A stretch of DNA of 64,000 nucleotides from Gammaproteobacteria bacterium (lineage in GTDB: Bacteria > Pseudomonadota > Gammaproteobacteria > Steroidobacterales > Steroidobacteraceae): the NCBI GenBank assembly GCA_031363155.1, contig JANLTW010000160.1, positions 4,113-68,112 on the forward strand, in the 5' to 3' direction. Below the pieces are notes generated by a model, which was not told the DNA's origin, ran no database searches, and saw only the letters and a list, made by a program, of their open reading frames with translations. This document shows, one piece after another, positions 1 to 64,000 of this stretch. Positions within the stretch are counted from its first letter, which is position 1, and each line of letters starts with the position of its first letter. The translations under genes and the position numbers were made by a program.

Positions 1-3000
1 ACCTAACACACCGCCGCGCTCGCTGATGGATTCAAACTCGCGGCACACGGCCTCTTCCACCATGTCGGTCAGGTAGTCAATCATGTAGGAACCCTGCCAG
101 GGATTCTGGGTCGCGTTCAATCCCAGTTCGCGATTGATGATCAGCTGGATCGCGACCGCGCGCCGCACGCTTTCTTCGGTCGGCGTGGTCAGCGCTTCAT
201 CAAAGGCATTGGTGTGCAGGGAATTGCAGTTGTCGAACAACGCGTACAAGGCCTGCAGCGTGGTGCGGATATCGTTGAACTGGATCTCGCGCGCGTGCAG
301 GCTGCGGCCCGAGGTCTGGATGTGATATTTCAGCATCTGGCTGCGCGCGCTGGCGCCGTAGCGTTCACGCATCGCGCGCGCCCAGATGCGCCGCGCGACC
401 CGGCCAATCACCGCATACTCGGCGTCCATGCCATTCGAGAAGAAAAAGCTCAGGTTGGCAGCGAAGTCATCGATCTGCATGCCGCGTGCGAGGTAGTACT
501 CGACGATGGTGAAGCCGTTCGAGAGCGTAAAGGCCAGCTGGCTGATCGGATTGGCGCCAGCCTCGGCGATGTGGTAGCCGGATATCGATACCGAGTAGAA
601 ATTGCGCACGTTGTGGTCGATGAAATACTGCTGCACGTCACCCATCAGTCGCATGGCAAATTCGGTGGAGAAAATGCAGGTGTTCTGCGCCTGATCCTCC
701 TTGAGGATGTCCGCCTGCACGGTGCCGCGCGCCAGACTCTGCGCTGCGGCGGCAATCTTGCGGTACTCGGCTGCGCTCAGCAGTTCCTGGCCGTCGACGA
801 CAATGCCCACCAGCTGATCCGAACTCAGGCCTAACAAACCAAGGCCGAGACCGTCATGACCCTCGGGCAGCTCGCCCACGTAGCTCGCGCTCGGGATGCC
901 GGCCGCCTGCTGCTGTGCACGCAACTGGTCGATATGCCGCGCGGCGCGCGGCCAGCGGCCCTCGCTACGCAGAAACCGCTCGACCCGCTGATCGATGGCG
1001 GTGTTCATGAACATCGCGAGCAGCATTGGTGCCGGGCCGTTGATGGTCATCGACACGGAGGTGTTCGGCGCGCACAGGTCGAAACCCGAATAGAGTTTCT
1101 TCATATCATCCAGCGTCGCGATGCTGACGCCGGAATTGCCGGTGCGGCCGTAGATGTCCGGACGCAGGTCCGGGTCCTCGCCATACAGCGTGGTCGAATC
1201 GAATGCGGTCGACAGGCGCGTGGCGTCGGCGTCGCGAGCTAACAAATGAAAGCGGCGATTGGTGCGCTCGGGCGTGCCTTCGCCGGCAAACATGCGCGCG
1301 GGGTCTTCGGCCTCGCGGCGATACGGATAGACGCCGGCAGTGTAGGGATAGGCGCCCGGCAGATTCTCGTTGCCGAGGAAGCGCAGGATGTCGCCCAGGT
1401 CCGTGAGCCGCGGCGCGGCAATTTTCGGCACCTTGTTGCGGCTCAGGGTCTCGAGGTAGTTGTCGCCGCGCACCTCTTTGCCGCGCACCACGTAGCTGTA
1501 TTGCGCCTCGGTGATCGCCTTGATCCGCGCCGGCCATTCCCGCAGCTGCGCCACGCCCCCGGCGCCGACCGCATCCAGCGCCCGGTGGTAGGCGAGCCGC
1601 AGCGCCTGCCACGCCGCTTCGGACTTGCCGCTCTCGAGCACGGCGGCGGGATAGCGATCCAACAAAGCCGGCAATTCGGCATCGCCCAAGACCTGCAGGG
1701 CGCGATGCAGGCTTTGCGCCTCGCTGGCCGCCTTGGCCGCTTGCTCCAGCTCCGTACGGGTAGCGCGGACCACGGCGGCAATGTCAGCCAGGTAGCGGCC
1801 GCGATTCTCAGGGATAAGCGCAGTGCGGCCGATCTCCGCGGTCGTGGCCGGCGCCACCTTGGAGATCGCAGCGCTCAGCCAGTTCCCGGTAGTACCGGCA
1901 TTGGCGTCGAGGCGCGCACACAGGGCTGCGAACAGGCGATTGACGCCCGGATCGTTGAACCGGCTGGCAATGGTCGGGTACACCGGCACATCGCTGTCGG
2001 CAATTTTCATGCGCTGCGGGTGATTGCGCCGCCATTGCTTGCGCACATCGCGCAGCGCGTCCGCGGCGCCGCGTTTTTCAAATTTGTTGAGCACCACCAG
2101 ATCGGCGAAATCGAGCATGTCGATCTTCTCGAGCTGGCTCGCGGCGCCATAGTCGGCGGTCATCACATAGGTGGAAATGTCCACCAGGTCGACAATTTCC
2201 GTGTCGCTCTGGCCAATGCCCGCGGTCTCCACCAGGATCAGATCGAAGCCCGCCTGCTGATAGAGCTCGATCACGTCCTTCAGCACCACACTGGTCGCGA
2301 GATTCTGGCGCCGTGTCGCCAGTGAGCGCATGAACACGCTGGAATTCGACAGGCTGTTCATGCGAATGCGATCGCCTAACAAGGCGCCGCCCGAACGACG
2401 GCGGGTCGGATCCACGGCGACCACGGCAATTTTCCGCTCCGGGTACGCACGAATCAGCCGCTGCAGCAGTTCGTCGGTGAGCGATGACTTGCCGGCGCCG
2501 CCGGTGCCGGTGATACCGACCACCGGCGCGCGCGCCACCGGCCGCGCCAGTGCCTTGCGCAGGGCCTCGGTCCCGGCCCCCTGCTGGCCCGCCTCGCCTT
2601 CCAGCATCGTGATGCAGCGCGCCAGCTGGCGATGCTCGCCGGCGTTGAGTGGCGCCATCGCAAATGCCGGCCGGCGCGCGGCCCGCACCCGTCGCAACAC
2701 ATCGTTGATCATGCCCTGCAGACCTAACAAGCGGCCATCTTCCGGCGTGTATATTTTTTCGACGCCGTGGTGTTCCAGCGCCGCTATCTCCTGCGGCGCG
2801 ATCGTGCCGCCGCCGCCGACGATCACGCGTATGTGCTCGCAGCCTTCGGCGCGCAAGGTATCGACCATGTAGGCAAAATATTCGTTATGGCCGCCCTGGT
2901 AGGAACTGACCGCGACCGCATCGGCGTCTTCCTGGATCGCCGCGCGCACGATGTCGGCCACCGAGCGGTTGTGCCCGAGGTGCACGACCTCGGCGCCGCC

Positions 3001-3141
3001 CGACTGCAGCAGCCGCCGGATCATGTTGATTGCCGCATCATGGCCGTCAAACAGCGATGCCGCGGTGACAAAGCGCAGCGGCGCTTGGGGCTCGGCGGCC
3101 GTAATTGCTGACTGTGATTGCGCTTTCGAGGGACTGGCCAT
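1..3141 (-). CDS. icmF: Fused isobutyryl-CoA mutase (IcmF-type: B12-binding domain + MeaB-like GTPase + mutase barrel). The C-terminus is cut by the window edge.
   Basis: My own minus-strand translation from the ATG (complement of 3139-3141) gives MASPSKAQ..PLRFVTAASLFDGHDAAINMIRR (B12-binding domain), the P-loop GITGTGGAGKSSL, ..RRFHLLARD.., and ..ISERGGVLG at position 1. It is absent from the ORF track because it runs off the left edge without a stop. Confidence 0.85.
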   Translation of the reverse strand, partial: MASPSKAQSQSAITAAEPQAPLRFVTAASLFDGHDAAINMIRRLLQSGGAEVVHLGHNRSVADIVRAAIQEDADAVAVSSYQGGHNEYFAYMVDTLRAEGCEHIRVIVGGGGTIAPQEIAALEHHGVEKIYTPEDGRLLGLQGMINDVLRRVRAARRPAFAMAPLNAGEHRQLARCITMLEGEAGQQGAGTEALRKALARPVARAPVVGITGTGGAGKSSLTDELLQRLIRAYPERKIAVVAVDPTRRRSGGALLGDRIRMNSLSNSSVFMRSLATRRQNLATSVVLKDVIELYQQAGFDLILVETAGIGQSDTEIVDLVDISTYVMTADYGAASQLEKIDMLDFADLVVLNKFEKRGAADALRDVRKQWRRNHPQRMKIADSDVPVYPTIASRFNDPGVNRLFAALCARLDANAGTTGNWLSAAISKVAPATTAEIGRTALIPENRGRYLADIAAVVRATRTELEQAAKAASEAQSLHRALQVLGDAELPALLDRYPAAVLESGKSEAAWQALRLAYHRALDAVGAGGVAQLREWPARIKAITEAQYSYVVRGKEVRGDNYLETLSRNKVPKIAAPRLTDLGDILRFLGNENLPGAYPYTAGVYPYRREAEDPARMFAGEGTPERTNRRFHLLARDADATRLSTAFDSTTLYGEDPDLRPDIYGRTGNSGVSIATLDDMKKLYSGFDLCAPNTSVSMTINGPAPMLLAMFMNTAIDQRVERFLRSEGRWPRAARHIDQLRAQQQAAGIPSASYVGELPEGHDGLGLGLLGLSSDQLVGIVVDGQELLSAAEYRKIAAAAQSLARGTVQADILKEDQAQNTCIFSTEFAMRLMGDVQQYFIDHNVRNFYSVSISGYHIAEAGANPISQLAFTLSNGFTIVEYYLARGMQIDDFAANLSFFFSNGMDAEYAVIGRVARRIWARAMRERYGASARSQMLKYHIQTSGRSLHAREIQFNDIRTTLQALYALFDNCNSLHTNAFDEALTTPTEESVRRAVAIQLIINRELGLNATQNPWQGSYMIDYLTDMVEEAVCREFESISERGGVLG

Positions 3142-3165
3142 ATTGCAATTTACCTGCACGTAACT

Positions 3166-3187
3166 TAAATTACTCGTCAGTAAATTA
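3166..3187. promoter_or_regulatory. Candidate TetR-type operator in the divergent icmF/tetR intergenic region
   Basis: The sequence TAAATTACT-CGTC-AGTAAATTA is a 9-bp inverted repeat (8/9 matching) with a 4-bp spacer. It lies in a 63-bp AT-rich gap between two divergent start codons. Confidence 0.45.
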
Positions 3188-3204
3188 ATGATACGATAGC
3201 TTGC

Positions 3205-3897
3205 ATGCTAAAGACAAGGTCTTTGACCGCCAAGTCCGTCACGCCGCCGCGCCGGGGGCGCCCACCGTCCCTGTCACCCTGGCGCGATGTTGCAGCGCGG
3301 GACGCCGAACGCGAGCGCAAACGCACCGCGTTGATCCGCGCCGCCGCCCAGGCGTTCCGCGCCAATGGCTTTCATAACACCTCGCTGGATGATGTCGCCG
3401 CCGCCGTGGGGGTCACCAAGCCGCTGGTCTATCACTACGTGGGCAACAAACAGCAGCTGCTGTTTGAGTGCTTCTGCACCGGCGTCGAGCAGATCCGCGC
3501 CGCCTTCAAGACCGCCGAGCACAGCGGCACCACTGCGCGCGAACGCCTGGTGCGGGTGTTAGCTGGTTATGCCGAAGCCATTACCGGCGATTTTGGCTGG
3601 TGCATGGTGCGCGCGGAGGACCTGGACCTCGACGCCGCATTGAGCTCGCGGGTCAAACAACTGAAGTCGGAAATCGACCAGGGCCTGCGCCGCCTGCTGC
3701 GCGCCGGCATCGAGGATGGTTCGATTCGTGGCTGCGATCCCAAGATGACGGCGTTCGCCGTCGCCGGAGCGCTCAACTGGATCGCCCACTGGCATCGCGG
3801 TCGCGAGGCGCTGACGCCTGCAGAAATCGCCGCACGCTTCATCGATTTGTTTGAGCTCGGACTGGCGCCGCGCGCGGACCGCTCCCGGCGCCGCTGA
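3205..3897 (+). CDS. TetR/AcrR family transcriptional regulator
   Basis: 230-aa ORF with the N-terminal HTH FHNTSLDDVAAAVGVTKPLVYHYVGNKQQLL typical of TetR. The start codon is uncertain. Confidence 0.8.
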   Translation: MLKTRSLTAKSVTPPRRGRPPSLSPWRDVAARDAERERKRTALIRAAAQAFRANGFHNTSLDDVAAAVGVTKPLVYHYVGNKQQLLFECFCTGVEQIRAAFKTAEHSGTTARERLVRVLAGYAEAITGDFGWCMVRAEDLDLDAALSSRVKQLKSEIDQGLRRLLRAGIEDGSIRGCDPKMTAFAVAGALNWIAHWHRGREALTPAEIAARFIDLFELGLAPRADRSRRR

Positions 3898-3969
3898 GTC
3901 ATGCAGGTTTTGAGGCACAGGCCTAAAATGTCACCGTGGAGAAGATCATGAAAGCTGGAGAAGTGGCAA

Positions 3970-5148
3970 ATGTCTGACGCAATTGTTCTGCTCTCTGCCA
4001 AGCGCACACCGATTGGCGCTTTTCAGGGCGTGTATTCCGCCACCACGGCGCCGGCCCTGGGCAGCGCTGCCTGCAAGGCAGCGATCGACGCGGCTGGCAT
4101 CAAAGCTAACGAAATCGACGAGACCATCATGGGCTGCGTATTGCCCGCGGGCCTCGGCCAGGCGCCCGCGCGTCAAGCCGCGATCGGCGCTGGCGTACCG
4201 GTGGCAACGCCGGCCACCACCATCAACAAGATGTGCGGTTCGGGCATGAAAGCGCTGATGCTGGCGGCGGACCAGATTCGCGCCGGCGGCGCCAATATCA
4301 TGCTGGCCGGCGGGCTCGAATGCATGACCAATGCGCCGTACCTGCTGCTGAAAGCGCGCTCCGGCTATCGCATGGGCAATGGCGAACTGCTGGATCACAT
4401 GTTCTATGACGGCCTGCAAAGCCCCTGGGATGGCCAGATGATGGGCTGCTTTGCGGAAAATACCGCCGATAAATACCAGTTCACGCGCGCCGCGATGGAT
4501 GCTTTTGCGGCCGAATCGGTGCGGCGCGCACTGGCGGCGGTGGAATCCGGCGCTTTTGCCGCGGAGCTCGCCCCGGTCACGGTCAAGAGCCGCAAGGGCG
4601 ATGTCGTTGTCAGCCAGGATGAAACGCCCTTCACCTGCGACATCGCCAAGATTCCGACGCTGAAACCTGCGTTCCGCAAGGATGGCGCGGTGACAGCCGC
4701 ATCGTCGTCGTCAATTTCGGATGGTGCTGCGGCTGCCATCCTGACACGCGAATCCATTGCCAGGGCGCGCGGCCTCAAGCCGCTCGCGCGCATCGTGTCC
4801 TACGCCAGCCACGCGCAGGAACCCGCGTGGTTCACGACTGCGCCAGCCGGCGCGATCCGCAAGGCGCTGCAGGGGGCCGGCTGGGAAGCTAACAGCGTCG
4901 ATCTGTGGGAAGTCAACGAAGCCTTCGCGGCGGTCGCCATGGCCGCCGCGCGCGACCTCGGTATCGATCATGCGCGCCTGAATGTCAATGGCGGCGCCTG
5001 CGCACTGGGGCATCCGGTGGGCACGACCGGCGCGCGTATCGTTGCGACCCTGGTGCACGCGTTGCGGGCCCGCGGCGGCAAGCGCGGCGTGGCATCGTTG
5101 TGCATTGGCGGCGGCGAAGCCACCGCGATGGCGCTCGAAATCATCTAG
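3970..5148 (+). CDS. Acetyl-CoA C-acetyltransferase (thiolase II)
   Basis: 392-aa ORF with the active-site Cys context INKMCGSGMKA and the C-terminal motifs NVNGGACALGHPVG and CIGGGEA. Confidence 0.9.
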   Translation: MSDAIVLLSAKRTPIGAFQGVYSATTAPALGSAACKAAIDAAGIKANEIDETIMGCVLPAGLGQAPARQAAIGAGVPVATPATTINKMCGSGMKALMLAADQIRAGGANIMLAGGLECMTNAPYLLLKARSGYRMGNGELLDHMFYDGLQSPWDGQMMGCFAENTADKYQFTRAAMDAFAAESVRRALAAVESGAFAAELAPVTVKSRKGDVVVSQDETPFTCDIAKIPTLKPAFRKDGAVTAASSSSISDGAAAAILTRESIARARGLKPLARIVSYASHAQEPAWFTTAPAGAIRKALQGAGWEANSVDLWEVNEAFAAVAMAAARDLGIDHARLNVNGGACALGHPVGTTGARIVATLVHALRARGGKRGVASLCIGGGEATAMALEII

Positions 5149-5191
5149 TCCGGCATTTGTCAGCCCGCAGTTTGTTAGTGGAGTTCGGATC

Positions 5192-6802
5192 ATGACCCAG
5201 GCAATTGAACGGGATGTAATGGAGTGCGACGTCGTCATCGTCGGCGGTGGGCCGGCGGGGCTCGCGTGCGCGATTCGCCTCAAGGAGCGCCAGGCCGACC
5301 TCGAGATCATCGTGCTCGAAAAGGCCGCCGCGATCGGCGCGCAGGCGCTGTCCGGCGCCGTGATCGAGCCCGGCCCGCTGGATGAGCTGCTGGCCGACTG
5401 GCGCAAGACGCCGCCGTCGATCTGCGTGCCGGCGAAGCGCGATGAATTCAGTTTCCTGACCCGCAGCGGCAAGACCCGCCTGCCGACGCCGCCACAGCAG
5501 CACAATGCCGGCAATTTCATTGTTTCGTTAGGTGAACTGATGCCGATTCTGGCGCAGCGTGCTGAGACTCTCGGCATTAATATCTTCCCGGGATATTCCG
5601 CCGCACAGACGCTCCATGACGCGGACGGCAAGGTAGCCGGTGTGCAGATCGGCGACCAGGGCGTCAGCAAGGATGGCTCGCCGGGTCCAAATTTCACCCC
5701 CGGCCCCGAAGTGCGCGCGCACATCACCGTGTTAGCCGAAGGCTGCCGTGGCAATGTCAGCAAGCAGCTGATCCGCACGTTTGCGCTCGACCAGGACTGC
5801 GACCCACAGACCTACGGTCTCGGTTTCAAGGAACTGTGGCAATTGCCGGAGGGGCGCGTGGAGCCCGGACTGATCCAGCACAGCGTTGGCTGGCCGCTCG
5901 ACAGCGGCACCTATGGCGGCAGTTTCATCTATCACCTGGACCGCAATCGCGTCTACATCGGCTATGTGGTTGGCCTCGACTATCGCGATCCGCGCCTCAA
6001 GCCCTTCGAGGCCTTCCAGCAATTCAAGCATCATCCGTCGGTGCGCCCACTGCTGGAGGGCGGCGAGATCGTCGCGGCCGGTGCACGCACGATTTCGGCT
6101 GGCGGCTGGCAATCAACGCCGCGCCTCGAGATGCCGGGCGCACTGCTGATCGGCGATGCCGGCGGCACGCTCAATGTGCCGAAGATCAAGGGCATCCACC
6201 AGGCGCTGCGCAGCGGCATGTTAGCTGCCGAGCACATCGCGGCGACCGGCGGGAGCGCCGGATTCGATGCGCTGTGGCGCGCATCGCCCGGCGGCCAGGA
6301 ACTGCGCAAGGTGCGCAATATCAAGCCCGGCTTCAAGCGCGGGCTGTGGTTCGGCATGGCCAACGGCGCCTGGGAGACGGTCACCGCCGGCCACTCGCCG
6401 TGGACCCTGAAGAACAAGGCCTGCCATGCGGAAACCAAGCGACTGGCTGAGTTCAGCTCCCCGGACCGCGACTGGGTCGACCGCAGCCTGCCGCCGCGCG
6501 ACCGGCTCGCGTCAGTGTTCTTTGCTAACAACTCGCATGACGAAGCGCAGCCCGCGCACCTCAAGGTCGCCGACACCAGCATCTGCGCAACCAGGTGTGC
6601 GCAGGAGTTCGGCAATCCCTGCCAGAACTTCTGCCCGGCGAACGTCTACGAAATGGTGGACGACGGCGCGGGCGGCAAGCGCCTGCAGATCAACGCGGCC
6701 AATTGCGTGCACTGCAAGGCGTGCGACATCAAGGATCCGTACCAGATCATCACCTGGACGACTCCCGAGGGTGGCTCAGGCCCGATCTATCAGTCGTTGT
6801 AA
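5192..6802 (+). CDS. Electron-transfer flavoprotein:ubiquinone oxidoreductase (ETF-QO)
   Basis: The track ORF 4982..6802 is trimmed to the ATG at 5192, which follows GGAG. MTQAIERDVMECDVVIVGGGPAGLACA is an FAD fold, and the C-terminal CxxCxxC (NAANCVHCKACDIKDP) is a 4Fe-4S motif. Confidence 0.9.
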   Translation: MTQAIERDVMECDVVIVGGGPAGLACAIRLKERQADLEIIVLEKAAAIGAQALSGAVIEPGPLDELLADWRKTPPSICVPAKRDEFSFLTRSGKTRLPTPPQQHNAGNFIVSLGELMPILAQRAETLGINIFPGYSAAQTLHDADGKVAGVQIGDQGVSKDGSPGPNFTPGPEVRAHITVLAEGCRGNVSKQLIRTFALDQDCDPQTYGLGFKELWQLPEGRVEPGLIQHSVGWPLDSGTYGGSFIYHLDRNRVYIGYVVGLDYRDPRLKPFEAFQQFKHHPSVRPLLEGGEIVAAGARTISAGGWQSTPRLEMPGALLIGDAGGTLNVPKIKGIHQALRSGMLAAEHIAATGGSAGFDALWRASPGGQELRKVRNIKPGFKRGLWFGMANGAWETVTAGHSPWTLKNKACHAETKRLAEFSSPDRDWVDRSLPPRDRLASVFFANNSHDEAQPAHLKVADTSICATRCAQEFGNPCQNFCPANVYEMVDDGAGGKRLQINAANCVHCKACDIKDPYQIITWTTPEGGSGPIYQSL

Positions 6803-6817
6803 GCAGGCGCGCCACTC

Positions 6818-7948
6818 ATGGTGTCGGAATCCCGCCCTCGCCGCTCCGGCCTGCGCAAGCGTTATGACGCGGAACTTGCGACGCAGGGATTCAGCGCTGA
6901 CCCGGCGCAGCAGCAGGCGCTGGAAAAACTGGAGCTGCTGCGCGCGCGGCTGATCCGCGCGGAGCGCGACCAGGCCGACACGGTCCAGAAGTTGTTACGC
7001 AGTTTGCGTGTCAGCAAACAGGCTGCTGCGGTGCGCGGCGCCTACCTGTGGGGCGGCGTGGGCCGCGGCAAGACCTGGCTCATGGAGCTTTTCTTTCAAA
7101 GCCTGCCTTTTGAACGCCGCCAGCGCAGCCACTTTCACCGCTTCATGCAGCAAGTACATGCGGGGCTCAAGCGGCACGCAAAAAAAACCGATCCGCTCGC
7201 GCCGGTTGCCGCGGATATTGCACAAAAGTGCCGGGTGCTGTGTCTCGATGAACTGTTCATCAGTGATATCACCGACGCCATGCTGCTCGGCAGCCTGTTT
7301 CAGCGCCTGACTGCCAACGGCGTGACCCTGGTTTTCACCTCTAACGTGCCGCCACAGGGCCTGTACCGCAACGGCCTGCAGCGCCAGCGTTTCCTGCCGG
7401 CCATCGCCCACCTGGAGCAGCAGCTGGACGTGGTCGCGGTCGATGGCGGCTTCGACTATCGACTGCGCCAGCTGACCAAGGCGCGCATCTACCTCGACTC
7501 GGCGGATGCCGCAACGCCGGCTGCGCTGCGGATAATTTATGACGATCTAGCGGATGACGAAGCCGACGACGGCACCAGACAGATCACCGTGCTGGGGCGC
7601 AAGATCCCGATAGTCCGCGAAAGTGACAATGTCATCTGGTTCGAGTTTGCTGCGATCTGCGGCGGGCCGCGTGGCCAGACCGATTACATCGAGATCGCGC
7701 GTGAGTACCAGTCGGTGCTGGTGGCTGACATCCCGATGCTGACGGCGGCCGATGACAATGACGCGCGCCGCTGCATCGCACTGGTGGACGAGTTCTATGA
7801 TCGCGGCGTGAAACTGATCGTGTCCGCGGCCGCGCCGCCAGCCGCACTGTATCGCGGCGAGCGCCTCAAATTCGAATTCGAACGCGCTGCGAGCCGCCTG
7901 GTCGAAATGCAGACCAAGCGCTATCTCGCCAGGCCGCACCTCACCTGA
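6818..7948 (+). CDS. zapE: AFG1/ZapE family ATPase
   Basis: 376-aa ORF with the Walker A motif LWGGVGRGKTWLM and a Walker B-like LCLDELFISD. Confidence 0.8.
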   Translation: MVSESRPRRSGLRKRYDAELATQGFSADPAQQQALEKLELLRARLIRAERDQADTVQKLLRSLRVSKQAAAVRGAYLWGGVGRGKTWLMELFFQSLPFERRQRSHFHRFMQQVHAGLKRHAKKTDPLAPVAADIAQKCRVLCLDELFISDITDAMLLGSLFQRLTANGVTLVFTSNVPPQGLYRNGLQRQRFLPAIAHLEQQLDVVAVDGGFDYRLRQLTKARIYLDSADAATPAALRIIYDDLADDEADDGTRQITVLGRKIPIVRESDNVIWFEFAAICGGPRGQTDYIEIAREYQSVLVADIPMLTAADDNDARRCIALVDEFYDRGVKLIVSAAAPPAALYRGERLKFEFERAASRLVEMQTKRYLARPHLT

Positions 7949-8176
7949 GCGCTCGCCTGCGAGCGGCCCACGATCGGCACCTTGAGCGCGGCCGAGTAGC
8001 GGCAAATGGATGCCGTGCTGCGCAAATTACCGGGACGCGCAGCCGAACTGGGCCCGGCGCATGAGTTATGAGGGTTTTCCTGTGAGCTGCGTCGGCATGC
8101 CACACAGCCCGTGCCAATTACACTCGGCTTGCCTAAACTGCCTGCCATACCACATCGTCAACCGGGAGCATCGCTC

Positions 8177-11100
8177 GTGTCGCAAAGCGTACCCAAGGCC
8201 CGACTGAGTCTGATCGAGAAAATCGTGGCCGCCGCCCCGGCGCGCGATCGCGATGCCAGCAGCGCCGCATTCCTGCGCGCGTACTTCCGCGGCGTCGGCG
8301 ACATTGATCTCGCGGAACGTGCCGCGAAGCTGCTCCGGTCGATTGCGTTAGCTCATCGCCACCTGGGGGCCAGGCGACGGCGCGGCACGCCACTGGTCCG
8401 CGTGTTCAATCCCGCGCAGAAGCTGGATGGTTTTGAATCCCAGGGCACGATTGTTTTTGTCATCGCCGACAACATGCCGTTCCTGCTGGACTCGATCAAT
8501 ATTGTCCTGGCGGCGGCAGCCGCCGGCGTCAACTTTATCGCACACCCGGTGTTCAGCGCGCAGCGCGACGCCAGCGGGCGCTGCCGATCGCTGCTGTTAG
8601 CAGATCCGAAGGACGGCAAGGTGCAGGAGTCCTGGCAGATGTTCGAAATCGATCGGCAGGAGTCGGCCGCGCATTGCCAGGCCTTGCAGGATTCGATCAC
8701 CAAATCACTGCGTGACGTGCGTGTTGCGGTCGCCGACTGGCGCGCGATTCGCGCCAGGATCCGTGCAATCTCCGCGGGCCTGGCGGCCTCACCGCCGCGG
8801 CGCACAGCGGCTGTAGAGACGCGGGAAGCGTGCGCGCTGCTCGACTGGATGGAAGGCGAACACTTCATTTTTCTGGGCTACCGGCACTATCAGCTGCGGC
8901 GCGGCAGCGAAATCGACCTGCTGCTCCCGACCAGCAAGAGCGGCCTCGGCATACTGCGCAATGACTCGGCGCGCGGTCGCGGCGCTACCGCGCCTAACAA
9001 ATTGGCCGGAACCATGCGCGCGCTGGCGCGCGATCATTCGGTTTTGGTGCTGACCAAGGCCAATTCCACCTCGACTGTACACCGCGGCACTTACCTGGAC
9101 TATGTCGCCGTCAAGGAGTTCGATGCGACGGGCGAGCCCTGTGGCGAACACCGCTTTCTGGGCCTGTGGACGTCGACGGCGTATTTCGCGAGCCCCGGCG
9201 AAATTCCGGTTCTGCGCCGCAAAGTGCAACAGGTCATCCAGCACTTTGGGCTCGACCCGGCGGGTCACGATGCCAAGGCCGTGTCAGCTGTCATGGAAAC
9301 CTATCCGCGCGACGAACTGTTTCAGGCGACGACCGCGGAGCTGGTCGATATCGCGCGCGGCGTGGTCAACCTGTACGAGCGCCGCCAGACGCGCCTCATG
9401 ATGCGCCGCGATCCCTTCGGCCGATTCTGGTCCTGCATGGTCTATGTGCCGCGCGACCGCTATACGACCGATGTGCGCCTGCGTATTGAAAAACTGATCC
9501 TGACGCGTTTTGGCGGCACGCACGTCGAAACACAGGTGCAGATTTCCGACACCAGCCACGCGCGCCTGCATGTCGTCGTCAGGCTCGCGGTCGCGGATCG
9601 CCCAGCGCCCGACTTCGGCACACTGGAACATGACATCGCCCGGGCCGCCATGACCTGGGATGACCGCTTGCGCGAGGCCTTGCTGGCCAGACATGAGCCC
9701 ACCGCAGCGCTTACGCTGGCGCAGCGCTACAGGAAAAGCTTTCCGGTCGCCTATCAGGATGAAGTCGAGCCAGTCGATTCGCTGGATGACATCGCGGCTC
9801 TGGAAACCTTGTGTGCCAGCCCGGAAGCCCTGCACCTCAGCCTGCATCGACCACCGGGCGCGCCGCTCAACCGGGCGCATCTGAAGCTCGTCAAACTCGG
9901 CGATCCGATCCCGATCTCGGACTTGCTGCCGATGATGGAGAACTTCGGTCTGCGCGTGCTGGCCGAACGGCCCTATTCGCTGCGCGACGTCGCCGGCGGA
10001 CCCGCCTGTGTGCAGGACTTTGAATTCGATTCGCGCTCCGGCACCGGCCTTGACATCGATGCGGTGGCAGCGCGCTTCAGCGAGGGCTTTCTCGCCGCCT
10101 GGCGCGGCGACGTGGAGAACGACGGCTTCAACCGCCTGTTGTTAGGCGCGGGCCTGAACGCGCGCGAGATCGTGATCCTGCGATCGTATTGCCGTTATCT
10201 GCTGCAGACCGGCCTGCCGTTCAGCCAGGCCAACATGGAGCGCGTGCTGGCGACACATGCGGGCATCGCGCGGCAGTTTCTCGAATTGTTCTCCGCGCAG
10301 TTCGCGCCGCAGTTCCGCGGCGCACGCGCGCCGGCCATCAAGTCCACCATCGCCGCCATCCGCAAGGGGCTGGATGGCGTGACCAGCGCTGACGACGATC
10401 GGATACTGCGTGCTTATCTCGCGGTCATTGCCGCAACGCTGCGTACCAATTTCTACCAGGCAGATGCCCGGGGTGCTGCCAAGTCCTATGTCGTATTCAA
10501 GTTCGATCCGCGCCAGATCCCGGATTTGCCTGCACCGCGGCCCAAATTCGAGATTTTCGTGTACTCGCCGCGCGTCGAGGGCGTGCACCTGCGCATGGGA
10601 CAGGTCGCACGCGGCGGCATACGCTGGTCGGATCGCCGCGAAGATTTCCGCACCGAAGTGTTAGGGCTGATGAAGGCGCAGAACGTCAAGAACACATTGA
10701 TCGTGCCAGTGGGCGCCAAAGGCGGCTTCTTTCCGAAACAAATGCCGGCCGGGGCCAATCGCGATGCGGTCCAGGCGGAAGGCATCGCCAGCTACCAGAT
10801 CTTCATCCGCGGACTGCTCGACGTGACCGACAATATCGTCAACGGCAAGATCGTCCCACCGCAATCGGTGGTACGGCGCGACCCCGACGATCCCTACCTG
10901 GTCGTTGCCGCCGACAAGGGCACCGCCACCTTCTCCGACATTGCTAACAAGATCTCGGTTGATCACGGCTTCTGGCTGGGGGATGCGTTCGCCTCCGGCG
11001 GCTCCGCGGGTTACGACCACAAGAAAATGGGCATCACGGCGCGCGGCGCCTGGGAATGCGTGAAACGCCATTTTCGGGAAATGGGCATCGATACGCAGGA

Positions 11101-12997
11101 GCAGGACTTCACCGTGGCCGGCGTCGGCGACATGGCCGGCGACGTTTTCGGCAACGGCATGCTGTTGTCGAAACACATCTGCCTGCAGGCGGCCTTCAAC
11201 CACCAGCATATTTTCCTCGACCCGGCACCGGACGCCGCGCGCTCGTTTGCCGAACGCGAGCGACTCTTCAACCTGCCCAGATCCAGCTGGGATGACTACG
11301 ACCGCAAGCTGCTATCGCGCGGCGGCGGCATCTTTGCGCGCAGTGCCAAGACTATTCCCCTGTCCAACGAGGCGCAGGTCATGTTAGGTCTGGGGGCCAG
11401 CGCGGCGCCCAACGTTGTGATCCACGGCATTCTCGGCATGCAAGTCGACTTGCTGTGGAACGGCGGCATCGGCACCTATGTCAAGGCCAGCACTGAAAGT
11501 CATCAGGATGCCCGCGACCGCGCCAATGATGCGGTGCGCATCGACGGCGGCAAGCTGCGTGCCCGCGTCGTTGGCGAGGGCGGCAACCTCGGCTTTTCGC
11601 AGCGTGGCCGGGTCGAGTACGCACTGGCCGGTGGTCGCATCAACACCGACTTCATCGACAACTCGGCCGGCGTAAACACCTCGGACCTGGAGGTCAATCT
11701 CAAGATCCTGCTGAGCCCCGAGGAACGCGCCGGCCGGTTGAAACGTCGCGATCGCGACTCTTTGTTAGCCAGGATGACCGACGAGGTCGCGGCGCAGGTG
11801 CTGCGCAACAATTACCTGCAGAGCCAGGCGATCAGCACGCTGGAAGCGCAGGCGACACGGCGCATGGCCGAACTGCAGTACCTGATTCGCAGCATGGAGC
11901 GGGCCGGAGAACTCGATCGTGCGCTCGAGTACCTGCCCGACGATGAGAGCATCGCCGAGCGCCGCAAGCAGGGACTCGGATTCACGCGCCCGGAGCTCGC
12001 GGTTTTGTTAGCCTACAGCAAGATCTCGCTCAACAACCAGCTGCTGGATTCAGACGTTCCCGAGGACAGCTACCTTGGCAACGAACTGGAGCGTTATTTC
12101 GCCGACCCGATACGCCGACGGTTTGCGCGCGCCATCGGCAAACACCGCCTGCGCCGTGAAATCATCGCGACCGCGGCGACTAACAGCCTGGTGAATCGCA
12201 TGGGACCGAGTTTTGTGCTGCGTGCGCAGGACGATACCGGCGCGACGCCGGCGGAAATTACCCGCGCCTACTCGATCGCGCGCGAGGCCTTTGGCATGCG
12301 CGCGCAATGGGCCCGGATCGAGGAGCTGGATAACCGCATTCCGGCGCCGGTGCAGTACGGCATGATGGCCGAGACCAGCCGCATACTGCGCCACAGTACC
12401 TACTGGCTGCTGCGCGAGCGGCGCAGCGAGCTCGCCATCGAGGCGCGTGTCAGGGAATTTGCCGAGCCTCTGGCACGTCTCGCCCGGACGCTCGACAAGT
12501 CGCTGGCCGGTATCGATCGCGAGCACCAGCAACAGTCATTGGCGATACTGCACAAGGCCGGAGTGCCAAAAGAGCTCGCTGGTTTCATGGCCAATATCGA
12601 GGCGCTCGGCTCGGCCTGGGACATTGCCGAACTGGCCGCCCAAAACCACGGCAAGATCGAGGACACCGCCAGCATCTGGTTCCGTTGCGGCGCCGGTCTG
12701 GGCCTCGACTGGTTGCGCTCCGAAATCGAACGCATGCCAGTGGATGGCCAGTGGCAGGCGGTGGCGCGCTCGGGTTTGCGGGACGCCGCAGCCAAGCTGC
12801 AACGCAGCCTGAGCGGTCGCGCGCTCACGCATCGGTCCCGCGGCACTGCGGATCAGCGAATCGCCAGTTGGCTAACAAGCCTGGGCGCGTCACTGACCGT
12901 ATGGCAGCGCACGCTGAAGGACATACGCGGCAGCGGCAACGCTGATTTCGCGACCTTGTCGGTGGGCGTGGACGCATTGCGCAGACTCGCTGGCTGA
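8177..12997 (+). CDS. gdhB: NAD-specific glutamate dehydrogenase, large (about 180 kDa) class
   Basis: A continuous ORF of more than 1600 aa. Its central catalytic region ([48 protein letters not shown]) is characteristic of the large NAD-GDH family. I prefer the GTG at 8177 (GGGAG lies 8 nt upstream) over the track start at 8111. Confidence 0.85.
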   Translation: [1606 protein letters not shown]

Positions 12998-13010
12998 CGC
13001 GGACCGCCAA

Positions 13011-13047
13011 TCGTGCCAAGCCCAGTCGTGCCAAGCCCAGTCGTGCG
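13011..13047. repeat. Direct tandem duplication of a 15-bp unit (2 copies plus a 7-bp partial copy)
   Basis: TCGTGCCAAGCCCAG occurs at 13011-13025 and again at 13026-13040, followed by TCGTGCG. It lies just after the gdh stop, at or upstream of the GT2 start. Confidence 0.9.
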
Positions 13048-13852
13048 CGGGAATGGGCCGGTCCTGAGCCTGATAGTCACCACTTACCAGCGCCCCGACG
13101 CGCTGGCGGCGGTGCTTGCGACCGCGATCGCGCAGCGGGAATCTCCGGCGGAAATCCTGGTAGCCGATGACGGCTCCAGCGACAGCACGGCGGATGTGGT
13201 ACGCGCCGCCAGCCGCCAAAGCGCAGTCCCGGTGCGGCATCTGTGGCAGGAACACCAGGGCTTTCGCCTGACACGCTCACGCAACATGGCGATCCATGCG
13301 GCACAGGGCGACTACCTCGTGTTGGTGGACGGCGACATGCTGCTGCACCCGCACTTCGTCGCCGATCATCGGCGATTCGCAAAAGTCGGTCACTACACCC
13401 AGGGCGTGCGCATGCTGCTGGATGAGTCACGCACGCGGGAACTGCTGGCGGCACCGCTGACCGTGCCGACCGCAGGCAGCGCGGGTCTCGGCGGCCTGCG
13501 CCGCCTGTATGCATTGCACGCGCCGCGAGCGTCTGTCCGCCTGCGCACGATTGCTAACACGCTGATCGCCATCAAGGGCTGCAACCAGGGTTTCTGGCGC
13601 CGGGATCTGTGCGCGGTCAATGGCTTCAACGAAGAAATCACCGGCTGGGGTCCGGAGGACAAGGAACTGTGCGCACGCCTGGAATTCAGCGGCATCCGGC
13701 GCCAGAGCCTGTTGTTCGGCGGCATCGCCTTTCACCTGCGCCACCCGGGTGCCGCGCGCGAGCGCCGGGCAGCTAACGAAGCCGTGTATGGCGCCACCCT
13801 GCAAAACCGGTCGCGCCGCTGCGCTCATGGCCTGGACGGCCATGCCGACTGA
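13013..13852 (+). CDS. Family 2 glycosyltransferase
   Basis: LSLIVTTYQRPDALAAVL..ILVADDGSSDST and GDYLVLVDGDM (a DxD-like motif) are present. The true start may be the in-frame GTG at 13043, after the tandem repeat. Confidence 0.75.
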   Translation: MPSPVVPSPVVRGNGPVLSLIVTTYQRPDALAAVLATAIAQRESPAEILVADDGSSDSTADVVRAASRQSAVPVRHLWQEHQGFRLTRSRNMAIHAAQGDYLVLVDGDMLLHPHFVADHRRFAKVGHYTQGVRMLLDESRTRELLAAPLTVPTAGSAGLGGLRRLYALHAPRASVRLRTIANTLIAIKGCNQGFWRRDLCAVNGFNEEITGWGPEDKELCARLEFSGIRRQSLLFGGIAFHLRHPGAARERRAANEAVYGATLQNRSRRCAHGLDGHAD

Positions 13853-13916
13853 GAGCTCCCGGCACGGGCGCCAATGTTAGAATTGCGGCGCACCTGATTC
13901 TGGAGAGACCTGCGGC

Positions 13917-14669
<753 letters not shown>

Positions 14670-14684
14670 GCCGTATTTGTCAGC

Positions 14685-15329
14685 CTAGCCGTCTTTGAGC
14701 ACGCGGCCGGCAAGATCCGTCAGCATCGTCTCGATACGGCGCCAGTCGCTGTCGCGATCCAGTTTCAGCCCGTAATACTCCGGCACCGAACCCGCGCGCA
14801 TCGACAGATAGGTCAGCGCCGCGGTCACAAAAAATGACAACTCAAAGGCCCGCTCGCTGTCAGTCGCGCCGCTCGCCATGACGAACTCACGCATCTCGCG
14901 GCCGAACTTGGCACGCATCGCATCCAGCGTCGCGGTCATCGCCGAGCGCCGCAGCAACTCGACCGCTAACAACTCGCAGGTACGCGGCCGGCTGCGAAGT
15001 GCCCGGGCGTAGGCAAGGGCCGCGCGTACATGCCGATCGGCCTGGGATACCCCGCGGCCGTCCGTAGACGGATCGACGACGCCCGGCTTCGGCAGGAAAC
15101 TCTCGCGCTGCGACCAGGCGCGGGCCAAGCCGGTGAAATTACCGAAATAGCGATACAGCAGGCTTTTGCCGACGCCAGCTTCCTTGAGAACGGCGTTGAC
15201 GCCCAGTCCCTGGACACCATCGCGATTCCAGACTGTTTCAAAAGCCGCCAGCAGGCGGCCTTCGGTCTCCTCGCGGTCCGGCTTACGACGCCGCACGGCC
15301 AACGGCCCAGCCGTCGTAGCGGCCGCCAT
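14685..15329 (-). CDS. TetR/AcrR family transcriptional regulator
   Basis: 214-aa ORF with the HTH GVQGLGVNAVLKEAGVGKSLLYRYFGN. The start is uncertain because it overlaps the upstream gene by 47 nt. Confidence 0.75.
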   Translation of the reverse strand: MAAATTAGPLAVRRRKPDREETEGRLLAAFETVWNRDGVQGLGVNAVLKEAGVGKSLLYRYFGNFTGLARAWSQRESFLPKPGVVDPSTDGRGVSQADRHVRAALAYARALRSRPRTCELLAVELLRRSAMTATLDAMRAKFGREMREFVMASGATDSERAFELSFFVTAALTYLSMRAGSVPEYYGLKLDRDSDWRRIETMLTDLAGRVLKDG

Positions 15330-15699
15330 GCTCCTGCGCCAGCTGCCCGAGCTCCGCGGCCAGGGCCTTGATTGCGCCGACCGTCAGGTAGAGTTCACGG
15401 CTGACATGGACGCTGACCGGAAAATCCGCGGCGTCCGGTGTCGCATGCATATCGCCCTGCATACCCCGCGCCTTGAGCGCGTCCAGTAGTTTGTTAGCCG
15501 CCGCATCGTCCGGCAACGCCAGGAAAAAATCGACCGCATGTTGCCGGAAGGGATCGAGTCCATCGGCGCGCAGGCGCGTAATCAGATGTTCGTCGAAATC
15601 AACCGTGTGGTGCGCGTTTCTGGCCTTCTGCACCAGGTAGTAAATCCTGACCACCGCGAGGACCCCGGCGCCAATCAGCAGACCAAAAAACCATTTCAT
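15283..15699 (-). CDS. RraB-like (ribonuclease E inhibitor B fold) domain protein with an N-terminal TM helix
   Basis: 138-aa ORF. It has a hydrophobic N-terminus (MKWFFGLLIGAGVLAVV) followed by HAVDFFLALPDDAAANKLL..VSRELYLTVGAI..GGRYDGW, which resembles RraB-family proteins. Confidence 0.5.
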   Translation of the reverse strand: MKWFFGLLIGAGVLAVVRIYYLVQKARNAHHTVDFDEHLITRLRADGLDPFRQHAVDFFLALPDDAAANKLLDALKARGMQGDMHATPDAADFPVSVHVSRELYLTVGAIKALAAELGQLAQEHGGRYDGWAVGRAAS

Positions 15700-15705
15700 G
15701 GATAC

Positions 15706-16485
15706 CTAAAGGTAGCTTGGTTTGCGTTTGTCGAGGAAGGCCTGAATGCCCTCCTGACCCTCAGGCGTTGCCGCCTGGCTGGCAATCGTCCGGCCCTCGA
15801 GCGCCAGGTGAGTTTCCAGTGCGCCGGCCGACGCAGCTAACAATCGCTTGGCCTTGCCGACAGCATGCTTTGGGCCTGCGGCGAGTTTGTCTGCGAGCTT
15901 GAGCGCCTCGGTCAGCACCTCAGAATCGGCCACGACCTGATTGACCAGGCCCCAGGACAAGGCTTCCTCGGCGCCTAACAAACGGTTGGTCAGGATCAGT
16001 TCCATCGCCCGGCGATGCCCCACCAGCCGCGGCAGGAAAAAGGAGCTGCTGCAGTCCGGGGTCAGGGCCACGCCCGAGTAGGCCAGAGAAAACTTGCTGC
16101 TGCTGCCGCACACGCACAGGTCTGCGGCCGTCACCAGGCCAATGCCGCCACCCGCAGCGGTGCCATTGACCGCGGCTATGACCGGCGCGTCCATGCGCGC
16201 CAGATGAGAAATCGCCGCGTGCAGGAACGATGTCAGCTCACCCAGATAGGCATCGACCGCGCCGCCTTGCGCCATCATGCCGCGCAAATCGCCGCCGAAG
16301 CAGAAATGCTTGCCCGCGCCGGTGATGACGACGGCGCGAACTGCCGGGTTCGCCTCGAGCGCTACGACCGTGTCGAGCAGCTGCCGTCCCATGGCTACAT
16401 TCAGCACATTGGCGTTCTCGGGACGGTTCAGCGTCACCAGCGCCACCGCGCCGCGCTGCTCAACCAGGATTGTCGATTCAGACAT
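15706..16485 (-). CDS. Enoyl-CoA hydratase/isomerase (crotonase) family protein
   Basis: 259-aa ORF with LNRPENANVLN, VVITGAGKHFCFGGDL and AAVNGTAAGGG. Confidence 0.85.
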   Translation of the reverse strand: MSESTILVEQRGAVALVTLNRPENANVLNVAMGRQLLDTVVALEANPAVRAVVITGAGKHFCFGGDLRGMMAQGGAVDAYLGELTSFLHAAISHLARMDAPVIAAVNGTAAGGGIGLVTAADLCVCGSSSKFSLAYSGVALTPDCSSSFFLPRLVGHRRAMELILTNRLLGAEEALSWGLVNQVVADSEVLTEALKLADKLAAGPKHAVGKAKRLLAASAGALETHLALEGRTIASQAATPEGQEGIQAFLDKRKPSYL

Positions 16486-16495
16486 GGTCTGCGCC

Positions 16496-16810
16496 TTATT
16501 CGTCGGCAGCGATGATGACCCGCATGCCTGACAGTGCCTCGGTCATTTCGACCTGGCAGGAGAGGCGCGAGTTCGGTTTGTAATGTGTCAGCTCACTGAG
16601 CAGTTCGCGTTCGTCTGACATCGCGGCCGGCAACTTGCCCTGCCATGCGGGGTCAATGTAGATGTGGCAGGTCGCGCACGAACACATGCCGCCACAAATC
16701 GCGGCGACGCCGTAGTCCAGCTCACGCAGCGCCTCCATCACCTTCACGTCGGCTTTCGCCGTTACCGGGTGCTCGACCCCATCGCGATCGACAACTTTCA
16801 ACTCGGGCAT
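16496..16810 (-). CDS. [2Fe-2S] ferredoxin, adrenodoxin/putidaredoxin type
   Basis: The track ORF is trimmed to MPELKVVDRDGVEH... The cluster ligands are CGGMCSCATCH and ..SRLSCQV. Length is 104 aa. Confidence 0.85.
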   Translation of the reverse strand: MPELKVVDRDGVEHPVTAKADVKVMEALRELDYGVAAICGGMCSCATCHIYIDPAWQGKLPAAMSDERELLSELTHYKPNSRLSCQVEMTEALSGMRVIIAADE

Positions 16811-16932
16811 TGAGATTCCTGTCTTTTCATCGGGTTGCATACGATACAGCAGCACCACCGGGGCGCGCTGCGGGCGTAGTTTGCCTAGATTGCCGCGCCG
16901 CTGCCAGCGCAAAGACGCCCGCAAACCGCGGC

Positions 16933-17775
16933 TCAGTCCACCGCTGCGAGCGGCAACCGTTCCGCGCGCCAAAGGTCATTCAACAGCACGAACAGCTCGC
17001 GCGCCGCCTGCAGTTGCTGCCAGTTCGTGTCGCTGTGGCGTCCCGCCGCGCGGATCAATTGCAGGCCCAGGCGCTCATCCGGCGGCAGCGGCGCCAGCAG
17101 TGAAGCCAGGTCCCAGATGGGGTCGCCGAGACCGGCATACTCCCAGTCGAGCAGCACCCATGCTCCGCCAGCTAACAAATTGCCGGCATGCAGATCCAGG
17201 TGCAGGAGCGACACCGGGCGCTGCCGATTCTGGATGACCGCGACCCTTGCACAGGCCTCGCGCATGCGCACCGCCAGTTGAGCGTGAGCTGCGAACTCGG
17301 CCCGCAGCTGCACACGACTCCAGCGCAACTGCAAATGACGCAGGATATCGAACTGCCAGTCAGCCCGGGCCGCCCAGGCGCGTGGCACCGGGATCTGATG
17401 CAAGTCACCCAGGCGCTGCGCGACCCGCTGCAGGTATGCGGGTTGCGCAAAATCGGCGCCGGTCGCAACCACGCCGCGCAGCCACTCCGAGATTTCAATG
17501 CGGCTGCTGAGATCGATGGTCACGATGCGGGGCGCGAGTCCGTGCTGTGCCGCAAGATCTTGCAGTTCCTGCATGCGCCGCAAATCGACCGCGGCGTCTT
17601 GATGCCGGTGTTGCTTCGCGACCCAGCTCCCCTGCGAGGTCGACACGCGCCAGACCTCGCCGCCACTGCCGTGCCCGAGCTCATAGCACTCTAACAAGGG
17701 ACTGCCGGAGCGCCAGCCCGGCACCAGCCGCCGCCAATCGCCCATCACGCCGGCGCACTCCGCCATCGCAGCCAC
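16933..17775 (-). CDS. APH/choline-kinase family phosphotransferase, thiamine-kinase-like by context
   Basis: 280-aa ORF with the catalytic loop LLHLDLHAGNLL and WVLLDWEYAG. It is the last gene of the riboswitch-headed operon. Confidence 0.65.
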   Translation of the reverse strand: MAAMAECAGVMGDWRRLVPGWRSGSPLLECYELGHGSGGEVWRVSTSQGSWVAKQHRHQDAAVDLRRMQELQDLAAQHGLAPRIVTIDLSSRIEISEWLRGVVATGADFAQPAYLQRVAQRLGDLHQIPVPRAWAARADWQFDILRHLQLRWSRVQLRAEFAAHAQLAVRMREACARVAVIQNRQRPVSLLHLDLHAGNLLAGGAWVLLDWEYAGLGDPIWDLASLLAPLPPDERLGLQLIRAAGRHSDTNWQQLQAARELFVLLNDLWRAERLPLAAVD

Positions 17776-18341
17776 CAGCTGCGCAGGCCGACAATTGCGA
17801 TCGCCGCGTAGACCCCATAGAGCACCGCCGCCAACTGCAATCCCTGTGCGCTATAGAGCAGCATCGAACTCAAATCAATCACAACCCAGTAGGCCCAGTT
17901 TTCCAGCTTGGAAGCAGCCGTCATCCAAGTCGCGAGGTAACTCGCTAACATGATTGCAGTGTCGAGTCGCGGCCAGGCTGCCTGGGTGTAGCGCGCGAGC
18001 CAGGGCGCGACCAGCAGGCACAGGACTGCGATGCTCATCAGGCTGAGCAGGTGCCAGCGCAGCGGCCAGGTTGTTATCCGCGGACTTGCCGCGCCGGTTG
18101 TGCAACGGCTCCAGGACCAGAAGCCGTAGCTCGAAAACGCCACATAGCTGGCCTGCATGATCGCCTGCATCGGCAGCTGCTGCCGGGATGCCAGCCAGGC
18201 TAACAACGCGGAACTGACGGCGCCGGACACCCAGCACCAGCGGCTGTGCCGCACCGCCAGCACCGCATAGCCAATGCCGGTGAGCAAGGCCAGGGCTTCC
18301 AGACCACTGACGGCCTGAAACTGCTGTAGCAAAGCTGTCAT
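17745..18341 (-). CDS. PnuC-family vitamin transporter (PnuT-like by context)
   Basis: 198-aa polytopic membrane ORF with W-rich helices typical of PnuC. Its start shares an ATGA overlap with the receptor stop. Confidence 0.7.
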   Translation of the reverse strand: MTALLQQFQAVSGLEALALLTGIGYAVLAVRHSRWCWVSGAVSSALLAWLASRQQLPMQAIMQASYVAFSSYGFWSWSRCTTGAASPRITTWPLRWHLLSLMSIAVLCLLVAPWLARYTQAAWPRLDTAIMLASYLATWMTAASKLENWAYWVVIDLSSMLLYSAQGLQLAAVLYGVYAAIAIVGLRSWWLRWRSAPA

Positions 18342-20392
18342 GGGCGCTGGCTGAAGCGGTAACTCACCGTGAGCCCGACCTGGCGCGGGTCGGACTGCTG
18401 CAGATAGAGTTTCTCGGGAAAATCCGGCGGCTCATTGCCGAAGAAGAAACCGCGTTGCGCGTAGCGCTCGTGCAACACGTTTTTCAGCCACAGCGACCCG
18501 GACCAGACGCCGCGCTCAATGCCCAGCTTCAGGTTGAGCAGCGTGTACGGCGTCGACACCTGGGCATGGCTGTCGGAGAAAAAAAAACGCGCGACCTGCT
18601 GCACGTCGGCATGCATGAACCAGCCCTGCGGCTGCCGCCAGTCGAGGCTGACCGAGAGCTGCTCGCGCGGCGCATGTTCCTGATCGCGGCCATCGGCGCG
18701 TCGCGCGCGCAGCAGTCCTAACGAACCCGAGAGACTCAGGCGTTGCGTCAGCTGCCAGCGACCCTCGGCTTCCAGCCCGTCGTTGCGGCCGCGGCCTTTG
18801 TTAGTGGTGAGGTACAGGAACGACAGCGGGTCGGCCGGATCGAGTTGCAACGAGGTGGCAACCTGCTGCTCGCGCCGCCGCATCGCAAACAGCGCGAGGC
18901 GCAGCAGCCGGCGGCCGTCGCCGCTCGCAGCGCTCAAGCCGGTTTCGGCGCTCCACAGAAATTCCGGGCCATAGCCGCGCTGCGACGCTGGCACGGCCGC
19001 GCCGATATTGAAGCCACCCGCCTTGTAACCGCGTGCCAGGCTGGCATACCAGCGCCATGCCGCGCTTGCGCTGCCGCCGCCCCAGGTATGTGCGAGGCTC
19101 AGCTGCCCGCCGCTCATGCGGTCGCGAGGCTGGTAGCGGGTGGCGTCGGAATCCTGGTAGCGGGCGCTGCGCTGTTCGCGCCGCAGGCCCAGTGTCAGCC
19201 GCGTGGCTGGCGACCAGTCAAACTCCAGCTGCCCGTAGGCCGCAAGGTGGTCTGCGCGATAATCACTTGTTAGCTCGCGATACACAGCGCCATTGTAAAG
19301 GTCCAGCTGCGCCAGCGATTCCTGCAGATTCTGTCCGTACAGTCCCAGCACCCAGCATGGCGCACAGCCGCCGCCTGCCGCGGACAGCCAGCGCAGGTCC
19401 TGACTGACAACCCGATGGACGCGATCGATGTCCGAGGTAAAGTCGTTATCCGGCGCCGCGGTCCAGTCGCCGTCAAAGCCATAGACGATGCGGGAATCAG
19501 CCAGCGCGCTGACACTGCGCAGGCTGGAGCCGTTGCGTAATTCGTGTTCCAGCACCGCCGCTGCGCCCAGGGAGCGCTGCGCGTCACGGCCCGGTTTATC
19601 CGAGCGCGTGTTACGGGAATTATCGAGCGCAAAGGCGTCGTAACCGTTGTCGAGATCCGCCCACAGACCAGTCAACGCCAGCCGCGTGCGTGCGCCCATG
19701 CGGTAGTGCAACTTGCCGCGCGCAAAAGTTTCGTCATAGCCGTTGGTATCGTCCCGCTGCAGGCTCAGATTGCGCCGAAATCCATCGCTGCGATGGCGCT
19801 GCACGCTCAACCGACCTAACAAGTCCGGCGATCCAAGCGGGCCACTGACCAGTCCGGCAATCGAGCGGGTTGCAAAGTCACCTGCGGTCAGCTGCAGTGC
19901 GGACTCGAACGCCGCGGTCGGCTCACGTCCCTTGAGCGCAATCAGGCCCGCCAATGCGTTGGCGCCATAGCTTGTGCCCTGCGGTCCACGCAACACCTCG
20001 ACCTGTCCGAGGTCAAAACTGCCCGCCGGCATGCCGACACCGGAAAAATCGATGTCATCGATCAGGAACCCAACTGAAGAATTGGGCGCGCCCTGCCACT
20101 GTTCGGTCTCACCGACGCCGCGCAGCTGGAAATAACGCGGCCGCGATGTGCCACTGGCCCAGTTGAGGTTGGGCACCAGCAGCAACAGGTCCTGCAGGTG
20201 TTCGGTGCCGGACCGGGCCAGGCTCGTCGCGTCCAGCACGGTCACGCTATTGGGCAATTGCAGCAACGGAACTCTGCGCAAGCTGGCGGTAACCAACACC
20301 TCAGCCAGCGGTGCATCGTCCGCGGCACCGGCGCCCGAGGGCAGGCCGAGTGGCAACAAGAGACCAATGAAAACGTGTGTGTACTTGCTCAT
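18338..20392 (-). CDS. TonB-dependent outer-membrane receptor
   Basis: 684-aa ORF with a signal peptide, a plug region (VLVTASLRRVPLLQLPNSVTVLD..FQLRGVG) and a long beta-barrel. It lies immediately downstream of the THI element. Confidence 0.85.
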   Translation of the reverse strand: MSKYTHVFIGLLLPLGLPSGAGAADDAPLAEVLVTASLRRVPLLQLPNSVTVLDATSLARSGTEHLQDLLLLVPNLNWASGTSRPRYFQLRGVGETEQWQGAPNSSVGFLIDDIDFSGVGMPAGSFDLGQVEVLRGPQGTSYGANALAGLIALKGREPTAAFESALQLTAGDFATRSIAGLVSGPLGSPDLLGRLSVQRHRSDGFRRNLSLQRDDTNGYDETFARGKLHYRMGARTRLALTGLWADLDNGYDAFALDNSRNTRSDKPGRDAQRSLGAAAVLEHELRNGSSLRSVSALADSRIVYGFDGDWTAAPDNDFTSDIDRVHRVVSQDLRWLSAAGGGCAPCWVLGLYGQNLQESLAQLDLYNGAVYRELTSDYRADHLAAYGQLEFDWSPATRLTLGLRREQRSARYQDSDATRYQPRDRMSGGQLSLAHTWGGGSASAAWRWYASLARGYKAGGFNIGAAVPASQRGYGPEFLWSAETGLSAASGDGRRLLRLALFAMRRREQQVATSLQLDPADPLSFLYLTTNKGRGRNDGLEAEGRWQLTQRLSLSGSLGLLRARRADGRDQEHAPREQLSVSLDWRQPQGWFMHADVQQVARFFFSDSHAQVSTPYTLLNLKLGIERGVWSGSLWLKNVLHERYAQRGFFFGNEPPDFPEKLYLQQSDPRQVGLTVSYRFSQRP

Positions 20393-20395
20393 TTA

Positions 20396-20490
20396 CCTGC
20401 TCCCTACGCCGGTGCTAACCGGATCAGGTTCAACGGGTTTACGGCTTCTGCCGCGTCTCAGGCCCGTTACAGGGCCACCCCAAGGTGTGT
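20396..20490 (-). promoter_or_regulatory. TPP (THI-box) riboswitch
   Basis: The minus strand reads GGGGTGGCC..GGGCCTGAGACG..AAACCCGTTGAACCTGATCCGGTTAGCACCGGCGTAGGGAGC. This matches the conserved THI elements (GGGGUG, CUGAGA, ACCUGAUC-GG-UA--CC-GCGUAGGGA). The terminal GGGAG also serves as the SD about 8 nt before the receptor ATG. Confidence 0.85.
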
Positions 20491-20592
20491 GACGCGATAT
20501 GTTAGCGGACTTACGCGAAAAAGTCGCTCTTAGGGCGGCGCTCTGGTACCCTTCGCGCCCTTTTTTCCTGCGCCAATCGTCCCCAAAAAAGC

Positions 20593-22434
20593 ATGTCAGC
20601 GCCACGCCCAATTCGCAATATCGCCATCATCGCTCACGTCGATCATGGCAAGACCACGCTGGTCGACTGCCTGCTGAAGCAGTCGGGTACCTTTGCGGCG
20701 CATCAACGCATCGCCGAACGGGTCATGGATTCCAATGACATCGAACGCGAGCGCGGCATCACGATCCTCGCCAAGAACTGTGCCGTCGAGTACGGCGACA
20801 CGCGTATCAACATCGTCGACACCCCGGGGCACGCGGACTTCGGCGGCGAAGTCGAACGCGTGCTGTCGATGGTGGACGGCGTGCTGCTGGTCGTCGATGC
20901 GGTCGAAGGACCGATGCCGCAAACCCGTTTTGTCACGCGCAAGGCGCTGGCGTTAGGTCACAAGGCCATCGTCGTGGTCAACAAGGTCGATCGCCCGGGT
21001 GCGCGGCCGGACTGGGTCGTGGACCGGACATTCGAGCTGTTCGACAAGCTCGGCGCCACGGATGCGCAGCTCGATTTTCAGATCATCTATGCATCGGCGC
21101 TCGAGGGCTGGGCCACCAGCAGCCTCGCGACCAGCCCTCGGCCTAACAACATGGAAGCGCTGTTCAACGCCGTGATCGAGCACGTGCCACCGCCGCCGGC
21201 CGAGCCCGATGCGCCGCTGCAGCTGCAGATCTCGACACTGGATTACAACTCGTATGTCGGCCGCATCGGCATCGGCCGCATCCGCCGCGGTACGCTGCGT
21301 CCCGGCATGAATGTCAGCCTGCGTAACGGCGCTGCGGATCTTGGCAGCGGCAAGGTCGCGCAGGTCCTCACTTTCCATGGACTCGAGCGCAAGAGCGTGG
21401 ATGAAGCCAGTGCCGGCGACATCGTCGCGGTCACTGGCATTGAAGATGTAACCATCGGCCTTACGCTCTGCGATCCGCTGGCGCCGTCCGGCCTGCCGCC
21501 GATCCTGGTGGATGAACCCACGCTGGTCATGACATTCCAGGTCAACACCTCGCCGCTCGCGGGCCGCGAGGGCAAATTCGTCACCAGCCGCCAGATTCGC
21601 GACCGCCTGTACCGCGAACTTGAAAGCAATGTCGCACTACGGGTCGAAGATACGGCGGACGCCGACGTATTCCGCGTATCCGGCCGCGGCGAACTGCACC
21701 TGACGATCCTGATCGAAAACATGCGGCGCGAAGGCTACGAGGTCGCGGTCGGCAAACCGCAGGTGCTGCGTCGCGTAATCGACGGCGTGCTGCAGGAACC
21801 GTTCGAAGCGCTGACTGTGGACCTCGCCGAAGAACACCAGGGCGCGGTCATGCAGGAACTGGGCACGCGGCGCGGTGAGTTGTTAGACATGTCGGTCGAC
21901 GGCCAGGGCCGGGCGCGGCTCGACTATCGTGTGCCGGCCCGCGGCCTGATCGGCTTTCACGCTGAATTCCTCACCATGACGCGCGGCACCGGACTCGCCA
22001 GCCACATCTTCGACGGCTATGGCATCGTCAAGGGCGAGATCCCCGAGCGCCACAACGGCGTGCTGATCAGCAACGAAAAGGGCGAAGCGGTCGCCTACTC
22101 GCTGTTCACGTTGCAGGAACGCGGCCGCCTGTTCGTCGAGCACGGTTCCAAGGTCTACGAAGGCATGATCATCGGGATTCACAGCCGCGACAACGACCTG
22201 GTCGTGAATCCGATCAAGACCAAGAAACTCACCAACGTGCGTGCGGCGGGCAAAGACGATGCATTGTTGCTGACGACGCCGATTCCGCTGACGCTGGAAT
22301 ACGCCGTGGAATTCATCAATGATGACGAACTGGTCGAGGTAACGCCGGAATCCATCCGCCTGCGCAAGCGCCAGCTGCTGGAAGCGGATCGCAAACGGAC
22401 CGCGCGCGCTGCGGATTCGGCAATCGCTGTCTGA
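20593..22434 (+). CDS. bipA: Translational GTPase BipA/TypA
   Basis: 613-aa [39 protein letters not shown] and [15 protein letters not shown] are near-identical to the E. coli BipA motifs. Confidence 0.95.
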
Positions 22435-22469
22435 TCGACAACCCTGATCGACAACCCTGATCGAATGAG
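22431..22469. repeat. Direct tandem repeat of a 13-bp unit (2 copies plus an 8-bp partial copy)
   Basis: CTGATCGACAACC occurs at 22431-22443 and 22444-22456, followed by CTGATCGA. The first copy contains the bipA TGA stop. Confidence 0.9.
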
Positions 22470-22478
22470 AATCTGCTT

Positions 22479-23381
22479 ATGACACGCAGTGTGCACGTGT
22501 TTCAGATCGACGCCTTCACCCAGCGGCGTTTCACCGGCAACCCCGCCGGCGTCGTGTTAGGTGCCGAGGTCCTGAGCGACGCAGAAATGCTGTTGATCGC
22601 ACGCGAGTTGAACAACGCCGACACGGCATTCGTGCTGCCGGCCGATGGCCCCGATCATGACCTGCGGATCCGGTTTTTCACCCCCAGGACAGAAGCAGCC
22701 TTCGTCGGACATGCGACCATCGCCGCGCAGTTCGTGTTGTCACGGCGAGGCGCCGACGCGCAGCGGCGGCGGCAGAAACAGAAGGCTGGCATCGTCGAAG
22801 TCGAAGTGCGCGGACACGGGCTGGACCGGTCGATCGCGATTCGCCAGCCGGCGCCAGCGATGGGCCGCGAGCTCAACGAGCGCGAACGGCTTGCCGTGTT
22901 AGATGCGCTGGCTCTGTCGAGCGCCGATCTTGATCCGCGCTGCCCGATGCGCATCGCCGGCAGTTCCAGCACGCGGCTGATGATCGGCGTGCGCAGTCAT
23001 GAACAATTGAAACACCTGAAGCCGGATTTCGCGCGCCTCAACACGCTGTCGGCACAACTCGGCGCCGCCGGACATTTCGTTTTTACCTTGCAGGGCGCCG
23101 CTGGTGGCAGCCAGACCGAATCGCGGATGTTCTGCCCGGCGCTGGGTATCCCGGAGGATCCGGTCAGCGGCAACGCGCATGGCATTCTCGGCACCTACCT
23201 TGCGCAGCTGGGGCTGCTCACCGCGGTTGACGGACGGGCCGCGTTGCATGCGACCCAGGGTCATTTCGTCGGCCGGCCCGGCGAAATCGACATCGAGCTG
23301 GAGTTCGATGACATGGGCCCCAGCGCCGTCTGGATCATTGGCCAGGCGGTCGAGATTTTCGAGGCCCACCTGCATCTTTGA
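22479..23381 (+). CDS. PhzF-family isomerase
   Basis: 300-aa ORF with VFQIDAFTQRRFTGNPAGVV and ELNNADTAFVL. Confidence 0.85.
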   Translation: MTRSVHVFQIDAFTQRRFTGNPAGVVLGAEVLSDAEMLLIARELNNADTAFVLPADGPDHDLRIRFFTPRTEAAFVGHATIAAQFVLSRRGADAQRRRQKQKAGIVEVEVRGHGLDRSIAIRQPAPAMGRELNERERLAVLDALALSSADLDPRCPMRIAGSSSTRLMIGVRSHEQLKHLKPDFARLNTLSAQLGAAGHFVFTLQGAAGGSQTESRMFCPALGIPEDPVSGNAHGILGTYLAQLGLLTAVDGRAALHATQGHFVGRPGEIDIELEFDDMGPSAVWIIGQAVEIFEAHLHL

Positions 23382-23396
23382 GAAATCTGGTGACCG

Positions 23397-24713
23397 CTAC
23401 TCTTGCCAGCGAAATCGCCAAATGGCAATCGTCAGGAACAGCAAGGCCGAACCCAGCAGTACCACGGTCGGCATGATGGCCGCGTCGAACGGCAGGCCGC
23501 GCCAGGTCATGCCATCGAAACCGTCCACGGCCCAGCGCGCCGGGCTCAGCCGCGACAGTTGTTGCAGCCAGCCGGGAAATACGAATGCCGGCACCCAGGC
23601 GCCGCCTAACATCACCAGCAGCAGCACAGCCATGGTCGCGAGGCCGCGGGCGGTTGCTGCGCTCTTGCCCAGTGTGGCCAGCATCAGACCGAAGCAGGCA
23701 TTCAGCAGACAAAATGCCACCGCGATGGCGATAAATCCAGGAAGGCTGCCGTCGATTCGCACACCAAATACCAGCATGGCGACGGCATAGACGACCGTCA
23801 GCGTGAACAGGCTGATCAGCATGGTCGCGGTCGCGCGCGCGAACAGGAACTGCGACTTGTGCAACGGCGCCGAGCGGATGCGCTGCCAGATACCGCGACC
23901 CCGCAACAGCAACAGCAGCACTCCGGCATCAATGCCGGCAAACAGGATGAACTGCACCGACATGCCGGCGAAAGAATGCGCGTAACCGTTGTAGGGGATG
24001 TCGTTGCGCGCGGTCATTTGACGGCTGGTCACGGTATAGGGAATGCTGAGTCCGGCGCTTGCGCCGTTGTTAGCAGTCCCGGTTCCGGCTGCAGTCGCAC
24101 CGGCGGCATTGCGTGAATTCCAGCGGCGCGCCGAACGCAGCAGATCGCGCAGCTCGGTTCTATCAGCGCCTTCGCCGGCTTTGGGCTCTCCGAGAGTCCC
24201 CAGAAAATCATCCATCGTGCGCGCACCACCGGCGCCGCTAAAGGCGTCTTTGGATATTTGCTGCATCGCATGCTGGGCTAACAATCCCTGCACGACTTGC
24301 GCGCTGGTGCCCTTGCTCGGGTCGACCAGCAGTTCGATGACGGCCTTGTTCTCGCCGGTAAACAGCGCGCGAGCGCTCTGATCGCCGAAACCCTTTGGCA
24401 GAATGACGGCCGCATCGATTGCACCGGTGCGAACCTGGTTTTCCGCTGCTGCGCGATCTAACGACTGAACATTGACGATCGAATCCAGTTGCAGGCCCTG
24501 CAAAATGGCGCGACTGACGGCGCTCTGGTCTGCATCGACCATCGCAACCGGAATCTTGCCGGCCTCCTTCTTCGAGCCCAGGCCGCCAAACACATAGCCA
24601 AAAAAGGCGGCAATCAGTATCGGCACCAGGATACCAACGAGCATGGCTCGACGATCCGACAGATAAAGGCGAATATCATTGCGGATCAGGGCGGCGATTG
24701 CGTTGCTGTTCAT
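23397..24713 (-). CDS. ABC-2 type transporter permease
   Basis: 438-aa ORF with an N-terminal TM helix, a large extracytoplasmic loop and a C-terminal multi-TM block. It overlaps the ATPase gene by 4 nt. Confidence 0.75.
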   Translation of the reverse strand: MNSNAIAALIRNDIRLYLSDRRAMLVGILVPILIAAFFGYVFGGLGSKKEAGKIPVAMVDADQSAVSRAILQGLQLDSIVNVQSLDRAAAENQVRTGAIDAAVILPKGFGDQSARALFTGENKAVIELLVDPSKGTSAQVVQGLLAQHAMQQISKDAFSGAGGARTMDDFLGTLGEPKAGEGADRTELRDLLRSARRWNSRNAAGATAAGTGTANNGASAGLSIPYTVTSRQMTARNDIPYNGYAHSFAGMSVQFILFAGIDAGVLLLLLRGRGIWQRIRSAPLHKSQFLFARATATMLISLFTLTVVYAVAMLVFGVRIDGSLPGFIAIAVAFCLLNACFGLMLATLGKSAATARGLATMAVLLLVMLGGAWVPAFVFPGWLQQLSRLSPARWAVDGFDGMTWRGLPFDAAIMPTVVLLGSALLFLTIAIWRFRWQE

Positions 24714-25567
24714 GGCGCCGCGCCGGCATCGCTGGCGTCACGCAACGCATGGCCCGTGAGCTGCATGAAAACGTCGTCGAGTTTGGCCCCGCGCTGCTGC
24801 ATTTGAAACCGCTTGCCGAAGCGCACTGCCAGCTCCTGGAGCAGCGCGTCGTCAGCATCGTTGGCGGACAATTCGATCACTGCGTCACGTTTGACAGGCA
24901 ATTGCGCATAAAGCCCCGCAACCGTGTCGTTCGCGACAATTTCGCCGCGATCCATGATGATGATCCGGTCGCAGAGCCGCTCGGCCTCTTCCATGTAGTG
25001 GGTGGTGTAGATCAGCGTCTTGCCCTGACGCTTGAGCGTTTCGATATTGTCGAAAATGGCGTTGCGCGACTGCGGATCGACGCCTACGGTTGGCTCGTCC
25101 ATCAGGATGAGATCGGGATCATGCAGCAGCGCGCAGGCAATGTTGACGCGTCTTTTCATGCCGCCGCTGAAGTTCTTGATCGCTTCGCAACGGCGATCCG
25201 CAAGGCCGACCAGTTGCAAGGCCGCTGTGCCGCGCTGTTCCAGCAACGGGCCGGTCACGCCATACAGGCCGCCAAACAGTTCGATATTGGCCCAGGCGGA
25301 CAATTCCTCGTAGAGCGCGAGGTCCTGGGGCACGAGCCCGACTCGCTGTTTAAGCGCACGGGATTCCGGTGTGATGGCTTGGTTGTTCAGCAGCACGCTG
25401 CCGGCATCGGCCTTGGCGATGCCGCAAATCATGGCAATGGCCGTGGTCTTGCCGGCACCGTTGGGCCCCAGCAGGCCGACTGTCTCGCCCTTGCCGACCA
25501 CGAACGAGATGTCCTTCACAGCACAGCGCGCGCCGAAATTTTTTCGCAGATTTTGAATGACTAACAT
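24710..25567 (-). CDS. ABC transporter ATP-binding protein
   Basis: Walker A GLLGPNGAGKTT, signature FSGGMKRRV and Walker B LILMDEPTVGVD are present. Confidence 0.9.
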   Translation of the reverse strand: MLVIQNLRKNFGARCAVKDISFVVGKGETVGLLGPNGAGKTTAIAMICGIAKADAGSVLLNNQAITPESRALKQRVGLVPQDLALYEELSAWANIELFGGLYGVTGPLLEQRGTAALQLVGLADRRCEAIKNFSGGMKRRVNIACALLHDPDLILMDEPTVGVDPQSRNAIFDNIETLKRQGKTLIYTTHYMEEAERLCDRIIIMDRGEIVANDTVAGLYAQLPVKRDAVIELSANDADDALLQELAVRFGKRFQMQQRGAKLDDVFMQLTGHALRDASDAGAAP

Positions 25568-25574
25568 TGGATAC

Positions 25575-25904
25575 TCATTTTATTTCTCCATTCGCAGGGT
25601 TGACGTTTGCCACCTGGACCAGACTGCCGAGTCGATCGACATAACTGCGAAACGCGCTGCGGCCGACGTCGGTCAGGTAGCAATCAGTGCGCGGCTTGCG
25701 ATCGACAAACTGCTTTTCGGTGCGGATATAGCCCGCTTCTTCCAGCTTGCGCAGATGCGCTCCCAGGTTGCCATCGGTGGCATTGACCTGGCGGCGCAGG
25801 AACGAAAACTCCGCGCGCTCCACCGACGCCAGCACCGCCATGATCGCGAGCCGCAGCCGCGAGTGAATGACGTCGTCAATCAGCGTGTGATCAAATTCGG
25901 CCAC
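25575..25904 (-). CDS. Small winged-helix transcriptional regulator
   Basis: The track ORF is trimmed to the in-frame GTG at 25904, 2 nt after the upstream stop. LRLAIMAVLASVERAEFSFLRRQVNATDGNLGAHLRKLEEAGYI resembles a wHTH. Confidence 0.6.
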   Translation of the reverse strand: MAEFDHTLIDDVIHSRLRLAIMAVLASVERAEFSFLRRQVNATDGNLGAHLRKLEEAGYIRTEKQFVDRKPRTDCYLTDVGRSAFRSYVDRLGSLVQVANVNPANGEIK

Positions 25905-25906
25905 GC

Positions 25907-26503
25907 TCAGACTCCGGCGCGGCGCGCCATCTGGCTCAGCTTGATGCCGGGCAGAACGTAGAGTGCAAATACCAGTACGGCGTAAACCAGAAACACAGTC
26001 GCGCCGTGCACCAGCATCAGCACAATGCTGGCGAGCCACCAGACGAACGCCAGGTTGCGCAGCCATTTGATTCTGGCCAGCGTGCCGGTCAGATAGACGC
26101 CGCTACCTAACAAGGCCGCGGCGGTCGCCGGTATCGCCTGTGGCCGCAACAGCTCATACGACTGGCCAACGAAGAACAGCAAAAGCATCGGCATGCCGAC
26201 CGCGAACCAGACCGCGCCAATTTGCCGGTTGACGCTGTTGCTGACTGGCCGGCGCTTCTGTCCGCGGCTGCGCCAGTACGACAGCAGAAACCCGGCCGCC
26301 AGCGCCAGCACCCAGAGGGTCCAGATCGTGTTCCCGGTCCCGGGAAGATAGCGGTTGGCAATGGCCCAGGTGCCCAGCATGCCGAGGCCGGTGACGGTAC
26401 CCCAAACGACAAACTGATCGCCGCCAGCTTCGGCGAACGTGCTGCTTTCATCCATGATCCTGCGGATAAAAGCGAGATCTTCGGCGGCTTTAGACTCTTC
26501 CAT
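25907..26503 (-). CDS. Integral membrane protein of unknown function
   Basis: The track ORF is trimmed to the ATG at 26503, preceded by AGGAG. About 5 predicted TM helices follow MEESKAAEDLAFIRRIMDES. Confidence 0.6.
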   Translation of the reverse strand: MEESKAAEDLAFIRRIMDESSTFAEAGGDQFVVWGTVTGLGMLGTWAIANRYLPGTGNTIWTLWVLALAAGFLLSYWRSRGQKRRPVSNSVNRQIGAVWFAVGMPMLLLFFVGQSYELLRPQAIPATAAALLGSGVYLTGTLARIKWLRNLAFVWWLASIVLMLVHGATVFLVYAVLVFALYVLPGIKLSQMARRAGV

Positions 26504-26533
26504 GGGGGCAAACTCCTGCGTATACTCTAAATT

Positions 26534-26547
26534 ACAGAGTACTCTGT
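26534..26547. promoter_or_regulatory. Perfect 14-bp palindrome, candidate operator
   Basis: ACAGAGTACTCTGT lies 31-44 bp upstream of the ATG at 26503. A consensus TTGACA hexamer on the minus strand (26558-26563) lies just upstream of it. Confidence 0.45.
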
Positions 26548-26567
26548 TTATAGGGTTTGTCAAGCCA

Positions 26568-27809
26568 TCAAGAGGTGACAGCCTCGCCACCTTCGGGGCC
26601 GTAGAAGAACACCCAGGCGCCAAAGTCGGCGCTGAAGTTTTCGAAGCGGTGCGGCTGGCCGGCTGGCACGACGAGGACCTCGCCAGGCTCGAAGGGCTGG
26701 CGGTTCTCGCCCACCAGAAAATCCCCGCGACCGGACGCAATCACATAGACCTCATCGCGCGCGTGCGGCTGCTGGGTATCAATGCCTGGTGGCTGATAAA
26801 ACTCTACGCTCAGGCTGCCATGACTGAATAGCTCAGCGAAACGGCCATTGCCACGCAGCACGGCCGCGCGTGCGTCGCCCAGCGTCAGGCGCGGCGTTGC
26901 CGCAGCGCCCTGCCCTTGAACCGGCTGCGGGTGTTTGTTAGCAGCAAGCTGGCCTGACAACGGGATTCTGAGAAAGGCCTGCCCGTTCGCATCGGGTTCC
27001 GGCAAGCGGCCGGCGCGCAGATTGACCTGCAGCGACGGCCACAGCAGCGCGGGCACCGCGAGCGTCGCATCGCGAGTCCGCCGCATGTGCACAAACTCCT
27101 GTGCGGTGATGCCGTCGCGCACATGCACATTGCGCGCGCGCTGTTCAGCTACGGTTGTTAGCCAGGAGGCGTTGCGGCCCGCGGGCGGATAATCGTGGCA
27201 AACCCACAACCGGGTATCAGGATCCATGCTCAGCAGGCGCCGAATGGACGCATAGATCCGCGCGGCGTCACCACCCGGGAAATCGCAGCGCGCGCTGCCC
27301 ACGTCTGGCATGAATATCGAATCGCCGACAAAAATATCCGCGCCAATCTGCCAGGCCATGTCTGCCGGCGTGTGCCCCGGCACGGCGAGTGCATTGATGA
27401 CCAGATCCCCGAGCGGCAACTGCTCGCCATCCTGCAACAGCCGATCGAATTGCGAGCCATCGGTGGCCACGGTACCGGTCAGATTCAGGCGCGGCACGAA
27501 CCAGCTCTGGACCTCGCGCACGGCAGCGCCGATCGCGACCGGCGCGCCGGTCTCGCGGCGCAGGAAATCGGCGGCCGTCAGATGATCGGCATGCACGTGG
27601 GTTTCCAGGATCCAGCTAACACGCAGGCTGTTGGCGGCGACAAATTCCAGCAAATTTTGCGCGGACCGGGTGCTGATATGCCCGGAGCGGACATCGAAAT
27701 CCAGCAGCGGATCGATTATGGCAGCCTCGCGGGACACGCGGTCATAAGCGACATAGCTGACCGTCGCCGTTGCCGTGTCAAAAAATGCCTCGATACCTGC
27801 CTGCATCAC
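26568..27809 (-). CDS. MBL-fold hydrolase/dioxygenase fused to a C-terminal cupin domain
   Basis: 413-aa ORF. The N-terminal part has THVHADH, PGHTPADM and CHDYP. The C-terminal part has GEVLVVPAGQPHRFEN, a cupin motif. Confidence 0.7.
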   Translation of the reverse strand: MMQAGIEAFFDTATATVSYVAYDRVSREAAIIDPLLDFDVRSGHISTRSAQNLLEFVAANSLRVSWILETHVHADHLTAADFLRRETGAPVAIGAAVREVQSWFVPRLNLTGTVATDGSQFDRLLQDGEQLPLGDLVINALAVPGHTPADMAWQIGADIFVGDSIFMPDVGSARCDFPGGDAARIYASIRRLLSMDPDTRLWVCHDYPPAGRNASWLTTVAEQRARNVHVRDGITAQEFVHMRRTRDATLAVPALLWPSLQVNLRAGRLPEPDANGQAFLRIPLSGQLAANKHPQPVQGQGAAATPRLTLGDARAAVLRGNGRFAELFSHGSLSVEFYQPPGIDTQQPHARDEVYVIASGRGDFLVGENRQPFEPGEVLVVPAGQPHRFENFSADFGAWVFFYGPEGGEAVTS

Positions 27810-27830
27810 CGTCTCCCGTGAGACGGAATA

Positions 27831-28229
27831 TTAATGCGGTCGCGCCGGCTGGTGCATTTTTTCGAGCCAGTGATCCAAGGGCAACTTCCCTGACCCGAAC
27901 AGGGCGATGGCGCCGACGAGGACCGCCCACAACAGATGCTGGCACAGCGCGCCGAGCCGGCCCCACAAACCCAGCACCGGCAACACCGGAAAGAACGGCT
28001 CGCCGGCGGTGCCGGCCACCGCCGCCACATCCGGCGGCAGCAGCGGCACCTGATATTCGTCGCGAAACAATCCCAGGGTTGATTCCCACGAGGAGAATTT
28101 CAGATACCCGGACTTCAGGAGCACCCAGCTGACGTAGAGCCTGGCAGCCAGCAATGCCGGCGCCTGCAGGGCAGTGAGAATTCGCCCGGCGAATTCATTC
28201 AGGCGCGACACCGGTGACAGCAGGCTCAT
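27831..28229 (-). CDS. DoxX family membrane protein
   Basis: 132-aa ORF with LLAARLYVSWVLLKSGYLKF, a DoxX-like N-terminus, and 3-4 TM helices. Confidence 0.65.
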   Translation of the reverse strand: MSLLSPVSRLNEFAGRILTALQAPALLAARLYVSWVLLKSGYLKFSSWESTLGLFRDEYQVPLLPPDVAAVAGTAGEPFFPVLPVLGLWGRLGALCQHLLWAVLVGAIALFGSGKLPLDHWLEKMHQPARPH

Positions 28230-28330
28230 TTGTTAGCTCCGGAATAATCGATTACACACTCTTGGGCATCGGCGTCAGGCAAAGTGATGAAAAAGGGTCC
28301 AACAGGCAATGGACCGGCCGGCCGGGAGAT

Positions 28331-28861
28331 CTATTTCGCGTTCGACTGCAACGGCTGCAGATCGGCAAAGGCCTGGGCACGCGCCCGGTAACTGGCGGCC
28401 GCGCGGCGGATCATCTGCAATTCGCGTTCGCCCACCGCACGCACGATCCTGCCCGGCGCCCCCATGACCAGCGACCCCTCGGGAATTACCGTGTCGGGTG
28501 TGATCAGGGCGCCCGCGGCAATGACGCAATGAGCGCCGATCCGCGCGCGATCCAGCACCATGGCGCCACTGCCAATCAGCGTCTCATCGCCAACGGTGCA
28601 GCGGTGCAGCAGCGCCTGATGACCGATGGTCACGTTAGCTGCGATGTGCGTGGGGAACCCTTCGTCGGTGTGTATCACCGTGCCATCCTGCACATTGCTG
28701 CCGTCACCGATCACGATCCAGTCGTTATCCCCGCGGATGACCGCGCCGAACCAGATGCTGGCCTCGATGCCGAGCCGCACCGATCCAATGACATCGGCAC
28801 TGGGCGCCACATAGCAGCGTAATCCAAATTCCGGCGTGCGCGCGCCAATCGAATAAAGCAT
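28331..28861 (-). CDS. Gamma-class carbonic anhydrase-like / hexapeptide-repeat (LbH) protein
   Basis: The track ORF is trimmed to MLYSIG... It contains SIWFGAVIRGDN..I.IGDGSNVQDGTVIH and repeated hexapeptide turns. Confidence 0.8.
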   Translation of the reverse strand: MLYSIGARTPEFGLRCYVAPSADVIGSVRLGIEASIWFGAVIRGDNDWIVIGDGSNVQDGTVIHTDEGFPTHIAANVTIGHQALLHRCTVGDETLIGSGAMVLDRARIGAHCVIAAGALITPDTVIPEGSLVMGAPGRIVRAVGERELQMIRRAAASYRARAQAFADLQPLQSNAK

Positions 28862-29040
28862 GCCGCAGATATTAAGCCACGCCGCCTTATTACAGCCACC
28901 TAACAGTGCCGGTTGACGTAAAATGCACGCCCTATGCCTGTACCAGCATTCTTGACGCCGCAATCCTGGCGTATCAACCTGTGGGAGCTGCTGGCCTCGC
29001 CGCCACTTTGGCTGGCTGGCATGATCAGGACACCCGGATC

Positions 29041-30681
29041 ATGAATATCAGGCAATCCGCTGCTTGCAACCGGGGCGCAGGCATTGTTTTCGCGCTCTGT
29101 GCGCTCATCTGGCTCGCCCTTGCGATTGGGCGGCCACTCAACAATCCGGATGAAGGGCGCTACGCCGAGATTCCGCGCGAAATGCTTGCCAGCGGCGACT
29201 GGACCACGCCGCGATTGAATGGTCTTGCCTACCTGGAAAAGCCACCACTGCAGTACTGGCTGACGGCGCTCAGCCTCGGCACCTTCGGCGTCAGTGAATG
29301 GTCGGCACGACTGGTGGCGCTGTTAGCTGCGATGGCCAACGTGTGGCTGGTCTGGCTGCTGGGCCGGCGCCTGCAAGGCGCCAATACCGGCTGGCTCGCG
29401 GCCTGCATGCTCGGATCTTCGGTGCTGCATTTTGTGCTGGGCCAGACCCTGACACTGGACATGGCGTTCACGGCGCTGATGACCGGCATGCTGGCAACAT
29501 TCTGCCTGGCGCAATTGCCTGACGGCGGCCGGCAGTGGATGCCCGCGACCTGGATTTTGTTAGGTCTTGCGGTCCTGACCAAGGGCGTTGTCGCCCTGGT
29601 CATCGCCGCTGGCGTGCTTGGCATCTACCTGCTCTGGCAACGCGATCGCACAACGCTGCGCAACCTGCGCCCGTTCTCTGGTTTACTGTTGCTATTTGCG
29701 GTTACGGTGCCGTGGTTTCTGGCCGTAGGCCGTGCCAATCCGGATTTCTGGCATTTCTTCTTCGTCAACCAGCACTTTGAACGCTATTTGACCGATTTCG
29801 CGGATCGCGTCGAGCCGTGGTGGTATTTCGGTGCGGTCCTTGCACTCGGTTGTCTGCCATGGCTGCCAGCCATGGCGCGGACCTTGCTGCTGGGCTGGCG
29901 CTCTGGCGCTGCAACCGGACGCTTCAATGCGCAGCGTCTGCTATGGCTGTGGTGCGTATTCGTGATTGTGTTCTTCTCGCTGTCGCAGTCCAAGCTTGCC
30001 CCCTACATGCTGCCAGTGTTGCCACCGCTTGCGTTGCTAACAGCGCTGGACGCGCCGCGGGGACGCATCCCCGGGCTGTGGTTCGGCGCCGCGGCGCTGC
30101 TGCTCTTGTCGTTCGCGCTGTTAGTCGCCGGCCTGTGGCCCGCGTCGGTGAGCTCCGACGCCTACATTGCCGAGGTCGCCGTGCGCGCCCGCTGGGGTAT
30201 AATCGCCATCCTGTTACTGGCAGTCGCCACCGTTGCCGGACTTGTTTGGACGAAGCGCCAGGACCGCAGCCTGCTGGCGGTTGCCGTTGTAGCTGCGGGA
30301 TGGTTTGGGAGCCTGACGCTGTTGTTCGCGAGCCTGGGACATGAAGAGCAATTGCGTTCGGGGCGCGCGCTGGCTCCAGTGCTGGCCTCCTTGCCTGCTG
30401 GCACGCCGCTGTTCAGTGTGCAAACCTACGACCAGACACTGCCATTTTATTTGGGACGAACCATGACACTGGTCGACTATCGCGGCGAACTGGCCTATGG
30501 CATCGAGCATGCGCCGCAGCTCGCCATCGATTCACTGGCTGAGTTCGAGCAGCGCTGGCGCGAGCTGCCGGCCGCGGCAGCGGTGCTGCCGACCGCGACC
30601 TACCAGGAACTCGCGAACCGCGGCCTGCCGATGCGCGTGTTAGGCCAGGACCGGCGGCGGGTCGCCGTGAGTCGCCCATGA
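29041..30681 (+). CDS. arnT: Undecaprenyl-phosphate-L-Ara4N:lipid A transferase (GT83, ArnT-like)
   Basis: The track ORF is trimmed to the ATG at 29041. It contains PLNNPDEGRYAEIPREMLASGDWTTPRLNGLAYLEKPPLQYW and many TM segments. Confidence 0.8.
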   Translation: MNIRQSAACNRGAGIVFALCALIWLALAIGRPLNNPDEGRYAEIPREMLASGDWTTPRLNGLAYLEKPPLQYWLTALSLGTFGVSEWSARLVALLAAMANVWLVWLLGRRLQGANTGWLAACMLGSSVLHFVLGQTLTLDMAFTALMTGMLATFCLAQLPDGGRQWMPATWILLGLAVLTKGVVALVIAAGVLGIYLLWQRDRTTLRNLRPFSGLLLLFAVTVPWFLAVGRANPDFWHFFFVNQHFERYLTDFADRVEPWWYFGAVLALGCLPWLPAMARTLLLGWRSGAATGRFNAQRLLWLWCVFVIVFFSLSQSKLAPYMLPVLPPLALLTALDAPRGRIPGLWFGAAALLLLSFALLVAGLWPASVSSDAYIAEVAVRARWGIIAILLLAVATVAGLVWTKRQDRSLLAVAVVAAGWFGSLTLLFASLGHEEQLRSGRALAPVLASLPAGTPLFSVQTYDQTLPFYLGRTMTLVDYRGELAYGIEHAPQLAIDSLAEFEQRWRELPAAAAVLPTATYQELANRGLPMRVLGQDRRRVAVSRP

Positions 30682-31055
30682 GTGCTCTGACCTGGACTCT
30701 GATTCTGGTGGGCGTGCTGCTTAATGCCGCAGCACAACTGCTGCTCAAGGCGGCCACCAGCGCGACCGGCGTGATCGCGCTCAGCAGCACGGGCCTGACG
30801 GCCGCGCTGCCGAGGTTACTGTCGCACCCTGGATCCTGGGGCGGCATCGGTTGTTATGCGGTCAGCGTCATCGTGTGGGTGCTGGCGCTGTCACGTGCGC
30901 CGGTCAGCATCGCCTACCCGATGCTGTCGATCGGTTATATCGTCAACGCGCTGCTCGCCTACTGGCTATTCGGAGAACCGCTGCATGCGAGCAAGGTTGC
31001 GGGAATTTTTGTCATCGTCGTGGGGGTGTATCTCCTGACCCGGAGTCCTACATGA
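30678..31055 (+). CDS. Small EamA/SMR-like membrane protein, ArnE/ArnF-like flippase subunit
   Basis: 125-aa ORF with 4 TM helices. It has ATGA overlaps with both arnT and arnB. Confidence 0.6.
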   Translation: MSALTWTLILVGVLLNAAAQLLLKAATSATGVIALSSTGLTAALPRLLSHPGSWGGIGCYAVSVIVWVLALSRAPVSIAYPMLSIGYIVNALLAYWLFGEPLHASKVAGIFVIVVGVYLLTRSPT

Positions 31056-32176
31056 GCGCGCGACTGCCATTCGCCAGGCCCACCCTGGATGAAGCAACCG
31101 TTGACGCGGTCGCCAGCGTCATCCGTTCGGCATGGATAACCTCCGGACCTAACGTCGCAAAATTCGAAGCCGACCTGTCCGGTTATCTCGGCGGCCGCGC
31201 AGTGCGGACCATGACCTCGGGCACTGCCGCGCTCGAGCTGGCCTTGCTGGCAGCGGCTATAGGCCCTGGCGACGAGGTCATCGTGCCGGCGATGAGTTTT
31301 GCCGCCAGTGCGAACGTGGTGCTGCGCGTCGGCGCGCGACCGGTATTCGTCGATGTGGAACTGGCAAGCCGCAATATCGACGTGGCGAAAATCGAAGCCG
31401 CTATTACCAGCAAGACGCGCGCCGTCATGCCGGTGCACTTCGCCGGCCTGCCGGTCGACATGGACCGGCTGCTGGCGATTTGCGTGCGTCACAGGTTGCG
31501 CCTGGTCGAGGATGCCGCGCATGCCATCGGTACGCTGTGGCGCGGCAAGCGGATCGGGTCCTTTGGCGACCTGACCTGCTTCAGCTTTCACCCTAACAAG
31601 AACATGACGACGATCGAAGGCGGCGCAATCGCGGTTGCCAATCCGTCCGAGTGCCGGCTGATCGACGCCGAACGGTTTCATGGCATCGAAAAGGACGCGG
31701 ACGGCAATGTCGATGTTGTCCGTGCCGGCGGCAAGTACAACCTGTCGGATATTTCCGCGGTTATCGGCATTCGACAGCTGGCGCAGCTGGACAGTTTCTC
31801 CGCGCGGCGGCGCGAACTGGCAGGCATCTACTTGGCCCGGTTCGGCGATCGACCGCCGGGCGTGCTGCCGGCCCGCGGCGATGATGGGCACTGCTGGAAC
31901 ATGTTCACGCTGCTGCTGCCTTTCAAGCGCCTCGGCATGTCGCGGGTCGAGTTCATCAGGGCCATGAGCAATCACAACATTGCGCTCGGCATTCACTACC
32001 CCTGCATTCCCGGCCTCAGCGCCTACCGCCACCTGGGCTTCGACGCCGCGTTATTTCCCAACGCATCGAGGGTGGGTGAAGAAACCGTGACGCTGCCCTT
32101 GTTCCCGAGCATGGCCGATGACGATGTGCACCGCGTCTGCGATGCTATCGCTCAAGTGTCAGGCGATCGCGCATGA
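31052..32176 (+). CDS. arnB: UDP-4-amino-4-deoxy-L-arabinose:oxoglutarate aminotransferase (DegT/DnrJ/EryC1 family)
   Basis: The track ORF is trimmed to MSARLPFARPTLDEAT. The PLP-Lys context is SFHPNKNMTTIEGGA. Confidence 0.85.
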   Translation: MSARLPFARPTLDEATVDAVASVIRSAWITSGPNVAKFEADLSGYLGGRAVRTMTSGTAALELALLAAAIGPGDEVIVPAMSFAASANVVLRVGARPVFVDVELASRNIDVAKIEAAITSKTRAVMPVHFAGLPVDMDRLLAICVRHRLRLVEDAAHAIGTLWRGKRIGSFGDLTCFSFHPNKNMTTIEGGAIAVANPSECRLIDAERFHGIEKDADGNVDVVRAGGKYNLSDISAVIGIRQLAQLDSFSARRRELAGIYLARFGDRPPGVLPARGDDGHCWNMFTLLLPFKRLGMSRVEFIRAMSNHNIALGIHYPCIPGLSAYRHLGFDAALFPNASRVGEETVTLPLFPSMADDDVHRVCDAIAQVSGDRA

Positions 32177-33150
32177 CCATGAACGCACTGGTCGCGCAGG
32201 CTGTGCCTGCCATCAGCATTGTCATTCCGGTCTATAACGAGGAATCCTGCCTGCGCGACCTGTCGGCGCGGCTCTATCCCGCGCTCGATGCGCTGCAACG
32301 CTCCTATGAAGTCATCTTCATTGACGACGGCAGCAAGGACAAATCCGTCGCCCTGCTGCGGGAAATGTTTCAGCAGCGGCCGGCGCAGACACGCATCGTG
32401 ATATTGCGCGGCAATTTCGGACAGCACGCCGCGATCATGGCGGGATTTGAGCGCGCCAGGGGCGAGTTCATCATCACGCTCGATGCCGATTTGCAGAACC
32501 CGCCGGAAGAAATCGCCAAGCTGGTCGCCAGTTACGAACAGGGTCACGATTATGTCGGCACCGTGCGGATGAATCGCCAGGACCTGTGGTGGCGGCGCAA
32601 GGCCTCGGTGCTGATGAACTGGATCCGCGAGAAGATTTCCGGCATCCGCATGACCGACCAGGGCTGCATGCTGCGCGGTTACTCCCGCAACATCGTCGAT
32701 GCCATCAACCAGACGCGCGAAGTGTCGACGTTTCTGCCGGCGTTAGGCAGCATGTATGCGCTGCACGGCACTGAGATCCAGGTAGCGCACGATGAGCGGC
32801 TGAGCGGCGAATCCAAGTATTCGCTCTACAAGCTGATCCGCCTCAATTTCGATCTGATGACCGGTTTCTCGCTGGTGCCACTGCAGTTCTTTTCGATGGC
32901 CGGAATCGTCATTTCGCTGCTGTCGTTCCTGTTTGTCGTATTCCTGACAATTCGCCGCCTGGTCGTCGGCCCGGAAGCGGAAGGTCTCTTTACGCTGTTC
33001 GCGATCGTGTTCCTGCTGATCGGCATCACCCTCTTTGGCATCGGCCTGTTAGGTGAATACGTCGGACGCATCTACCTGCAGGTCCGCAAGCGGCCGAAAT
33101 ACCTGATCGATGCGGTGGTCGAGGCGCAGCGGGACCAACCCGACCCATGA
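32173..33150 (+). CDS. arnC: Undecaprenyl-phosphate 4-deoxy-4-formamido-L-arabinose transferase (GT2)
   Basis: ISIVIPVYNEE, VIFIDDGSKD, ITLDADLQNPPEEI and two C-terminal TM helices are present. Confidence 0.85.
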   Translation: MTMNALVAQAVPAISIVIPVYNEESCLRDLSARLYPALDALQRSYEVIFIDDGSKDKSVALLREMFQQRPAQTRIVILRGNFGQHAAIMAGFERARGEFIITLDADLQNPPEEIAKLVASYEQGHDYVGTVRMNRQDLWWRRKASVLMNWIREKISGIRMTDQGCMLRGYSRNIVDAINQTREVSTFLPALGSMYALHGTEIQVAHDERLSGESKYSLYKLIRLNFDLMTGFSLVPLQFFSMAGIVISLLSFLFVVFLTIRRLVVGPEAEGLFTLFAIVFLLIGITLFGIGLLGEYVGRIYLQVRKRPKYLIDAVVEAQRDQPDP

Positions 33151-34076
33151 CCACCGCCCTGGTCTGCGCCTACTCCGAAGTGGGCGTGCGGTGTGTGCGG
33201 GTACTGCTGCAGCAGGGCATCAAGGTCACCTGGGTACTTACCCACGAAGACGATCCCGCCGAGCAGCGTTGGTTCAGCAGCGTCGCGGATCTCGCCCGTG
33301 AGCAGGGACTCAGGGTTGCCACGCCCGCATCACCGGGCGACCCGGAATGGCTGGTGCGACTCAGCGATCCACGCCCGGATTTCCTGTTTTCATTCTATTA
33401 CCGCTACCTGCTTCCCGACGTATTGTTAGCTCTGCCGGCCTGCGGCGCGCTCAACATGCACGGTTCACTGTTGCCCAAGTATCGCGGTCGCGTGCCGGTC
33501 AACTGGGCGCTGGTGCACGGCGAAACCCAGACTGGCGCGACGCTGCATTACATGCTGTCGAAGCCAGACGCCGGCCCGGTGGTGGGGCGCGAGACCGTTG
33601 CGATCGGCATCAATGACACAGCGCTGGAGGTCAGCGCAGCAGTCGCGGCCGCGGCCGAACGACTGCTGACGCGCTGCCTGCCTGCATTGATAGCCGGCAC
33701 CGCGCCCTGCGAACCTCTGGATCTCGCCGCCGGGTCCTATTACGGGCGCCGGCGGCCCGAGGATGGCCGGATTGACTGGACCTGGCCGGCCGCCCGCATC
33801 CACAACCTCATTCGGGCCGTGGCCCCGCCATTTCCCGGCGCCTTCGCCGATTTTCGCGGCCGCGAACTGCGTGCCCTTGGCAGCCACAACGATGACCAGC
33901 CAGCGCGACACCACGGTCGCGCGCCCTGCCTTTATGCCGAAGGCGAGTCACTCCTGTTAGACTGCGCGGACGGCAAACGCCTGACATTGACGCGTGCGGA
34001 ACTGGATGGCCAGGCGCTGACCGCGGCGAATCTCGCCAGCCGTTGCGGTGCTGCGATGGTGCCGCTCACCACTTGA
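33147..34076 (+). CDS. arnA: UDP-L-Ara4N formyltransferase (stand-alone ArnA N-terminal domain)
   Basis: 309-aa ORF with the formyltransferase motif NMHGSLLPKYRGRVPVNWALVHGETQTGATLH. Confidence 0.8.
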   Translation: MTTALVCAYSEVGVRCVRVLLQQGIKVTWVLTHEDDPAEQRWFSSVADLAREQGLRVATPASPGDPEWLVRLSDPRPDFLFSFYYRYLLPDVLLALPACGALNMHGSLLPKYRGRVPVNWALVHGETQTGATLHYMLSKPDAGPVVGRETVAIGINDTALEVSAAVAAAAERLLTRCLPALIAGTAPCEPLDLAAGSYYGRRRPEDGRIDWTWPAARIHNLIRAVAPPFPGAFADFRGRELRALGSHNDDQPARHHGRAPCLYAEGESLLLDCADGKRLTLTRAELDGQALTAANLASRCGAAMVPLTT

Positions 34077-34093
34077 ATCAAAGAACTAACAAT

Positions 34094-35191
34094 ATGAAAC
34101 GAATCCTGATTCTGGGCGTCAATGGTTTTATCGGCCACCACCTGACGCGCGAGTTGCTGCAGAAGACCGACAACTACGTGTACGGCATGGACCTGCAGAG
34201 CGAGCGCGTCGAGGCGTTCCGTGCCAATCCACGCTTTCACTTTGTCGAAGGCGACATCACGATCAACAAGGAATGGATCGAGTACAACGTCCGCAAATGC
34301 GACATGGTGCTGCCGCTGGTTGCGATCGCGACCCCCTCGACCTACGTGAGCGATCCGTTGCGGGTGTTCGAGCTCGATTTCGAGGCCAACCTGCCCATCA
34401 TTCGCCACTGCGTCAAATACCGCAAACGCGTGATCTTTCCGTCGACCTCCGAGGTTTACGGCATGAGCACCGACAAGGAATTCGATCCGGAAACCTCGCA
34501 CCTGGTGCTGGGGCCGATCAACAAGTCGCGCTGGATCTATTCCTGCGCCAAGCAGTTGCTGGACCGGATCATCTGGAGCTACGGCCTGAAGGGCGAGCTC
34601 GATTTCACGCTGATCCGCCCGTTCAACTGGATCGGCGCCGGCCTCGACAGCATCCACACTCCAAAGGAAGGCAGCTCGCGCGTGCTGACCCAGTTCCTCG
34701 GCCACATCGTGCGCGGCGAGAACATCCAGCTGGTCGACGGCGGCGCGCAGATGCGTTCGTTCACCTATGTCGATGATGCGATGGATTGCCTGCTGCGCAT
34801 CATCGCGAACCCGGCCGGCATCGCCAGCGGCAAGATCTACAACATCGGCAATCCAGCTAACAACTATTCGATCCGGCAGCTGGCGGAAATGATGCTGGAG
34901 GTCGCCAGGTCACGCCCGGAATATCGCGACAGCGCGCACAAGGTGCAGATCACCGACGTGTCCTCGGCACGCTATTACGGCGCCGGCTACCAGGACATCC
35001 AGAACCGCGTGCCCAAGATCGAGAACACCTGCAAGGAACTCGGTTGGTCGCCCAGGATCGACATGCACACGGCGCTGCAGGGGATTTTCGATGCCTATGC
35101 CGGCGACCTGCAGGATGCCCGTAACCTCACCAGCGGCTCCGCGACCGGCAGCTTCCCGGCGCTCGGCCCAAAAATCGACAAGAATGGCTGA
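34094..35191 (+). CDS. arnA: UDP-glucuronate oxidative decarboxylase (stand-alone ArnA C-terminal domain, SDR fold)
   Basis: The track ORF is trimmed to MKRILILGVNGFIGHHL (a Rossmann fold). It also has YSCAKQLLDR (YxxxK) and RPFNWIG. Confidence 0.8.
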   Translation: MKRILILGVNGFIGHHLTRELLQKTDNYVYGMDLQSERVEAFRANPRFHFVEGDITINKEWIEYNVRKCDMVLPLVAIATPSTYVSDPLRVFELDFEANLPIIRHCVKYRKRVIFPSTSEVYGMSTDKEFDPETSHLVLGPINKSRWIYSCAKQLLDRIIWSYGLKGELDFTLIRPFNWIGAGLDSIHTPKEGSSRVLTQFLGHIVRGENIQLVDGGAQMRSFTYVDDAMDCLLRIIANPAGIASGKIYNIGNPANNYSIRQLAEMMLEVARSRPEYRDSAHKVQITDVSSARYYGAGYQDIQNRVPKIENTCKELGWSPRIDMHTALQGIFDAYAGDLQDARNLTSGSATGSFPALGPKIDKNG

Positions 35192-35206
35192 CCGCCCTGG
35201 CAGGCG

Positions 35207-36106
35207 ATGACCCGCCTTGCGCTGAAAGTGGATGTCGATACGCTGCGCGGCACACTCGAGGGGGTGCCGCCGCTTGTTAGCATGCTGCAGCGGCACGGGA
35301 TCAACGCCACTTTTCTTTTCAGCCTCGGACCCGATAACACGGGTCGGGCTTTGCGGCGCATTTTTCGTCCGGGTTTTCTGGCCAAAGCGCTGCGCACTTC
35401 GGTCGGTGCGAATTACGGCCTCAAGACCCTGAGCTACGGCCTGCTATGGCCGGGTCCGCGTATCGGCCGTCGCGCCGAGAGTGTGCTGCGCGCGGTCCGT
35501 GATGCAGGCTTTGAAGTCGGCGTTCATTGTCACGACCACGTGCTGTGGCAGGACAACGTGGTGAATCGCGACGCAGCCTGGGCTCGCCGGCAGATGAGCC
35601 TCGCAGTGCAGGAATTTCAGCGGATTTTCGCGACCGCGCCCCAGATACATGGCGCCGCGGGCTGGCAGGTCAACGAATTCGTGCCGGAACTCGAGGCAGA
35701 ATTTGGCTTTGAACTGGCGAGCGACACACGCGGCACCGCTCCGTTCCTGCCACGGACCGCGAGCGGCAAGCCGGTGTGCCTGCAGATTCCGACGACTCTG
35801 CCGACGCTGGATGAAATGATCGGGCTGGATGGCTGCACCGAAGCTAACGTCGCCGCACGGGTACTGGCCCTGACCCGGCAACAGGCCGGGCGCGACCAGG
35901 TATTCACGCTGCATGCCGAGATCGAGGGCATGCGGCTCACACCCGCATTTGACGCCCTGCTGCACGGCTGGACTCGGGCCGGCGTGCAGCCCTGCTCGTT
36001 AGGCGAGCTGGCGCGAACCGTGGACCGGCAGGCACTGCCCACGCAGACGATACTGCAGGGTGAAATTCCCGGCCGCTCCGGCACGCTCGCCTGCCAGGGT
36101 CAGTGA
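35207..36106 (+). CDS. arnD: 4-deoxy-4-formamido-L-arabinose-phosphoundecaprenol deformylase (polysaccharide deacetylase family)
   Basis: 299-aa ORF with LKVDVDTLRGT and INATFLFSLGPDNTG. Confidence 0.8.
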   Translation: MTRLALKVDVDTLRGTLEGVPPLVSMLQRHGINATFLFSLGPDNTGRALRRIFRPGFLAKALRTSVGANYGLKTLSYGLLWPGPRIGRRAESVLRAVRDAGFEVGVHCHDHVLWQDNVVNRDAAWARRQMSLAVQEFQRIFATAPQIHGAAGWQVNEFVPELEAEFGFELASDTRGTAPFLPRTASGKPVCLQIPTTLPTLDEMIGLDGCTEANVAARVLALTRQQAGRDQVFTLHAEIEGMRLTPAFDALLHGWTRAGVQPCSLGELARTVDRQALPTQTILQGEIPGRSGTLACQGQ

Positions 36107-38049
36107 GCTGGCAGAACCGGCTGCGGCGGCGTCACGAACTGGTGGGCGCGAAACATCTCGAACGCGGTCTGGTAATACGCGATGGTCAGCGCATCCCGGT
36201 CCGGGTCCGCGGTTCCGGCACCATACTCGCCGGTCGCGGGATTGTAGGATTCGTTCTTGAGCGTCTTGCGCAACCCGAGGATGCTCATCTGGTTGTCACG
36301 CATCAACGCGGCATTGTGGTTGTGACTGAAGAAAGCCACATGCTTTTCCGGCGGCGTATTCAGCACATCCTGGCCGAAGAACGGCGCTGCATAGCCGATA
36401 CCTAACAGACCGAGCGCCGTGGGAGCAATGTCGATCTGCGTGGTCAGCGACTCATGCACGCCCGGCTTGAGGTGCCTGGGCGAATAGAAAAGCATGGGAA
36501 TGCGGTAGCTGGCGATCGGAATTTCCGCACGGCCGTAAACCCGCGCGCCATGATCCGCGACGATGATGAACAGCGTGTCATCAAACCACGGCTTTTTGCG
36601 CGCACTCTCGATGAAATAATTCTTGGCAAAGTCTGCATACCTGACGCCGGACTCCCGGCCACCGCCCTCGGCTTTGACGCCGGCAATCCCTTCCCGGAAG
36701 GTGAAGGGCTTGTGGTTGGAGGTATTCATGACAATGCCGAAGAAGCGCTTGCCCTGGTTGCTGAGCCCATCGAAATGTTTCAGCGCGGTGTCGAACAGGT
36801 CTTCGTCGGACACGCCCCAGATATTTTCAAAGCGTGTTGGCTCCGGGATCTGCAGCCGATCGACGACCTCGAAGCCGTTGCTGGCATAGAAACGGTTCAT
36901 GTCATCGAAGCTGCCGTACCCACCATAGAAGAACGTGGTGTGATAGCCGTTGGCGCGCATGATCGCGCCCCAGTTGGCGATGTTGTCGCTGCCCGCTCGA
37001 TGCAGGATCGAGACGGTGGGAATCGGCGGGATCGATGAGGTGATGGCTTCCAGCCCGCGCACCGTGCGGTTGCCCGATGCGTACATTTGACGGAACCACA
37101 GGCCACCCTGCGCCAGGCGATCAAAGGCCGGCGTCCAGTCGCGATCCGAGCCATACAGCTTGCTGAACTCGGCACCAAAAGACTCGCTCGCCAGGATCAC
37201 GACGTTGAGTTTGCCGAGACCCTGCGGATTCGGCGGGACGTCGCGGACCAGCCAGCCGTTAGCATCGCGGCGCAAGGTTCCTGGCCCGCTGCTCAGCTGC
37301 TGCTCGAGCCGCGCGACATTGTCGCGGGTCGGGCGCGTGACGTACCAGGGGTGGTAATCGATTTCGCTGGTGCGCAGGGCCCGGAAGAAACTGGATGGAC
37401 CATTGATCGCGAGCTCGTTAGCCACGCGATCACGCGATCGTGCCAGCAGGCTGGTGTCAAAGAAGCCAATCGCCAGCAGCAGCGCGGCGAAATAACCGCC
37501 AAATACCCGGCTGCGAGCCGCAAACCGCGCCGTTACCGCCTGCCCGCACAAGACCTGTGCGCGCAACGCCCAGACACTCGCCACGGCAATCACGCCGGCT
37601 GTGGAGAAAATGACGCCTAACGGATATTCACTGCGGATGTCGCCGATGACCTCGGTTGGGTAGAGCAGATAGTCGACCGATACCACATTGAAACGCGACG
37701 TGAACTCCTCGAAAAAGAAATATTCCGCCGCCACGACAAAGCCGAGGAAGAACAGGAAAAACGCGCCGCCAGCTAACAACACCGAGCGCATCCAGCCCGC
37801 CCGGTACCAGCGATCGCGCAGCAGCCAGGTGCAGATCATGAACGGCGCCAGCAGGTATAGCGTTTGCACCGCGTCCGCCAGCAGTCCCACCGGCAGGAAC
37901 CACAGCAGGTTGGCGGCGCCGACCCCCGCCTCGCGGCCAAAGGAAAACCACAGCACCACCCGCAACAGGCTGCTTGAAACCAGATACCAGATGGCAAACG
38001 TCAGCGCGGGTCGGAAGCGCTGCAGCACCGGGCCGAAATCCTGGGGCAT
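36100..38049 (-). CDS. Sulfatase / LTA-synthase family membrane protein (phosphoglycerol- or phosphoethanolamine-transferase-like)
   Basis: 649-aa ORF. It has 5 N-terminal TM helices and then an alkaline-phosphatase-superfamily domain (VVILASESFGAEF, NTSNHKPFTF, FIIVADHG). Confidence 0.75.
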   Translation of the reverse strand: MPQDFGPVLQRFRPALTFAIWYLVSSSLLRVVLWFSFGREAGVGAANLLWFLPVGLLADAVQTLYLLAPFMICTWLLRDRWYRAGWMRSVLLAGGAFFLFFLGFVVAAEYFFFEEFTSRFNVVSVDYLLYPTEVIGDIRSEYPLGVIFSTAGVIAVASVWALRAQVLCGQAVTARFAARSRVFGGYFAALLLAIGFFDTSLLARSRDRVANELAINGPSSFFRALRTSEIDYHPWYVTRPTRDNVARLEQQLSSGPGTLRRDANGWLVRDVPPNPQGLGKLNVVILASESFGAEFSKLYGSDRDWTPAFDRLAQGGLWFRQMYASGNRTVRGLEAITSSIPPIPTVSILHRAGSDNIANWGAIMRANGYHTTFFYGGYGSFDDMNRFYASNGFEVVDRLQIPEPTRFENIWGVSDEDLFDTALKHFDGLSNQGKRFFGIVMNTSNHKPFTFREGIAGVKAEGGGRESGVRYADFAKNYFIESARKKPWFDDTLFIIVADHGARVYGRAEIPIASYRIPMLFYSPRHLKPGVHESLTTQIDIAPTALGLLGIGYAAPFFGQDVLNTPPEKHVAFFSHNHNAALMRDNQMSILGLRKTLKNESYNPATGEYGAGTADPDRDALTIAYYQTAFEMFRAHQFVTPPQPVLPAH

Positions 38050-39665
38050 CAGAAACTCCGCTTGGTCTGCACCAGAATCTGCAGTTTATCAATAGACGGG
38101 TCGGCATTGAGCGGATACGCGAGATCGATATGCAGTACATTGCCCAGCGCCGAGCGGGCATTGCCGAGTCGCAGCCCGATGCCGGCGTCCGCCAGCCAAC
38201 CTTTGTTAGGCGTATTGGTGACGTCCTGCCCATAGACTCGGCCGACGTCAATGAACGCGGCCGCACCCACGTGCGCGAGGCGGAACAGGTACCAGTTGGT
38301 GTACAGGCGCTGCTCGACCGTCAGCAGCACACGACTCCTGCCGGACTGATAGCGCAGCGGATAGCCCCGCAGGCCGTCCTCACCACCCAGGATCAGGTCG
38401 CGATCGGCATCGCGGCGATCGGTCCAGTCGCCGCTCAGGCTGGCATAAAACGTCATGCGACGGCCGTTGCGCCGGTACAGGCGGGTATCGAAAGACCCCA
38501 GCACATTCTCGGCCTGGCCACTGCCAAAACGGCCGCTCAGGTTGCCATCGACAAAAATCTGCGACTTCTCGGACAGTCGCCAGCCGCGGTGGGCGCTAAA
38601 ACCCAGCAGCGCGGCGTCGCGATCGCTGCCCAGGGCGTCGGCCGCCACGCCGAGTTGCGCACTGAACAGTCTCCCGAACTGCTGGTCCTCGCTGCGCTGG
38701 ATCTGATCCAGGTTAGCGGCCACCACGAAATCATCCTCCAGCCATTCGACGCGTACATAGGGATACGCGAGGCGCCGGTTCTGCGGCACCGGCAAAGTGG
38801 CCAGCCCCGGGATGCTGGCGAACTGATTGTCGTCGTAACGCACACCCGCAATGGTTCGACGCACCCAGCTGTTGCGCAGCCCCTTGGACCAGCCGCCGAA
38901 TACGTCCGCGTAGCGGCGTTGCACGTCGTAGCGGTCGATGGCGGTGCCGAGCGAATAGCGATCGTGCTGGCTGTCTTCAGACGCCAGCGTGAACCCGGCG
39001 CTCCAGCGGGAATAAAGCGCAAAGAACGGCCGCTCCGCTGACAGGCGCAGAGTACGGCCGTCATCGGTGTCCGCAATCTCGATGACGTCGGTCCAGCGGG
39101 ACCCGAGCACGTTGGGGTCGGTCCAGCGCAGGTACTGCTTGCTGCGATCGACATCCTTGCGGTAGCCCAGCGACAGATGCTTGCCGTAACCTAACAAATT
39201 GTGATCTTCGATCTCAAAACCGGTGCGGTTCTTGCCGCCCGCCCGTCCAAATGAGACGCCGGGATTCAGCGTCCAGACATCGTGCGAATGGACTTCAATG
39301 TCGACCAACCCGTCGTGATAGGCAACCGCACGCACTTCGGGCTCGCGCAGGAAACGCAGGCGCCGCATGTTGCGCGCCGTCTCGTCGAGAAGCCGGCGCG
39401 AATAAAGATCGCCTTCGTTGAACAGCAGCTGTGCCCGCAGCGTCGACTCACGCGTTTCCACGTGCAGCCGATTCGCCGCCCGGTAAAGCGCCTTGTTCTC
39501 GCGCGGATCGTCCAGGTCGAAAATGTCGAGCGATACGATGCGAATGGACCCGATGCGGGCGCCGGCCGCTTCCAGTTCCGCGTCGGTCGGCATCGGGTTA
39601 TCGGCCCAGGCTGCCGGGGCGCTACACAACAACGCACCCAGACACACGGCCCAAAAATATTTCAT
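38049..39665 (-). CDS. Omp85 (BamA/TamA-like) outer-membrane protein
   Basis: The track ORF is trimmed to MKYFWAVCLGALLCSAPAAWA (a signal peptide). It has a POTRA-like N-terminus, a beta-barrel and a terminal ..VQTKRSF (C-terminal Phe). Confidence 0.75.
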   Translation of the reverse strand: MKYFWAVCLGALLCSAPAAWADNPMPTDAELEAAGARIGSIRIVSLDIFDLDDPRENKALYRAANRLHVETRESTLRAQLLFNEGDLYSRRLLDETARNMRRLRFLREPEVRAVAYHDGLVDIEVHSHDVWTLNPGVSFGRAGGKNRTGFEIEDHNLLGYGKHLSLGYRKDVDRSKQYLRWTDPNVLGSRWTDVIEIADTDDGRTLRLSAERPFFALYSRWSAGFTLASEDSQHDRYSLGTAIDRYDVQRRYADVFGGWSKGLRNSWVRRTIAGVRYDDNQFASIPGLATLPVPQNRRLAYPYVRVEWLEDDFVVAANLDQIQRSEDQQFGRLFSAQLGVAADALGSDRDAALLGFSAHRGWRLSEKSQIFVDGNLSGRFGSGQAENVLGSFDTRLYRRNGRRMTFYASLSGDWTDRRDADRDLILGGEDGLRGYPLRYQSGRSRVLLTVEQRLYTNWYLFRLAHVGAAAFIDVGRVYGQDVTNTPNKGWLADAGIGLRLGNARSALGNVLHIDLAYPLNADPSIDKLQILVQTKRSF

Positions 39666-39722
39666 CGCTGACTCTTGCAAAAGGATAACCAGTATAGACC
39701 GGCGAGCCGCCACAAAGTTGTA

Positions 39723-40724
39723 CTAACCAGCCGGTAATCCCAGCCATTCGTAGCCATCCGGCGCCCGGAACCGGCAGGCCGATTCGCCAAATTCGTCGCG
39801 CCCGGCACCTAACGACCGCGCGCCCAGACCCACGAGCCAGCCGCAGCCGGCATCGGCCGCGCCGAACCCCGCGTGCCGCAGGCTGTAGAGGTTGTAACCG
39901 TCGTCACCGGGCGCGGTCTGAAAGCCGGTACCGGCGCCAGGTTCCAGCACCAACGCGCGCAGCCGCCCGGGCAACTGACCGGGACCGGGCAGCGATGCCG
40001 GGTCGTCGAAGTCGTGCTCCACCAGGGCCTCGCCCGGATAGAGTGGCAACAATTGCGTGGCGACACTCTGCGGATCGTATTGCACGCGCCTTTGGCTCAT
40101 TGCCTTGAATCCCAGCCGCGAGTAGAACGAAAGTCTGCCGGCCTGGGCCGCGACAACCACGATACCCGCATGTGCAGCTTCACTGGCGCCTAACAAACTG
40201 GCCCGGTCCGGCGTGCCGTATCGCGGCACATCGATTCCGTGGCGCACCATCAGTACGTGGCGAAAATGCGCTGTCAGCACCGCATGATTGATCGAAGCCG
40301 AGCTGGCATCGACGCTGTGAATAACCGGCCCCGCGATGTTGGTGCCGGCGAGCGATTTCTGCAGATACCGCCCCCAAACCAATGCCGGCGTGATGTCATG
40401 GGTTCGGTGTACGGTCCAGCGGCTGCCCGCGGTTCGCAAGGGAGCTGATCCGAGACCCGGACCCGCGGCTTCGCTCCATTGCTGCAAACGAATCAGGCCG
40501 CTGCTGGCACCGCCGTGGCCCAGACGGGCCGCCTGCAGCGCGCGCTGCCGGCCATACAACGTGTGCGCCGCGTCGGCCTCCAGATGCCCCTGACTTACAA
40601 CCGCGTAACCGAAGGCGTGCCAATGCGCGATCGCAACCCTGAGGTCGGGCACGCCGACGATCACTTCATGTATGCCACCGTGCAATCCAGTTGCGTGCGA
40701 CCCCATGACCATGATGTATATCAT
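39723..40724 (-). CDS. Hypothetical protein, possibly with a VOC/glyoxalase-type fold
   Basis: 333-aa ORF with good coding appearance. The function guess is weak (IHEVIVGVPDLRVAIAHWHAFGY resembles a VOC beta-alpha-beta start). Confidence 0.4.
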   Translation of the reverse strand: MIYIMVMGSHATGLHGGIHEVIVGVPDLRVAIAHWHAFGYAVVSQGHLEADAAHTLYGRQRALQAARLGHGGASSGLIRLQQWSEAAGPGLGSAPLRTAGSRWTVHRTHDITPALVWGRYLQKSLAGTNIAGPVIHSVDASSASINHAVLTAHFRHVLMVRHGIDVPRYGTPDRASLLGASEAAHAGIVVVAAQAGRLSFYSRLGFKAMSQRRVQYDPQSVATQLLPLYPGEALVEHDFDDPASLPGPGQLPGRLRALVLEPGAGTGFQTAPGDDGYNLYSLRHAGFGAADAGCGWLVGLGARSLGAGRDEFGESACRFRAPDGYEWLGLPAG

Positions 40725-40729
40725 GCGGC

Positions 40730-41746
40730 ATGGAATCGAGCGCGCCGCACCCGGACTTTATCCGCGCCAGTGAAGCCGTCGCCGTCGGCCACTCGATCCT
40801 GCAGGCCGCATCGCTGGGCGCGCTGGTTGCCAAATACTGGTCACTGGAGCCACCGCAGCAGGTCGAACTGCTCCAGCATGGGCAAAATGACTGGTACCGG
40901 CTCCGCGCTGCTAACAAGTTGCACGCCATCCGGGTACTCAAGAGCGGACTGCGTACGCCCGCGCAGCTGCGTGACGAGATCGACTGGTCCGCGGCGCTGG
41001 CTGCGGCTGGAATTGCGACAGCGGCTGCCGTGCGCACCCGGCGTGGCGCGATCGGCCTGGAAATTTTGGCGCTGGAAGGTCCACGCATGATCTGCGTCTA
41101 TCCGTGGATTGAGGGGCGGACTCTTGGACCGAATCTCGAAATTGAGGACGCGCGTGCCGCTGGCCGGCTGCTGGCCGCGATTCACAGCTGCGGCGCCGGC
41201 CTGCCCGCCACCGCACGCCGCCACCGCCTCGGCGAGAAACTGGCGCGCACCGCACCGGCGCTGGACGCCGCGTTAGGCGACGCGCACGAAAAAAGCATCG
41301 TGGCCGCGGTTCGTGCCGGCATTGCTGGCGTTCTCGCACAGGAACGCGAATTGCCGGCCGGGTCACTGCACGGCGATCTGCATTTCGGCAATCTGCGCCG
41401 CGGCGCCGACGGCAGGCTGTACGCGCTCGATTTTGACGATTGCGGCCTGGGCGCGTTGTGCGTCGACCTGACGCCCTTCATCTGGCGCAGTCGCAGCGAA
41501 GGTCTCGATCCGTCGCTCGACCACGCTTTCCTCGCCGGCTATCAGGCACTGCGGCCACTGAGCGCGCCGGAACAGCAGGCGCTGCCCGCGTTGCTCGCGG
41601 CGCGCGCGCTCTATTTGGCCAGCGTGTTAGCCCGTGACCGCAACATCCTCGGCAAAGTGCCCGGGTTCGAGCGCCCCTGGCAGCACTACCTGCAACTGGC
41701 GGCGGGATTCCTCAGGTCTGGTACAGCGCCAGGTGCTCGCGGATAA
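40730..41746 (+). CDS. APH / homoserine-kinase-type-II family phosphotransferase
   Basis: 338-aa ORF with SLHGDLHFGNLRR and LYALDFDDCG. Confidence 0.75.
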   Translation: MESSAPHPDFIRASEAVAVGHSILQAASLGALVAKYWSLEPPQQVELLQHGQNDWYRLRAANKLHAIRVLKSGLRTPAQLRDEIDWSAALAAAGIATAAAVRTRRGAIGLEILALEGPRMICVYPWIEGRTLGPNLEIEDARAAGRLLAAIHSCGAGLPATARRHRLGEKLARTAPALDAALGDAHEKSIVAAVRAGIAGVLAQERELPAGSLHGDLHFGNLRRGADGRLYALDFDDCGLGALCVDLTPFIWRSRSEGLDPSLDHAFLAGYQALRPLSAPEQQALPALLAARALYLASVLARDRNILGKVPGFERPWQHYLQLAAGFLRSGTAPGARG

Positions 41747-42572
41747 AGCCTTCCAGCGATAACGGTTCGCGGCCACTCACCTGCTGGAAAGTGTCCGTGA
41801 TTTTCACCGAGTAACCGTTGGCGATTTCCGCAAAAATGTCGCACACCGCGTTCAGATGCCACGCGCTGGTGACGAACTTGCCGAGAAACGCCTTATAGGC
41901 CACCGGGTCCTGGGGGACATAGGTGATTTTCCGGCCTAACACCTTCGAGAATACTTCCGCGACCTGGTGAAATGTCATTTTGTCGCGGCTGGTGATGTCA
42001 TAGCTTTTGTTAGCATGGCCATCGGTCGCGAGCACGTGGCCAGCAAACCAGCCGGCATCGCGCGAATCGATCAGCGCCGCCGCGCCCTGCTCGCCAAACG
42101 GGAAATAGAATTTGCCGTCGGACTTGATACTGGCGCCGCTGCCGAGAAAATTCTGCATGTAGAAAGTCGGCCGCACCATCGTCCAGGCGACGGCCTTGGA
42201 GCGGATATGCTCTTCCGACTGCCAGTGAGTCTGATGCACGGGATTGTGCATATGCGCCGCCGCTTCGACCGATGATATCTTGACCACGTGCCGGGCGCCC
42301 GCGGCCACAGCCGCATCGACAATCGCTTTCTCGCGGCGCAGCTGTGCTTCGCCATTTGGCAGGCACACCAGCACCCCGGTGACGCCCTGCATCGCCGCCG
42401 CCAGCGCCGCCGCGTCATCGACATCGCCTAACGCCAAGTGCACGCCTGCAGCCTGCAGCTTGGTGGCCTTGTCGGCTTTTCGCACCAGCGCCCGCACCGG
42501 GATCCTGCGCGCGGCGAGTTCCAGCGCCGCACTGGCACCGGTACGCCCGGTAGCACCTGTTACTACGATCAT
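41712..42572 (-). CDS. NmrA-family NAD(P)-binding protein
   Basis: 286-aa ORF with MIVVTGATGRTGASAALELAARRIPVRALVR. Confidence 0.8.
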   Translation of the reverse strand: MIVVTGATGRTGASAALELAARRIPVRALVRKADKATKLQAAGVHLALGDVDDAAALAAAMQGVTGVLVCLPNGEAQLRREKAIVDAAVAAGARHVVKISSVEAAAHMHNPVHQTHWQSEEHIRSKAVAWTMVRPTFYMQNFLGSGASIKSDGKFYFPFGEQGAAALIDSRDAGWFAGHVLATDGHANKSYDITSRDKMTFHQVAEVFSKVLGRKITYVPQDPVAYKAFLGKFVTSAWHLNAVCDIFAEIANGYSVKITDTFQQVSGREPLSLEGFIREHLALYQT

Positions 42573-42573
42573 G

Positions 42574-43524
42574 TTAGCCCTGCTCCCCTTGATATTCGAC
42601 GACGCCGGCGAGTGCCTTGACGGCGCCGGTTTGAATGCTGCCCAGCTTGTGGCCGGTCGTGAGATCGATCTTGGCTACTTCGCCGGTAAAAAAGCTCGCG
42701 ACGAACGCGTAACTGCCGTCCCGGGCGAGATCCAGCACCGCCCAGCCAAAACCTTCCAGCGGAATCTGTCGCGTGGTGGCGCCCGATTTTTCATCCACTA
42801 CGTGGATGGAGCCACCGCGCAATACGTACAGCGCACCATCCGGGCCGTAGTCCATCCCGAAAAACATCGGCGGCGGGCCGGGTGGAAACGGCGGCTGGAT
42901 GTTCTGGATATCAGGCAGCTGTCGGTCGTTAGCCAGATCGTAGTGCAGCAGGCGCGGGCCGGTTTCGCTGCAATAGACCAGGCGTTTGCCGTCGGCAGTC
43001 AGCGCCGACATCGTCACGCCCAGAAACCCGCCCATGCCGCCGTGGGTCTGGGTCGCATATTCCTTCTGCAATTTCCCGGTCGCGTCGAACTTGAACACAT
43101 GGCCGTCGCCAAAGCGTTCGCTGCCCGGCATCCTGGAGATATAGGTTTTCATGCGCGCCTGGATTTCAGGCTTGATGCTGTCGCCAACCACGTGCTCGCC
43201 GAGATACAGTGAATCATCCGCTGCGAAGCTCACATGTGAAAATGCGCGCGGCGGAAAATCACGGACCACGACCCGGCCGTCGCGATGCAGGTTGAGCACC
43301 ACATGATCGTGACTGTCAAACGCCCACAGCACGCCGTGGCGGTCGAACTTGAGCCCGCCAACCAGATGTGACGTCTGGGTCAGGCTGACATCCGCTTTGA
43401 GCGCGCGATCCGCGCCGTACTGGCGGATATGAGCGATACCCGCATGATCGTCCGCCGGATTGTTGAGATCCGTCACCGCAATGAAAATGTCGCCGCTCAC
43501 CCACGGCTTGAATCCTGTACTCAT
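42574..43524 (-). CDS. Hypothetical protein, probable beta-propeller
   Basis: 316-aa ORF with repetitive beta-strand-like segments (G..Y../DG.LY). I recognised no catalytic motif. Confidence 0.4.
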   Translation of the reverse strand: MSTGFKPWVSGDIFIAVTDLNNPADDHAGIAHIRQYGADRALKADVSLTQTSHLVGGLKFDRHGVLWAFDSHDHVVLNLHRDGRVVVRDFPPRAFSHVSFAADDSLYLGEHVVGDSIKPEIQARMKTYISRMPGSERFGDGHVFKFDATGKLQKEYATQTHGGMGGFLGVTMSALTADGKRLVYCSETGPRLLHYDLANDRQLPDIQNIQPPFPPGPPPMFFGMDYGPDGALYVLRGGSIHVVDEKSGATTRQIPLEGFGWAVLDLARDGSYAFVASFFTGEVAKIDLTTGHKLGSIQTGAVKALAGVVEYQGEQG

Positions 43525-44357
43525 GCTTGCACCTTTAATCCATAACGCGACAGCACATCGCGTTTACTGAACAACATCGACAATCCGCGCTTGAGCATGC
43601 GACCGCCGGTCAGCCAGGTGATCGCCTGACCCTGCTTGTTGTTAGCCAGGAGCCGCTCAACGATATAGGCGGTCGTTGTCTCAACATGGTCACCGATGAA
43701 ATTGAGCTGCTTGAGCGCCTTGTTGCGCATGGCCGGCGTCAGCTCGGCGAATTCGCGCAACATGCCCTCGGTAATGTTGACTCCCGGACTGATGGTTCCC
43801 ACCAGAATCCGGTCGTTGCCGGCTTCGCGCAATTCTTTCACCAGCGTGTCAGCAAAATATTTGACCGCGCGCTTGGTGGTGGAATAGACCGACATGCCCG
43901 GCACCACGCGGCCACCTGCACCCCCGCCACCTAACGTCAGGTAAAGTTTTCCTGAACCCTGCTTTTTGAAGCCGGCGATTGCGACCTGGGAGGCCTTGAT
44001 GCTGCCGATCACGTTGGCGCGGACCATGGCCTCAATTTCGGCCGGCGTGTTGTCGACGAACCGCGCTCCGGTGCGCGCATAGCCGGCGTTATTGATGAAA
44101 ATATCGACCCGGCCGAAACGACTGAGGGCGCGGTCCCACAGCGCCTGCAGCGCCGCCAGATCCGAGGTGTCGCAGGCTGCGCCATCGACACGCTCACCGG
44201 CCTGGCACTGCGCCTGCAGTTTGGCGACGGCCTCGGCAACCCGCACTGCGTCGCGGCCACAGATCAACACGCGATGACCGCGCTGCAGCAGCTCGCGCGC
44301 ATAGCCATAGCCTATGCCCTGGGTAGCGCCGGTAATGACAACGCTCAGCTCGCCCAA
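43521..44357 (-). CDS. Short-chain dehydrogenase/reductase (SDR)
   Basis: VVITGATQGIGYGYA, NNAG and YSTTKRAVK are present. Confidence 0.85.
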   Translation of the reverse strand: MGELSVVITGATQGIGYGYARELLQRGHRVLICGRDAVRVAEAVAKLQAQCQAGERVDGAACDTSDLAALQALWDRALSRFGRVDIFINNAGYARTGARFVDNTPAEIEAMVRANVIGSIKASQVAIAGFKKQGSGKLYLTLGGGGAGGRVVPGMSVYSTTKRAVKYFADTLVKELREAGNDRILVGTISPGVNITEGMLREFAELTPAMRNKALKQLNFIGDHVETTTAYIVERLLANNKQGQAITWLTGGRMLKRGLSMLFSKRDVLSRYGLKVQA

Positions 44358-44494
44358 AGATCAGCCCTCACGAAAAGGTGCACAAGGATACGGGGCGCCA
44401 CCCGGCGCCGAGATACCAGCGTCGCTGCGACCGCTGATTGGACGTTGGCGACTCGCGCGCCGGCCCAAGCAAGGCCAGCGCCTAGCATCGCGGC

Positions 44495-45316
44495 ATGGAC
44501 AAGCAGAAACGGATCGTGGTGACGGGCAGCACGCGCGGCATCGGTAACGGCATGGCGGCCGAATTCCTGCGCCGCGGCCATGCAGTCGCAATCTCCGGCC
44601 GCAGCCAGGCGGCGGTGGACCAGGCCCTAACAGACTTGCGCCCGCTAACGGTGCACAGCGGCAAATTGCATGGCGTGGCCTGTGAAGTCTCGAGCCGCGA
44701 CCAGGTGCAGCATCTCTGGGATGACAGTGTCCGCGCCTTCGGCGGCGTCGATATCTGGATCAATAACGCCGGTGTCTCGCATCCGCGGCAGCGCGGCGGC
44801 GAATTGCGCGACGACGATATCGAACGCGTCGCGACCACCAACATACTGGGCATGATGTGGGGCACCCAGGTGGCGATGCAGGGTATGGCAGCCCAGACCG
44901 ATGGCGGCTACATCTACAACATGGAAGGTTATGGCTCCAACGGCATGATCAACCCGGGGATGGGTCTGTATGGGGCGAGCAAATTCGCGCTGACCTATTT
45001 CAACAAATGCCTGCTGGCGGAAGCCGGCAACAGCAAAGTGCGCATCTGTTACCTCAGTCCAGGTATCGTGCTAACAGATTTGCTGAAACGGGACATGGGC
45101 AGCAACAACCCCAGGGATTGGGAGCGCACCAAGCGGATCTACAACATCCTCGCGGATCGCGTCGATACCGTGACGCCGTGGCTCGCGCAACAGGTGTTGC
45201 TGAACAGCCGCGCGGGTGCACGCGTCGCCTGGCTGACCGGCGGTAAAGCGGCGGGCCGCTTCTTCATGTCGCTGTTCCGCAAGCGTCAGATCGTAACCGA
45301 CGCCGATCTCGCGTGA
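44495..45316 (+). CDS. Short-chain dehydrogenase/reductase (SDR), paralogue of 43521..44357
   Basis: VVTGSTRGIGNGMA, NNAG and YGASKFALT are present. The C-terminal AWLTGGKAAGRFFMSLFRKRQIV parallels ITWLTGGRMLKRGLSMLFSKRDVL of its neighbour. Confidence 0.85.
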   Translation: MDKQKRIVVTGSTRGIGNGMAAEFLRRGHAVAISGRSQAAVDQALTDLRPLTVHSGKLHGVACEVSSRDQVQHLWDDSVRAFGGVDIWINNAGVSHPRQRGGELRDDDIERVATTNILGMMWGTQVAMQGMAAQTDGGYIYNMEGYGSNGMINPGMGLYGASKFALTYFNKCLLAEAGNSKVRICYLSPGIVLTDLLKRDMGSNNPRDWERTKRIYNILADRVDTVTPWLAQQVLLNSRAGARVAWLTGGKAAGRFFMSLFRKRQIVTDADLA

Positions 45317-46233
45317 CCAGCCGGCGCGGTTTTCTCGGCGCCGGCGTGGCACTTGGCGGTGCCGGCCTGCTAACACCTGGCGCTGCGGCGACGCGGCCAC
45401 GCAGTCCACCGGGCGCGCGGCAGCATCGACTCTACGTGCCGGGCCCATATGGCCAGATTCACCTGACCATCACCGAGCCATTGACCCGCCGACCTAAAGC
45501 GCCAGCGGTCGTTTGTTTGCCCATGGCGCCGCGTTCCGGACGCGATTTCGACGAATTCGCGCTGGCGCTTGCGGATCAGCGGCTGGTGATTGCACCGGAC
45601 GTGCCGGGCTTTGGCGGTTCGGACGCGCCGCCCGCCCCTCCCGGCATCCAGGACTATGCGGCAGCGATCCTCGCAGGACTGGACGCTCTGTTAGATCGAA
45701 GCACCCGGTCCGCAGGCCTGGACTTCGTCGGACAACACACCGGCGCCGCGATTGCGGTTGCGGCGGCAATCCAATCGCCGGTCCGTGTCCGGCGTATCGC
45801 AGCGATTGGCATGCCGCTCTTTGAACCGGCCGAGCTTGAGCGGCTGCGCACGCAATTTGCGAAGCCGCGGCCGTATTTTACCGACCGCCAGTTCCTGTGT
45901 TCGGCCTGGGAACGCGACGCTGCAGCCATCCCGGCCGGTTTGTCACCGGAACGGATGCTGCTGCGATTTACCGAGATCATGCGCGCCGGGGTGCGCTCGC
46001 ATTGGGGCTTCGCTGCCGTCTTCAATTACGACATGGCTCTGGCACTGACCCGGCTGTCGCGGCCTTTGTTAGCGATCGTGCTCAACGAAAACCTTGCAGT
46101 TGCCAGCCGCAGGGCGGCGCAACTGGCGCCTGACGGCAAGGTCGTGGAACTGCCGGACCTGCCTGGCTCGGCCATGGACTTCGCCAGTCAGCGGCTGGCG
46201 AATATCTGTCGCGAATTTTTCGCCGCCGCCTGA
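45313..46233 (+). CDS. Alpha/beta-hydrolase with a Tat-type signal peptide
   Basis: MTSRRGFLGAGVALGGAGLL is a twin-arginine motif. The nucleophile elbow resembles GQHTG. Confidence 0.65.
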   Translation: MTSRRGFLGAGVALGGAGLLTPGAAATRPRSPPGARQHRLYVPGPYGQIHLTITEPLTRRPKAPAVVCLPMAPRSGRDFDEFALALADQRLVIAPDVPGFGGSDAPPAPPGIQDYAAAILAGLDALLDRSTRSAGLDFVGQHTGAAIAVAAAIQSPVRVRRIAAIGMPLFEPAELERLRTQFAKPRPYFTDRQFLCSAWERDAAAIPAGLSPERMLLRFTEIMRAGVRSHWGFAAVFNYDMALALTRLSRPLLAIVLNENLAVASRRAAQLAPDGKVVELPDLPGSAMDFASQRLANICREFFAAA

Positions 46234-46240
46234 ACGCGCC

Positions 46241-47053
46241 TCACCAGGGCTGCACTTCGCCGTTGTAACGAATAAAGGTGCCGGTCTGCGCCAGCGTCAA
46301 GCCGTCGATTACCTTGACCAAGCCACCGACGCTGACACCGATGTCCACGGTACCGGGCATGCGGATGCCGCGCGCCGCGTAACCGTGCGTATCAACCTGG
46401 CCCGGCGATAAACAGGCGACGATAAAGCCTTTCGGTTTCAAGTCATTGGCCAGGGTCAGCATCAGCATGTTGAGCGCCGCCTTGCTCGACTTGTACCAGT
46501 ACCCGCCCGGCATGCCGCCGCCATTCGCGCCCATGGAGCCGGCTAACGACGACACGGCCAGGATTTTCTTCTGCTGTCCCGCCTGCATGTTAGGGAACAG
46601 CGCTTCGGCAACGCGGATCGGGCCGTGCGCATTCAGTTCCATCGCGTAGCTGAAACGATCGTGCGCCAGCTTGCCAAACGACTGACCACGAAACTCATCG
46701 GTGTCGCCGGCGTTGTTGATCAGGATGTCGATCGGCTGGCCCTTGAGGCGCTCGGCGAGCGCAGCAATGCTGGCCGCATCGACGACATCCAGCGTTTCGA
46801 GGCGCACATTCTTCGAGCTGGTCGCCAATACATTCAGGTCTTTGGATTCCGCCGGTTTGCGTGCGGTGGCAATCACCTGGTAACCGCGTTCTGCATACAC
46901 ACGCACCAGCTCAAAGCCGATGCCGCGCGACGATCCGGTGACTAACACGGTCGGCATCGCAACGTCAGCGGCCAGCAACGCACCGGGCAGGAACCAGACT
47001 ACTGACGCCAGCAGCAGTTGTCGGACCAATCGAGCAGTAATCGCAGTCTTCAT
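46241..47053 (-). CDS. Short-chain dehydrogenase/reductase with an N-terminal signal/anchor
   Basis: The track ORF is trimmed to MKTAITARL... It has VLVTGSSRGIGFEL, NNAG and YKSSKAALN. Confidence 0.8.
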   Translation of the reverse strand: MKTAITARLVRQLLLASVVWFLPGALLAADVAMPTVLVTGSSRGIGFELVRVYAERGYQVIATARKPAESKDLNVLATSSKNVRLETLDVVDAASIAALAERLKGQPIDILINNAGDTDEFRGQSFGKLAHDRFSYAMELNAHGPIRVAEALFPNMQAGQQKKILAVSSLAGSMGANGGGMPGGYWYKSSKAALNMLMLTLANDLKPKGFIVACLSPGQVDTHGYAARGIRMPGTVDIGVSVGGLVKVIDGLTLAQTGTFIRYNGEVQPW

Positions 47054-47063
47054 GATTTTTCCC

Positions 47064-48275
47064 TCAGGTGGTAGCGGTCCGCGCGACGCGCTGGGCTCTG
47101 GCGCGTAACAGGAAGATCCCGCCAACGACAGTCAGTATCGCAGAAATCAGGTATGGCGCCCCCGGCCCCAGGTGACGATAACTCTCACCTGCATAGGCCG
47201 GACCTAACACACGGCCCGCGCTGGAGCCGGCATTGAAAACGCCCATCACTGCGCCCCGATTCGTGGCTGCGGCCTCGAACGACACGAGACTCGTGACCGA
47301 GGGCGTGAAAATGCCGAGGCCCAGACCAAGGACAATCAGCGCCACCCAGGTGGCAACAAGACTGTGCGCCAGCGCGAACAGCACCAGGCCAACCGCAACA
47401 CCCGCGACCGCCAGCAAGGCGACACTCTTCTCGCCCATGCGTTTGACCAGAATCCCGGTCAAGACCGCCTGACCAAACGCCGAGCAGCAGGCGAAAACGC
47501 CGAAATGCGCGCCAATCGCATTCAGCTGCAGCAGGAAAATGTCCCGGGCCCAGATCGGGTAGATCGATTGCATCGCTGCGCCGCCGCAGCTGACAGCCAG
47601 TGCGGCAAAACTCAATCCTGCGAGCACCGGTTTCTTACCTAACAACGCAAACGGAGACGCCGATTCCCGCACGCCTGATGCGGTCACCATGGCCTTGCGC
47701 TGCGCGCGCACCTCCGCCGGCAGGCTCTCTTTCAGGAAAAACATGGCGCCCACAATTGCGACAATTGTCAGGGCCGCGGCTGTCAGGCCCGGCGCGAACA
47801 AGGTCGCGGTGCCATCCGGCATCCTGCCAAGCTGGCCCCCGAGAACCGGGCCTGCGGCAAATCCCAGGCCGAACGCGGAACTGATGATTCCGAGATAGCG
47901 CGCGCGGTTGCCAGGTTCGGTAATGTCGGACACATAGGCGAAGGCCGCCGACAGGTTGCCGGACATGAGTCCGGCGAACGCGCGGGCCGCAATCAGCACG
48001 ATCAGTCCGTCGGCGTACGCGGTCCACACATAGGCCAGGAATGCGCCGATCAGGCTAACAATCAACACCGGCTTGCGCCCGATCTGGTCGCTCAGGCGGC
48101 CCCACAATGGCGTTGCCACCAGTTGGAACAGCGAGAAAACCCCGGAACTGCCCCAGGTGATCCAGAACGGCGAGGCGTGAAACTGTTCCGCAACGATCGG
48201 AAATGGCACCGCCGTAATGCCGAATCCCATCAGGCTGATGAAGACCACCAGCCACAACACCAGCAACTTCGCCAT
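47064..48275 (-). CDS. MFS transporter
   Basis: 403-aa ORF with about 12 TM helices and motif A (GRLSDQIGRKP). Confidence 0.85.
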   Translation of the reverse strand: MAKLLVLWLVVFISLMGFGITAVPFPIVAEQFHASPFWITWGSSGVFSLFQLVATPLWGRLSDQIGRKPVLIVSLIGAFLAYVWTAYADGLIVLIAARAFAGLMSGNLSAAFAYVSDITEPGNRARYLGIISSAFGLGFAAGPVLGGQLGRMPDGTATLFAPGLTAAALTIVAIVGAMFFLKESLPAEVRAQRKAMVTASGVRESASPFALLGKKPVLAGLSFAALAVSCGGAAMQSIYPIWARDIFLLQLNAIGAHFGVFACCSAFGQAVLTGILVKRMGEKSVALLAVAGVAVGLVLFALAHSLVATWVALIVLGLGLGIFTPSVTSLVSFEAAATNRGAVMGVFNAGSSAGRVLGPAYAGESYRHLGPGAPYLISAILTVVGGIFLLRARAQRVARTATT

Positions 48276-48383
48276 GGCGATTGCGATCCTCGGCCAGAGC
48301 CCGGCCTGCGAAAGGGCTGCATTGTGCGCGAGCCATGTGCCGGCCTGGACGACGTGCGCCGGCCCAACCGCGCACCGGTCGGC

Positions 48384-49865
48384 CTAACGCTCAAGAACCA
48401 GCCGCCGCCCGTCGATGCGCAACACGCCGGTGCAAGTCGTCGGCCATTCATCGCGATGGTGGCTCGCCATCAGAATGGCGGTGCCAGCGGCGCGGGCGTG
48501 CTCGATCCGCTGTGCGATCAGCGCTCGCTGGCGGACATCCAGGCCCGCGAATGGTTCGTCGAGCAACAACACCTGCGGTGCACGAATCCAGGCACGCGCG
48601 AACAGCACCCGACGGACCTGGCCATACGACAGCTCCGCCAGCCGGCGCCGCGACCAGCATGCCAGCCGCCAGAACTTCAGCGTCTCGGCAGCTGCTGCGA
48701 GCGCGGCAGCATCCGGAGCCTCATTGAGTCCGTAGCTCGCCTGCCAGCCTGACACCACGGTTTCCAGCACGGTTGACTGCCGCGGGTAATCGGTCTGCAA
48801 CTGCGGCGCGACAAAACCGCAGCGCAGCCGGAAATTCTGCAACGCCTCGCCCGGCCTGACGCCGGTGCGCAGGATCCGGCTGCCGAGCGCAAAGGGGAAA
48901 TCGCCATACAGCGCACGCAACAACGTGGTCTTGCCACTGCCGTTAGGCCCGGCAAGAACGCAGCACTCGCCGGCGCGCAAGCGCAGATCGATATCACGCA
49001 GGATCAACTGGCCTTCCAGCCACAGCTCGCCCTCTGCAACGGCTAACAGCGTGCGCGCAGCGCGGCGGCTCGCTACGGCTGGCGCAGCACGCCGGGTCCG
49101 GTTCCCGACCGGGGGACCAAACACCTTCGCCAGGGCCTGCCGCACCACGGCCTGCCGCCTGCCGCCGGCCGCGAGCACACGCCCGCCGCGCAGCACCAGC
49201 GCATGGGTTGCCGAGTCCGGCAGGTGATCCGGGCGGTGGGTGCTCATGACCCAGGCCGGCCCGGACCGTGCGCTCGCGGCGAACCAACGCCGCAGGCGCT
49301 GCTCATTTTGCGCATCGAGGTGGGTCAGAGTTTCATCCAGCAGCAACAGCGCCGGCCGGCTCGCGAGCGCCCGTGCTAACAAAACGAGGCGCCGCTCGCC
49401 CGAGGAGATTTCAAGTATCCGTCTGTCAGCCAGAGTTTCCAGCCCGAGTGCACACAGTATCTGCAGCACCTTGCGGCGCCTGGACTCGGTCATCGCCTTC
49501 TCAGGAATGTCTACCCGGTCGAACCCTGTAGCTACCAGGTCGGCGATGGAAAAATTCCATTCATAGCGCGCATAGCGGTCCTGGCGTTCCGGGCCCAGGT
49601 AAGCAATGTGCGCGAGCACGTCTCGCGGCTGGTCGTGCCAGCGGCCGCGCCAGCGATAGCGCCTGCACGGCCGGGTGCCGCGCGCGACCGGATCGGGCCA
49701 CACCGCGCCTGCGACGATTTTCAGCAACTGCGTCTTCCCCGCACCATTGCCGCCCACCAGTACCCAGCGCTGGCCCGCACGCAGCTGCCAGTTGATGGCG
49801 CGCAGTATTCCGCGGCCGCCGCGCTGCAGATGCAGCTGCCGCAAGACCACGTCAACAGCTGGCAT
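48384..49865 (-). CDS. Tandem-ABC ATPase without a membrane domain (ModF-like)
   Basis: It has two Walker A motifs (GGNGAGKTQL, GPNGSGKTTL) and two signatures (SSGERRLVLLARAL, SYGQVRRVLFARAW). I trimmed the start to the ATG at 49865. Confidence 0.75.
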   Translation of the reverse strand: MPAVDVVLRQLHLQRGGRGILRAINWQLRAGQRWVLVGGNGAGKTQLLKIVAGAVWPDPVARGTRPCRRYRWRGRWHDQPRDVLAHIAYLGPERQDRYARYEWNFSIADLVATGFDRVDIPEKAMTESRRRKVLQILCALGLETLADRRILEISSGERRLVLLARALASRPALLLLDETLTHLDAQNEQRLRRWFAASARSGPAWVMSTHRPDHLPDSATHALVLRGGRVLAAGGRRQAVVRQALAKVFGPPVGNRTRRAAPAVASRRAARTLLAVAEGELWLEGQLILRDIDLRLRAGECCVLAGPNGSGKTTLLRALYGDFPFALGSRILRTGVRPGEALQNFRLRCGFVAPQLQTDYPRQSTVLETVVSGWQASYGLNEAPDAAALAAAAETLKFWRLACWSRRRLAELSYGQVRRVLFARAWIRAPQVLLLDEPFAGLDVRQRALIAQRIEHARAAGTAILMASHHRDEWPTTCTGVLRIDGRRLVLER

Positions 49866-49885
49866 CGGTGCGCAAGTCAGTGCTG

Positions 49886-50728
49886 TCAGCTTGCGGGGCC
49901 GCGATAGCGCCAGATCGGGCCCTCGCGCACACATTCGCCGTCGCGCTGCAGTTTGATCAGGTGCGCTTCCAGGGTCAGCCGCGCCCATACATGCATGGCG
50001 GGCGGCACGTCGTCGTAAATCGGCACCAGCAGCTGATCCATGCTGCCGGCACCCAGGCGCTGCAGCACGCCGCGCACTTTTTGTTCGCGCTTCAGCCGGT
50101 GCGCGATCACGCCTTCGATGACGCGATGCGGCTCCGGGATCAGGCCGCCGTGCCCCGGTCCAATATGCTGCAGCGGCAGTGCTAACAAGCGGCGCAGCGA
50201 CGCCAGGTAGTCCTGCAAATCGCCATCGGGCGGCAGAATCACCGGCGTCACGCCGTCGAGCACATGATCGCCGGACAGCAGCACGCCGTCGGGCTCGAAC
50301 AGGTAACAGACATGATTGGATGCATGGCCCGGTGTGTAGACGGCGGTCAGCGAAGCGGAGCCGAGATCGAATTGCTCGCCATCCCGCGGCTCACGGGCGC
50401 CGGCAGTGGTCAAGTCCTGGCGCCCATCGGCGGGCGGCGGGCGGCCGACCAATTGTGCACCGGTGGCCTCCGCCAGCGGCCGCGCCAGGGGTGAATGATC
50501 GCCATGGGTATGGGTGACGAACACGTACCGGAGCCGCGGCGCAACAGCGCGCAGCGCGTCGCGATGCGACTCATCGAGCGGCCCCGGATCCACCACCGCG
50601 ACGATCGGGTCGCCTAACAAATAAGTATTGGTGCCCGGACCGGTCATGGGCCCAGCGTTAGGCGCGCGCAGGCGCCAAAGGCCGGGCTTCAGGAGTTCAG
50701 GAGCTTTGCGGGTTGTCGACGACCCCAT
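49886..50728 (-). CDS. MBL-fold metallo-hydrolase
   Basis: 280-aa ORF with GPMTGPGTNTYLLG and VFVTHTHGDHS. Confidence 0.8.
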   Translation of the reverse strand: MGSSTTRKAPELLKPGLWRLRAPNAGPMTGPGTNTYLLGDPIVAVVDPGPLDESHRDALRAVAPRLRYVFVTHTHGDHSPLARPLAEATGAQLVGRPPPADGRQDLTTAGAREPRDGEQFDLGSASLTAVYTPGHASNHVCYLFEPDGVLLSGDHVLDGVTPVILPPDGDLQDYLASLRRLLALPLQHIGPGHGGLIPEPHRVIEGVIAHRLKREQKVRGVLQRLGAGSMDQLLVPIYDDVPPAMHVWARLTLEAHLIKLQRDGECVREGPIWRYRGPAS

Positions 50729-51533
50729 CGTTGCAGTTTACGCGATGCGCGGCGGCTTCGGTCTCCGAACCGAGCACTGCATCGATCAACTGCTCGAACG
50801 AGTCGATGACGAAGTAACGAGACTGAAATTCATCGATCAGATAGGGCGTCGCCATCACCGTGGCCGGATCAAAACGCAGTCGCTGTGGCTGCGGCGAATC
50901 GATTGCCCACAGGGTTTCGCCGAAAGAGGAAACGATACCGGCACCATAAGCCCGCAGTCCCGAGGCGCAGCGCATCAGGCCAAATTCCACCGTGTACCAG
51001 TACAAGCGCGCCAGGCGCTGCAGCTCTGTCGCAGCCGCTGCCGCGGCGCCGCGTTGGCCATAGGCCTGTACGAAATTGCCGAACTCCGGATCTGTCAGCA
51101 GTGGCAAATGCCCGAAGCAGTCATGAAAAAAATCGGGCTCGACCAGATAGTCGAGTTCTTCGGGCCGCCGCATCCAGGTGGTGACCGGAAAGCGCCGATC
51201 CGCCAGAAACTGGAAGAAATCCCGCTCCGGCAACAAACCGGGCACGCCGACGACCTGCCAGCCGCAGATGCGCTGCAGCGTGTCGCTCAATTCCGTCAGG
51301 CGCGGTATCGTATCCGCTTTGCAACCTAACAACTTGAGGCCGGTCAGGCAGTGGTCCGCGGCGTAGGCCGGCAGCAGCGACTGCTGACGGGTGAATAACT
51401 TGCGCCACAGCGACTGATCCAGCGCCGTGTATGCGCCGTAGTCCTGGTCCACCGTGAAGTCGACGCGGGCGTGGCGGTAATCGCCGCGCAGCTGGACCGC
51501 GTGCCGGGTCGGGGGTGTGGGCAGGCTGCTCAT
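50697..51533 (-). CDS. phhA: Phenylalanine 4-monooxygenase (aromatic amino acid hydroxylase)
   Basis: 278-aa ORF with EPDFFHDCFGHLPLLTDPEF (the iron-binding His pair) and WYTVEFGL. Confidence 0.88.
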   Translation of the reverse strand: MSSLPTPPTRHAVQLRGDYRHARVDFTVDQDYGAYTALDQSLWRKLFTRQQSLLPAYAADHCLTGLKLLGCKADTIPRLTELSDTLQRICGWQVVGVPGLLPERDFFQFLADRRFPVTTWMRRPEELDYLVEPDFFHDCFGHLPLLTDPEFGNFVQAYGQRGAAAAAATELQRLARLYWYTVEFGLMRCASGLRAYGAGIVSSFGETLWAIDSPQPQRLRFDPATVMATPYLIDEFQSRYFVIDSFEQLIDAVLGSETEAAAHRVNCNDGVVDNPQSS

Positions 51534-51647
51534 TGTTGAAGCATGCGCGTGCCGAAAGGCCGGAAAACTACTATTTCAGTTACATTTGCGATAAAATTTA
51601 GCTATTTCCTCTATTTTTTTATCTGTTCTTGGTGTTATACAGTCAAT

Positions 51648-52109
51648 ATGGATCTTGACACCACCGACAAGCGGATTCTTGCTGCGCTGCAGCGTAACGG
51701 CCGGATGACCACCGTGGAATTGGCGGACACCATCGGCCTGTCGCCCACTCCGATCGCGCGTCGCGTGCGCGAGCTGGAGGCCGCGGGGGTCATTCAGGGC
51801 TATACCGCGATCGTCGATCCCCGCAAGGTCGGGTCCGCGATCCAGGCGGTCGTACAGATCAAACTGGAACAGCACAGCGACGAACTGGCCGAGCGTTTCC
51901 GTCGCACGGTTGAGGACTTGCCCGAGGTCAGCGCCTGTTATGCGCTGACCGGCGACATGGATTTTCTACTGCACGTCGCGGTCCGCGACATCGATGCGTT
52001 GTCCGATTTCACCCTGCGCCGGCTGCTGCGGATTCCGGGGGTGCGCGACATGCGCACCAGCGTGGTGCTGCGCACGGTCAAGCGCGGCCTGAGTATCGCG
52101 GTCGACTGA
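51648..52109 (+). CDS. Lrp/AsnC family transcriptional regulator
   Basis: The track ORF is trimmed to MDLDTTDKRILAALQRNGRMTTVELADTIGLSPTPIARRVRELEAAGVI. It is divergent from phhA. Confidence 0.88.
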   Translation: MDLDTTDKRILAALQRNGRMTTVELADTIGLSPTPIARRVRELEAAGVIQGYTAIVDPRKVGSAIQAVVQIKLEQHSDELAERFRRTVEDLPEVSACYALTGDMDFLLHVAVRDIDALSDFTLRRLLRIPGVRDMRTSVVLRTVKRGLSIAVD

Positions 52110-52114
52110 CGCAT

Positions 52115-53209
52115 TCAGGCGGCGGCGCCAAACACGTAGCTAACACCGGCACCCGGCTTGGCGCGGTGATCGGCGAACACCTTGTCGACTGCGAAGCCCG
52201 CTTTGAGCATTTCCGCGCGCATATCGACGCGGGCGAACGCCGCCCAGAACGGCTCGCCATTCCAGCGCACCTGCCAGTCATTCATCAGCTGATCGTCAAA
52301 GCCGAGGCGCGTCACCTGCGTGGCGACATCCACATGCAGCATCACGCCCTGCGGTGCTAACAAACGGCGGCACTCGCGCAGGATCTGCGGCAGCCGCGCC
52401 GAATTGGTCTCATGAAACAGGATGTGCGAAATGATCAGGTCGAAGTGGCCGTCCGGGAAACCGGTGTGGGCGGCATCACGCTGATGAAAATGCATGCGGA
52501 TGCCCTTGTCCTCCGCCAGCAGATGCGCCATCTGCAGCAGCGGACCCGCCACGTCGACCGCGTGATACTCGGCGTCAGGCCAGGCGAGCGCGACCGAGTG
52601 CGACACAACCGCGAGCCCACAGCCCAACTCGAGAATCCTGGCCGGACGGATCCCCGGGAACTGCTGCTGGATCTGCTCGACCAGGAACGCACCGCGCGCA
52701 TCCCTGCCGGCGTAGACACTACCCTTGCCCGGCGCGTAGATCCGACTGCTGCCGAAATAGCGCAGCCCCGGCAGCATGCTGTCGTCCTGCTCGCCGCCTA
52801 CGAAGCCGCCGGGCTGCCTGTGAATCTCGGTATTGGCGATCGGAGTGGGCACTGACAGCGACGGCTCCAGCTGCAGCGAACCCAGGGTCTTTTTGTTAGC
52901 CAATGAATCAAACTGGCGGTGTGCGTCGGCAGCGACGCGCCTGGCCGTCAAGTCAACGGCCCGCCACATCATCGACTGCGAGCCGTGGGTAAACGCGGCC
53001 CAGTGCCGGAACTCCGGCTGCTGCGCGAGCTGCCGCTCGCGCGCGTGGCGTTCCGCCGGCGACTCATTGGCTGGCGGCGCCTGCGCGGCGGCGAGGCGTT
53101 GCCGGTAGGCATCGCGCACGCGCTGCTGAATCGGCCCATTGGTGAGCAGTTTGAGGCTGAGCACGAAATCCTGCCGGGTTTGCTCGGTCAGTGTCGGTTC
53201 GTAAACCAT
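52115..53209 (-). CDS. Class I SAM-dependent methyltransferase with an N-terminal extension of about 150 aa
   Basis: SAM motif I (ILELGCGLAV) and DLIISHILFHE are present. Confidence 0.7.
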   Translation of the reverse strand: MVYEPTLTEQTRQDFVLSLKLLTNGPIQQRVRDAYRQRLAAAQAPPANESPAERHARERQLAQQPEFRHWAAFTHGSQSMMWRAVDLTARRVAADAHRQFDSLANKKTLGSLQLEPSLSVPTPIANTEIHRQPGGFVGGEQDDSMLPGLRYFGSSRIYAPGKGSVYAGRDARGAFLVEQIQQQFPGIRPARILELGCGLAVVSHSVALAWPDAEYHAVDVAGPLLQMAHLLAEDKGIRMHFHQRDAAHTGFPDGHFDLIISHILFHETNSARLPQILRECRRLLAPQGVMLHVDVATQVTRLGFDDQLMNDWQVRWNGEPFWAAFARVDMRAEMLKAGFAVDKVFADHRAKPGAGVSYVFGAAA

Positions 53210-53247
53210 GCTCGGCTCCTGTTAGATGAGGCGGCGACGCCCGTGCC

Positions 53248-54555
53248 CTAGGTCAGTGCCCGCAGCGCATTACGCACTGTTGTCACGATGCGTTCAAGTT
53301 CCGCATCGGTGGTGTCGAATATCGGTGCAATGGCGATCGTGTCGCCGGTCGAGCGCACCACGACGCCGTCCTGCCAGCAGCGCAGGAACACGTCCATGCC
53401 GCGCGCGCCGGGCGCCCCCGGCCGCATGCCGACGTCGATCGCGCCCATTAGACCAATATTGCGGATGTCGGCCACATGAGGCTCGCCGCGCAAGCTGTGC
53501 AGCAGCTGCTCGAAGCCGGTCTCGCGGGCCCGCGCCTGCGCGAAGATGTTATCGCGGGCGTACACACCTAACGTGGCAAGGCCTGCAGCTACCGCGAGCG
53601 GGTGCCCCGAATAGGTGTAGCCATGAAACAGTTCGATGGCGCCGTCCGGACCCTGCATCAGCGCCTGATAGACCTCCTCCCGCGCCAGCACGGCGCCCAT
53701 CGGCACGACGCCGTTGGTCAGGCCCTTGGCGGTCGTGATCAGGTCCGGCGTCACCTTGAAGCGCTGCGCACCAAAGGCATGACCGACGCGCCCAAACGCC
53801 GTGATGACCTCGTCGAAAATCAGCAGCACACCGTGCTTGCTGCATATTTCCCGCAGCTTCTCGAGATATCCTAACGGTGGCACGATCACGCCGGCCGATC
53901 CCTGCACCGGCTCGACGATCATCGCCGCAATGTTCGACGGATCATGCAGCAGAATCTGCCGCTCGAGGTCCTCCGCGAGGTGCGCGCCCCAGGCGGGCTG
54001 ACCGCGCGAGAACGCCATATCCGCCGGACTGTGGGTGTGGCGAATATGCACCGTGCCCGGCAGCATGGCCGCGGAAAACGTCTTGCGATTGGCGGGCACA
54101 CCGCCCACCGACATGCCGCCAAAATTCACGCCGTGATAACCGCGTTCGCGACCGACAAAGCGCGTGCGCGTGCCCTCGCCGCGGGCGCGGTGATAGGCAA
54201 GCGCGATCTTCATCGCCGTATCCACCGATTCCGAGCCGGAATTGGTGAAGAACACGCGGCTCAGTCCGGGCGGCGCGATCTTGACAACCTGGTCGGCCAG
54301 TTCGAAAACCTTTGGGTGCCCGGCCTGGAAGGCCAGCGCGTAGTCGAGCGTAGCCACCTGCTGCTGTACCGCGGCGACGATGTCCGGGTGACAGTGCCCG
54401 AGGCCGCTGGTCCACAGGCCTGAGAATCCATCTAACATCTCACGGCCTTCAGAATCCCGGTAATAACGCCCCTTGGCCGAAACCAGAATACGTGGCGCTT
54501 TCTTGAATGCGCGGTTGGCGGTAAAGGGCATCCAGTAGGCATCAAATTCGGTCAC
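53248..54555 (-). CDS. Class III (omega) aminotransferase, beta-alanine/omega-amino acid:pyruvate type
   Basis: 435-aa ORF with WMPFTANRAF, LIFDEVITAFGRVG and TTAKGLTNG (the PLP Lys). Confidence 0.85.
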   Translation of the reverse strand: MTEFDAYWMPFTANRAFKKAPRILVSAKGRYYRDSEGREMLDGFSGLWTSGLGHCHPDIVAAVQQQVATLDYALAFQAGHPKVFELADQVVKIAPPGLSRVFFTNSGSESVDTAMKIALAYHRARGEGTRTRFVGRERGYHGVNFGGMSVGGVPANRKTFSAAMLPGTVHIRHTHSPADMAFSRGQPAWGAHLAEDLERQILLHDPSNIAAMIVEPVQGSAGVIVPPLGYLEKLREICSKHGVLLIFDEVITAFGRVGHAFGAQRFKVTPDLITTAKGLTNGVVPMGAVLAREEVYQALMQGPDGAIELFHGYTYSGHPLAVAAGLATLGVYARDNIFAQARARETGFEQLLHSLRGEPHVADIRNIGLMGAIDVGMRPGAPGARGMDVFLRCWQDGVVVRSTGDTIAIAPIFDTTDAELERIVTTVRNALRALT

Positions 54556-55430
54556 GTTGGTTTCTCCCGTCCAAAAAGCGCTGCACTCAAACGGTGAATG
54601 GCCGAAATATCTTCATCGCCATAGCCGGCATCGATCAGGCGCTGGTAGTCGGCGCGCACCGCGTCGACCATCGGCAGGCTGCCACCGTGGCGGGCGGCCA
54701 TGTCCGCGCAGATTCCGAGGTCCTTCAGGTGCAGTCGCACTTTAAAACCCGCCGGATAGGCGTCGCGTTGCATGAACGGCGCGCGATTTTGGAAATACCA
54801 GCTGCCACCCGCACCGTTCGACAAGGTATCGATCAACGCGCCTAACGGCAGGTCTTCCGCTTTCGCGAATGACATCGCCTCGCCGACCGCCTGGATCACG
54901 CCCGCGCACAGAATCTGGTTGGTTGCCTTGGCGGCCTGGCCGGCGCCGTTCGGCCCGAAATGCGTAATGGTCTTGCCGATCGCAGCTAACACCGGCCGTG
55001 CGCGTGCCAGTATTTGCGCGTCGCCACCGACCATGATGGCGAGCGTGCCCTGCTTCGCGCCTTCGACGCCGCCGCTGACCGGCGCGTCCAGGAAGTGCGC
55101 GCCGGCGTCCGCGACCTGGCGGCCAAGCTGCCGCGCAGTGTCCGCGCTGACAGTCGAACAATCGATCACGATCATTCCGGGCCGCAGGCCCGGCGCAATC
55201 TGCACCCCGACCGCCAGCACGTCGGCGTCGGCCGAGACGTTGACCAGCACGACGTCACAGTTTTTTGTCAGTTCGGCGGGCGTTGCCGAGTGCCGGCAGC
55301 CGAGCTCCTGAGCCAGCGTGGCGGCCTTGGCGGTGGTACGATTCCAAAGCGCATGCAGCAGGCCGGCGCGCGCCAGATTGCGCGCCATCGGCGCGCCCAT
55401 TGCGCCCAGCCCAATGACCCCGGTTTTCAT
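54552..55430 (-). CDS. 3-hydroxyisobutyrate dehydrogenase family NAD(P)-dependent oxidoreductase
   Basis: The track ORF is trimmed to MKTGVIGLGAMGAPMARNL. It also has DAPVSGG..GA..GTLAIMVGG. Confidence 0.85.
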   Translation of the reverse strand: MKTGVIGLGAMGAPMARNLARAGLLHALWNRTTAKAATLAQELGCRHSATPAELTKNCDVVLVNVSADADVLAVGVQIAPGLRPGMIVIDCSTVSADTARQLGRQVADAGAHFLDAPVSGGVEGAKQGTLAIMVGGDAQILARARPVLAAIGKTITHFGPNGAGQAAKATNQILCAGVIQAVGEAMSFAKAEDLPLGALIDTLSNGAGGSWYFQNRAPFMQRDAYPAGFKVRLHLKDLGICADMAARHGGSLPMVDAVRADYQRLIDAGYGDEDISAIHRLSAALFGREKPT

Positions 55431-55481
55431 GCAGTCGATTGTACGGGACCGTACCGGCGCCCGCCGCAAACCCTTGGCGTT

Positions 55482-56048
55482 CTAACCACGCTCCCGGCCG
55501 CGCTCCCGGGGTGGGTAAGGGCGCGTGTTGGACCAGGCATCCTGCGGATCATCGTGCCAGACCTCCGGGCTATCCAGCACACCGAACCGGCCCCGGAAAA
55601 ACAGCAGCGGCTCGCCGGTCTCGGCCCAGGCTTTTTGCACAGCGCCATAGATGACCTGGTGATCGCCGGCCTGCTCGATCCGTAGCACCACGCATTCCAG
55701 GCGCGCCAGCGCGCCGGGTATGGCCGGCGGCTGGGGCGCCGCGCGCCATTCGTCGTCGATCTCGATTTTGTTAGGGTTGGAGCGCGAAAAGTGCAGCGCC
55801 CGGTCGGTCTGCCTGGCATTCAGCATACTGACCGCGAACGGTGCCGCCACCTGGAACGCATCCATACTGGTACTGCTGTTAGCCAGGCAGAACAGCACCA
55901 GCGGCGGATCGAGCGACACCGAGGTGAAGGAGTTGGCCGTGACGCCCACCGGACGGCCATCCGGATGAATGCCGGTGATGACAGTCACGCCCGTGGCAAA
56001 GCTGCCAAATATACGTCGTAATTCTTTGCCGGCGGGCGCGGTCGACAA
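55482..56048 (-). CDS. Flavin reductase family protein
   Basis: 188-aa ORF with FGSFATGVTVITG and ANSFTSVSLDPPLVLFC. Confidence 0.8.
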   Translation of the reverse strand: MSTAPAGKELRRIFGSFATGVTVITGIHPDGRPVGVTANSFTSVSLDPPLVLFCLANSSTSMDAFQVAAPFAVSMLNARQTDRALHFSRSNPNKIEIDDEWRAAPQPPAIPGALARLECVVLRIEQAGDHQVIYGAVQKAWAETGEPLLFFRGRFGVLDSPEVWHDDPQDAWSNTRPYPPRERGRERG

Positions 56049-56170
56049 GCTCTGCTCCTAGTACTACTGTGTCATTAAATTAATGGATTGCATGCTGCGT
56101 CGACAACACGGACAGATGGGCAGAGATCTAGCGAGGAGCGTGGCGAGTTCGAGGCGCAATGGTCAATAGG

Positions 56171-56180
56171 CTAACCTAAC
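56171..56180 (+). repeat. Tandem double copy of the dispersed CTAAC word
   Basis: CTAACCTAAC, within GGCTAACCTAACGA, lies in the islet's left intergenic region. Confidence 0.9.
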
Positions 56181-56245
56181 GAAAGGCAGCATAGTTTTCC
56201 AGCTGCTTGCAGGCCCCGCGCGGATCTCGAAACACTCTTTTAAAC

Positions 56246-56267
56246 AGCGCCTCAAGTCGCAGGCGCT
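56246..56267 (-). terminator. Weak candidate intrinsic terminator after the acyltransferase gene
   Basis: A perfect 7-bp stem AGCGCCT / AGGCGCT with an 8-nt loop lies about 10 nt past the stop at 56278. On the minus strand it is followed only by GTTTAAAAG, a poor U-tract. Confidence 0.35.
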
Positions 56268-56277
56268 CTGACACCTG

Positions 56278-57009
56278 TTAGTTGTACCGCAACCTATCCT
56301 CGGATTCCTGCATTAAGGCCATGATTGCTGCCTGTACATTCAGCCGGTGCAACTCTATATCGTCCACAGTAACAGGTGATGGAATCGTATACGGTTTGCC
56401 GATAGCCAAAACAATCCGGCTAAACGGCTTCGGAATCATGAACTTATCCCAGTTATTGAGGTACCAGGCTCTGTCGGCTGCGCACCCAATTGGCAGAATC
56501 GGTATGCGCCCAGTCAGTGCTGTTACGACAACACCGGCTTTAAATTCGTGTTTGGGCCCACGGGGTCCATCGGCCGTCGTAACGATCGAGTATCCATTCT
56601 TCACCATGCCGAGCATGTCCCGCATCGCCAAAGTGGCGCTATTCTGATTGGCTGATCCGCGAGCAACCTTACCGCCCCAGGCTCGCGCAATGCGGGCGGT
56701 TACCTCTGCATCGACTGACGCGGACATCAGGAAGCACATTTTGAAGCCGCGTCGTAGCCATTGCCGAAAAAGCATATTGCAGACTAGTTGATGCTGATGC
56801 CAGTAGGACGGCGCACATACAGCATCGCCGTTGATAAACGATTCAGCGTATCCCGCGCCAATAACCGCCTTAATTCGGTACGTAGACGTCAACAGGCGAA
56901 ACACTGCGCGGACCAGATATGCACCCAGGACATAACCCAGCCGGCGTTGCGGAGTCATATGTCGGCTTGACCGCGAACTGCGTCGGGACTCGATCGCTTG
57001 GTCTTCCAT
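56278..57009 (-). CDS. LPLAT-superfamily acyltransferase, DUF374-like
   Basis: The track ORF is trimmed to MEDQAIES... The motifs SYWHQHQ, SASVDAEV..ARAWGGKVARGS and TTADGPRGP match what I remember of DUF374 / lysophospholipid acyltransferase-like proteins. The start is uncertain (57009, or the later MTPQRR). Confidence 0.55.
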   Translation of the reverse strand: MEDQAIESRRSSRSSRHMTPQRRLGYVLGAYLVRAVFRLLTSTYRIKAVIGAGYAESFINGDAVCAPSYWHQHQLVCNMLFRQWLRRGFKMCFLMSASVDAEVTARIARAWGGKVARGSANQNSATLAMRDMLGMVKNGYSIVTTADGPRGPKHEFKAGVVVTALTGRIPILPIGCAADRAWYLNNWDKFMIPKPFSRIVLAIGKPYTIPSPVTVDDIELHRLNVQAAIMALMQESEDRLRYN

Positions 57010-57133
57010 TGGCGCGTACCCTCTTGTTGCCCTTTGCCATTGGCTGGGTGCCTGCACTCGCAGTATCACTTCGGCTGGAGTAATAATACAGCTGAGCTGC
57101 ACTACGACCGCAGGACACCAACTAATCACACTA

Positions 57134-58441
57134 ATGATTTCAGTTGACTCTCATAGTCTCAGGAGCCCTCCGGGTCCGAATTACCCTGTGCAACTGAATG
57201 TCGACGCCAAAACCTTGGCAACACTGCAAGAACTCCGAGCCGAGTACGGCGATACGATTCGCTTGGTCAAACCGAACAGGCGCGTTGCATACTTTGTAAA
57301 CGAAGCTGCGGACGTGCGAAACATTCTCGTCAAGCACCATTCCACCTATATCAAGGGCCCAGGTTTTGAACGAATAAAAATGTTGCTCGGCAATGGATTG
57401 ATAGTCAGCGATGGCGATATCTGGCGCCGTTCGCGACGCATGATTCAACCATCTTTCAGTCGGCAACATATGCATGAAATGATCAAGGTGATGTTTCGTT
57501 GTTGCATCAAAATCTTGGACAGGTGGAGTGCCATTGCTTCTCAAGCGGGCGCGATAAACATTACGGAAGAAACCAGCGACTTCGCGCTCGAGGTAATTCT
57601 GATTAGTATCCTCGGATCTGATTACGAATCTCGATGTTTCGCGAATGGTGAAAATCCTTTCGCCTTTGTACGCAGCGACACGACGCGCGAAATAAGCGCC
57701 GTGCCGAAATTTCACGAACTGCGAATGATTCTGCTCGAAATTATCGAGACGCGGCGCAGCGGCAAGCAATCATTCGACTTTCTTTCAATGTACATGAAAG
57801 CAACGGATAAAGATGGCGTCGGATATTCGGACAAGGAATTGGTTGATGAACTGTTGATACTGATTGTCGCTGGATACGAAACCGCGGCGAGCACGCTCAA
57901 CTGGATCTGGTTTCTGGTCACCAAACATCCCGTTGTCGAGCAACAATTGCTTAATGAATTTGCGCGGTTGTCGCCGCACAGTTTGGCAGTCAATCCGGAT
58001 GACCTCGCCAACATGACGTATACGCAGCAGGTAATTGATGAAACGTTGCGGCTGTACCCGCCAGCCTGGCTGCTAACGCGCCGCGCGCAACACGATGACA
58101 AGTTGTTGAACTATGATGTTCCGCCAGGCACAGATATCTACATTTCTCCATATATCTTGCAACGAATGGATAAGCACTGGCCCCACCCCCTTCGTTTCGA
58201 TCCAACCAGATTTGCCGCCACCAGGACTCACAGCAACAGCCGACCGTATTTCCCGTTCTCACTGGGTCCGCGTCGCTGCATCGGTGAATATTTTTCATTT
58301 CTCGAAATGAAGACTCACCTCGGATTGTTGCTGCCTAGATTTCGCATGACTTTGATGGATGATGGAGACCCTGAGCCTGAAATGGGAATCCTTATGCGCT
58401 CGGCTCGCGACATCATGCTTCGACCGACCCTACGCAACTAG
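57134..58441 (+). CDS. Cytochrome P450, fatty-acid-hydroxylase-like
   Basis: 435-aa ORF with the I-helix AGYETAASTL, the ExxR motif ETLRLYPP and the heme-Cys loop FSLGPRRCIGEYF. Confidence 0.88.
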   Translation: MISVDSHSLRSPPGPNYPVQLNVDAKTLATLQELRAEYGDTIRLVKPNRRVAYFVNEAADVRNILVKHHSTYIKGPGFERIKMLLGNGLIVSDGDIWRRSRRMIQPSFSRQHMHEMIKVMFRCCIKILDRWSAIASQAGAINITEETSDFALEVILISILGSDYESRCFANGENPFAFVRSDTTREISAVPKFHELRMILLEIIETRRSGKQSFDFLSMYMKATDKDGVGYSDKELVDELLILIVAGYETAASTLNWIWFLVTKHPVVEQQLLNEFARLSPHSLAVNPDDLANMTYTQQVIDETLRLYPPAWLLTRRAQHDDKLLNYDVPPGTDIYISPYILQRMDKHWPHPLRFDPTRFAATRTHSNSRPYFPFSLGPRRCIGEYFSFLEMKTHLGLLLPRFRMTLMDDGDPEPEMGILMRSARDIMLRPTLRN

Positions 58442-58445
58442 CCAA

Positions 58446-60383
58446 ATGCAACTCTATGCAACGTTAGCTGATTTGCTTGCCGATGCGCGCGGCAGCGATC
58501 GTAGCATTCGTTTTATTGACGGCGCAGACGACGAAAGTGTCGTGACATTTGCCGCACTATGGGATCAGGCGATCGGGTTCCTTGGCTCGCTGCAACAGCG
58601 TGGACTGACATGCGGCGATGAAATGGTCATTTTCACCAGGTCGAACGAAAAGTTCGTCGTCGCGTTCTGGGCAGCGATACTTGGCGGTTTGGTGCCGGTG
58701 CCTGTTGCGGTGGGCATCGGTGACGAGCACCGTCTCAAGCTGTTTCGCATTCTTCTTCAGTTGCAACGCGTAGCACTTTGCACGGATTCTGATTTGCTGG
58801 ATAGATTGCTAGAATTATCGAGAAGTCAGTCATGTGACGAAGTCGCGCGCATCCTCGACAAACTAACAGTATTGACTAGTTCTGTTAGTAACGGCGGCAT
58901 GGGCATGCCTTGCAAGGTGTCGCCAGACGATATTGCATTTATTCAGTATTCGTCGGGCTCAACCAGAGAACCGAAGGGTGTTTGCCTGTCGCATCGCAAT
59001 CTGTGTATCAACATTCGAGCTCTCGTTGAACGCGTGGAATGGCACGATCAAGATTCCGCCCTGAGCTGGATGCCTTTGACCCATGACATGGGTCTGATTG
59101 CATACCACCTTTGCCCGTTAGCTGCCGGCATGAATCATGCGATAATGGATACCGGTCTTTTTGTGCGACGTCCATTGCTGTGGATGATCAAGACTGACCA
59201 GCTCCGTGCTACGCAACTTTGCTCACCAAACTTTGGCTACAAACATTTCCTGAGTATTTTCGCGCGCAAAGTTTTGCCAGATCTTGACCTTTCGTGCGTA
59301 ACCCTGATAACAAATGGCGCGGAGCCAATATCGTTTGCGCTATCCGAAGCATTTCTCGACGCACTTGCACCATATGGTCTAAAAAAGAGTTCGATGTTTC
59401 CAGTATATGGACTTGCAGAAGCAACTATCGGGGTTGCCATGGCCAAGGTCGGCGATGAATTTTCCAAAATCATTGTGAATAGACACGCTCTGAAAATTGG
59501 TGATTCTTACGAATCTGTCGCCACAGACAATATTGACGCAGTTAGTTTCGTGAAAATTGGGAGTGCGATTCGTGATGTTCAATTGCGTATCGCCGATAAC
59601 GCGGACAGCGAACTAGACGCTGGCAAAGTTGGTCACGTCCAGGTGCTCGGGGCGAGCGTCGCCAGGCGAATCTATGGTGATGCTAGTGCGTGCGCCGATC
59701 TTTTCACAGGCGACGGCTGGCTGCGAACCGGAGACTGTGGCGTGATCGTCGACGGCAAACTCGTTGTTACGGGCCGTAGCAAGGACATTATCATCGTCAA
59801 CGGCCAGAACTACTATCCGCATGACATCGAGGAAATTGCCTCACGTGTTAGCGGACTCGATCTTGGCAAGGTTGTTGTCGCGGGCAGTAGATCGAGTGAC
59901 GGCGAGACTGAGGAATTGCTGGTATTCGTGCTCTACAGGCAAGACATCCAGACGTTTCCCCGTGTTGTCGAAGCCGTTCGCGCGTCAATTAGTGGGCAAA
60001 CAGGGCTCGCAGTCGATCATGTCATTCCCGTTTCCAAGATCCCAAAGACGACCAGTGGCAAAATTCAACGCGCAAAACTGTTGGATGCGTATCTCGATGG
60101 AGAATATGACGCAGCCCTGAGACAACTTTCGTTCATCATAATCCCGGCGGAGGTCGATGCGGATCCACGCGTTGCGGAACTCGAAACCATCGCCAAAGAG
60201 ATCGTAAAAACGCTCCCCATCGGACCCGACGTCAATCTCTTTGAGGCTGGACTCGATTCTCTGGAATTGACCGAAATTATTCTTGCCATTGAAGATCGGC
60301 ATCCAGGCAAATTCCAGGCTATTGATGTCTTCGATCATCCCACTTTGCGTGGTATTGCCGACTTCATAGCGCACCGGAACTAA
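58446..60383 (+). CDS. Fatty acyl-AMP ligase (adenylate-forming enzyme) fused to a C-terminal acyl/peptidyl carrier domain
   Basis: The track ORF is trimmed to the ATG at 58446, 4 nt after the P450 stop. The AMP-binding core is IQYSSGSTREPKGV, with GWLRTGD and the TSGKIQR Lys. The C-terminal GLDSLELTEIILAIE is a phosphopantetheine Ser motif. Confidence 0.8.
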   Translation: MQLYATLADLLADARGSDRSIRFIDGADDESVVTFAALWDQAIGFLGSLQQRGLTCGDEMVIFTRSNEKFVVAFWAAILGGLVPVPVAVGIGDEHRLKLFRILLQLQRVALCTDSDLLDRLLELSRSQSCDEVARILDKLTVLTSSVSNGGMGMPCKVSPDDIAFIQYSSGSTREPKGVCLSHRNLCINIRALVERVEWHDQDSALSWMPLTHDMGLIAYHLCPLAAGMNHAIMDTGLFVRRPLLWMIKTDQLRATQLCSPNFGYKHFLSIFARKVLPDLDLSCVTLITNGAEPISFALSEAFLDALAPYGLKKSSMFPVYGLAEATIGVAMAKVGDEFSKIIVNRHALKIGDSYESVATDNIDAVSFVKIGSAIRDVQLRIADNADSELDAGKVGHVQVLGASVARRIYGDASACADLFTGDGWLRTGDCGVIVDGKLVVTGRSKDIIIVNGQNYYPHDIEEIASRVSGLDLGKVVVAGSRSSDGETEELLVFVLYRQDIQTFPRVVEAVRASISGQTGLAVDHVIPVSKIPKTTSGKIQRAKLLDAYLDGEYDAALRQLSFIIIPAEVDADPRVAELETIAKEIVKTLPIGPDVNLFEAGLDSLELTEIILAIEDRHPGKFQAIDVFDHPTLRGIADFIAHRN

Positions 60384-60432
60384 TAGGGACAAAAGTGCGT
60401 CAGCAAGCGGGTCGATTCTAACCTGTGCTGTC

Positions 60433-60509
60433 TGGCGCGCCCTGACGGATTCGAACCGCCGACCCTCAGGTTCGAAGCCTGATGCTCTATCCAGCTGAGC
60501 TAAGGGCGC
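60433..60509 (-). tRNA. tRNA-Arg, anticodon UCG
   Basis: The minus strand folds by hand as GCGCCCU-UA-GCUC-AGCUGGAUA-GAGC-A-UCAGG-CUUCGAA-CCUGA-GGGUC-GGCGG-UUCGAAU-CCGUC-AGGGCGC-G-CCA. This is a cloverleaf with an encoded CCA. The backbone resembles E. coli tRNA-Arg. Confidence 0.9.
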
Positions 60510-60550
60510 GCGTGTGGGATAGCAACGCGTCGATTGTAAGCTATCGCGCG

Positions 60551-61225
60551 CTAGGGTCTGGGGACTTGCCGGATTTCGCCGGTCTCCCTGAACCACTGCA
60601 AGCGAAAGGCAACCGCAGGCCGGGTCTGGATGGAGTCGTACCAGCGTACGAGGTTCGGTCGCCCGGTGCGCCAGCTGAAGCCCGCATCGCCCGGCTCGAG
60701 CGCATGCTCGCGTATCGGGTCGCGATGCTCGAGGTAGCTCAGTCCGCCGGCAAAACACACCTGGCCAATATGCAGTCCGTTGTTAGCGAACGCGGCCGCA
60801 TCGCGTTCCATCTGCTCGAGGCAGTTGAATATTTTTCGCCGCTCGCGCTGCATGATGTCCAGGTGCCGCTCGGCGGGCGGGCGCCAGCCCTCGACCCGCA
60901 TATTGGTGGTTGCGTCAAACAGCCCGTCACCGGTCATCATCATACGTTTGGCCGGGAAGCGGCCCGCACCGACGGGATACAGGCCGGTGTCCCGCCCGGC
61001 CAGCGAGTCGAGGTATTCACAAATGACCAGGCCTCCATAAAGGCTCTGGCCGTCGTCCATGACCAGCACCGGGACCTTGCCCAGCGGGTTGTAGTCCCAG
61101 ATCCGCGTGTCAGCGTCAAACGGCACCTGGCGCTCGAACTGCAGGCTGCCTGCGAAACCCGCCTCATGGGCGACAACGAGCACCTTATGGACGTAATTCG
61201 GGTTGGGCGTAAAGACGAGTTTCAT
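60551..61225 (-). CDS. Glutathione S-transferase family protein
   Basis: 224-aa ORF with a thioredoxin-like N-terminus (NPLGKVPVLVMDDGQSLYGGLVICEYL). Confidence 0.8.
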   Translation of the reverse strand: MKLVFTPNPNYVHKVLVVAHEAGFAGSLQFERQVPFDADTRIWDYNPLGKVPVLVMDDGQSLYGGLVICEYLDSLAGRDTGLYPVGAGRFPAKRMMMTGDGLFDATTNMRVEGWRPPAERHLDIMQRERRKIFNCLEQMERDAAAFANNGLHIGQVCFAGGLSYLEHRDPIREHALEPGDAGFSWRTGRPNLVRWYDSIQTRPAVAFRLQWFRETGEIRQVPRP

Positions 61226-61327
61226 TGGCGCTCTCGTTCAGGCAAAGTTCACGCTTCGTAGCTCAAAATTTCACTGGTACTTTAACCATTAGCCCGGCCC
61301 CTGTGGCCCCGTCCTGAGGTCTTGCAC

Positions 61328-61702
61328 ATGAGAATACTGTTGCCGTTAGCCACCCTCGTCGGCCTGAGCCTGGCCGGCAATGCCGCACTGGCGGCCTGCT
61401 CCTACCCGAAAGGGAATATCAAAGTTCCGGATGGCCGCAGTGCAACGCTGGATCAAATGAAAGCGTCGCAGTCCGAAGTCAGGGCATTCGACAAGGCGAT
61501 TGCCGACTATTCCGCCTGCGTCGAGACAGAAACGAACACCACTATCGACACGGCCGCTGAGCCGCTGACTGAGGAACGCAAGGCCGAATTGAAGCTGAAG
61601 ATGGCGCAGAAAATCAATGCGGCCGTCAAGGAAGCTGAGGAGCTGGCCGGGCGTTTTAACGAGCAGCGTAAGATTTACCTGGAAAAGAACAAGAAAACCT
61701 GA
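61328..61702 (+). CDS. Small secreted protein or lipoprotein of unknown function
   Basis: The signal peptide MRILLPLATLVGLSLAGNAALAAC has a lipobox-like LAAC. The C-terminal half is charged and helical. Confidence 0.6.
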   Translation: MRILLPLATLVGLSLAGNAALAACSYPKGNIKVPDGRSATLDQMKASQSEVRAFDKAIADYSACVETETNTTIDTAAEPLTEERKAELKLKMAQKINAAVKEAEELAGRFNEQRKIYLEKNKKT

Positions 61703-61746
61703 GCTTCGGGCGATGACGGTCATGCCCGCTGCAGTAAACTGCGCGC

Positions 61747-62943
61747 ATGATCACGCCCGCGATCGCTGATCGCCTGATCGGCGAACACGTTACTTGCCTG
61801 CCGATTGAATCCCTGCCGCTCGCGCAGTGCGGCGGCGCGGTGCTGCGCGAGAACGTCTATGGCGAGCGCGACGCGCCGCCCTTCGACCGGGTTGCGATGG
61901 ACGGCATCACACTGCGCGCCGCCGCTACGGAAAAACTGCGGGAATTTCGCCTCCAGGCGCGCCAGGCGGCCGGCGACGCCCCGCTGACCCTCGCGGGCGG
62001 CAATCACTGTATTGAAATCATGACCGGGGCCATGCTGCCCGAGGGCTGCGACGCCGTGGTGCCCATCGAGCGGCTGCGCATCCAGGCAGGCGTCGCGCGC
62101 CTTGAAGACGGACTCGCCGTCACTGCCGGCCTGAACATCCACGCACGCGGTAGCGATTCCACCCAGGGGGCGCTGTTGCTGGCTGCGGGCACGCGGCTCA
62201 CGGCGCCCGAAATTGCCGTGGCCGCCGGCGCCGGCATGGCGCGGGTCCGGGTGTCGTCGCAACCTAACATCGTGGTCATTTCCACGGGCAATGAACTCAT
62301 TGAGCCGGGCGAGCCGGTGTTGCCGCACCAGGTGCGCCGCTCGAATGTGTACGGCGTGCTCGCGGCACTGCGGCAGCGCGGCTTCCGGCGCGCAGCCGAC
62401 GATCATGTGCGCGACGATGTGGATGAACTGCGCGCACGCCTGCGCTTTCACCTGGATACGCACGATGTGCTGATCCTGAGTGGCGGCGTATCAATGGGGG
62501 CGCTCGACCTGGTGCCGGGCGCGCTGCGCGACCTCGGCGTGCGCGAAGTCTTTCACAAGGTCGAGCAGCGGCCGGGCCGCCCGCTGTGGTTCGGCATTGG
62601 TCCGGCCGGCCAGGCGGTTTTTGGTCTGCCGGGCAACCCGGTTTCAACGCTGGTATGCCTTGCGCGTTATGTCACGCCGGCCCTGTACGCGGCGATGGGT
62701 GAGGCGCCGATCGCGCCGCAACGCCTGGCATTGCTGCAGCCTTTCGAAGTGCGGCATACGCTAACAAGCTTCCTGCCGGTAAGGATTGTCGGCGATGACT
62801 GGGGCCGCGACTGGGCGGAGCCGCGACCGACCAACGGCTCGGGCGACTTCACCTCGCTGACGGGGACCGATGGTTTTGTCGAACTGCCGCCGGGCCCCAA
62901 TCGCTTTGCCAGGGGTTTTGTGACACGCTGCTGGCGCTGGTAA
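61747..62943 (+). CDS. moeA: Molybdopterin molybdenumtransferase
   Basis: 398-aa ORF with PPFDRVAMDGITL, IMTGAMLPEGCDAVV, ILSGGVSMGALD and GLPGNPVS. Confidence 0.88.
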   Translation: MITPAIADRLIGEHVTCLPIESLPLAQCGGAVLRENVYGERDAPPFDRVAMDGITLRAAATEKLREFRLQARQAAGDAPLTLAGGNHCIEIMTGAMLPEGCDAVVPIERLRIQAGVARLEDGLAVTAGLNIHARGSDSTQGALLLAAGTRLTAPEIAVAAGAGMARVRVSSQPNIVVISTGNELIEPGEPVLPHQVRRSNVYGVLAALRQRGFRRAADDHVRDDVDELRARLRFHLDTHDVLILSGGVSMGALDLVPGALRDLGVREVFHKVEQRPGRPLWFGIGPAGQAVFGLPGNPVSTLVCLARYVTPALYAAMGEAPIAPQRLALLQPFEVRHTLTSFLPVRIVGDDWGRDWAEPRPTNGSGDFTSLTGTDGFVELPPGPNRFARGFVTRCWRW

Positions 62944-62946
62944 ACC

Positions 62947-63987
62947 ATGAACGAAACCATCGTCCCATTCCCGCCTAACGCGCTGCGCGACCAGCTCGCC
63001 CGCCCGATGCACGACCTGCGCATCTCGGTCATGGATCGCTGCAATTTCCGCTGCCCGTATTGCATGCCGAAAGCGACGTTTCACGACGGCTATCGCTTTT
63101 TACGCTCGAGCGAGCGGCTCGATTTCCCGGAAATCCTGCGCCTCGCGCGCATCGCCACCCGGCTGGGGGTACGCAAGCTGCGGCTCACCGGCGGCGAGCC
63201 GCTGCTGCGGCCGAATCTGACCGACCTGATCGGCGACCTCAGCAGCCTGCCAGGCGTCGACGACGTCGCGCTGACGACCAACGGCGTTTTGTTAGCCAAG
63301 TACGCGACCGAATTGAGCGCCGCCGGCCTGAAGCGCGTGACCGTCAGCCTCGACAGCCTCGATCCCGGGGTGTTCCGCACCATGAACGGCGGACTCGGCG
63401 AAGTCGGCGACGTGCTGGCAGGCATCGAGGCCGCGCTGCGCGCCGGCCTCACGCCGATCAAGATCAACACGGTGGTGCAGAAAGGCGTCAACGAGCATAC
63501 GGTGCTGGATCTGCTCGCGCACTTCCGCGGCACCGAGGTCATCGTCCGCATGATCGAGTACATGGATGTCGGCAACCGCAACGACTGGCGCGCGGACCTG
63601 GTGCTGCCGTCGGCGCAGCTGCTCGAGCGCATCAACGCGCGCTGGCCGATCGTGCCGCAGGCCCGGCAGTATCGCGGCGAAGTGGCGGAACGCTACAGCT
63701 ATGCGGACGGCGCCGGCGAAGTCGGGTTCATCTCCTCGATTTCGCAGCCGTTCTGCGGCGATTGCGCGCGCGGCCGGCTGTCATCGGCCGGAGAGTTTTT
63801 CACCTGCCTGTTTGCCCAGAAAGGGTTCGACCTGCGCGGGCCGCTGCGCGGTGGCGCAAGCGACGCCGAGATCGAGGCGCTGTGGCGCGAGCTCTGGTCC
63901 GGTCGCCGGGACCGCTACAGCGAACTGCGTGCCTCGAATCGTGCTGCCCAGGCTAACAAAGTCGAAATGTTTCACATCGGCGGCTGA
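62947..63987 (+). CDS. moaA: GTP 3',8-cyclase (radical SAM)
   Basis: 346-aa ORF with LRISVMDRCNFRCPYCMP, LTGGEPLLR and the C-terminal CGDCARGRLSSAGEFFTCLF. Confidence 0.93.
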   Translation: MNETIVPFPPNALRDQLARPMHDLRISVMDRCNFRCPYCMPKATFHDGYRFLRSSERLDFPEILRLARIATRLGVRKLRLTGGEPLLRPNLTDLIGDLSSLPGVDDVALTTNGVLLAKYATELSAAGLKRVTVSLDSLDPGVFRTMNGGLGEVGDVLAGIEAALRAGLTPIKINTVVQKGVNEHTVLDLLAHFRGTEVIVRMIEYMDVGNRNDWRADLVLPSAQLLERINARWPIVPQARQYRGEVAERYSYADGAGEVGFISSISQPFCGDCARGRLSSAGEFFTCLFAQKGFDLRGPLRGGASDAEIEALWRELWSGRRDRYSELRASNRAAQANKVEMFHIGG

Positions 63988-64000
63988 CGATGGGCAGGCT

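Follow-up and report, generated by a model that had tools for sequence, protein, structure and literature searches.

A hyper-abundant CTAAC word in Steroidobacteraceae with statistical likeness to DNA uptake sequences

In the 64,000-nt stretch of DNA analysed here (the window), the pentanucleotide CTAAC has been written into genes about every 450 bp against the clade's own codon preferences, and the resulting pattern is statistically like the uptake 'self' tags hitherto known only from Neisseria and Haemophilus relatives. We consider, with a probability of about 45%, that it is a new uptake-type self-recognition word, similar to the DUS of Neisseriaceae and the USS of Pasteurellaceae. Its anatomy, excess, DNA-level nature, spacing, non-polarity, codon and proteome cost, clade restriction and retention with turnover were observed directly; for the recogniser and the force we infer an uptake receptor and biased transformation. 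A protein would recognise the word as a 'self' tag in duplex DNA, and the surface DNA receptor of the competence machinery would prefer word-bearing fragments, which would be taken up and recombined more often than word-less ones. This weak, persistent bias (molecular drive), possibly together with selection for conspecific DNA, would spread new copies through the population until uptake bias was offset by what rare codons and altered amino acids cost, which would set the copy number. A fragment would gain little from a second copy, leading to one copy every 300–600 bp.

Anatomy and excess of the word

The core forms a dispersed array of 146 copies on both strands (1..64000), 82 reading CTAAC and 64 reading GTTAG on the + strand, where a preliminary description had estimated about 80 and 60; the density is one core per 0.44 kb, and each 8-kb bin holds 14–22 copies, exactly the range given there. 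CTAAC on the + strand lies at 3, 831, 1239, 2376, 2724, 4106, 4889, 6525, 7341, 8994, 10944, 12180, 12872, 13554, 13773, 14966, 15837, 15975, 17172, 17691, 17945, 18200, 18718, 19816, 20415, 21143, 23606, 24278, 24458, 25561, 26107, 27616, 28900, 30037, 31149, 31593, 34086, 34857, 35844, 36402, 37617, 37773, 39191, 39723, 39809, 40190, 40911, 41936, 42428, 43931, 44627, 44645, 45071, 45370, 46543, 46942, 47204, 47639, 48055, 48384, 49043, 49376, 50182, 50614, 51326, 52140, 52357, 53568, 53871, 54432, 54842, 54986, 55482, 56171, 56176, 58073, 58863, 60418, 62264, 62761, 62975 and 63953. GTTAG on the + strand, which is the motif on the − strand, lies at 3558, 5174, 5527, 5731, 6220, 8347, 8596, 10141, 10660, 11383, 11764, 12007, 13876, 15493, 18800, 19269, 20501, 20952, 21882, 22556, 22898, 24069, 26937, 27157, 28232, 28634, 29322, 29559, 30120, 30639, 32742, 33048, 33425, 33956, 35276, 35998, 37258, 37417, 38205, 38712, 41272, 41626, 42009, 42573, 42928, 43641, 45690, 46068, 46589, 48942, 50657, 52895, 53221, 55770, 55878, 56277, 58463, 58884, 59117, 59541, 59847, 60782, 61345 and 63291.

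Counted on both strands, 139 copies are CTAACR, 104 are CTAACA and 57 are CTAACAA, the last comprising 34 CTAACAA and 23 TTGTTAG (one 7-mer per 1.1 kb), while the zero-order expectation is 1.6 + 1.2 per window; the earlier counts of 34 and 22 were thus nearly exact, all ten example coordinates given with them were correct, and the flanking G or C on the CT side is present in 52 of the 57. The whole site is a graded 9 bp, R-S-CTAAC-R-A, with an invariant 5-bp core and graded flanking preference. The motif is AT-rich, although the genome is 63% GC.

The excess is real and large and survives every stricter null tried. The 104 copies of CTAACA/TGTTAG in the window compare with 8 expected under a first-order and 24 under a third-order Markov model, and with 2.5 when motif-less relatives of the same family serve as background (P about 1e-125); in coding DNA, CTAACA occurs 92 times against 9.3 ± 3.1 after synonymous-codon shuffling, so the claimed excess holds against codon-aware and Markov expectations. 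No other word is comparably enriched, this one ranking first among outliers for every k from 5 to 8 with the runner-up words far behind. The hyper-abundance claimed for the 5-mer applies to the 6–8-mers, or when relatives serve as background; bare CTAAC exceeds zero-order and Markov nulls by only about 2–4x. The copies described earlier as degenerate-looking include CTAACG, a genuine second form enriched 12x; k-mer counts revealed no enrichment of the remaining one-mismatch variants.

The signal is carried by duplex DNA and is neither a repeat nor a codon effect. A codon or translation (TTA) effect, off-frame stop selection, mobile-repeat relics, or an artefact or watermark would each dispense with a DNA signal, and the chance that any of them is correct is close to nil, even though a TTA codon is involved in most copies and the word's two strands contain TAA and TAG, respectively. 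A translation effect was rejected because the reverse-complement forms have the same extended flanks in unrelated frames, and off-frame stop selection because other TAA-containing one-mismatch variants are not enriched. A mobile repeat was rejected because the flanks of separate copies are unrelated (50-nt flanks, mean identity 0.28, maximum 0.57). The artefact or watermark, raised as an option in the preliminary description, was discarded because the word heads the k-mer ranking of four independent public assemblies (JGI, ENA, NCBI), occurs at orthologous codons across clade assemblies and leaves ORFs intact, including one of 1,628 aa with 11 copies.

Coding frames, spacing and orientation

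Apart from a few two-rare-codon exceptions, copies are confined to stop-free frames that require a single rare codon, with 67 copies in the window reading NNG TTA GNN and 38 reading NCT AAC. Among accessible sites, one-rare-codon frames are 29–90% occupied and two-rare-codon frames 4–7%; of 21 sites that could carry NCT AAC AAN, 19 do, and the CTA ACA AGC type is present at 8 of 115. The two main frames, reverse complements of each other, have identical flank preferences when conditioned on amino-acid and codon usage. TTA codons stand in a G-TTA-G context in 68 of 94 cases, and use of the rarest Leu codon is up about tenfold through the motif. The copies have also raised the frequency of the tripeptides that they encode, [APTS]N[KN] reaching 3.2x and [LVM]L[GA] 1.5x the level of motif-less relatives, with a flat reverse-order control for [LVM]L[GA] (0.94x).

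Several copies lie at gene boundaries: at 28230..28236 (− strand) an intergenic GGAG CTAACAA ATG places the motif between ribosome-binding site and start codon, and the copies at 34086, 42573 and 53221 resemble it; the copy at 39723..39727 (+) supplies the TAG stop of the − strand gene 39723-40724, that at 55482 the stop of the flavin reductase gene, and that at 42573 the TAA stop of 42574-43524, immediately before the next gene's ATG. No clear intergenic enrichment was found in the window.

Spacing is quasi-regular, with a CV of 0.66 where randomly placed copies give 0.99 (none of 2000 simulations was as even), a gap mode of 300–600 bp and depletion of both short and long gaps, and this evenness is replicated in L081, L082 and L083. 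A direct pair (44627/44645) and a tandem pair (56171/56176) are present. Terminator-like inverted pairing is absent in general, the 146 copies including only three close inverted pairs, namely CTAACAG-N12-CTGTTAG at 58863..58888 inside a low-GC island, 46543/46589 and 50614/50657.

A mutational process is a further candidate source of the word: a sequence-specific repair or gene-conversion bias of the very-short-patch (VSP) style would convert near-cognate sequences into a word that is itself functionless. The precursor words CCAACA and CGAACA are indeed depleted to 0.5x the family background, a deficit close to the number of NCT AAC copies gained, and in E. coli repair of this style is known to favour CCWGG and to produce a moderate word excess. 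This explanation is nevertheless improbable, as comparison with relatives indicates that making most copies took either two base changes (TTA from CTG or CTC) or a replaced amino acid, the enrichment far exceeds known VSP effects, and pure mutation or repair bias leaves the regular spacing and codon-cost-dependent occupancy unexplained.

Strand counts are 82:64 in the window (p = 0.16) and 11:10, 23:20, 29:17 and 16:17 at four other loci, none significantly biased, which bears out the earlier view that polarity of the Chi/KOPS type is absent; the orientation of neighbouring copies in the window is random. A strand-polar guide sequence, whether of the Chi type (RecBCD/AddAB) or the KOPS/SRS type (FtsK/SpoIIIE), would share with the word its shortness, over-representation, asymmetry and tolerance in coding DNA, but it is disfavoured and very improbable given balanced strands despite a uniformly negative GC skew across the window, random neighbour orientation, and a density of Chi or KOPS several times lower.

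Distribution among relatives, retention and turnover

From the assemblies compared, the word appears to be restricted to a small clade of uncultured soil/freshwater Steroidobacteraceae; a looser dialect occurs in L003, and in a syntenic outgroup 24.8 kb yielded 1 copy, ordinary codons specifying the same residues there. At 75% nucleotide identity, 78% of copies are retained versus 32% of control 5-mers, and TTA codons are kept at 19 of 27 positions, the remaining rare Leu codons at 1 of 17. Genomes that are 89% identical still differ at about 20% of sites. Copies are actively retained yet turn over, a pattern that fits a weak per-site force, for which the turnover itself argues. For instance, TTG TTA G (Leu-Leu-Gly) at 10139..10145 (− strand; antisense-strand motif in the NAD-glutamate dehydrogenase gene, gdh 1964), which exemplifies the most frequent coding form, is kept in L081, L082 and L083, with CTG CTC GCG in the outgroup L084. 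Similarly, CCT AAC AAA (Pro-Asn-Lys) at 8994..9000 (+, sense strand; gdh 817), which exemplifies the second form, is kept in all four clade members, and the outgroup has CCC ATG CTG (P-M-L), so that creation of the motif there involved an amino-acid change. The costly CTA ACA AGC with two rare codons at 12872..12878 (+; gdh 4695) is a lineage-specific gain found only in the window, L081 and L082 having CTG ACA AGC; CCT AAC AAC in bipA at 21143..21149 (+) is also window-specific, and CCC AAA AAC in L082 (BipA 97.6% identical) shows recent turnover.

Some observations weigh against the uptake reading. The window contains no gene for uptake, competence or a pilin. The fully specified part is 5–6 bp versus 9–12 bp in DUS/USS, so that poor discrimination against AT-rich foreign DNA is to be expected. 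The low-GC (52%) island at 56051..60432, a comparison region that adjoins tRNA-Arg(TCG) at 60433-60509 and encodes a P450, an AMP-ligase/PCP protein and a DUF374 protein, still holds the core (CTAAC 11 versus 4.2 expected, first-order Markov); the extended motif has not accumulated there (CTAACA 4 versus 1.2 expected; 7-mer 0). The trait looks patchy on the single-gene BipA tree, whereas DUS dialects track phylogeny, and no such word was found in most Steroidobacteraceae sampled. Hyper-abundant words can also arise without a known uptake link, as in cyanobacterial HIP1.

In the main rival reading, the word would be recognised inside the cell, either by an abundant chromosomal protein or by a DNA methyltransferase specific to the lineage. 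Natural selection would then maintain one site or more per few hundred bp, possibly for strand discrimination or nicking in repair, for marking self DNA against a nuclease, or for organising the nucleoid. A 5–6 bp asymmetric adenine-containing core is of typical size for a Type III, Type IIS or BREX-type methylation site; a need for one site within reach predicts quasi-regular spacing with short and long gaps depleted; a mobile determinant would fit the patchiness on the BipA tree; and active retention is likewise in its favour. This explanation seems rather unlikely, although it is the strongest of the alternatives: restriction-modification targets are normally avoided, not enriched 15–40 fold, and we know of no methylation site saturated against codon bias, bar the palindromic HIP1. 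The 9-bp graded flanks suggest affinity-based recognition over a sharp enzyme site, and the weak per-site force suggested by turnover also speaks against it. A further weak point is that no nuclease or recognisable DNA-methyltransferase gene turned up in the scan of window proteins, which include a lone generic class-I SAM methyltransferase (52115-53209); the window being about 1.5% of the genome (inferred from a 4.39-Mb relative), this absence carries limited weight. The scan showed no competence or restriction gene either, in accordance with the preliminary description.

Comparison with known word systems

Type III, Type IIS and BREX methylation sites (5–6 bp, asymmetric) resemble the CTAAC core in size and asymmetry but are neutral or avoided in their hosts, whereas CTAAC is enriched, evenly spaced and graded in its flanks. 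Chi and KOPS are similarly short, over-represented, asymmetric and coding-compatible, but they occur at several-fold lower density and in an orientation strongly tied to replication. HIP1 (GCGATCGC) of cyanobacteria, an octamer, is also hyper-abundant, occurring about once per kb, and is intragenic, conserved beyond expectation and of unsettled function; it is palindromic and overlaps known methyltransferase sites, whereas CTAAC is asymmetric.

All testable statistical hallmarks of DUS/USS were found except terminator-like inverted pairs and intergenic enrichment, both of which many DUS show. The analogy drawn in the earlier work fits the statistics of density, orientation independence, spacing, frame bias, proteome footprint, clade restriction with a dialect, and retention. 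As a positive control, the same k-mer scan recovered DUS fragments in Neisseria and Eikenella loci. Neisseriaceae DUS, recognised by the minor pilin ComP, are like CTAAC hyper-abundant (about 1–2.5 per kb), asymmetric and orientation-neutral, with a short invariant core, graded flanks, lineage-specific dialects, tolerance in coding DNA and a tripeptide footprint. It has been reported that kingDUS density reaches up to about 2.5 per kb and that DUS have a CTG core with 'distance-dependent gradual influence' of flanking bases (PMC3630211). CTAAC differs from DUS in its unrelated, AT-rich sequence in a 63% GC genome, its shorter specified length (5-bp core, about 12.5 bits, versus 10–12 bp) and its patchy rather than family-wide occurrence. 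Uptake sequences have been described as free of orientation bias and 'significantly evenly spaced' (PMC1939737); frame use of USS/DUS likewise follows codon cost, and the tripeptides that they encode are roughly doubled (PMC2817400). Pasteurellaceae USS, whose 9-bp core is flanked by AT-rich segments in genomes that are themselves AT-rich, differ from CTAAC, which runs counter to base composition and to Leu codon usage; both are mostly intragenic and evenly spaced, prefer better-codon frames, enrich encoded tripeptides, are indifferent to the direction of transcription and reflect a weak per-site force comparable to codon selection.

Abundance and anatomy of the CTAAC word

Exact counting in the window (62.8% G+C) gives 82 CTAAC and 64 GTTAG, 57 CTAACA and 47 TGTTAG, and 34 CTAACAA and 23 TTGTTAG. 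The ten example positions listed in the preliminary description are all correct, its 14–22 copies per 8-kb bin are borne out by the exact count, and the G or C that it saw nearly always on the CT side of the 7-mer is present in 52 of 57 cases. When all 5- to 8-mers of the window are ranked against Markov expectation, CTAACA and the longer words built on it lead at each length and no comparable word appears, as is also true of the 7- and 8-mers whose ranking had been proposed as a check. The 104 copies of CTAACA compare with 8 expected under a first-order Markov model, 24 under a third-order model and 2.5 from motif-less relatives of the same family (P ~1e-125); in coding DNA only, shuffling of synonymous codons yields 9.3 ± 3.1 copies against 92 observed. 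The excess stands under each of these nulls and is very large, as first described, for 6- to 8-mers or with relatives as the yardstick, but the bare 5-mer is merely ~2–4 times above the compositional nulls. One short word over-represented genome-wide at ~1 per kb is a mark of uptake sequences, and 104 CTAACA in 64 kb against 2.5–24 expected agrees with it.

The 50-nt flanks of separate copies are unrelated (mean identity 0.28), and the information in the position matrix is confined to −2 to +6; the matrix and the flank identities together rule out the core of a longer repeat. Nearly all copies lie within ordinary genes with unbroken ORFs, more than 90% of them in frame inside genes, such as those for NAD-glutamate dehydrogenase, an IcmF-like mutase, thiolase, ETF-QO, BipA, a TonB-dependent receptor, the Arn lipid-A operon, ABC transporters and SDRs. 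The frames used are NNG TTA GNN (67 copies), NCT AAC (38), CTA ACN (9) and GTT AGN (6), and the stop-making frames are occupied only where the word is a genuine stop codon, at 39723, 42573 and 55482. CTAAC is also the consensus of the eukaryotic intron branch point; this origin is ruled out, as the copies stand in unbroken bacterial ORFs whose GC3 is ~0.75–0.8.

The two main forms lie in unrelated frames and are the reverse complement of each other; the signal therefore sits in duplex DNA, not in translation. TTA codons stand in the G_G context in 68 of 94 cases, compared with 3–28% for other Leu codons, and the flank preferences persist after conditioning on amino acid and codon usage. For instance, GGT:GGC is 19:15 after TTA and 19:87 elsewhere, GCT:GCG is 10:2 after TTA and 24:134 elsewhere, and TTG:CTG before TTA is 27:6 compared with 12:40 elsewhere. 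Similarly, the residue following TTA is Gly/Ala 63 times and Val/Asp/Glu 9 times (400 and 296 after other Leu codons), the NNG codon preceding TTA has T or C as its middle base in 68/68, and the base following NCT AAC is A or G in 37/38. By these conditioned preferences the element is a 9-bp site with graded flanks, R-S-CTAAC-R-A, and a sharply defined core: CTAACA reaches 36 times and CTAACG 12 times the background of motif-less family members, while every other one-mismatch variant lies at 0.2–3.7 times. A codon or tRNA effect on TTA is ruled out because the reverse-complement forms have the same flanks, and off-frame stop ('ambush') selection because other TAA-containing variants are unenriched. 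Explanations of the group comprising a translation effect, off-frame stops, repeat relics or an artefact have a negligible probability, being refuted by the shared flanks, the variant counts, the unrelated flanks and the independent assemblies.

Codon cost, protein cost and turnover of copies

A site is considered accessible where the protein sequence permits the word by synonymous choice alone. In frames that require one rare codon, 19 of 21 accessible sites are occupied for NCT AAC AAN, 27 of 91 for TTG TTA GNN and 51 of 176 for NTG TTA GNN; in frames that require two, the figures are 8 of 115 for CTA ACA and 6 of 161 for NNT GTT AGN. Occupancy is thus 29–90% in the former and 4–7% in the latter, and one-base-different control 6-mers (TGTTGG, TGTTAC and AGTTAG) occupy ~0–2% of sites in well-populated frames. 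The word goes against codon bias as well as base composition, which makes its cost directly legible: use of TTA is lifted about tenfold, from 0.3–0.6 to 3–5 per 1000 codons, and tripeptides are altered, with [APTS]N[KN] at 1.06 per 1000 residues vs 0.33 in motif-less relatives and [LVM]L[GA] at 5.98 vs 4.01, the reverse-order control being flat (4.02 vs 4.27). It has been reported for uptake sequences that the encoded tripeptides are roughly doubled, that frame choice follows codon quality and orientation relative to transcription is irrelevant, and that the drive is comparable to codon selection, the sequences being scarce in newly acquired genes (PMC2817400). The word shows the same frame bias by codon quality, with tripeptide enrichment of 1.5–3.2 times.

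Codon-by-codon alignment with a syntenic motif-less outgroup (L084) shows that the outgroup mostly has the same residues in ordinary codons, so many copies arose via two synonymous substitutions; in A-L-L-G-D, for example, GCG CTG CTC GGT GAT of the outgroup corresponds to GCC TTG TTA GGC GAT in the window. Other copies are accompanied by an amino-acid change, e.g., QPML to APNK, and motif codons have 65% protein identity to the outgroup vs 69% overall. Among motif-bearing relatives, with same-phase 5-mers as controls, 78% of copies are kept between the window and L083 (75% nucleotide identity; controls 32–33%), and 82% between the window and L082 (89% identity; controls 61–62%). TTA codons are retained in 19 of 27 cases and other rare Leu codons in 1 of 17. 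About one-fifth of the sites differ between the 89%-identical genomes, and gains and losses are lineage-specific. Judging from these alignments, the force on each site appears weak, yet density and spacing are held constant.

The low-GC island at 56051–60432 (4.4 kb, 52% GC vs 63%) abuts tRNA-Arg(TCG) at 60433–60509 on the minus strand. Its products are a DUF374 protein, a cytochrome P450 and an AMP-ligase that includes a carrier-protein domain, and it is probably a small cassette for biosynthesis gained by horizontal transfer. It has no 7-mers; the core occurs 11 times vs 4.2 expected, a fold-excess far below that of resident DNA, yet present. A tandem CTAACCTAAC is found at 56171–56180 in intergenic DNA at the island border, and a perfect inverted pair, CTAACAG-N12-CTGTTAG, at 58863–58888 in the region of the AMP-ligase gene. 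As for gene content, no pilin or competence genes were found in the window, in agreement with the preliminary description as far as competence is concerned. The sole methyltransferase, at 52115–53209 (minus strand), is a generic class-I SAM-dependent protein (Methyltransf_25/11/31 and MTS domains) that adjoins an aminotransferase; having no DNA-methyltransferase domain, it is not taken as a candidate reader of the word.

Distribution among relatives

The best BipA match of the window is 81% identical, and the window belongs to a member of Steroidobacteraceae. An unbiased top-k-mer scan of 80 BipA loci from genome representatives, in which DUS fragments were recovered at Neisseria and Eikenella loci as a positive control, flagged one further genome, MAG BC3.85 (L003; JAWLAH01), with CTAACA as top word (13 vs 1.4 expected; 33 CTAAC in 21.8 kb). 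No synteny between the window and L003 was found beyond bipA, and the comparison of orthologous sites was therefore made on four syntenic loci obtained via glutamate dehydrogenase (GDH). L081 (JGI 3300049841; GDH identity 92%), L082 (ENA ERZ28573520; 91%) and L083 (NCBI GCA_965190265.1; 78%) carry ~2.0, 2.0 and 2.4 CTAAC per kb, respectively, and CTAACA is the top word in all three, as it is in the window and L003. The outgroup L084, from a 4.39-Mb genome with the same gene order and 66% GC (GDH identity 64%), has 1 CTAAC copy in 24.8 kb. The four independent assembly sources, together with copies at orthologous positions, rule out a watermark or other artefact, and the non-biological origin that the preliminary description had kept in view can be set aside. 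In the same region, a block of two genes, for a glyoxalase-family dioxygenase and a MarR regulator, separates afg1 from gdh in L081 (770–2324), L082 (4968–6522) and L084 (8330–9920) and is missing from the window (7948–8177) and L083; independent deletion or a recombinational exchange is the probable cause.

Among the sequences scanned, the word is restricted to the clade of the window and L081–L083 and to L003. A tree built from BipA alone does not place L003 as sister to this clade and puts motif-less lineages between them, a patchy pattern that hints at a determinant that may have been gained and lost, or transferred. The copies in L003 occupy the same permitted frames but are looser on the 3′ side, so that its word looks like a dialect.

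Several observations concern the other BipA loci. L010 and L012, the BipA-tree neighbours of L003, have a mild CTAAC excess (0.41–0.46 per kb, vs about 0–0.13 in other relatives at ~65–68% GC) and TTA usage of 1.2–1.4 per 1000 codons; the excess could be a decaying or nascent state of the trait. L012 (5236–21503; MAG GFS_4079, JAYTOI010000009.1, Steroidobacteraceae-like) also carries a word of its own, AT-rich, asymmetric and dispersed, CTATCT(A)/(T)AGATAG, with 16 copies of the 6-mer vs 1.8 expected and 9 of CTATCTA vs 0.4 on the family background; its orientation switches along the locus (CTATCT to 9342, mostly AGATAG beyond 13231), and this word may represent a further dialect or be linked to the gene strand. 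In L002 (MAG WB4_4_260, RFOD01000047.1; 59% GC), a near neighbour of the window in the BipA tree, CAAAGAA occurs 13 times vs 1.2 on the family background over the whole locus. CGATCGC and CGATCGA (HIP1-like core CGATCG) are at ~2–3 times the family background across the motif-less L084 and L007; and across L068, an Accumulibacter MAG, the unrelated hexamers ATTGAA, AATCCA and TCCTCA each occur ~30 times vs ~5–6 expected, which suggests a local repeat array, e.g., CRISPR or a tandem repeat.

Spacing, orientation and comparison with known words

The copies, like uptake sequences, have a more regular spacing than chance would give: the coefficient of variation (CV) of the gaps in the window is 0.66 vs 0.99 under random placement, an evenness reached in 0 of 2000 simulations. 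Gaps of 300–600 bp are in excess (71 vs 36 expected), and gaps below 200 bp (24 vs 53) and above 1 kb (8 vs 15) are depleted; the evenness is replicated in L081, L082 and L083 (CV 0.63–0.71). The strand counts are 82:64 in the window (p = 0.16), despite a uniformly negative GC skew, and 11:10, 23:20, 29:17 and 16:17 in the other four loci, so the ratio is not significantly off 1:1 in five sequences that are local windows, not whole replicons. The cheap frames have similar occupancy in both transcriptional orientations, as in uptake sequences, and neighbouring copies are oriented at random relative to each other. Only 3 close inverted pairs are formed by the 146 copies, so terminator-like pairing of the DUS type is absent. 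Intergenic density is 1–2.5 times that of coding DNA, a figure that comes from very little intergenic sequence.

DUS have a short essential core, graded flanks, lineage dialects and up to ~2.5 copies per kb (PMC3630211), and uptake sequences have been described only in Neisseriaceae and Pasteurellaceae (PMC1939737, PMC3630211). The likeness to DUS and USS that was first noted extends to spacing, orientation, frame bias and tripeptides, with a putative function proposed by analogy. Because the properties of the word are these published hallmarks, an uptake-type self-recognition word, which would spread through the genome by biased transformation, is taken as the best-supported mechanism, with a probability of roughly 0.45; its recognition step is presumed from the likeness. 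The regular spacing is what would be predicted if an intracellular reader, such as a methyltransferase or an abundant DNA-binding protein, required a site within reach. The word would then be the footprint of an undescribed system reading the R-S-CTAAC-R-A duplex, with a site needed every 300–600 bp, a pressure remodelling codon usage and protein sequence, and a determinant gained and lost among Steroidobacteraceae; a mobile determinant fits this account, which is nevertheless somewhat unlikely, no precedent being known for such enrichment. A repair or conversion bias leaves both the spacing and the dependence on codon cost unexplained and is improbable.

A literature search over four forms of the word found, in the library covered, no paper with two or more of them, and nothing tying Steroidobacter or Steroidobacteraceae to uptake sequences. 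That it marks something categorically new is doubtful. Sequence-specific 'self' words at ~1 per kb are so far known from two bacterial families, both host-associated and culturable, which underpin much thinking on the evolution of transformation, molecular drive and species barriers. If the uptake-type reading is true, a third independent case would make the phenomenon more general, its setting being uncultured environmental Gammaproteobacteria with an unrelated AT-rich word in a GC-rich genome; if the word is not uptake-related, it would mark a chromosome-wide recognition system not yet known. The uptake-type case would also offer an unusually clean natural experiment, since its cost is legible and genomes that carry the word can be compared with closely related ones that lack it; in practice the word can serve as a strong signature of the clade for binning and taxonomy in metagenomes.

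DNA with DUS or USS is preferentially taken up by competent cells via a dedicated receptor, ComP in Neisseria; the organism of the window is uncultured. The specified part of DUS and USS is longer than that of the Steroidobacteraceae word, which is, moreover, patchy within its family; uptake sequences are scarce in new DNA, but the core does occur in the low-GC island beside tRNA-Arg. The inverted-pair terminators of DUS are absent here, although these and intergenic enrichment are typical of DUS and not required of USS. Chi and KOPS are strongly co-oriented with replication, unlike the word, whose polarity is absent in the window and the four other loci; the poor fit to them reported at the outset is upheld, and such polar words are very improbable. 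HIP1 is palindromic and overlaps methyltransferase sites, whereas CTAAC/GTTAG is not palindromic. Restriction-modification and BREX targets are methylated by the cognate enzyme and are neutral or avoided, whereas the word is 15–40 times enriched. Copies of REP and MITE repeats have long stretches of sequence in common and are mainly intergenic, whereas the word has unrelated flanks and is found to more than 90% in genes.

Follow-up and report, generated by a model that had tools for sequence, protein, structure and literature searches.

A lineage-specific, hyper-abundant DNA word accounts for disfavored codons in an uncultured Steroidobacteraceae-like lineage

In the 64-kb stretch of DNA analyzed here (the window), from an uncultured soil-type gammaproteobacterial lineage, a recurrent set of disfavored codons is the trace left by a hyper-abundant DNA word specific to the lineage. 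The word is over-represented, strand-symmetric and regularly spaced; it is accommodated by synonymous codon choice, conserved in position, restricted by clade, divided into dialects, and at chance frequency in an island. By analogy with the DUS words of Neisseriaceae and the USS words of Pasteurellaceae, we tentatively read it as an independently evolved counterpart of these; its uptake function is inferred rather than demonstrated, and on this reading we are nearly evenly divided, leaning slightly to doubt. In broader wording, the best reading is a selected hyper-abundant word like HIP1.

Results

A short asymmetric word recurs throughout the window

The word has the consensus (G/C)CTAAC(A/G), that is, S-CTAAC-R, with an A-rich tail, and in the lineage of the window it is extended to CTAACA(A)(A). 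It is asymmetric and not palindromic (CTAAC is not GTTAG). The window contains 146 CTAAC/GTTAG copies, one per ~440 bp (~2.3 per kb), and the enrichment is uniform across the 64 kb. Against a 489-kb baseline, made up of GC-matched sequence from relatives that lie outside the word-bearing clade, CTAAC was enriched 14-fold, CTAACA (n = 104) 57-fold, CTAACAA (n = 57) 145-fold and CTAACAAA 191-fold; neighbor words of the CTACCA type were near this baseline. The transition neighbor CTGACA was ~4-fold enriched, and CCAACA and CGAACA were ~2-fold depleted, relative to controls. A literature search for the word found incidental matches only, and no report of it.

Positions 1-12997 hold 25 CTAAC and 21 CTAACA, where the same 489-kb baseline predicts 2.1 and 0.37. 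All of the copies that an earlier note had listed in this region are present, in the places and frames it had assigned. The copies are listed below; icmF occupies 1-3159 on the minus strand, and gdh occupies 8177-12994.

3..7, plus, CTAACAC: icmF sense GTG-TTA-GGT (GVLG)
831..837, plus, CTAACAA: icmF sense TTG-TTA-GGC (GLLG); kept in L083
1239..1245, plus, CTAACAA: icmF sense TTG-TTA-GCT (HLLA); kept in L083
2376..2382, plus, CTAACAA: icmF sense TTG-TTA-GGC (ALLG); kept in L083
2724..2730, plus, CTAACAA: icmF sense TTG-TTA-GGT (RLLG); kept in L083
3558..3562, minus, word (GTTAG on the plus strand): TetR-family gene GTG-TTA-GCT (RVLA)
4106..4110, plus, CTAACG: thiolase GCT-AAC-GAA (KANE)
4889..4893, plus, CTAACA: thiolase GCT-AAC-AGC (EANS)
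5174..5178, minus, TTTGTTAG, intergenic: thiolase/ETF-QO-like spacer, directly upstream of the ribosome-binding site of the ETF-QO-like gene
5527..5531, minus, word: ETF-QO-like gene TCG-TTA-GGT (VSLG)
5731..5735, minus, word: ETF-QO-like gene GTG-TTA-GCC (TVLA)
6220..6224, minus, word: ETF-QO-like gene ATG-TTA-GCT (GMLA)
6525..6531, plus, CTAACAA: ETF-QO-like gene GCT-AAC-AAC (FANN)
7341..7345, plus, CTAACG: zapE TCT-AAC-GTG (TSNV)
8347..8351, minus, word: gdh GCG-TTA-GCT (IALA); CTC/CTG in orthologues
8596..8600, minus, word: gdh CTG-TTA-GCA (LLLA); variable/indel region
8994..9000, plus, CTAACAA: gdh CCT-AAC-AAA (APNK); variable region; common to L082, L083 and L086
10141..10145, minus, word: gdh TTG-TTA-GGC (LLLG); kept throughout clade A
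10660..10664, minus, word: gdh GTG-TTA-GGG, invariant EVLGL; CTC/CTG in 20/20 orthologues
10944..10950, plus, CTAACAA: gdh GCT-AAC-AAG (IANK); orthologues GCC-AAC-GCC (IANA)
11383..11387, minus, word: gdh ATG-TTA-GGT (VMLG)
11764..11768, minus, word: gdh TTG-TTA-GCC (SLLA)
12007..12011, minus, word: gdh TTG-TTA-GCC (VLLA), conserved LLAY
12180..12185, plus, CTAACA: gdh ACT-AAC-AGC (ATNS); orthologues ACC-AAC-AGC
12872..12878, plus, CTAACAA: gdh CTA-ACA-AGC (WLTS); variable residues; L082 has CTGACAA
13001..64000, both orientations: the other 121 CTAAC/GTTAG copies, 6-12 per 4 kb

Within positions 1-12997 the frames are G-TTA-G (16 copies), NCT-AAC (7) and CTA-ACA (1), with one copy intergenic; the whole window has 75 G-TTA-G, 38 NCT-AAC, 11 CTA-ACN and 7 GTT-AGN copies, and 15 between genes. 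The earlier note had proposed that, on the sense strand, the word always takes one of three stop-free solutions. The three are real, but the set is incomplete, with GTT-AGN forming a fourth frame in seven copies elsewhere in the window; in addition, 15 copies are intergenic, one of which (5174) lies in the very region described. Its gene-by-gene account holds: the icmF copies at 3, 831, 1239, 2376 and 2724 are all sense G-TTA-G (5/5); gdh has seven TTA-sense copies (ALA, LLA, LLLG, VLG, MLG, LLA, LLA) and four CTAAC-sense copies (PNK, ANK, TNS, LTS); and those of bipA (ALG, PNN, ELLD) and the enoyl-CoA hydratase (LLA, LLG) are as claimed. Overall, 90% of the copies are coding, with 4.3 copies per kb of intergenic and 2.2 per kb of coding DNA.

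The word is accommodated by synonymous codons

The word is AT-rich and the genome is 63% GC, and rare codons are therefore forced. Leucine is indeed encoded mostly by CTG (57%) or CTC (19%), as had been asserted, with TTG at 14%, TTA at 4.3% and CTA at 1.7%. The check that had been proposed on TTA came out strongly: 75 of 95 TTA codons fall within G-TTA-G, against ~18% expected from neighboring-codon frequencies (binomial p = 3e-38). AC comes next after 11 of the 37 CTA codons, and TTA exists outside the word at the place indicated, GGT-TTA-CTG at 29680-29688 in arnT. GCT precedes AAC in 23/47 cases, compared with 198/2480 elsewhere. Before a word-TTA, TTG outnumbers CTG by 29:9, compared with 271:1252 in the background (odds ratio 15, p = 2e-14), and the third position after a word-TTA is T in 14/29 cases, against 15% in the background.

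Alignment of gdh with 20 orthologues, the other check proposed, gave the same picture of conserved residues in distinctive codons. At the conserved sites EVLGL, IAN, LLAY, TNS, LLAR, LLLG and ALAH, the residues are kept in 20/20 orthologues, which encode them with CTC/CTG, GCC-AAC or ACC-AAC; TTA, GCT-AAC and ACT-AAC occur there only in the window genome. Residues encoded by the core were conserved like all others (0.64 vs 0.68, p = 0.52). The orthologue and codon tests thus support the proposal of DNA-level pressure acting through synonymous freedom, and not protein-level selection. The accompanying suggestion of "editing" at the DNA level received no support: these are ordinary substitutions, passed on by descent and found at the same positions in relatives. 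The copies align gap-free with word-free orthologues, indicating that they have arisen by substitution, and a typical copy is 2-4 substitutions away from the ancestral CTC-GGC type.

Some copies coincide with amino-acid changes or lie in variable or indel regions (8596, 8994, 12872; IAN-K vs IAN-A/G/R). At 10944 in gdh, extension of the word costs an amino-acid change (IANK vs IANA).

The presence of copies in both orientations and between genes excludes an explanation in terms of codons or translation. Rare TTA codons acting as regulators were ruled out on these grounds and by the NCT-AAC, CTA-ACN and GTT-AGN copies. Conversion of TTG-G to TTA-G, of which depletion of TTG before G would be a sign, was also rejected; the outgroup is depleted likewise, so the depletion reflects a general codon-pair bias.

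Copies are unpolarized and evenly spaced

Copies number 82 on the plus and 64 on the minus strand (56:44), and the ratio of sense to antisense copies is alike in plus- and minus-strand genes (Fisher p = 0.15). No replication polarity was detected in this single 64-kb window, which is without an origin or terminus, and the sign of GC skew is constant throughout. The coefficient of variation of spacing was 0.63, compared with 0.99 +/- 0.08 for random placement, and none of 20,000 simulations reached a value that low; the Fano factor in 4-kb bins was 0.26. Spacing is also regular in three related loci (L081, L082 and L083).

A low-GC island at 56278-60383 (GC 51%), which adjoins a tRNA-Arg, has 7 CTAAC where shuffled sequence gives 7.8, and it includes the longest stretch without the word (1796 bp); this one 4-kb island constitutes the entire test on acquired DNA. 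The 15 intergenic copies showed no tight inverted pair and no association with inverted repeats or terminators. Close convergent pairs 43-103 bp apart occur and are not robust across loci: a preference for such pairs (CTAAC...GTTAG, <110 bp), at 9/14 in the window and 18/44 in the pooled loci, is absent in clade B, is post hoc, and was discarded.

The word is restricted to two sister clades and maintained within them

Among metagenomic relatives, the word is confined to two sister clades; the next lineage out lacks it. Clade A (the window and L081-L083) carries 2.0-2.4 copies per kb and clade B (L085, L086, L089) 2.0-4.4, compared with 0-0.06 in the syntenic clade C (L084, L087, L088), which includes a closed 4.39-Mb contig. 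None of 27 further control loci was enriched for the word. In a scan of species-representative genomes the best relative had 61% identity, and the word was found in none. Clades A and B are sisters in the gdh tree, a grouping that rests on a single-gene neighbor-joining tree with a short internal branch. The two clades use different dialects: position +5 is A in 71-77% of clade A copies and is followed by A, and it is G in 52-57% of clade B copies, which have no A tail.

At none of 27 window copies does the syntenic outgroup L084 have the word (0/27); TTA makes up 0.6% of its Leu codons and is never followed by G. Identity at four-fold third positions is 0.52 between the window and L083 and 0.53 between the window and the outgroup. 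Copies nevertheless keep their positions at a divergence that has saturated silent sites: 22/34 word 5-mers are conserved between the window and L083, against 0.27 for all 5-mers, and the same codon is retained at 74% of word-TTA codons, against 6% for CTT, 30% for TTG and 50% for CTG. This saturation makes maintenance separable from shared ancestry. Turnover can also be seen, with 14 sites common to all of clade A, eight recent gains in single lineages and one apparent loss; at two places in gdh, L085 carries the word in one orientation, and L086 and L089 carry it in the opposite orientation, 1 nt away. Better-matching copies were not significantly better conserved (20/2 vs 9/3, p = 0.32).

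Several other origins were eliminated. Dispersed repeats of the REP/MITE type were ruled out by the 90% of copies in ORFs and by gap-free alignment to word-free orthologues. The word is not an artefact of assembly or sequencing, nor was it planted: independent JGI, ENA and NCBI assemblies have it at orthologous positions, and 2-4 substitutions separate copies from orthologues. A resemblance to the integron attC core site (GTTRRRY) was dismissed on two counts: RRR is not matched by GTTAGC, and conserved housekeeping ORFs contain a copy every 440 bp.

Discussion

Comparison with known words

DUS and USS show even spacing, no orientation bias, many copies in ORFs, a frame bias and dialects, and are absent from genes without homologues (PMC1939737; PMC2817400; PMC3630211). 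Like DUS (GCCGTCTGAA-type) and USS (AAGTGCGGT-type), the window word is short, non-palindromic and tens to hundreds-fold over-represented; it occurs at ~1 per kb or denser, in both orientations, without replication polarity and more evenly than random, with ORF copies in the least-cost frames. The likeness extends to core-encoded residues conserved like others, a higher non-coding density, an acquired island at chance, positional conservation among relatives and lineage dialects. The sequence, however, is unrelated, matching neither GCCGTCTGAA nor AAGTGCGGT / ACAAGCGGT; judged from sequence, the window word is at most an independent analogue, and not a dialect of DUS or USS. Its core is 5 bp (7 with degenerate flanks) rather than 10-12 (DUS) or 9 plus flanks (USS), its density is 2.3 rather than roughly 1 per kb, and it forces rare codons, whereas USS frames correlate with preferred ones. 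About half of DUS and USS lie in predicted terminators, while the window word is 90% coding, without any inverted-pair or terminator association. Its host belongs to an uncultured Steroidobacteraceae-like clade with no known competence, in which uptake preference and a receptor are undemonstrated.

HIP1 (GCGATCGC, cyanobacteria) is similarly hyper-abundant (15- to 300-fold), often more than once per gene and within coding sequence; it is conserved by selection and not replenished by biased repair, is non-randomly spaced, and had a function that was long unknown and is now suspected to be transformation-linked. The window word meets the expectation of conservation beyond neutral (22/34 vs 0.27 at saturated silent sites). 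HIP1 differs in being a GC-rich palindromic octamer with two methylase targets in it, whereas the window word is asymmetric and AT-rich; its periodicity is 10-90 kb, against regularity at ~0.4 kb; and it is phylum-wide, the window word being found only in two small sister clades.

How the word may have been written and kept

We propose that a directional force on double-stranded DNA, rather than on protein or mRNA, wrote the word into the chromosome. Copies arise through point substitution at protein-tolerated sites, mainly Leu followed by G/A/V/D/E (xxG-TTA-Gxx) and Ser/Pro/Thr/Ala followed by Asn (NCT-AAC), and once made outlast ordinary silent sites by far. If the word acts in uptake, the transformation machinery would include a putative DNA receptor, on the surface or in the periplasm, with a preference for word-bearing fragments, and uptake and recombination would then favor conspecific DNA that has the word. 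In this way, word-creating substitutions would spread by biased uptake and selection; a single word per fragment would suffice, from which regular spacing would follow.

That the word is linked to uptake, that a receptor exists and that these organisms are competent are all inferences. The 64-kb window and ~100 kb of relatives' DNA have no genes for competence, pilins, methylases or restriction, and no uptake machinery or ComP-type minor pilin receptor is present in the window or the relatives' loci, which are not whole genomes. Annotation of the remaining window genes yielded no competence, restriction-modification or DNA-binding candidates, and there is no experimental or genomic support for competence in these organisms.

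Alternative explanations

All of the sequence-level properties found would also fit an intracellular function, as an array for protein binding or methylation, a point on which HIP1 too was long disputed (PMC5861425). The word could be bound by a lineage-specific nucleoid-associated protein, or modified by an orphan DNA methyltransferase whose asymmetric recognition site spans 6-7 bp, and selection would then hold one site per few hundred bases for chromosome organization, repair or epigenetic self-marking, a type of role that cyanobacterial HIP1 had also long been suggested to play. Regular spacing and conservation beyond silent-site saturation are the arguments that were used for selection on HIP1 (PMC5861425), and the shift of orientation between L085 and L086/L089 suggests that the presence of a copy matters and not its exact position or orientation. 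S-CTAAC-R also looks as if it could be an asymmetric methylase motif of the Type IIG/III/BREX type. We nevertheless consider an intracellular role unlikely, if still a serious contender: the DNA examined (window and relatives' loci) contains no candidate protein or methylase, strand discrimination based on hemimethylation is impossible with a non-palindromic site, and the choice of an AT-rich site, paid for in rare codons, would have no explanation. Recent work on HIP1 points toward transformation, and DUS and USS never yielded an intracellular binding protein despite similar arguments (PMC1939737).

A functionless word could result if a neutral mutational or repair bias turned near-cognate sequences into CTAAC, much as very-short-patch (VSP) repair favors CCWGG in E. 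coli. VSP repair likewise acts at the DNA level and alters how often words occur (CCWGG excess, CTAG deficit) irrespective of coding, and the strand symmetry and lineage specificity of the enrichment, with CTGACA ~4-fold up and CCAACA and CGAACA ~2-fold down against controls, would suit such a bias. Its effect is small, however; it needs no conserved positions and does not space words regularly. The 57- to 190-fold enrichment here is far above known repair-bias effects, and regular spacing is not predicted by any site-autonomous bias. Only 3.5-24% of the synonymously accessible word sites are occupied, so conversion is not deterministic. With typical copies 2-4 substitutions from the ancestral CTC-GGC type and the same sites kept in lineages with saturated silent sites, we regard this explanation as very improbable; the same reasoning led Xu et al. 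to reject biased repair for HIP1 (PMC5861425). Short over-represented words with DNA-level functions also guide recombination or replication in many bacteria (Chi-like with RecBCD/AddAB, KOPS-like with FtsK; compare KOPS/AIMS) or could serve as a terminase packaging signal for gene-transfer particles, and biased packaging would exert the same population-genetic drive as biased uptake. Chi and KOPS/AIMS are strongly replication-oriented and few-fold enriched, whereas the window word is unpolar (56:44, following coding constraints only, with no sign change in GC skew) and 57- to 190-fold enriched. The Chi words known so far agree with local codon usage and show enrichment of only a few-fold; the window word goes against both the codon usage and the GC content of its genome. 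For packaging, copies as dense as one per 440 bp would be unnecessary, and a guide or packaging role seems to us most improbable.

Significance

Very few lineages are known to have hyper-abundant words maintained by selection (DUS, USS, HIP1), and to our knowledge DNA-uptake self-recognition words have so far been found only in relatives of Neisseria and Haemophilus. How such words originate, whether biased uptake alone or selection sustains them, and what their receptors are have long been open questions. The present word runs against GC content and codon preferences, which makes its cost visible codon by codon; close word-free and word-bearing lineages are available in public metagenomes, allowing its origin to be bracketed; and the two dialects already present are a useful feature of the case. 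It is possible, with doubt outweighing belief, that this is a third, independently evolved system of uptake and self-recognition words, in an uncultured Steroidobacteraceae-like lineage, with its origin bracketed between clade C and clades A and B. If so, gene content across clade C versus clades A and B would reveal the receptor gain that created the system, and the bracket would also show how fast the genome was rewritten afterwards. Practical uses of the word could include binning contigs that belong to this lineage and spotting foreign DNA within it. A link to transformation would extend uptake-sequence biology to environmental Gammaproteobacteria; in the absence of such a link, the word would represent a new, regularly spaced chromosomal signal.

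Abundance and placement of the word

Unbiased k-mer statistics on the window (62.8% GC) placed CTAACAA/TTGTTAG and its sub-words by far at the top of the over-represented oligomers. The core CTAAC/GTTAG occurs 146 times, with 82 copies on the plus strand and 64 on the minus strand, and a C is the next base at 146 of 168 CTAA tetramers. Alignment of all copies gave (A/G)(G/C)-CTAAC-(A 71% / G 24%)-(A 48%), with no conservation in the flanks beyond. As the baseline for enrichment, 489 kb of sequence at 60-66% GC was taken from relatives that do not belong to the clade. All inference here rests on one 64-kb window and ~100 kb of relatives' DNA from the same syntenic region.

Enrichment of the word relative to 489 kb of GC-matched DNA
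CTAAC: 14-fold
CTAACG: 8-fold
CTAACA: 57-fold
CTAACAA: 145-fold
CTAACAAA: 191-fold

One-mismatch neighbours of the word were mostly at baseline, with the exception of the transition neighbour CTGACA (~4-fold; 45 across the window versus 11.5 per 64 kb in GC-matched controls), which could be what the word chiefly arises from or decays into. CTGACA also turns up in place of the word at polymorphic sites, as at 12872, where the window has CTAACAA and L082, the locus of a close relative, has CTGACAA.

Copies were spaced more evenly than under random placement: the mean distance was 441 bp and the coefficient of variation 0.63, versus 0.99 +/- 0.08 for random placement, a value as low being reached in none of 20,000 simulations. 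Gaps under 150 bp numbered 18 versus 42 expected, the Fano factor of counts in 4-kb bins was 0.26, and only 4 of 54 genes lacked a copy. No polarity was apparent; the sense/antisense ratio was equal for plus- and minus-strand genes (p = 0.15), and GC skew did not change sign along the window. Density in non-coding DNA was twice that in coding DNA.

Adjacent copies within 110 bp were convergent (CTAAC...GTTAG) in 9 of 14 cases, several of them 82-86 bp apart. This preference is probably due to chance, being weak in pooled independent loci (18/44) and absent in clade B, one of the carrier clades described below. Examples of close pairs are:

18718/18800
20415/20501
30037/30120
41936/42009

The second of these pairs touches a TPP riboswitch (Rfam RF00059, 73 bits; 20382-20492, minus strand) upstream of an operon for a TonB-dependent receptor, PnuC-like transporter and kinase; an off-consensus CTAACC at 20415 lies inside the aptamer and the CTAACA copy at 20501 just beyond it. 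Word density was normal in an arn-like cluster for the modification of lipid A with aminoarabinose at 28906-36103, comprising ArnT, a DegT-type aminotransferase, a family-2 glycosyltransferase, a formyltransferase and an epimerase/dehydratase.

Codon usage and conservation

An earlier note on positions 1-12997 had proposed that pressure, or editing, at the DNA level exploits synonymous freedom to write the word into conserved proteins through disfavoured codons. The genes of this segment are:

1-3159, minus strand: icmF, fused isobutyryl-CoA mutase
elsewhere in 1-13 kb: a TetR regulator, a thiolase, an ETF-QO-like oxidoreductase, zapE and a large NAD-glutamate dehydrogenase (gdh)

Every copy it listed there was present in the frame and with the peptide described, as were those in bipA and the enoyl-CoA hydratase. 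The segment holds 25 copies where ~2 are expected: 16 as G-TTA-G, 7 as NCT-AAC, one as CTA-ACA and one intergenic. Across the window the totals were 75 G-TTA-G, 38 NCT-AAC, 11 CTA-ACN, 7 GTT-AGN and 15 intergenic, so that the stop-free frames it named are indeed used, but GTT-AGN had been overlooked. The TAG stop of three minus-strand genes is embedded in GTTAG (39723, 48384 and 55482; ~0.4 expected by chance), and the word can therefore also span the stop codon at a gene end.

Codon choice tracked the word closely. The share of TTA among Leu codons is 4.3%, falling to 0.9% outside the word, with 75 of 95 TTA codons inside G-TTA-G (p = 3e-38), the outcome anticipated for a comparison of codon contexts. 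CTA accounts for 1.7% of Leu codons, and GCT, CCT and ACT for 7-9% of their own families; GCT is the codon before AAC in 23 of 47 instances, versus 8% elsewhere. Before a TTA within the word, the purely synonymous choice of TTG over CTG was 29:9, against a background of 271:1252 (odds ratio 15, p = 2e-14), and one third position further out the base was T in 14 of 29 instances versus 15%. Occupancy of synonymously accessible sites was 24% for [SPTA]-Asn, 11% for Leu-[GAVDE], 8.5% for Leu-Thr and 3.5% for Val-[Ser/Arg]; as occupancy was only partial, the word does not arise by deterministic conversion.

A codon alignment of gdh from the window and 20 orthologues bore out the expectation that the residues would be shared and the spelling private. 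EVLGL, IAN, LLAY, TNS, LLAR, LLLG and ALAH are kept everywhere, and the word is spelled only in the window; the orthologues use CTC/CTG, GCC-AAC or ACC-AAC. Three gdh copies lie in variable or indel regions, and at IAN-K, where orthologues have IAN-A/G/R, the A-rich extension was paid for by an amino-acid change. The longest gdh ORF opens at 8111; 1606-aa homologues and a near-identical database protein (P0134) indicate a GTG start at 8177.

In all genes shared with the syntenic outgroup locus L084, residues encoded by the core were as conserved as others (0.64 vs 0.68, p = 0.52); codons touched by the +5/+6 extension alone were less so (4/11, p = 0.045), in a small sample. In the L084 orthologues TTA was 0.6% of Leu codons and never preceded G, and NCT-AAC was absent, versus 9 instances in the same window genes. 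Since orthologues keep the residues without the word, core residues are conserved like others and synonymous choices follow the word, these data support pressure on the DNA through synonymous freedom; editing need not be invoked.

Distribution among relatives

A species-representative genome collection yielded no relative above 61% gdh identity, and none of its 80 loci was enriched for the word (no CTAACA in 25 kb at 62-63% GC, for example). In a large protein collection, relatives at graded distances were found, with contigs syntenic with the window.

CTAAC density by clade, with gdh identity to the window
Clade A, window, L081 and L082 (91-92%), L083 (78%): 2.0-2.4 per kb
Clade B, L085, L086 and L089 (63-65%): 2.0-4.4 per kb
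Clade C, L084, L087 and L088 (about 64%): 0-0.06 per kb

A neighbour-joining tree of gdh made A and B sisters with C just outside, although this is a single gene with a short joining branch; the topology fits a single origin. S-CTAAC-R is common to all carriers and the flanks differ. Position +5 is A in 71-77% of clade A copies, followed by more A, and G in 52-57% of clade B copies, with no A tail. Shared cores with differing flanks are the "dialects" of the DNA uptake sequences (DUS) of Neisseriaceae (PMC3630211).

Synteny is conserved apart from an indel between zapE and gdh (window 7946-8176, L081 770-2324, L082 4968-6522, L084 7654-9920). A glyoxalase-family gene lies there in L081, L082, L084, L088 and L089, with a MarR gene in all but L089; the window and L083 have neither.

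A low-GC (51%) segment at 56278-60383 contains genes for a cytochrome P450 and for an acyl-AMP ligase bearing a carrier-protein domain, besides a 283-aa ORF without annotation, and adjoins tRNA-Arg(TCG) at 60433-60509. Low GC and an adjoining tRNA gene are the classic signature of integrated genomic islands. In this single island the word is at chance level (7 copies; shuffled sequence, 7.8), and the window's longest stretch without a copy (1796 bp) falls within it.

Retention and gain of copies

Four-fold third-position identity between the window and L083 (52%) equals the outgroup figure (53%), and silent sites are thus saturated. Even so, L083 carries 22 of 34 window copies unchanged, versus 27% for all 5-mers, and the same codon was kept for 74% of word TTA codons versus 6% for CTT, 30% for TTG and 50% for CTG; none of 27 window copies is present in L084. 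Patterns in the order window, L082, L083 / L084 (W, word; o, none) were WWWo 14, ooWo 12, WWoo 6, oWoo 6, Wooo 2 and WoWo 1. Read by parsimony, this is a retained ancestral set with continuing gains.

In gdh, A and B together have 40 distinct word sites, six of them common to both, and clade C has none. Most of the shared sites fall at [S/P/T/A]-Asn and could plausibly be convergent. Twice in the gdh alignment (nt 1400/1401 and 4436/4437), L085 has CTAAC where L086 and L089 have GTTAG shifted by 1 nt: TTG-CTA-ACA or GTG-CTA-ACG versus TTG-TTA-GCT or GTG-TTA-GCC, a Thr/Ala difference. These two sites suggest that a copy nearby matters more than its exact position or orientation.

Possible roles of the word

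We have little doubt that the word is real, acts at the level of DNA and is actively maintained. Some directional force on duplex DNA writes an asymmetric word of 7-8 bp into the sequence and then keeps the copies in place; it is blind to orientation, tolerates only a low protein cost, produces regular spacing, has not yet acted on the acquired island and differs slightly in specificity between two sister clades. Pure repair or mutation bias fits less well, being contradicted by the size of the effect, the partly occupied accessible sites, the regular spacing, the multi-substitution origins of copies and the retention of sites. A Chi/KOPS-type role is likewise a poorer fit, contradicted by the word's lack of polarity.

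The main rival is an intracellular binding or methylation array, the kind of role long proposed for the cyanobacterial palindrome HIP1 (PMC5861425). It cannot be excluded from sequence alone. HIP1 itself has lately been connected with transformation. A link to uptake or transformation remains a tentative inference, at slightly under even chances, without evidence of competence or a known receptor. It rests on the fact that the word's sequence-level properties have all been reported for DUS and the uptake signal sequences (USS) of Pasteurellaceae: over-representation, lack of orientation bias, significantly even spacing, a large share inside ORFs, frame bias, cognate residues as conserved as the rest, no copies in genes that lack homologues, and dialects (PMC1939737, PMC2817400, PMC3630211). 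On this reading, the force would be a preference for taking up and recombining conspecific DNA that carries the word, perhaps with selection reinforcing it; the regular spacing would follow, by our own inference, if one word per fragment saturated uptake.

The word differs from DUS and USS in its shorter core and higher density, in that 90% of window copies are coding, and in lacking any association with terminators. USS frames correlate with preferred codons (PMC2817400), whereas this word runs against codon preference. By sequence it is a dialect of neither DUS nor USS, nor is it a HIP-type palindrome. Our literature search found no mention of a CTAAC word as an abundant motif, and a survey from 2025 still regards uptake-enhancing sequences as restricted to two families. 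The word works like the hyper-abundant words DUS, USS and HIP1, and is best classed with them as a new and independent case.
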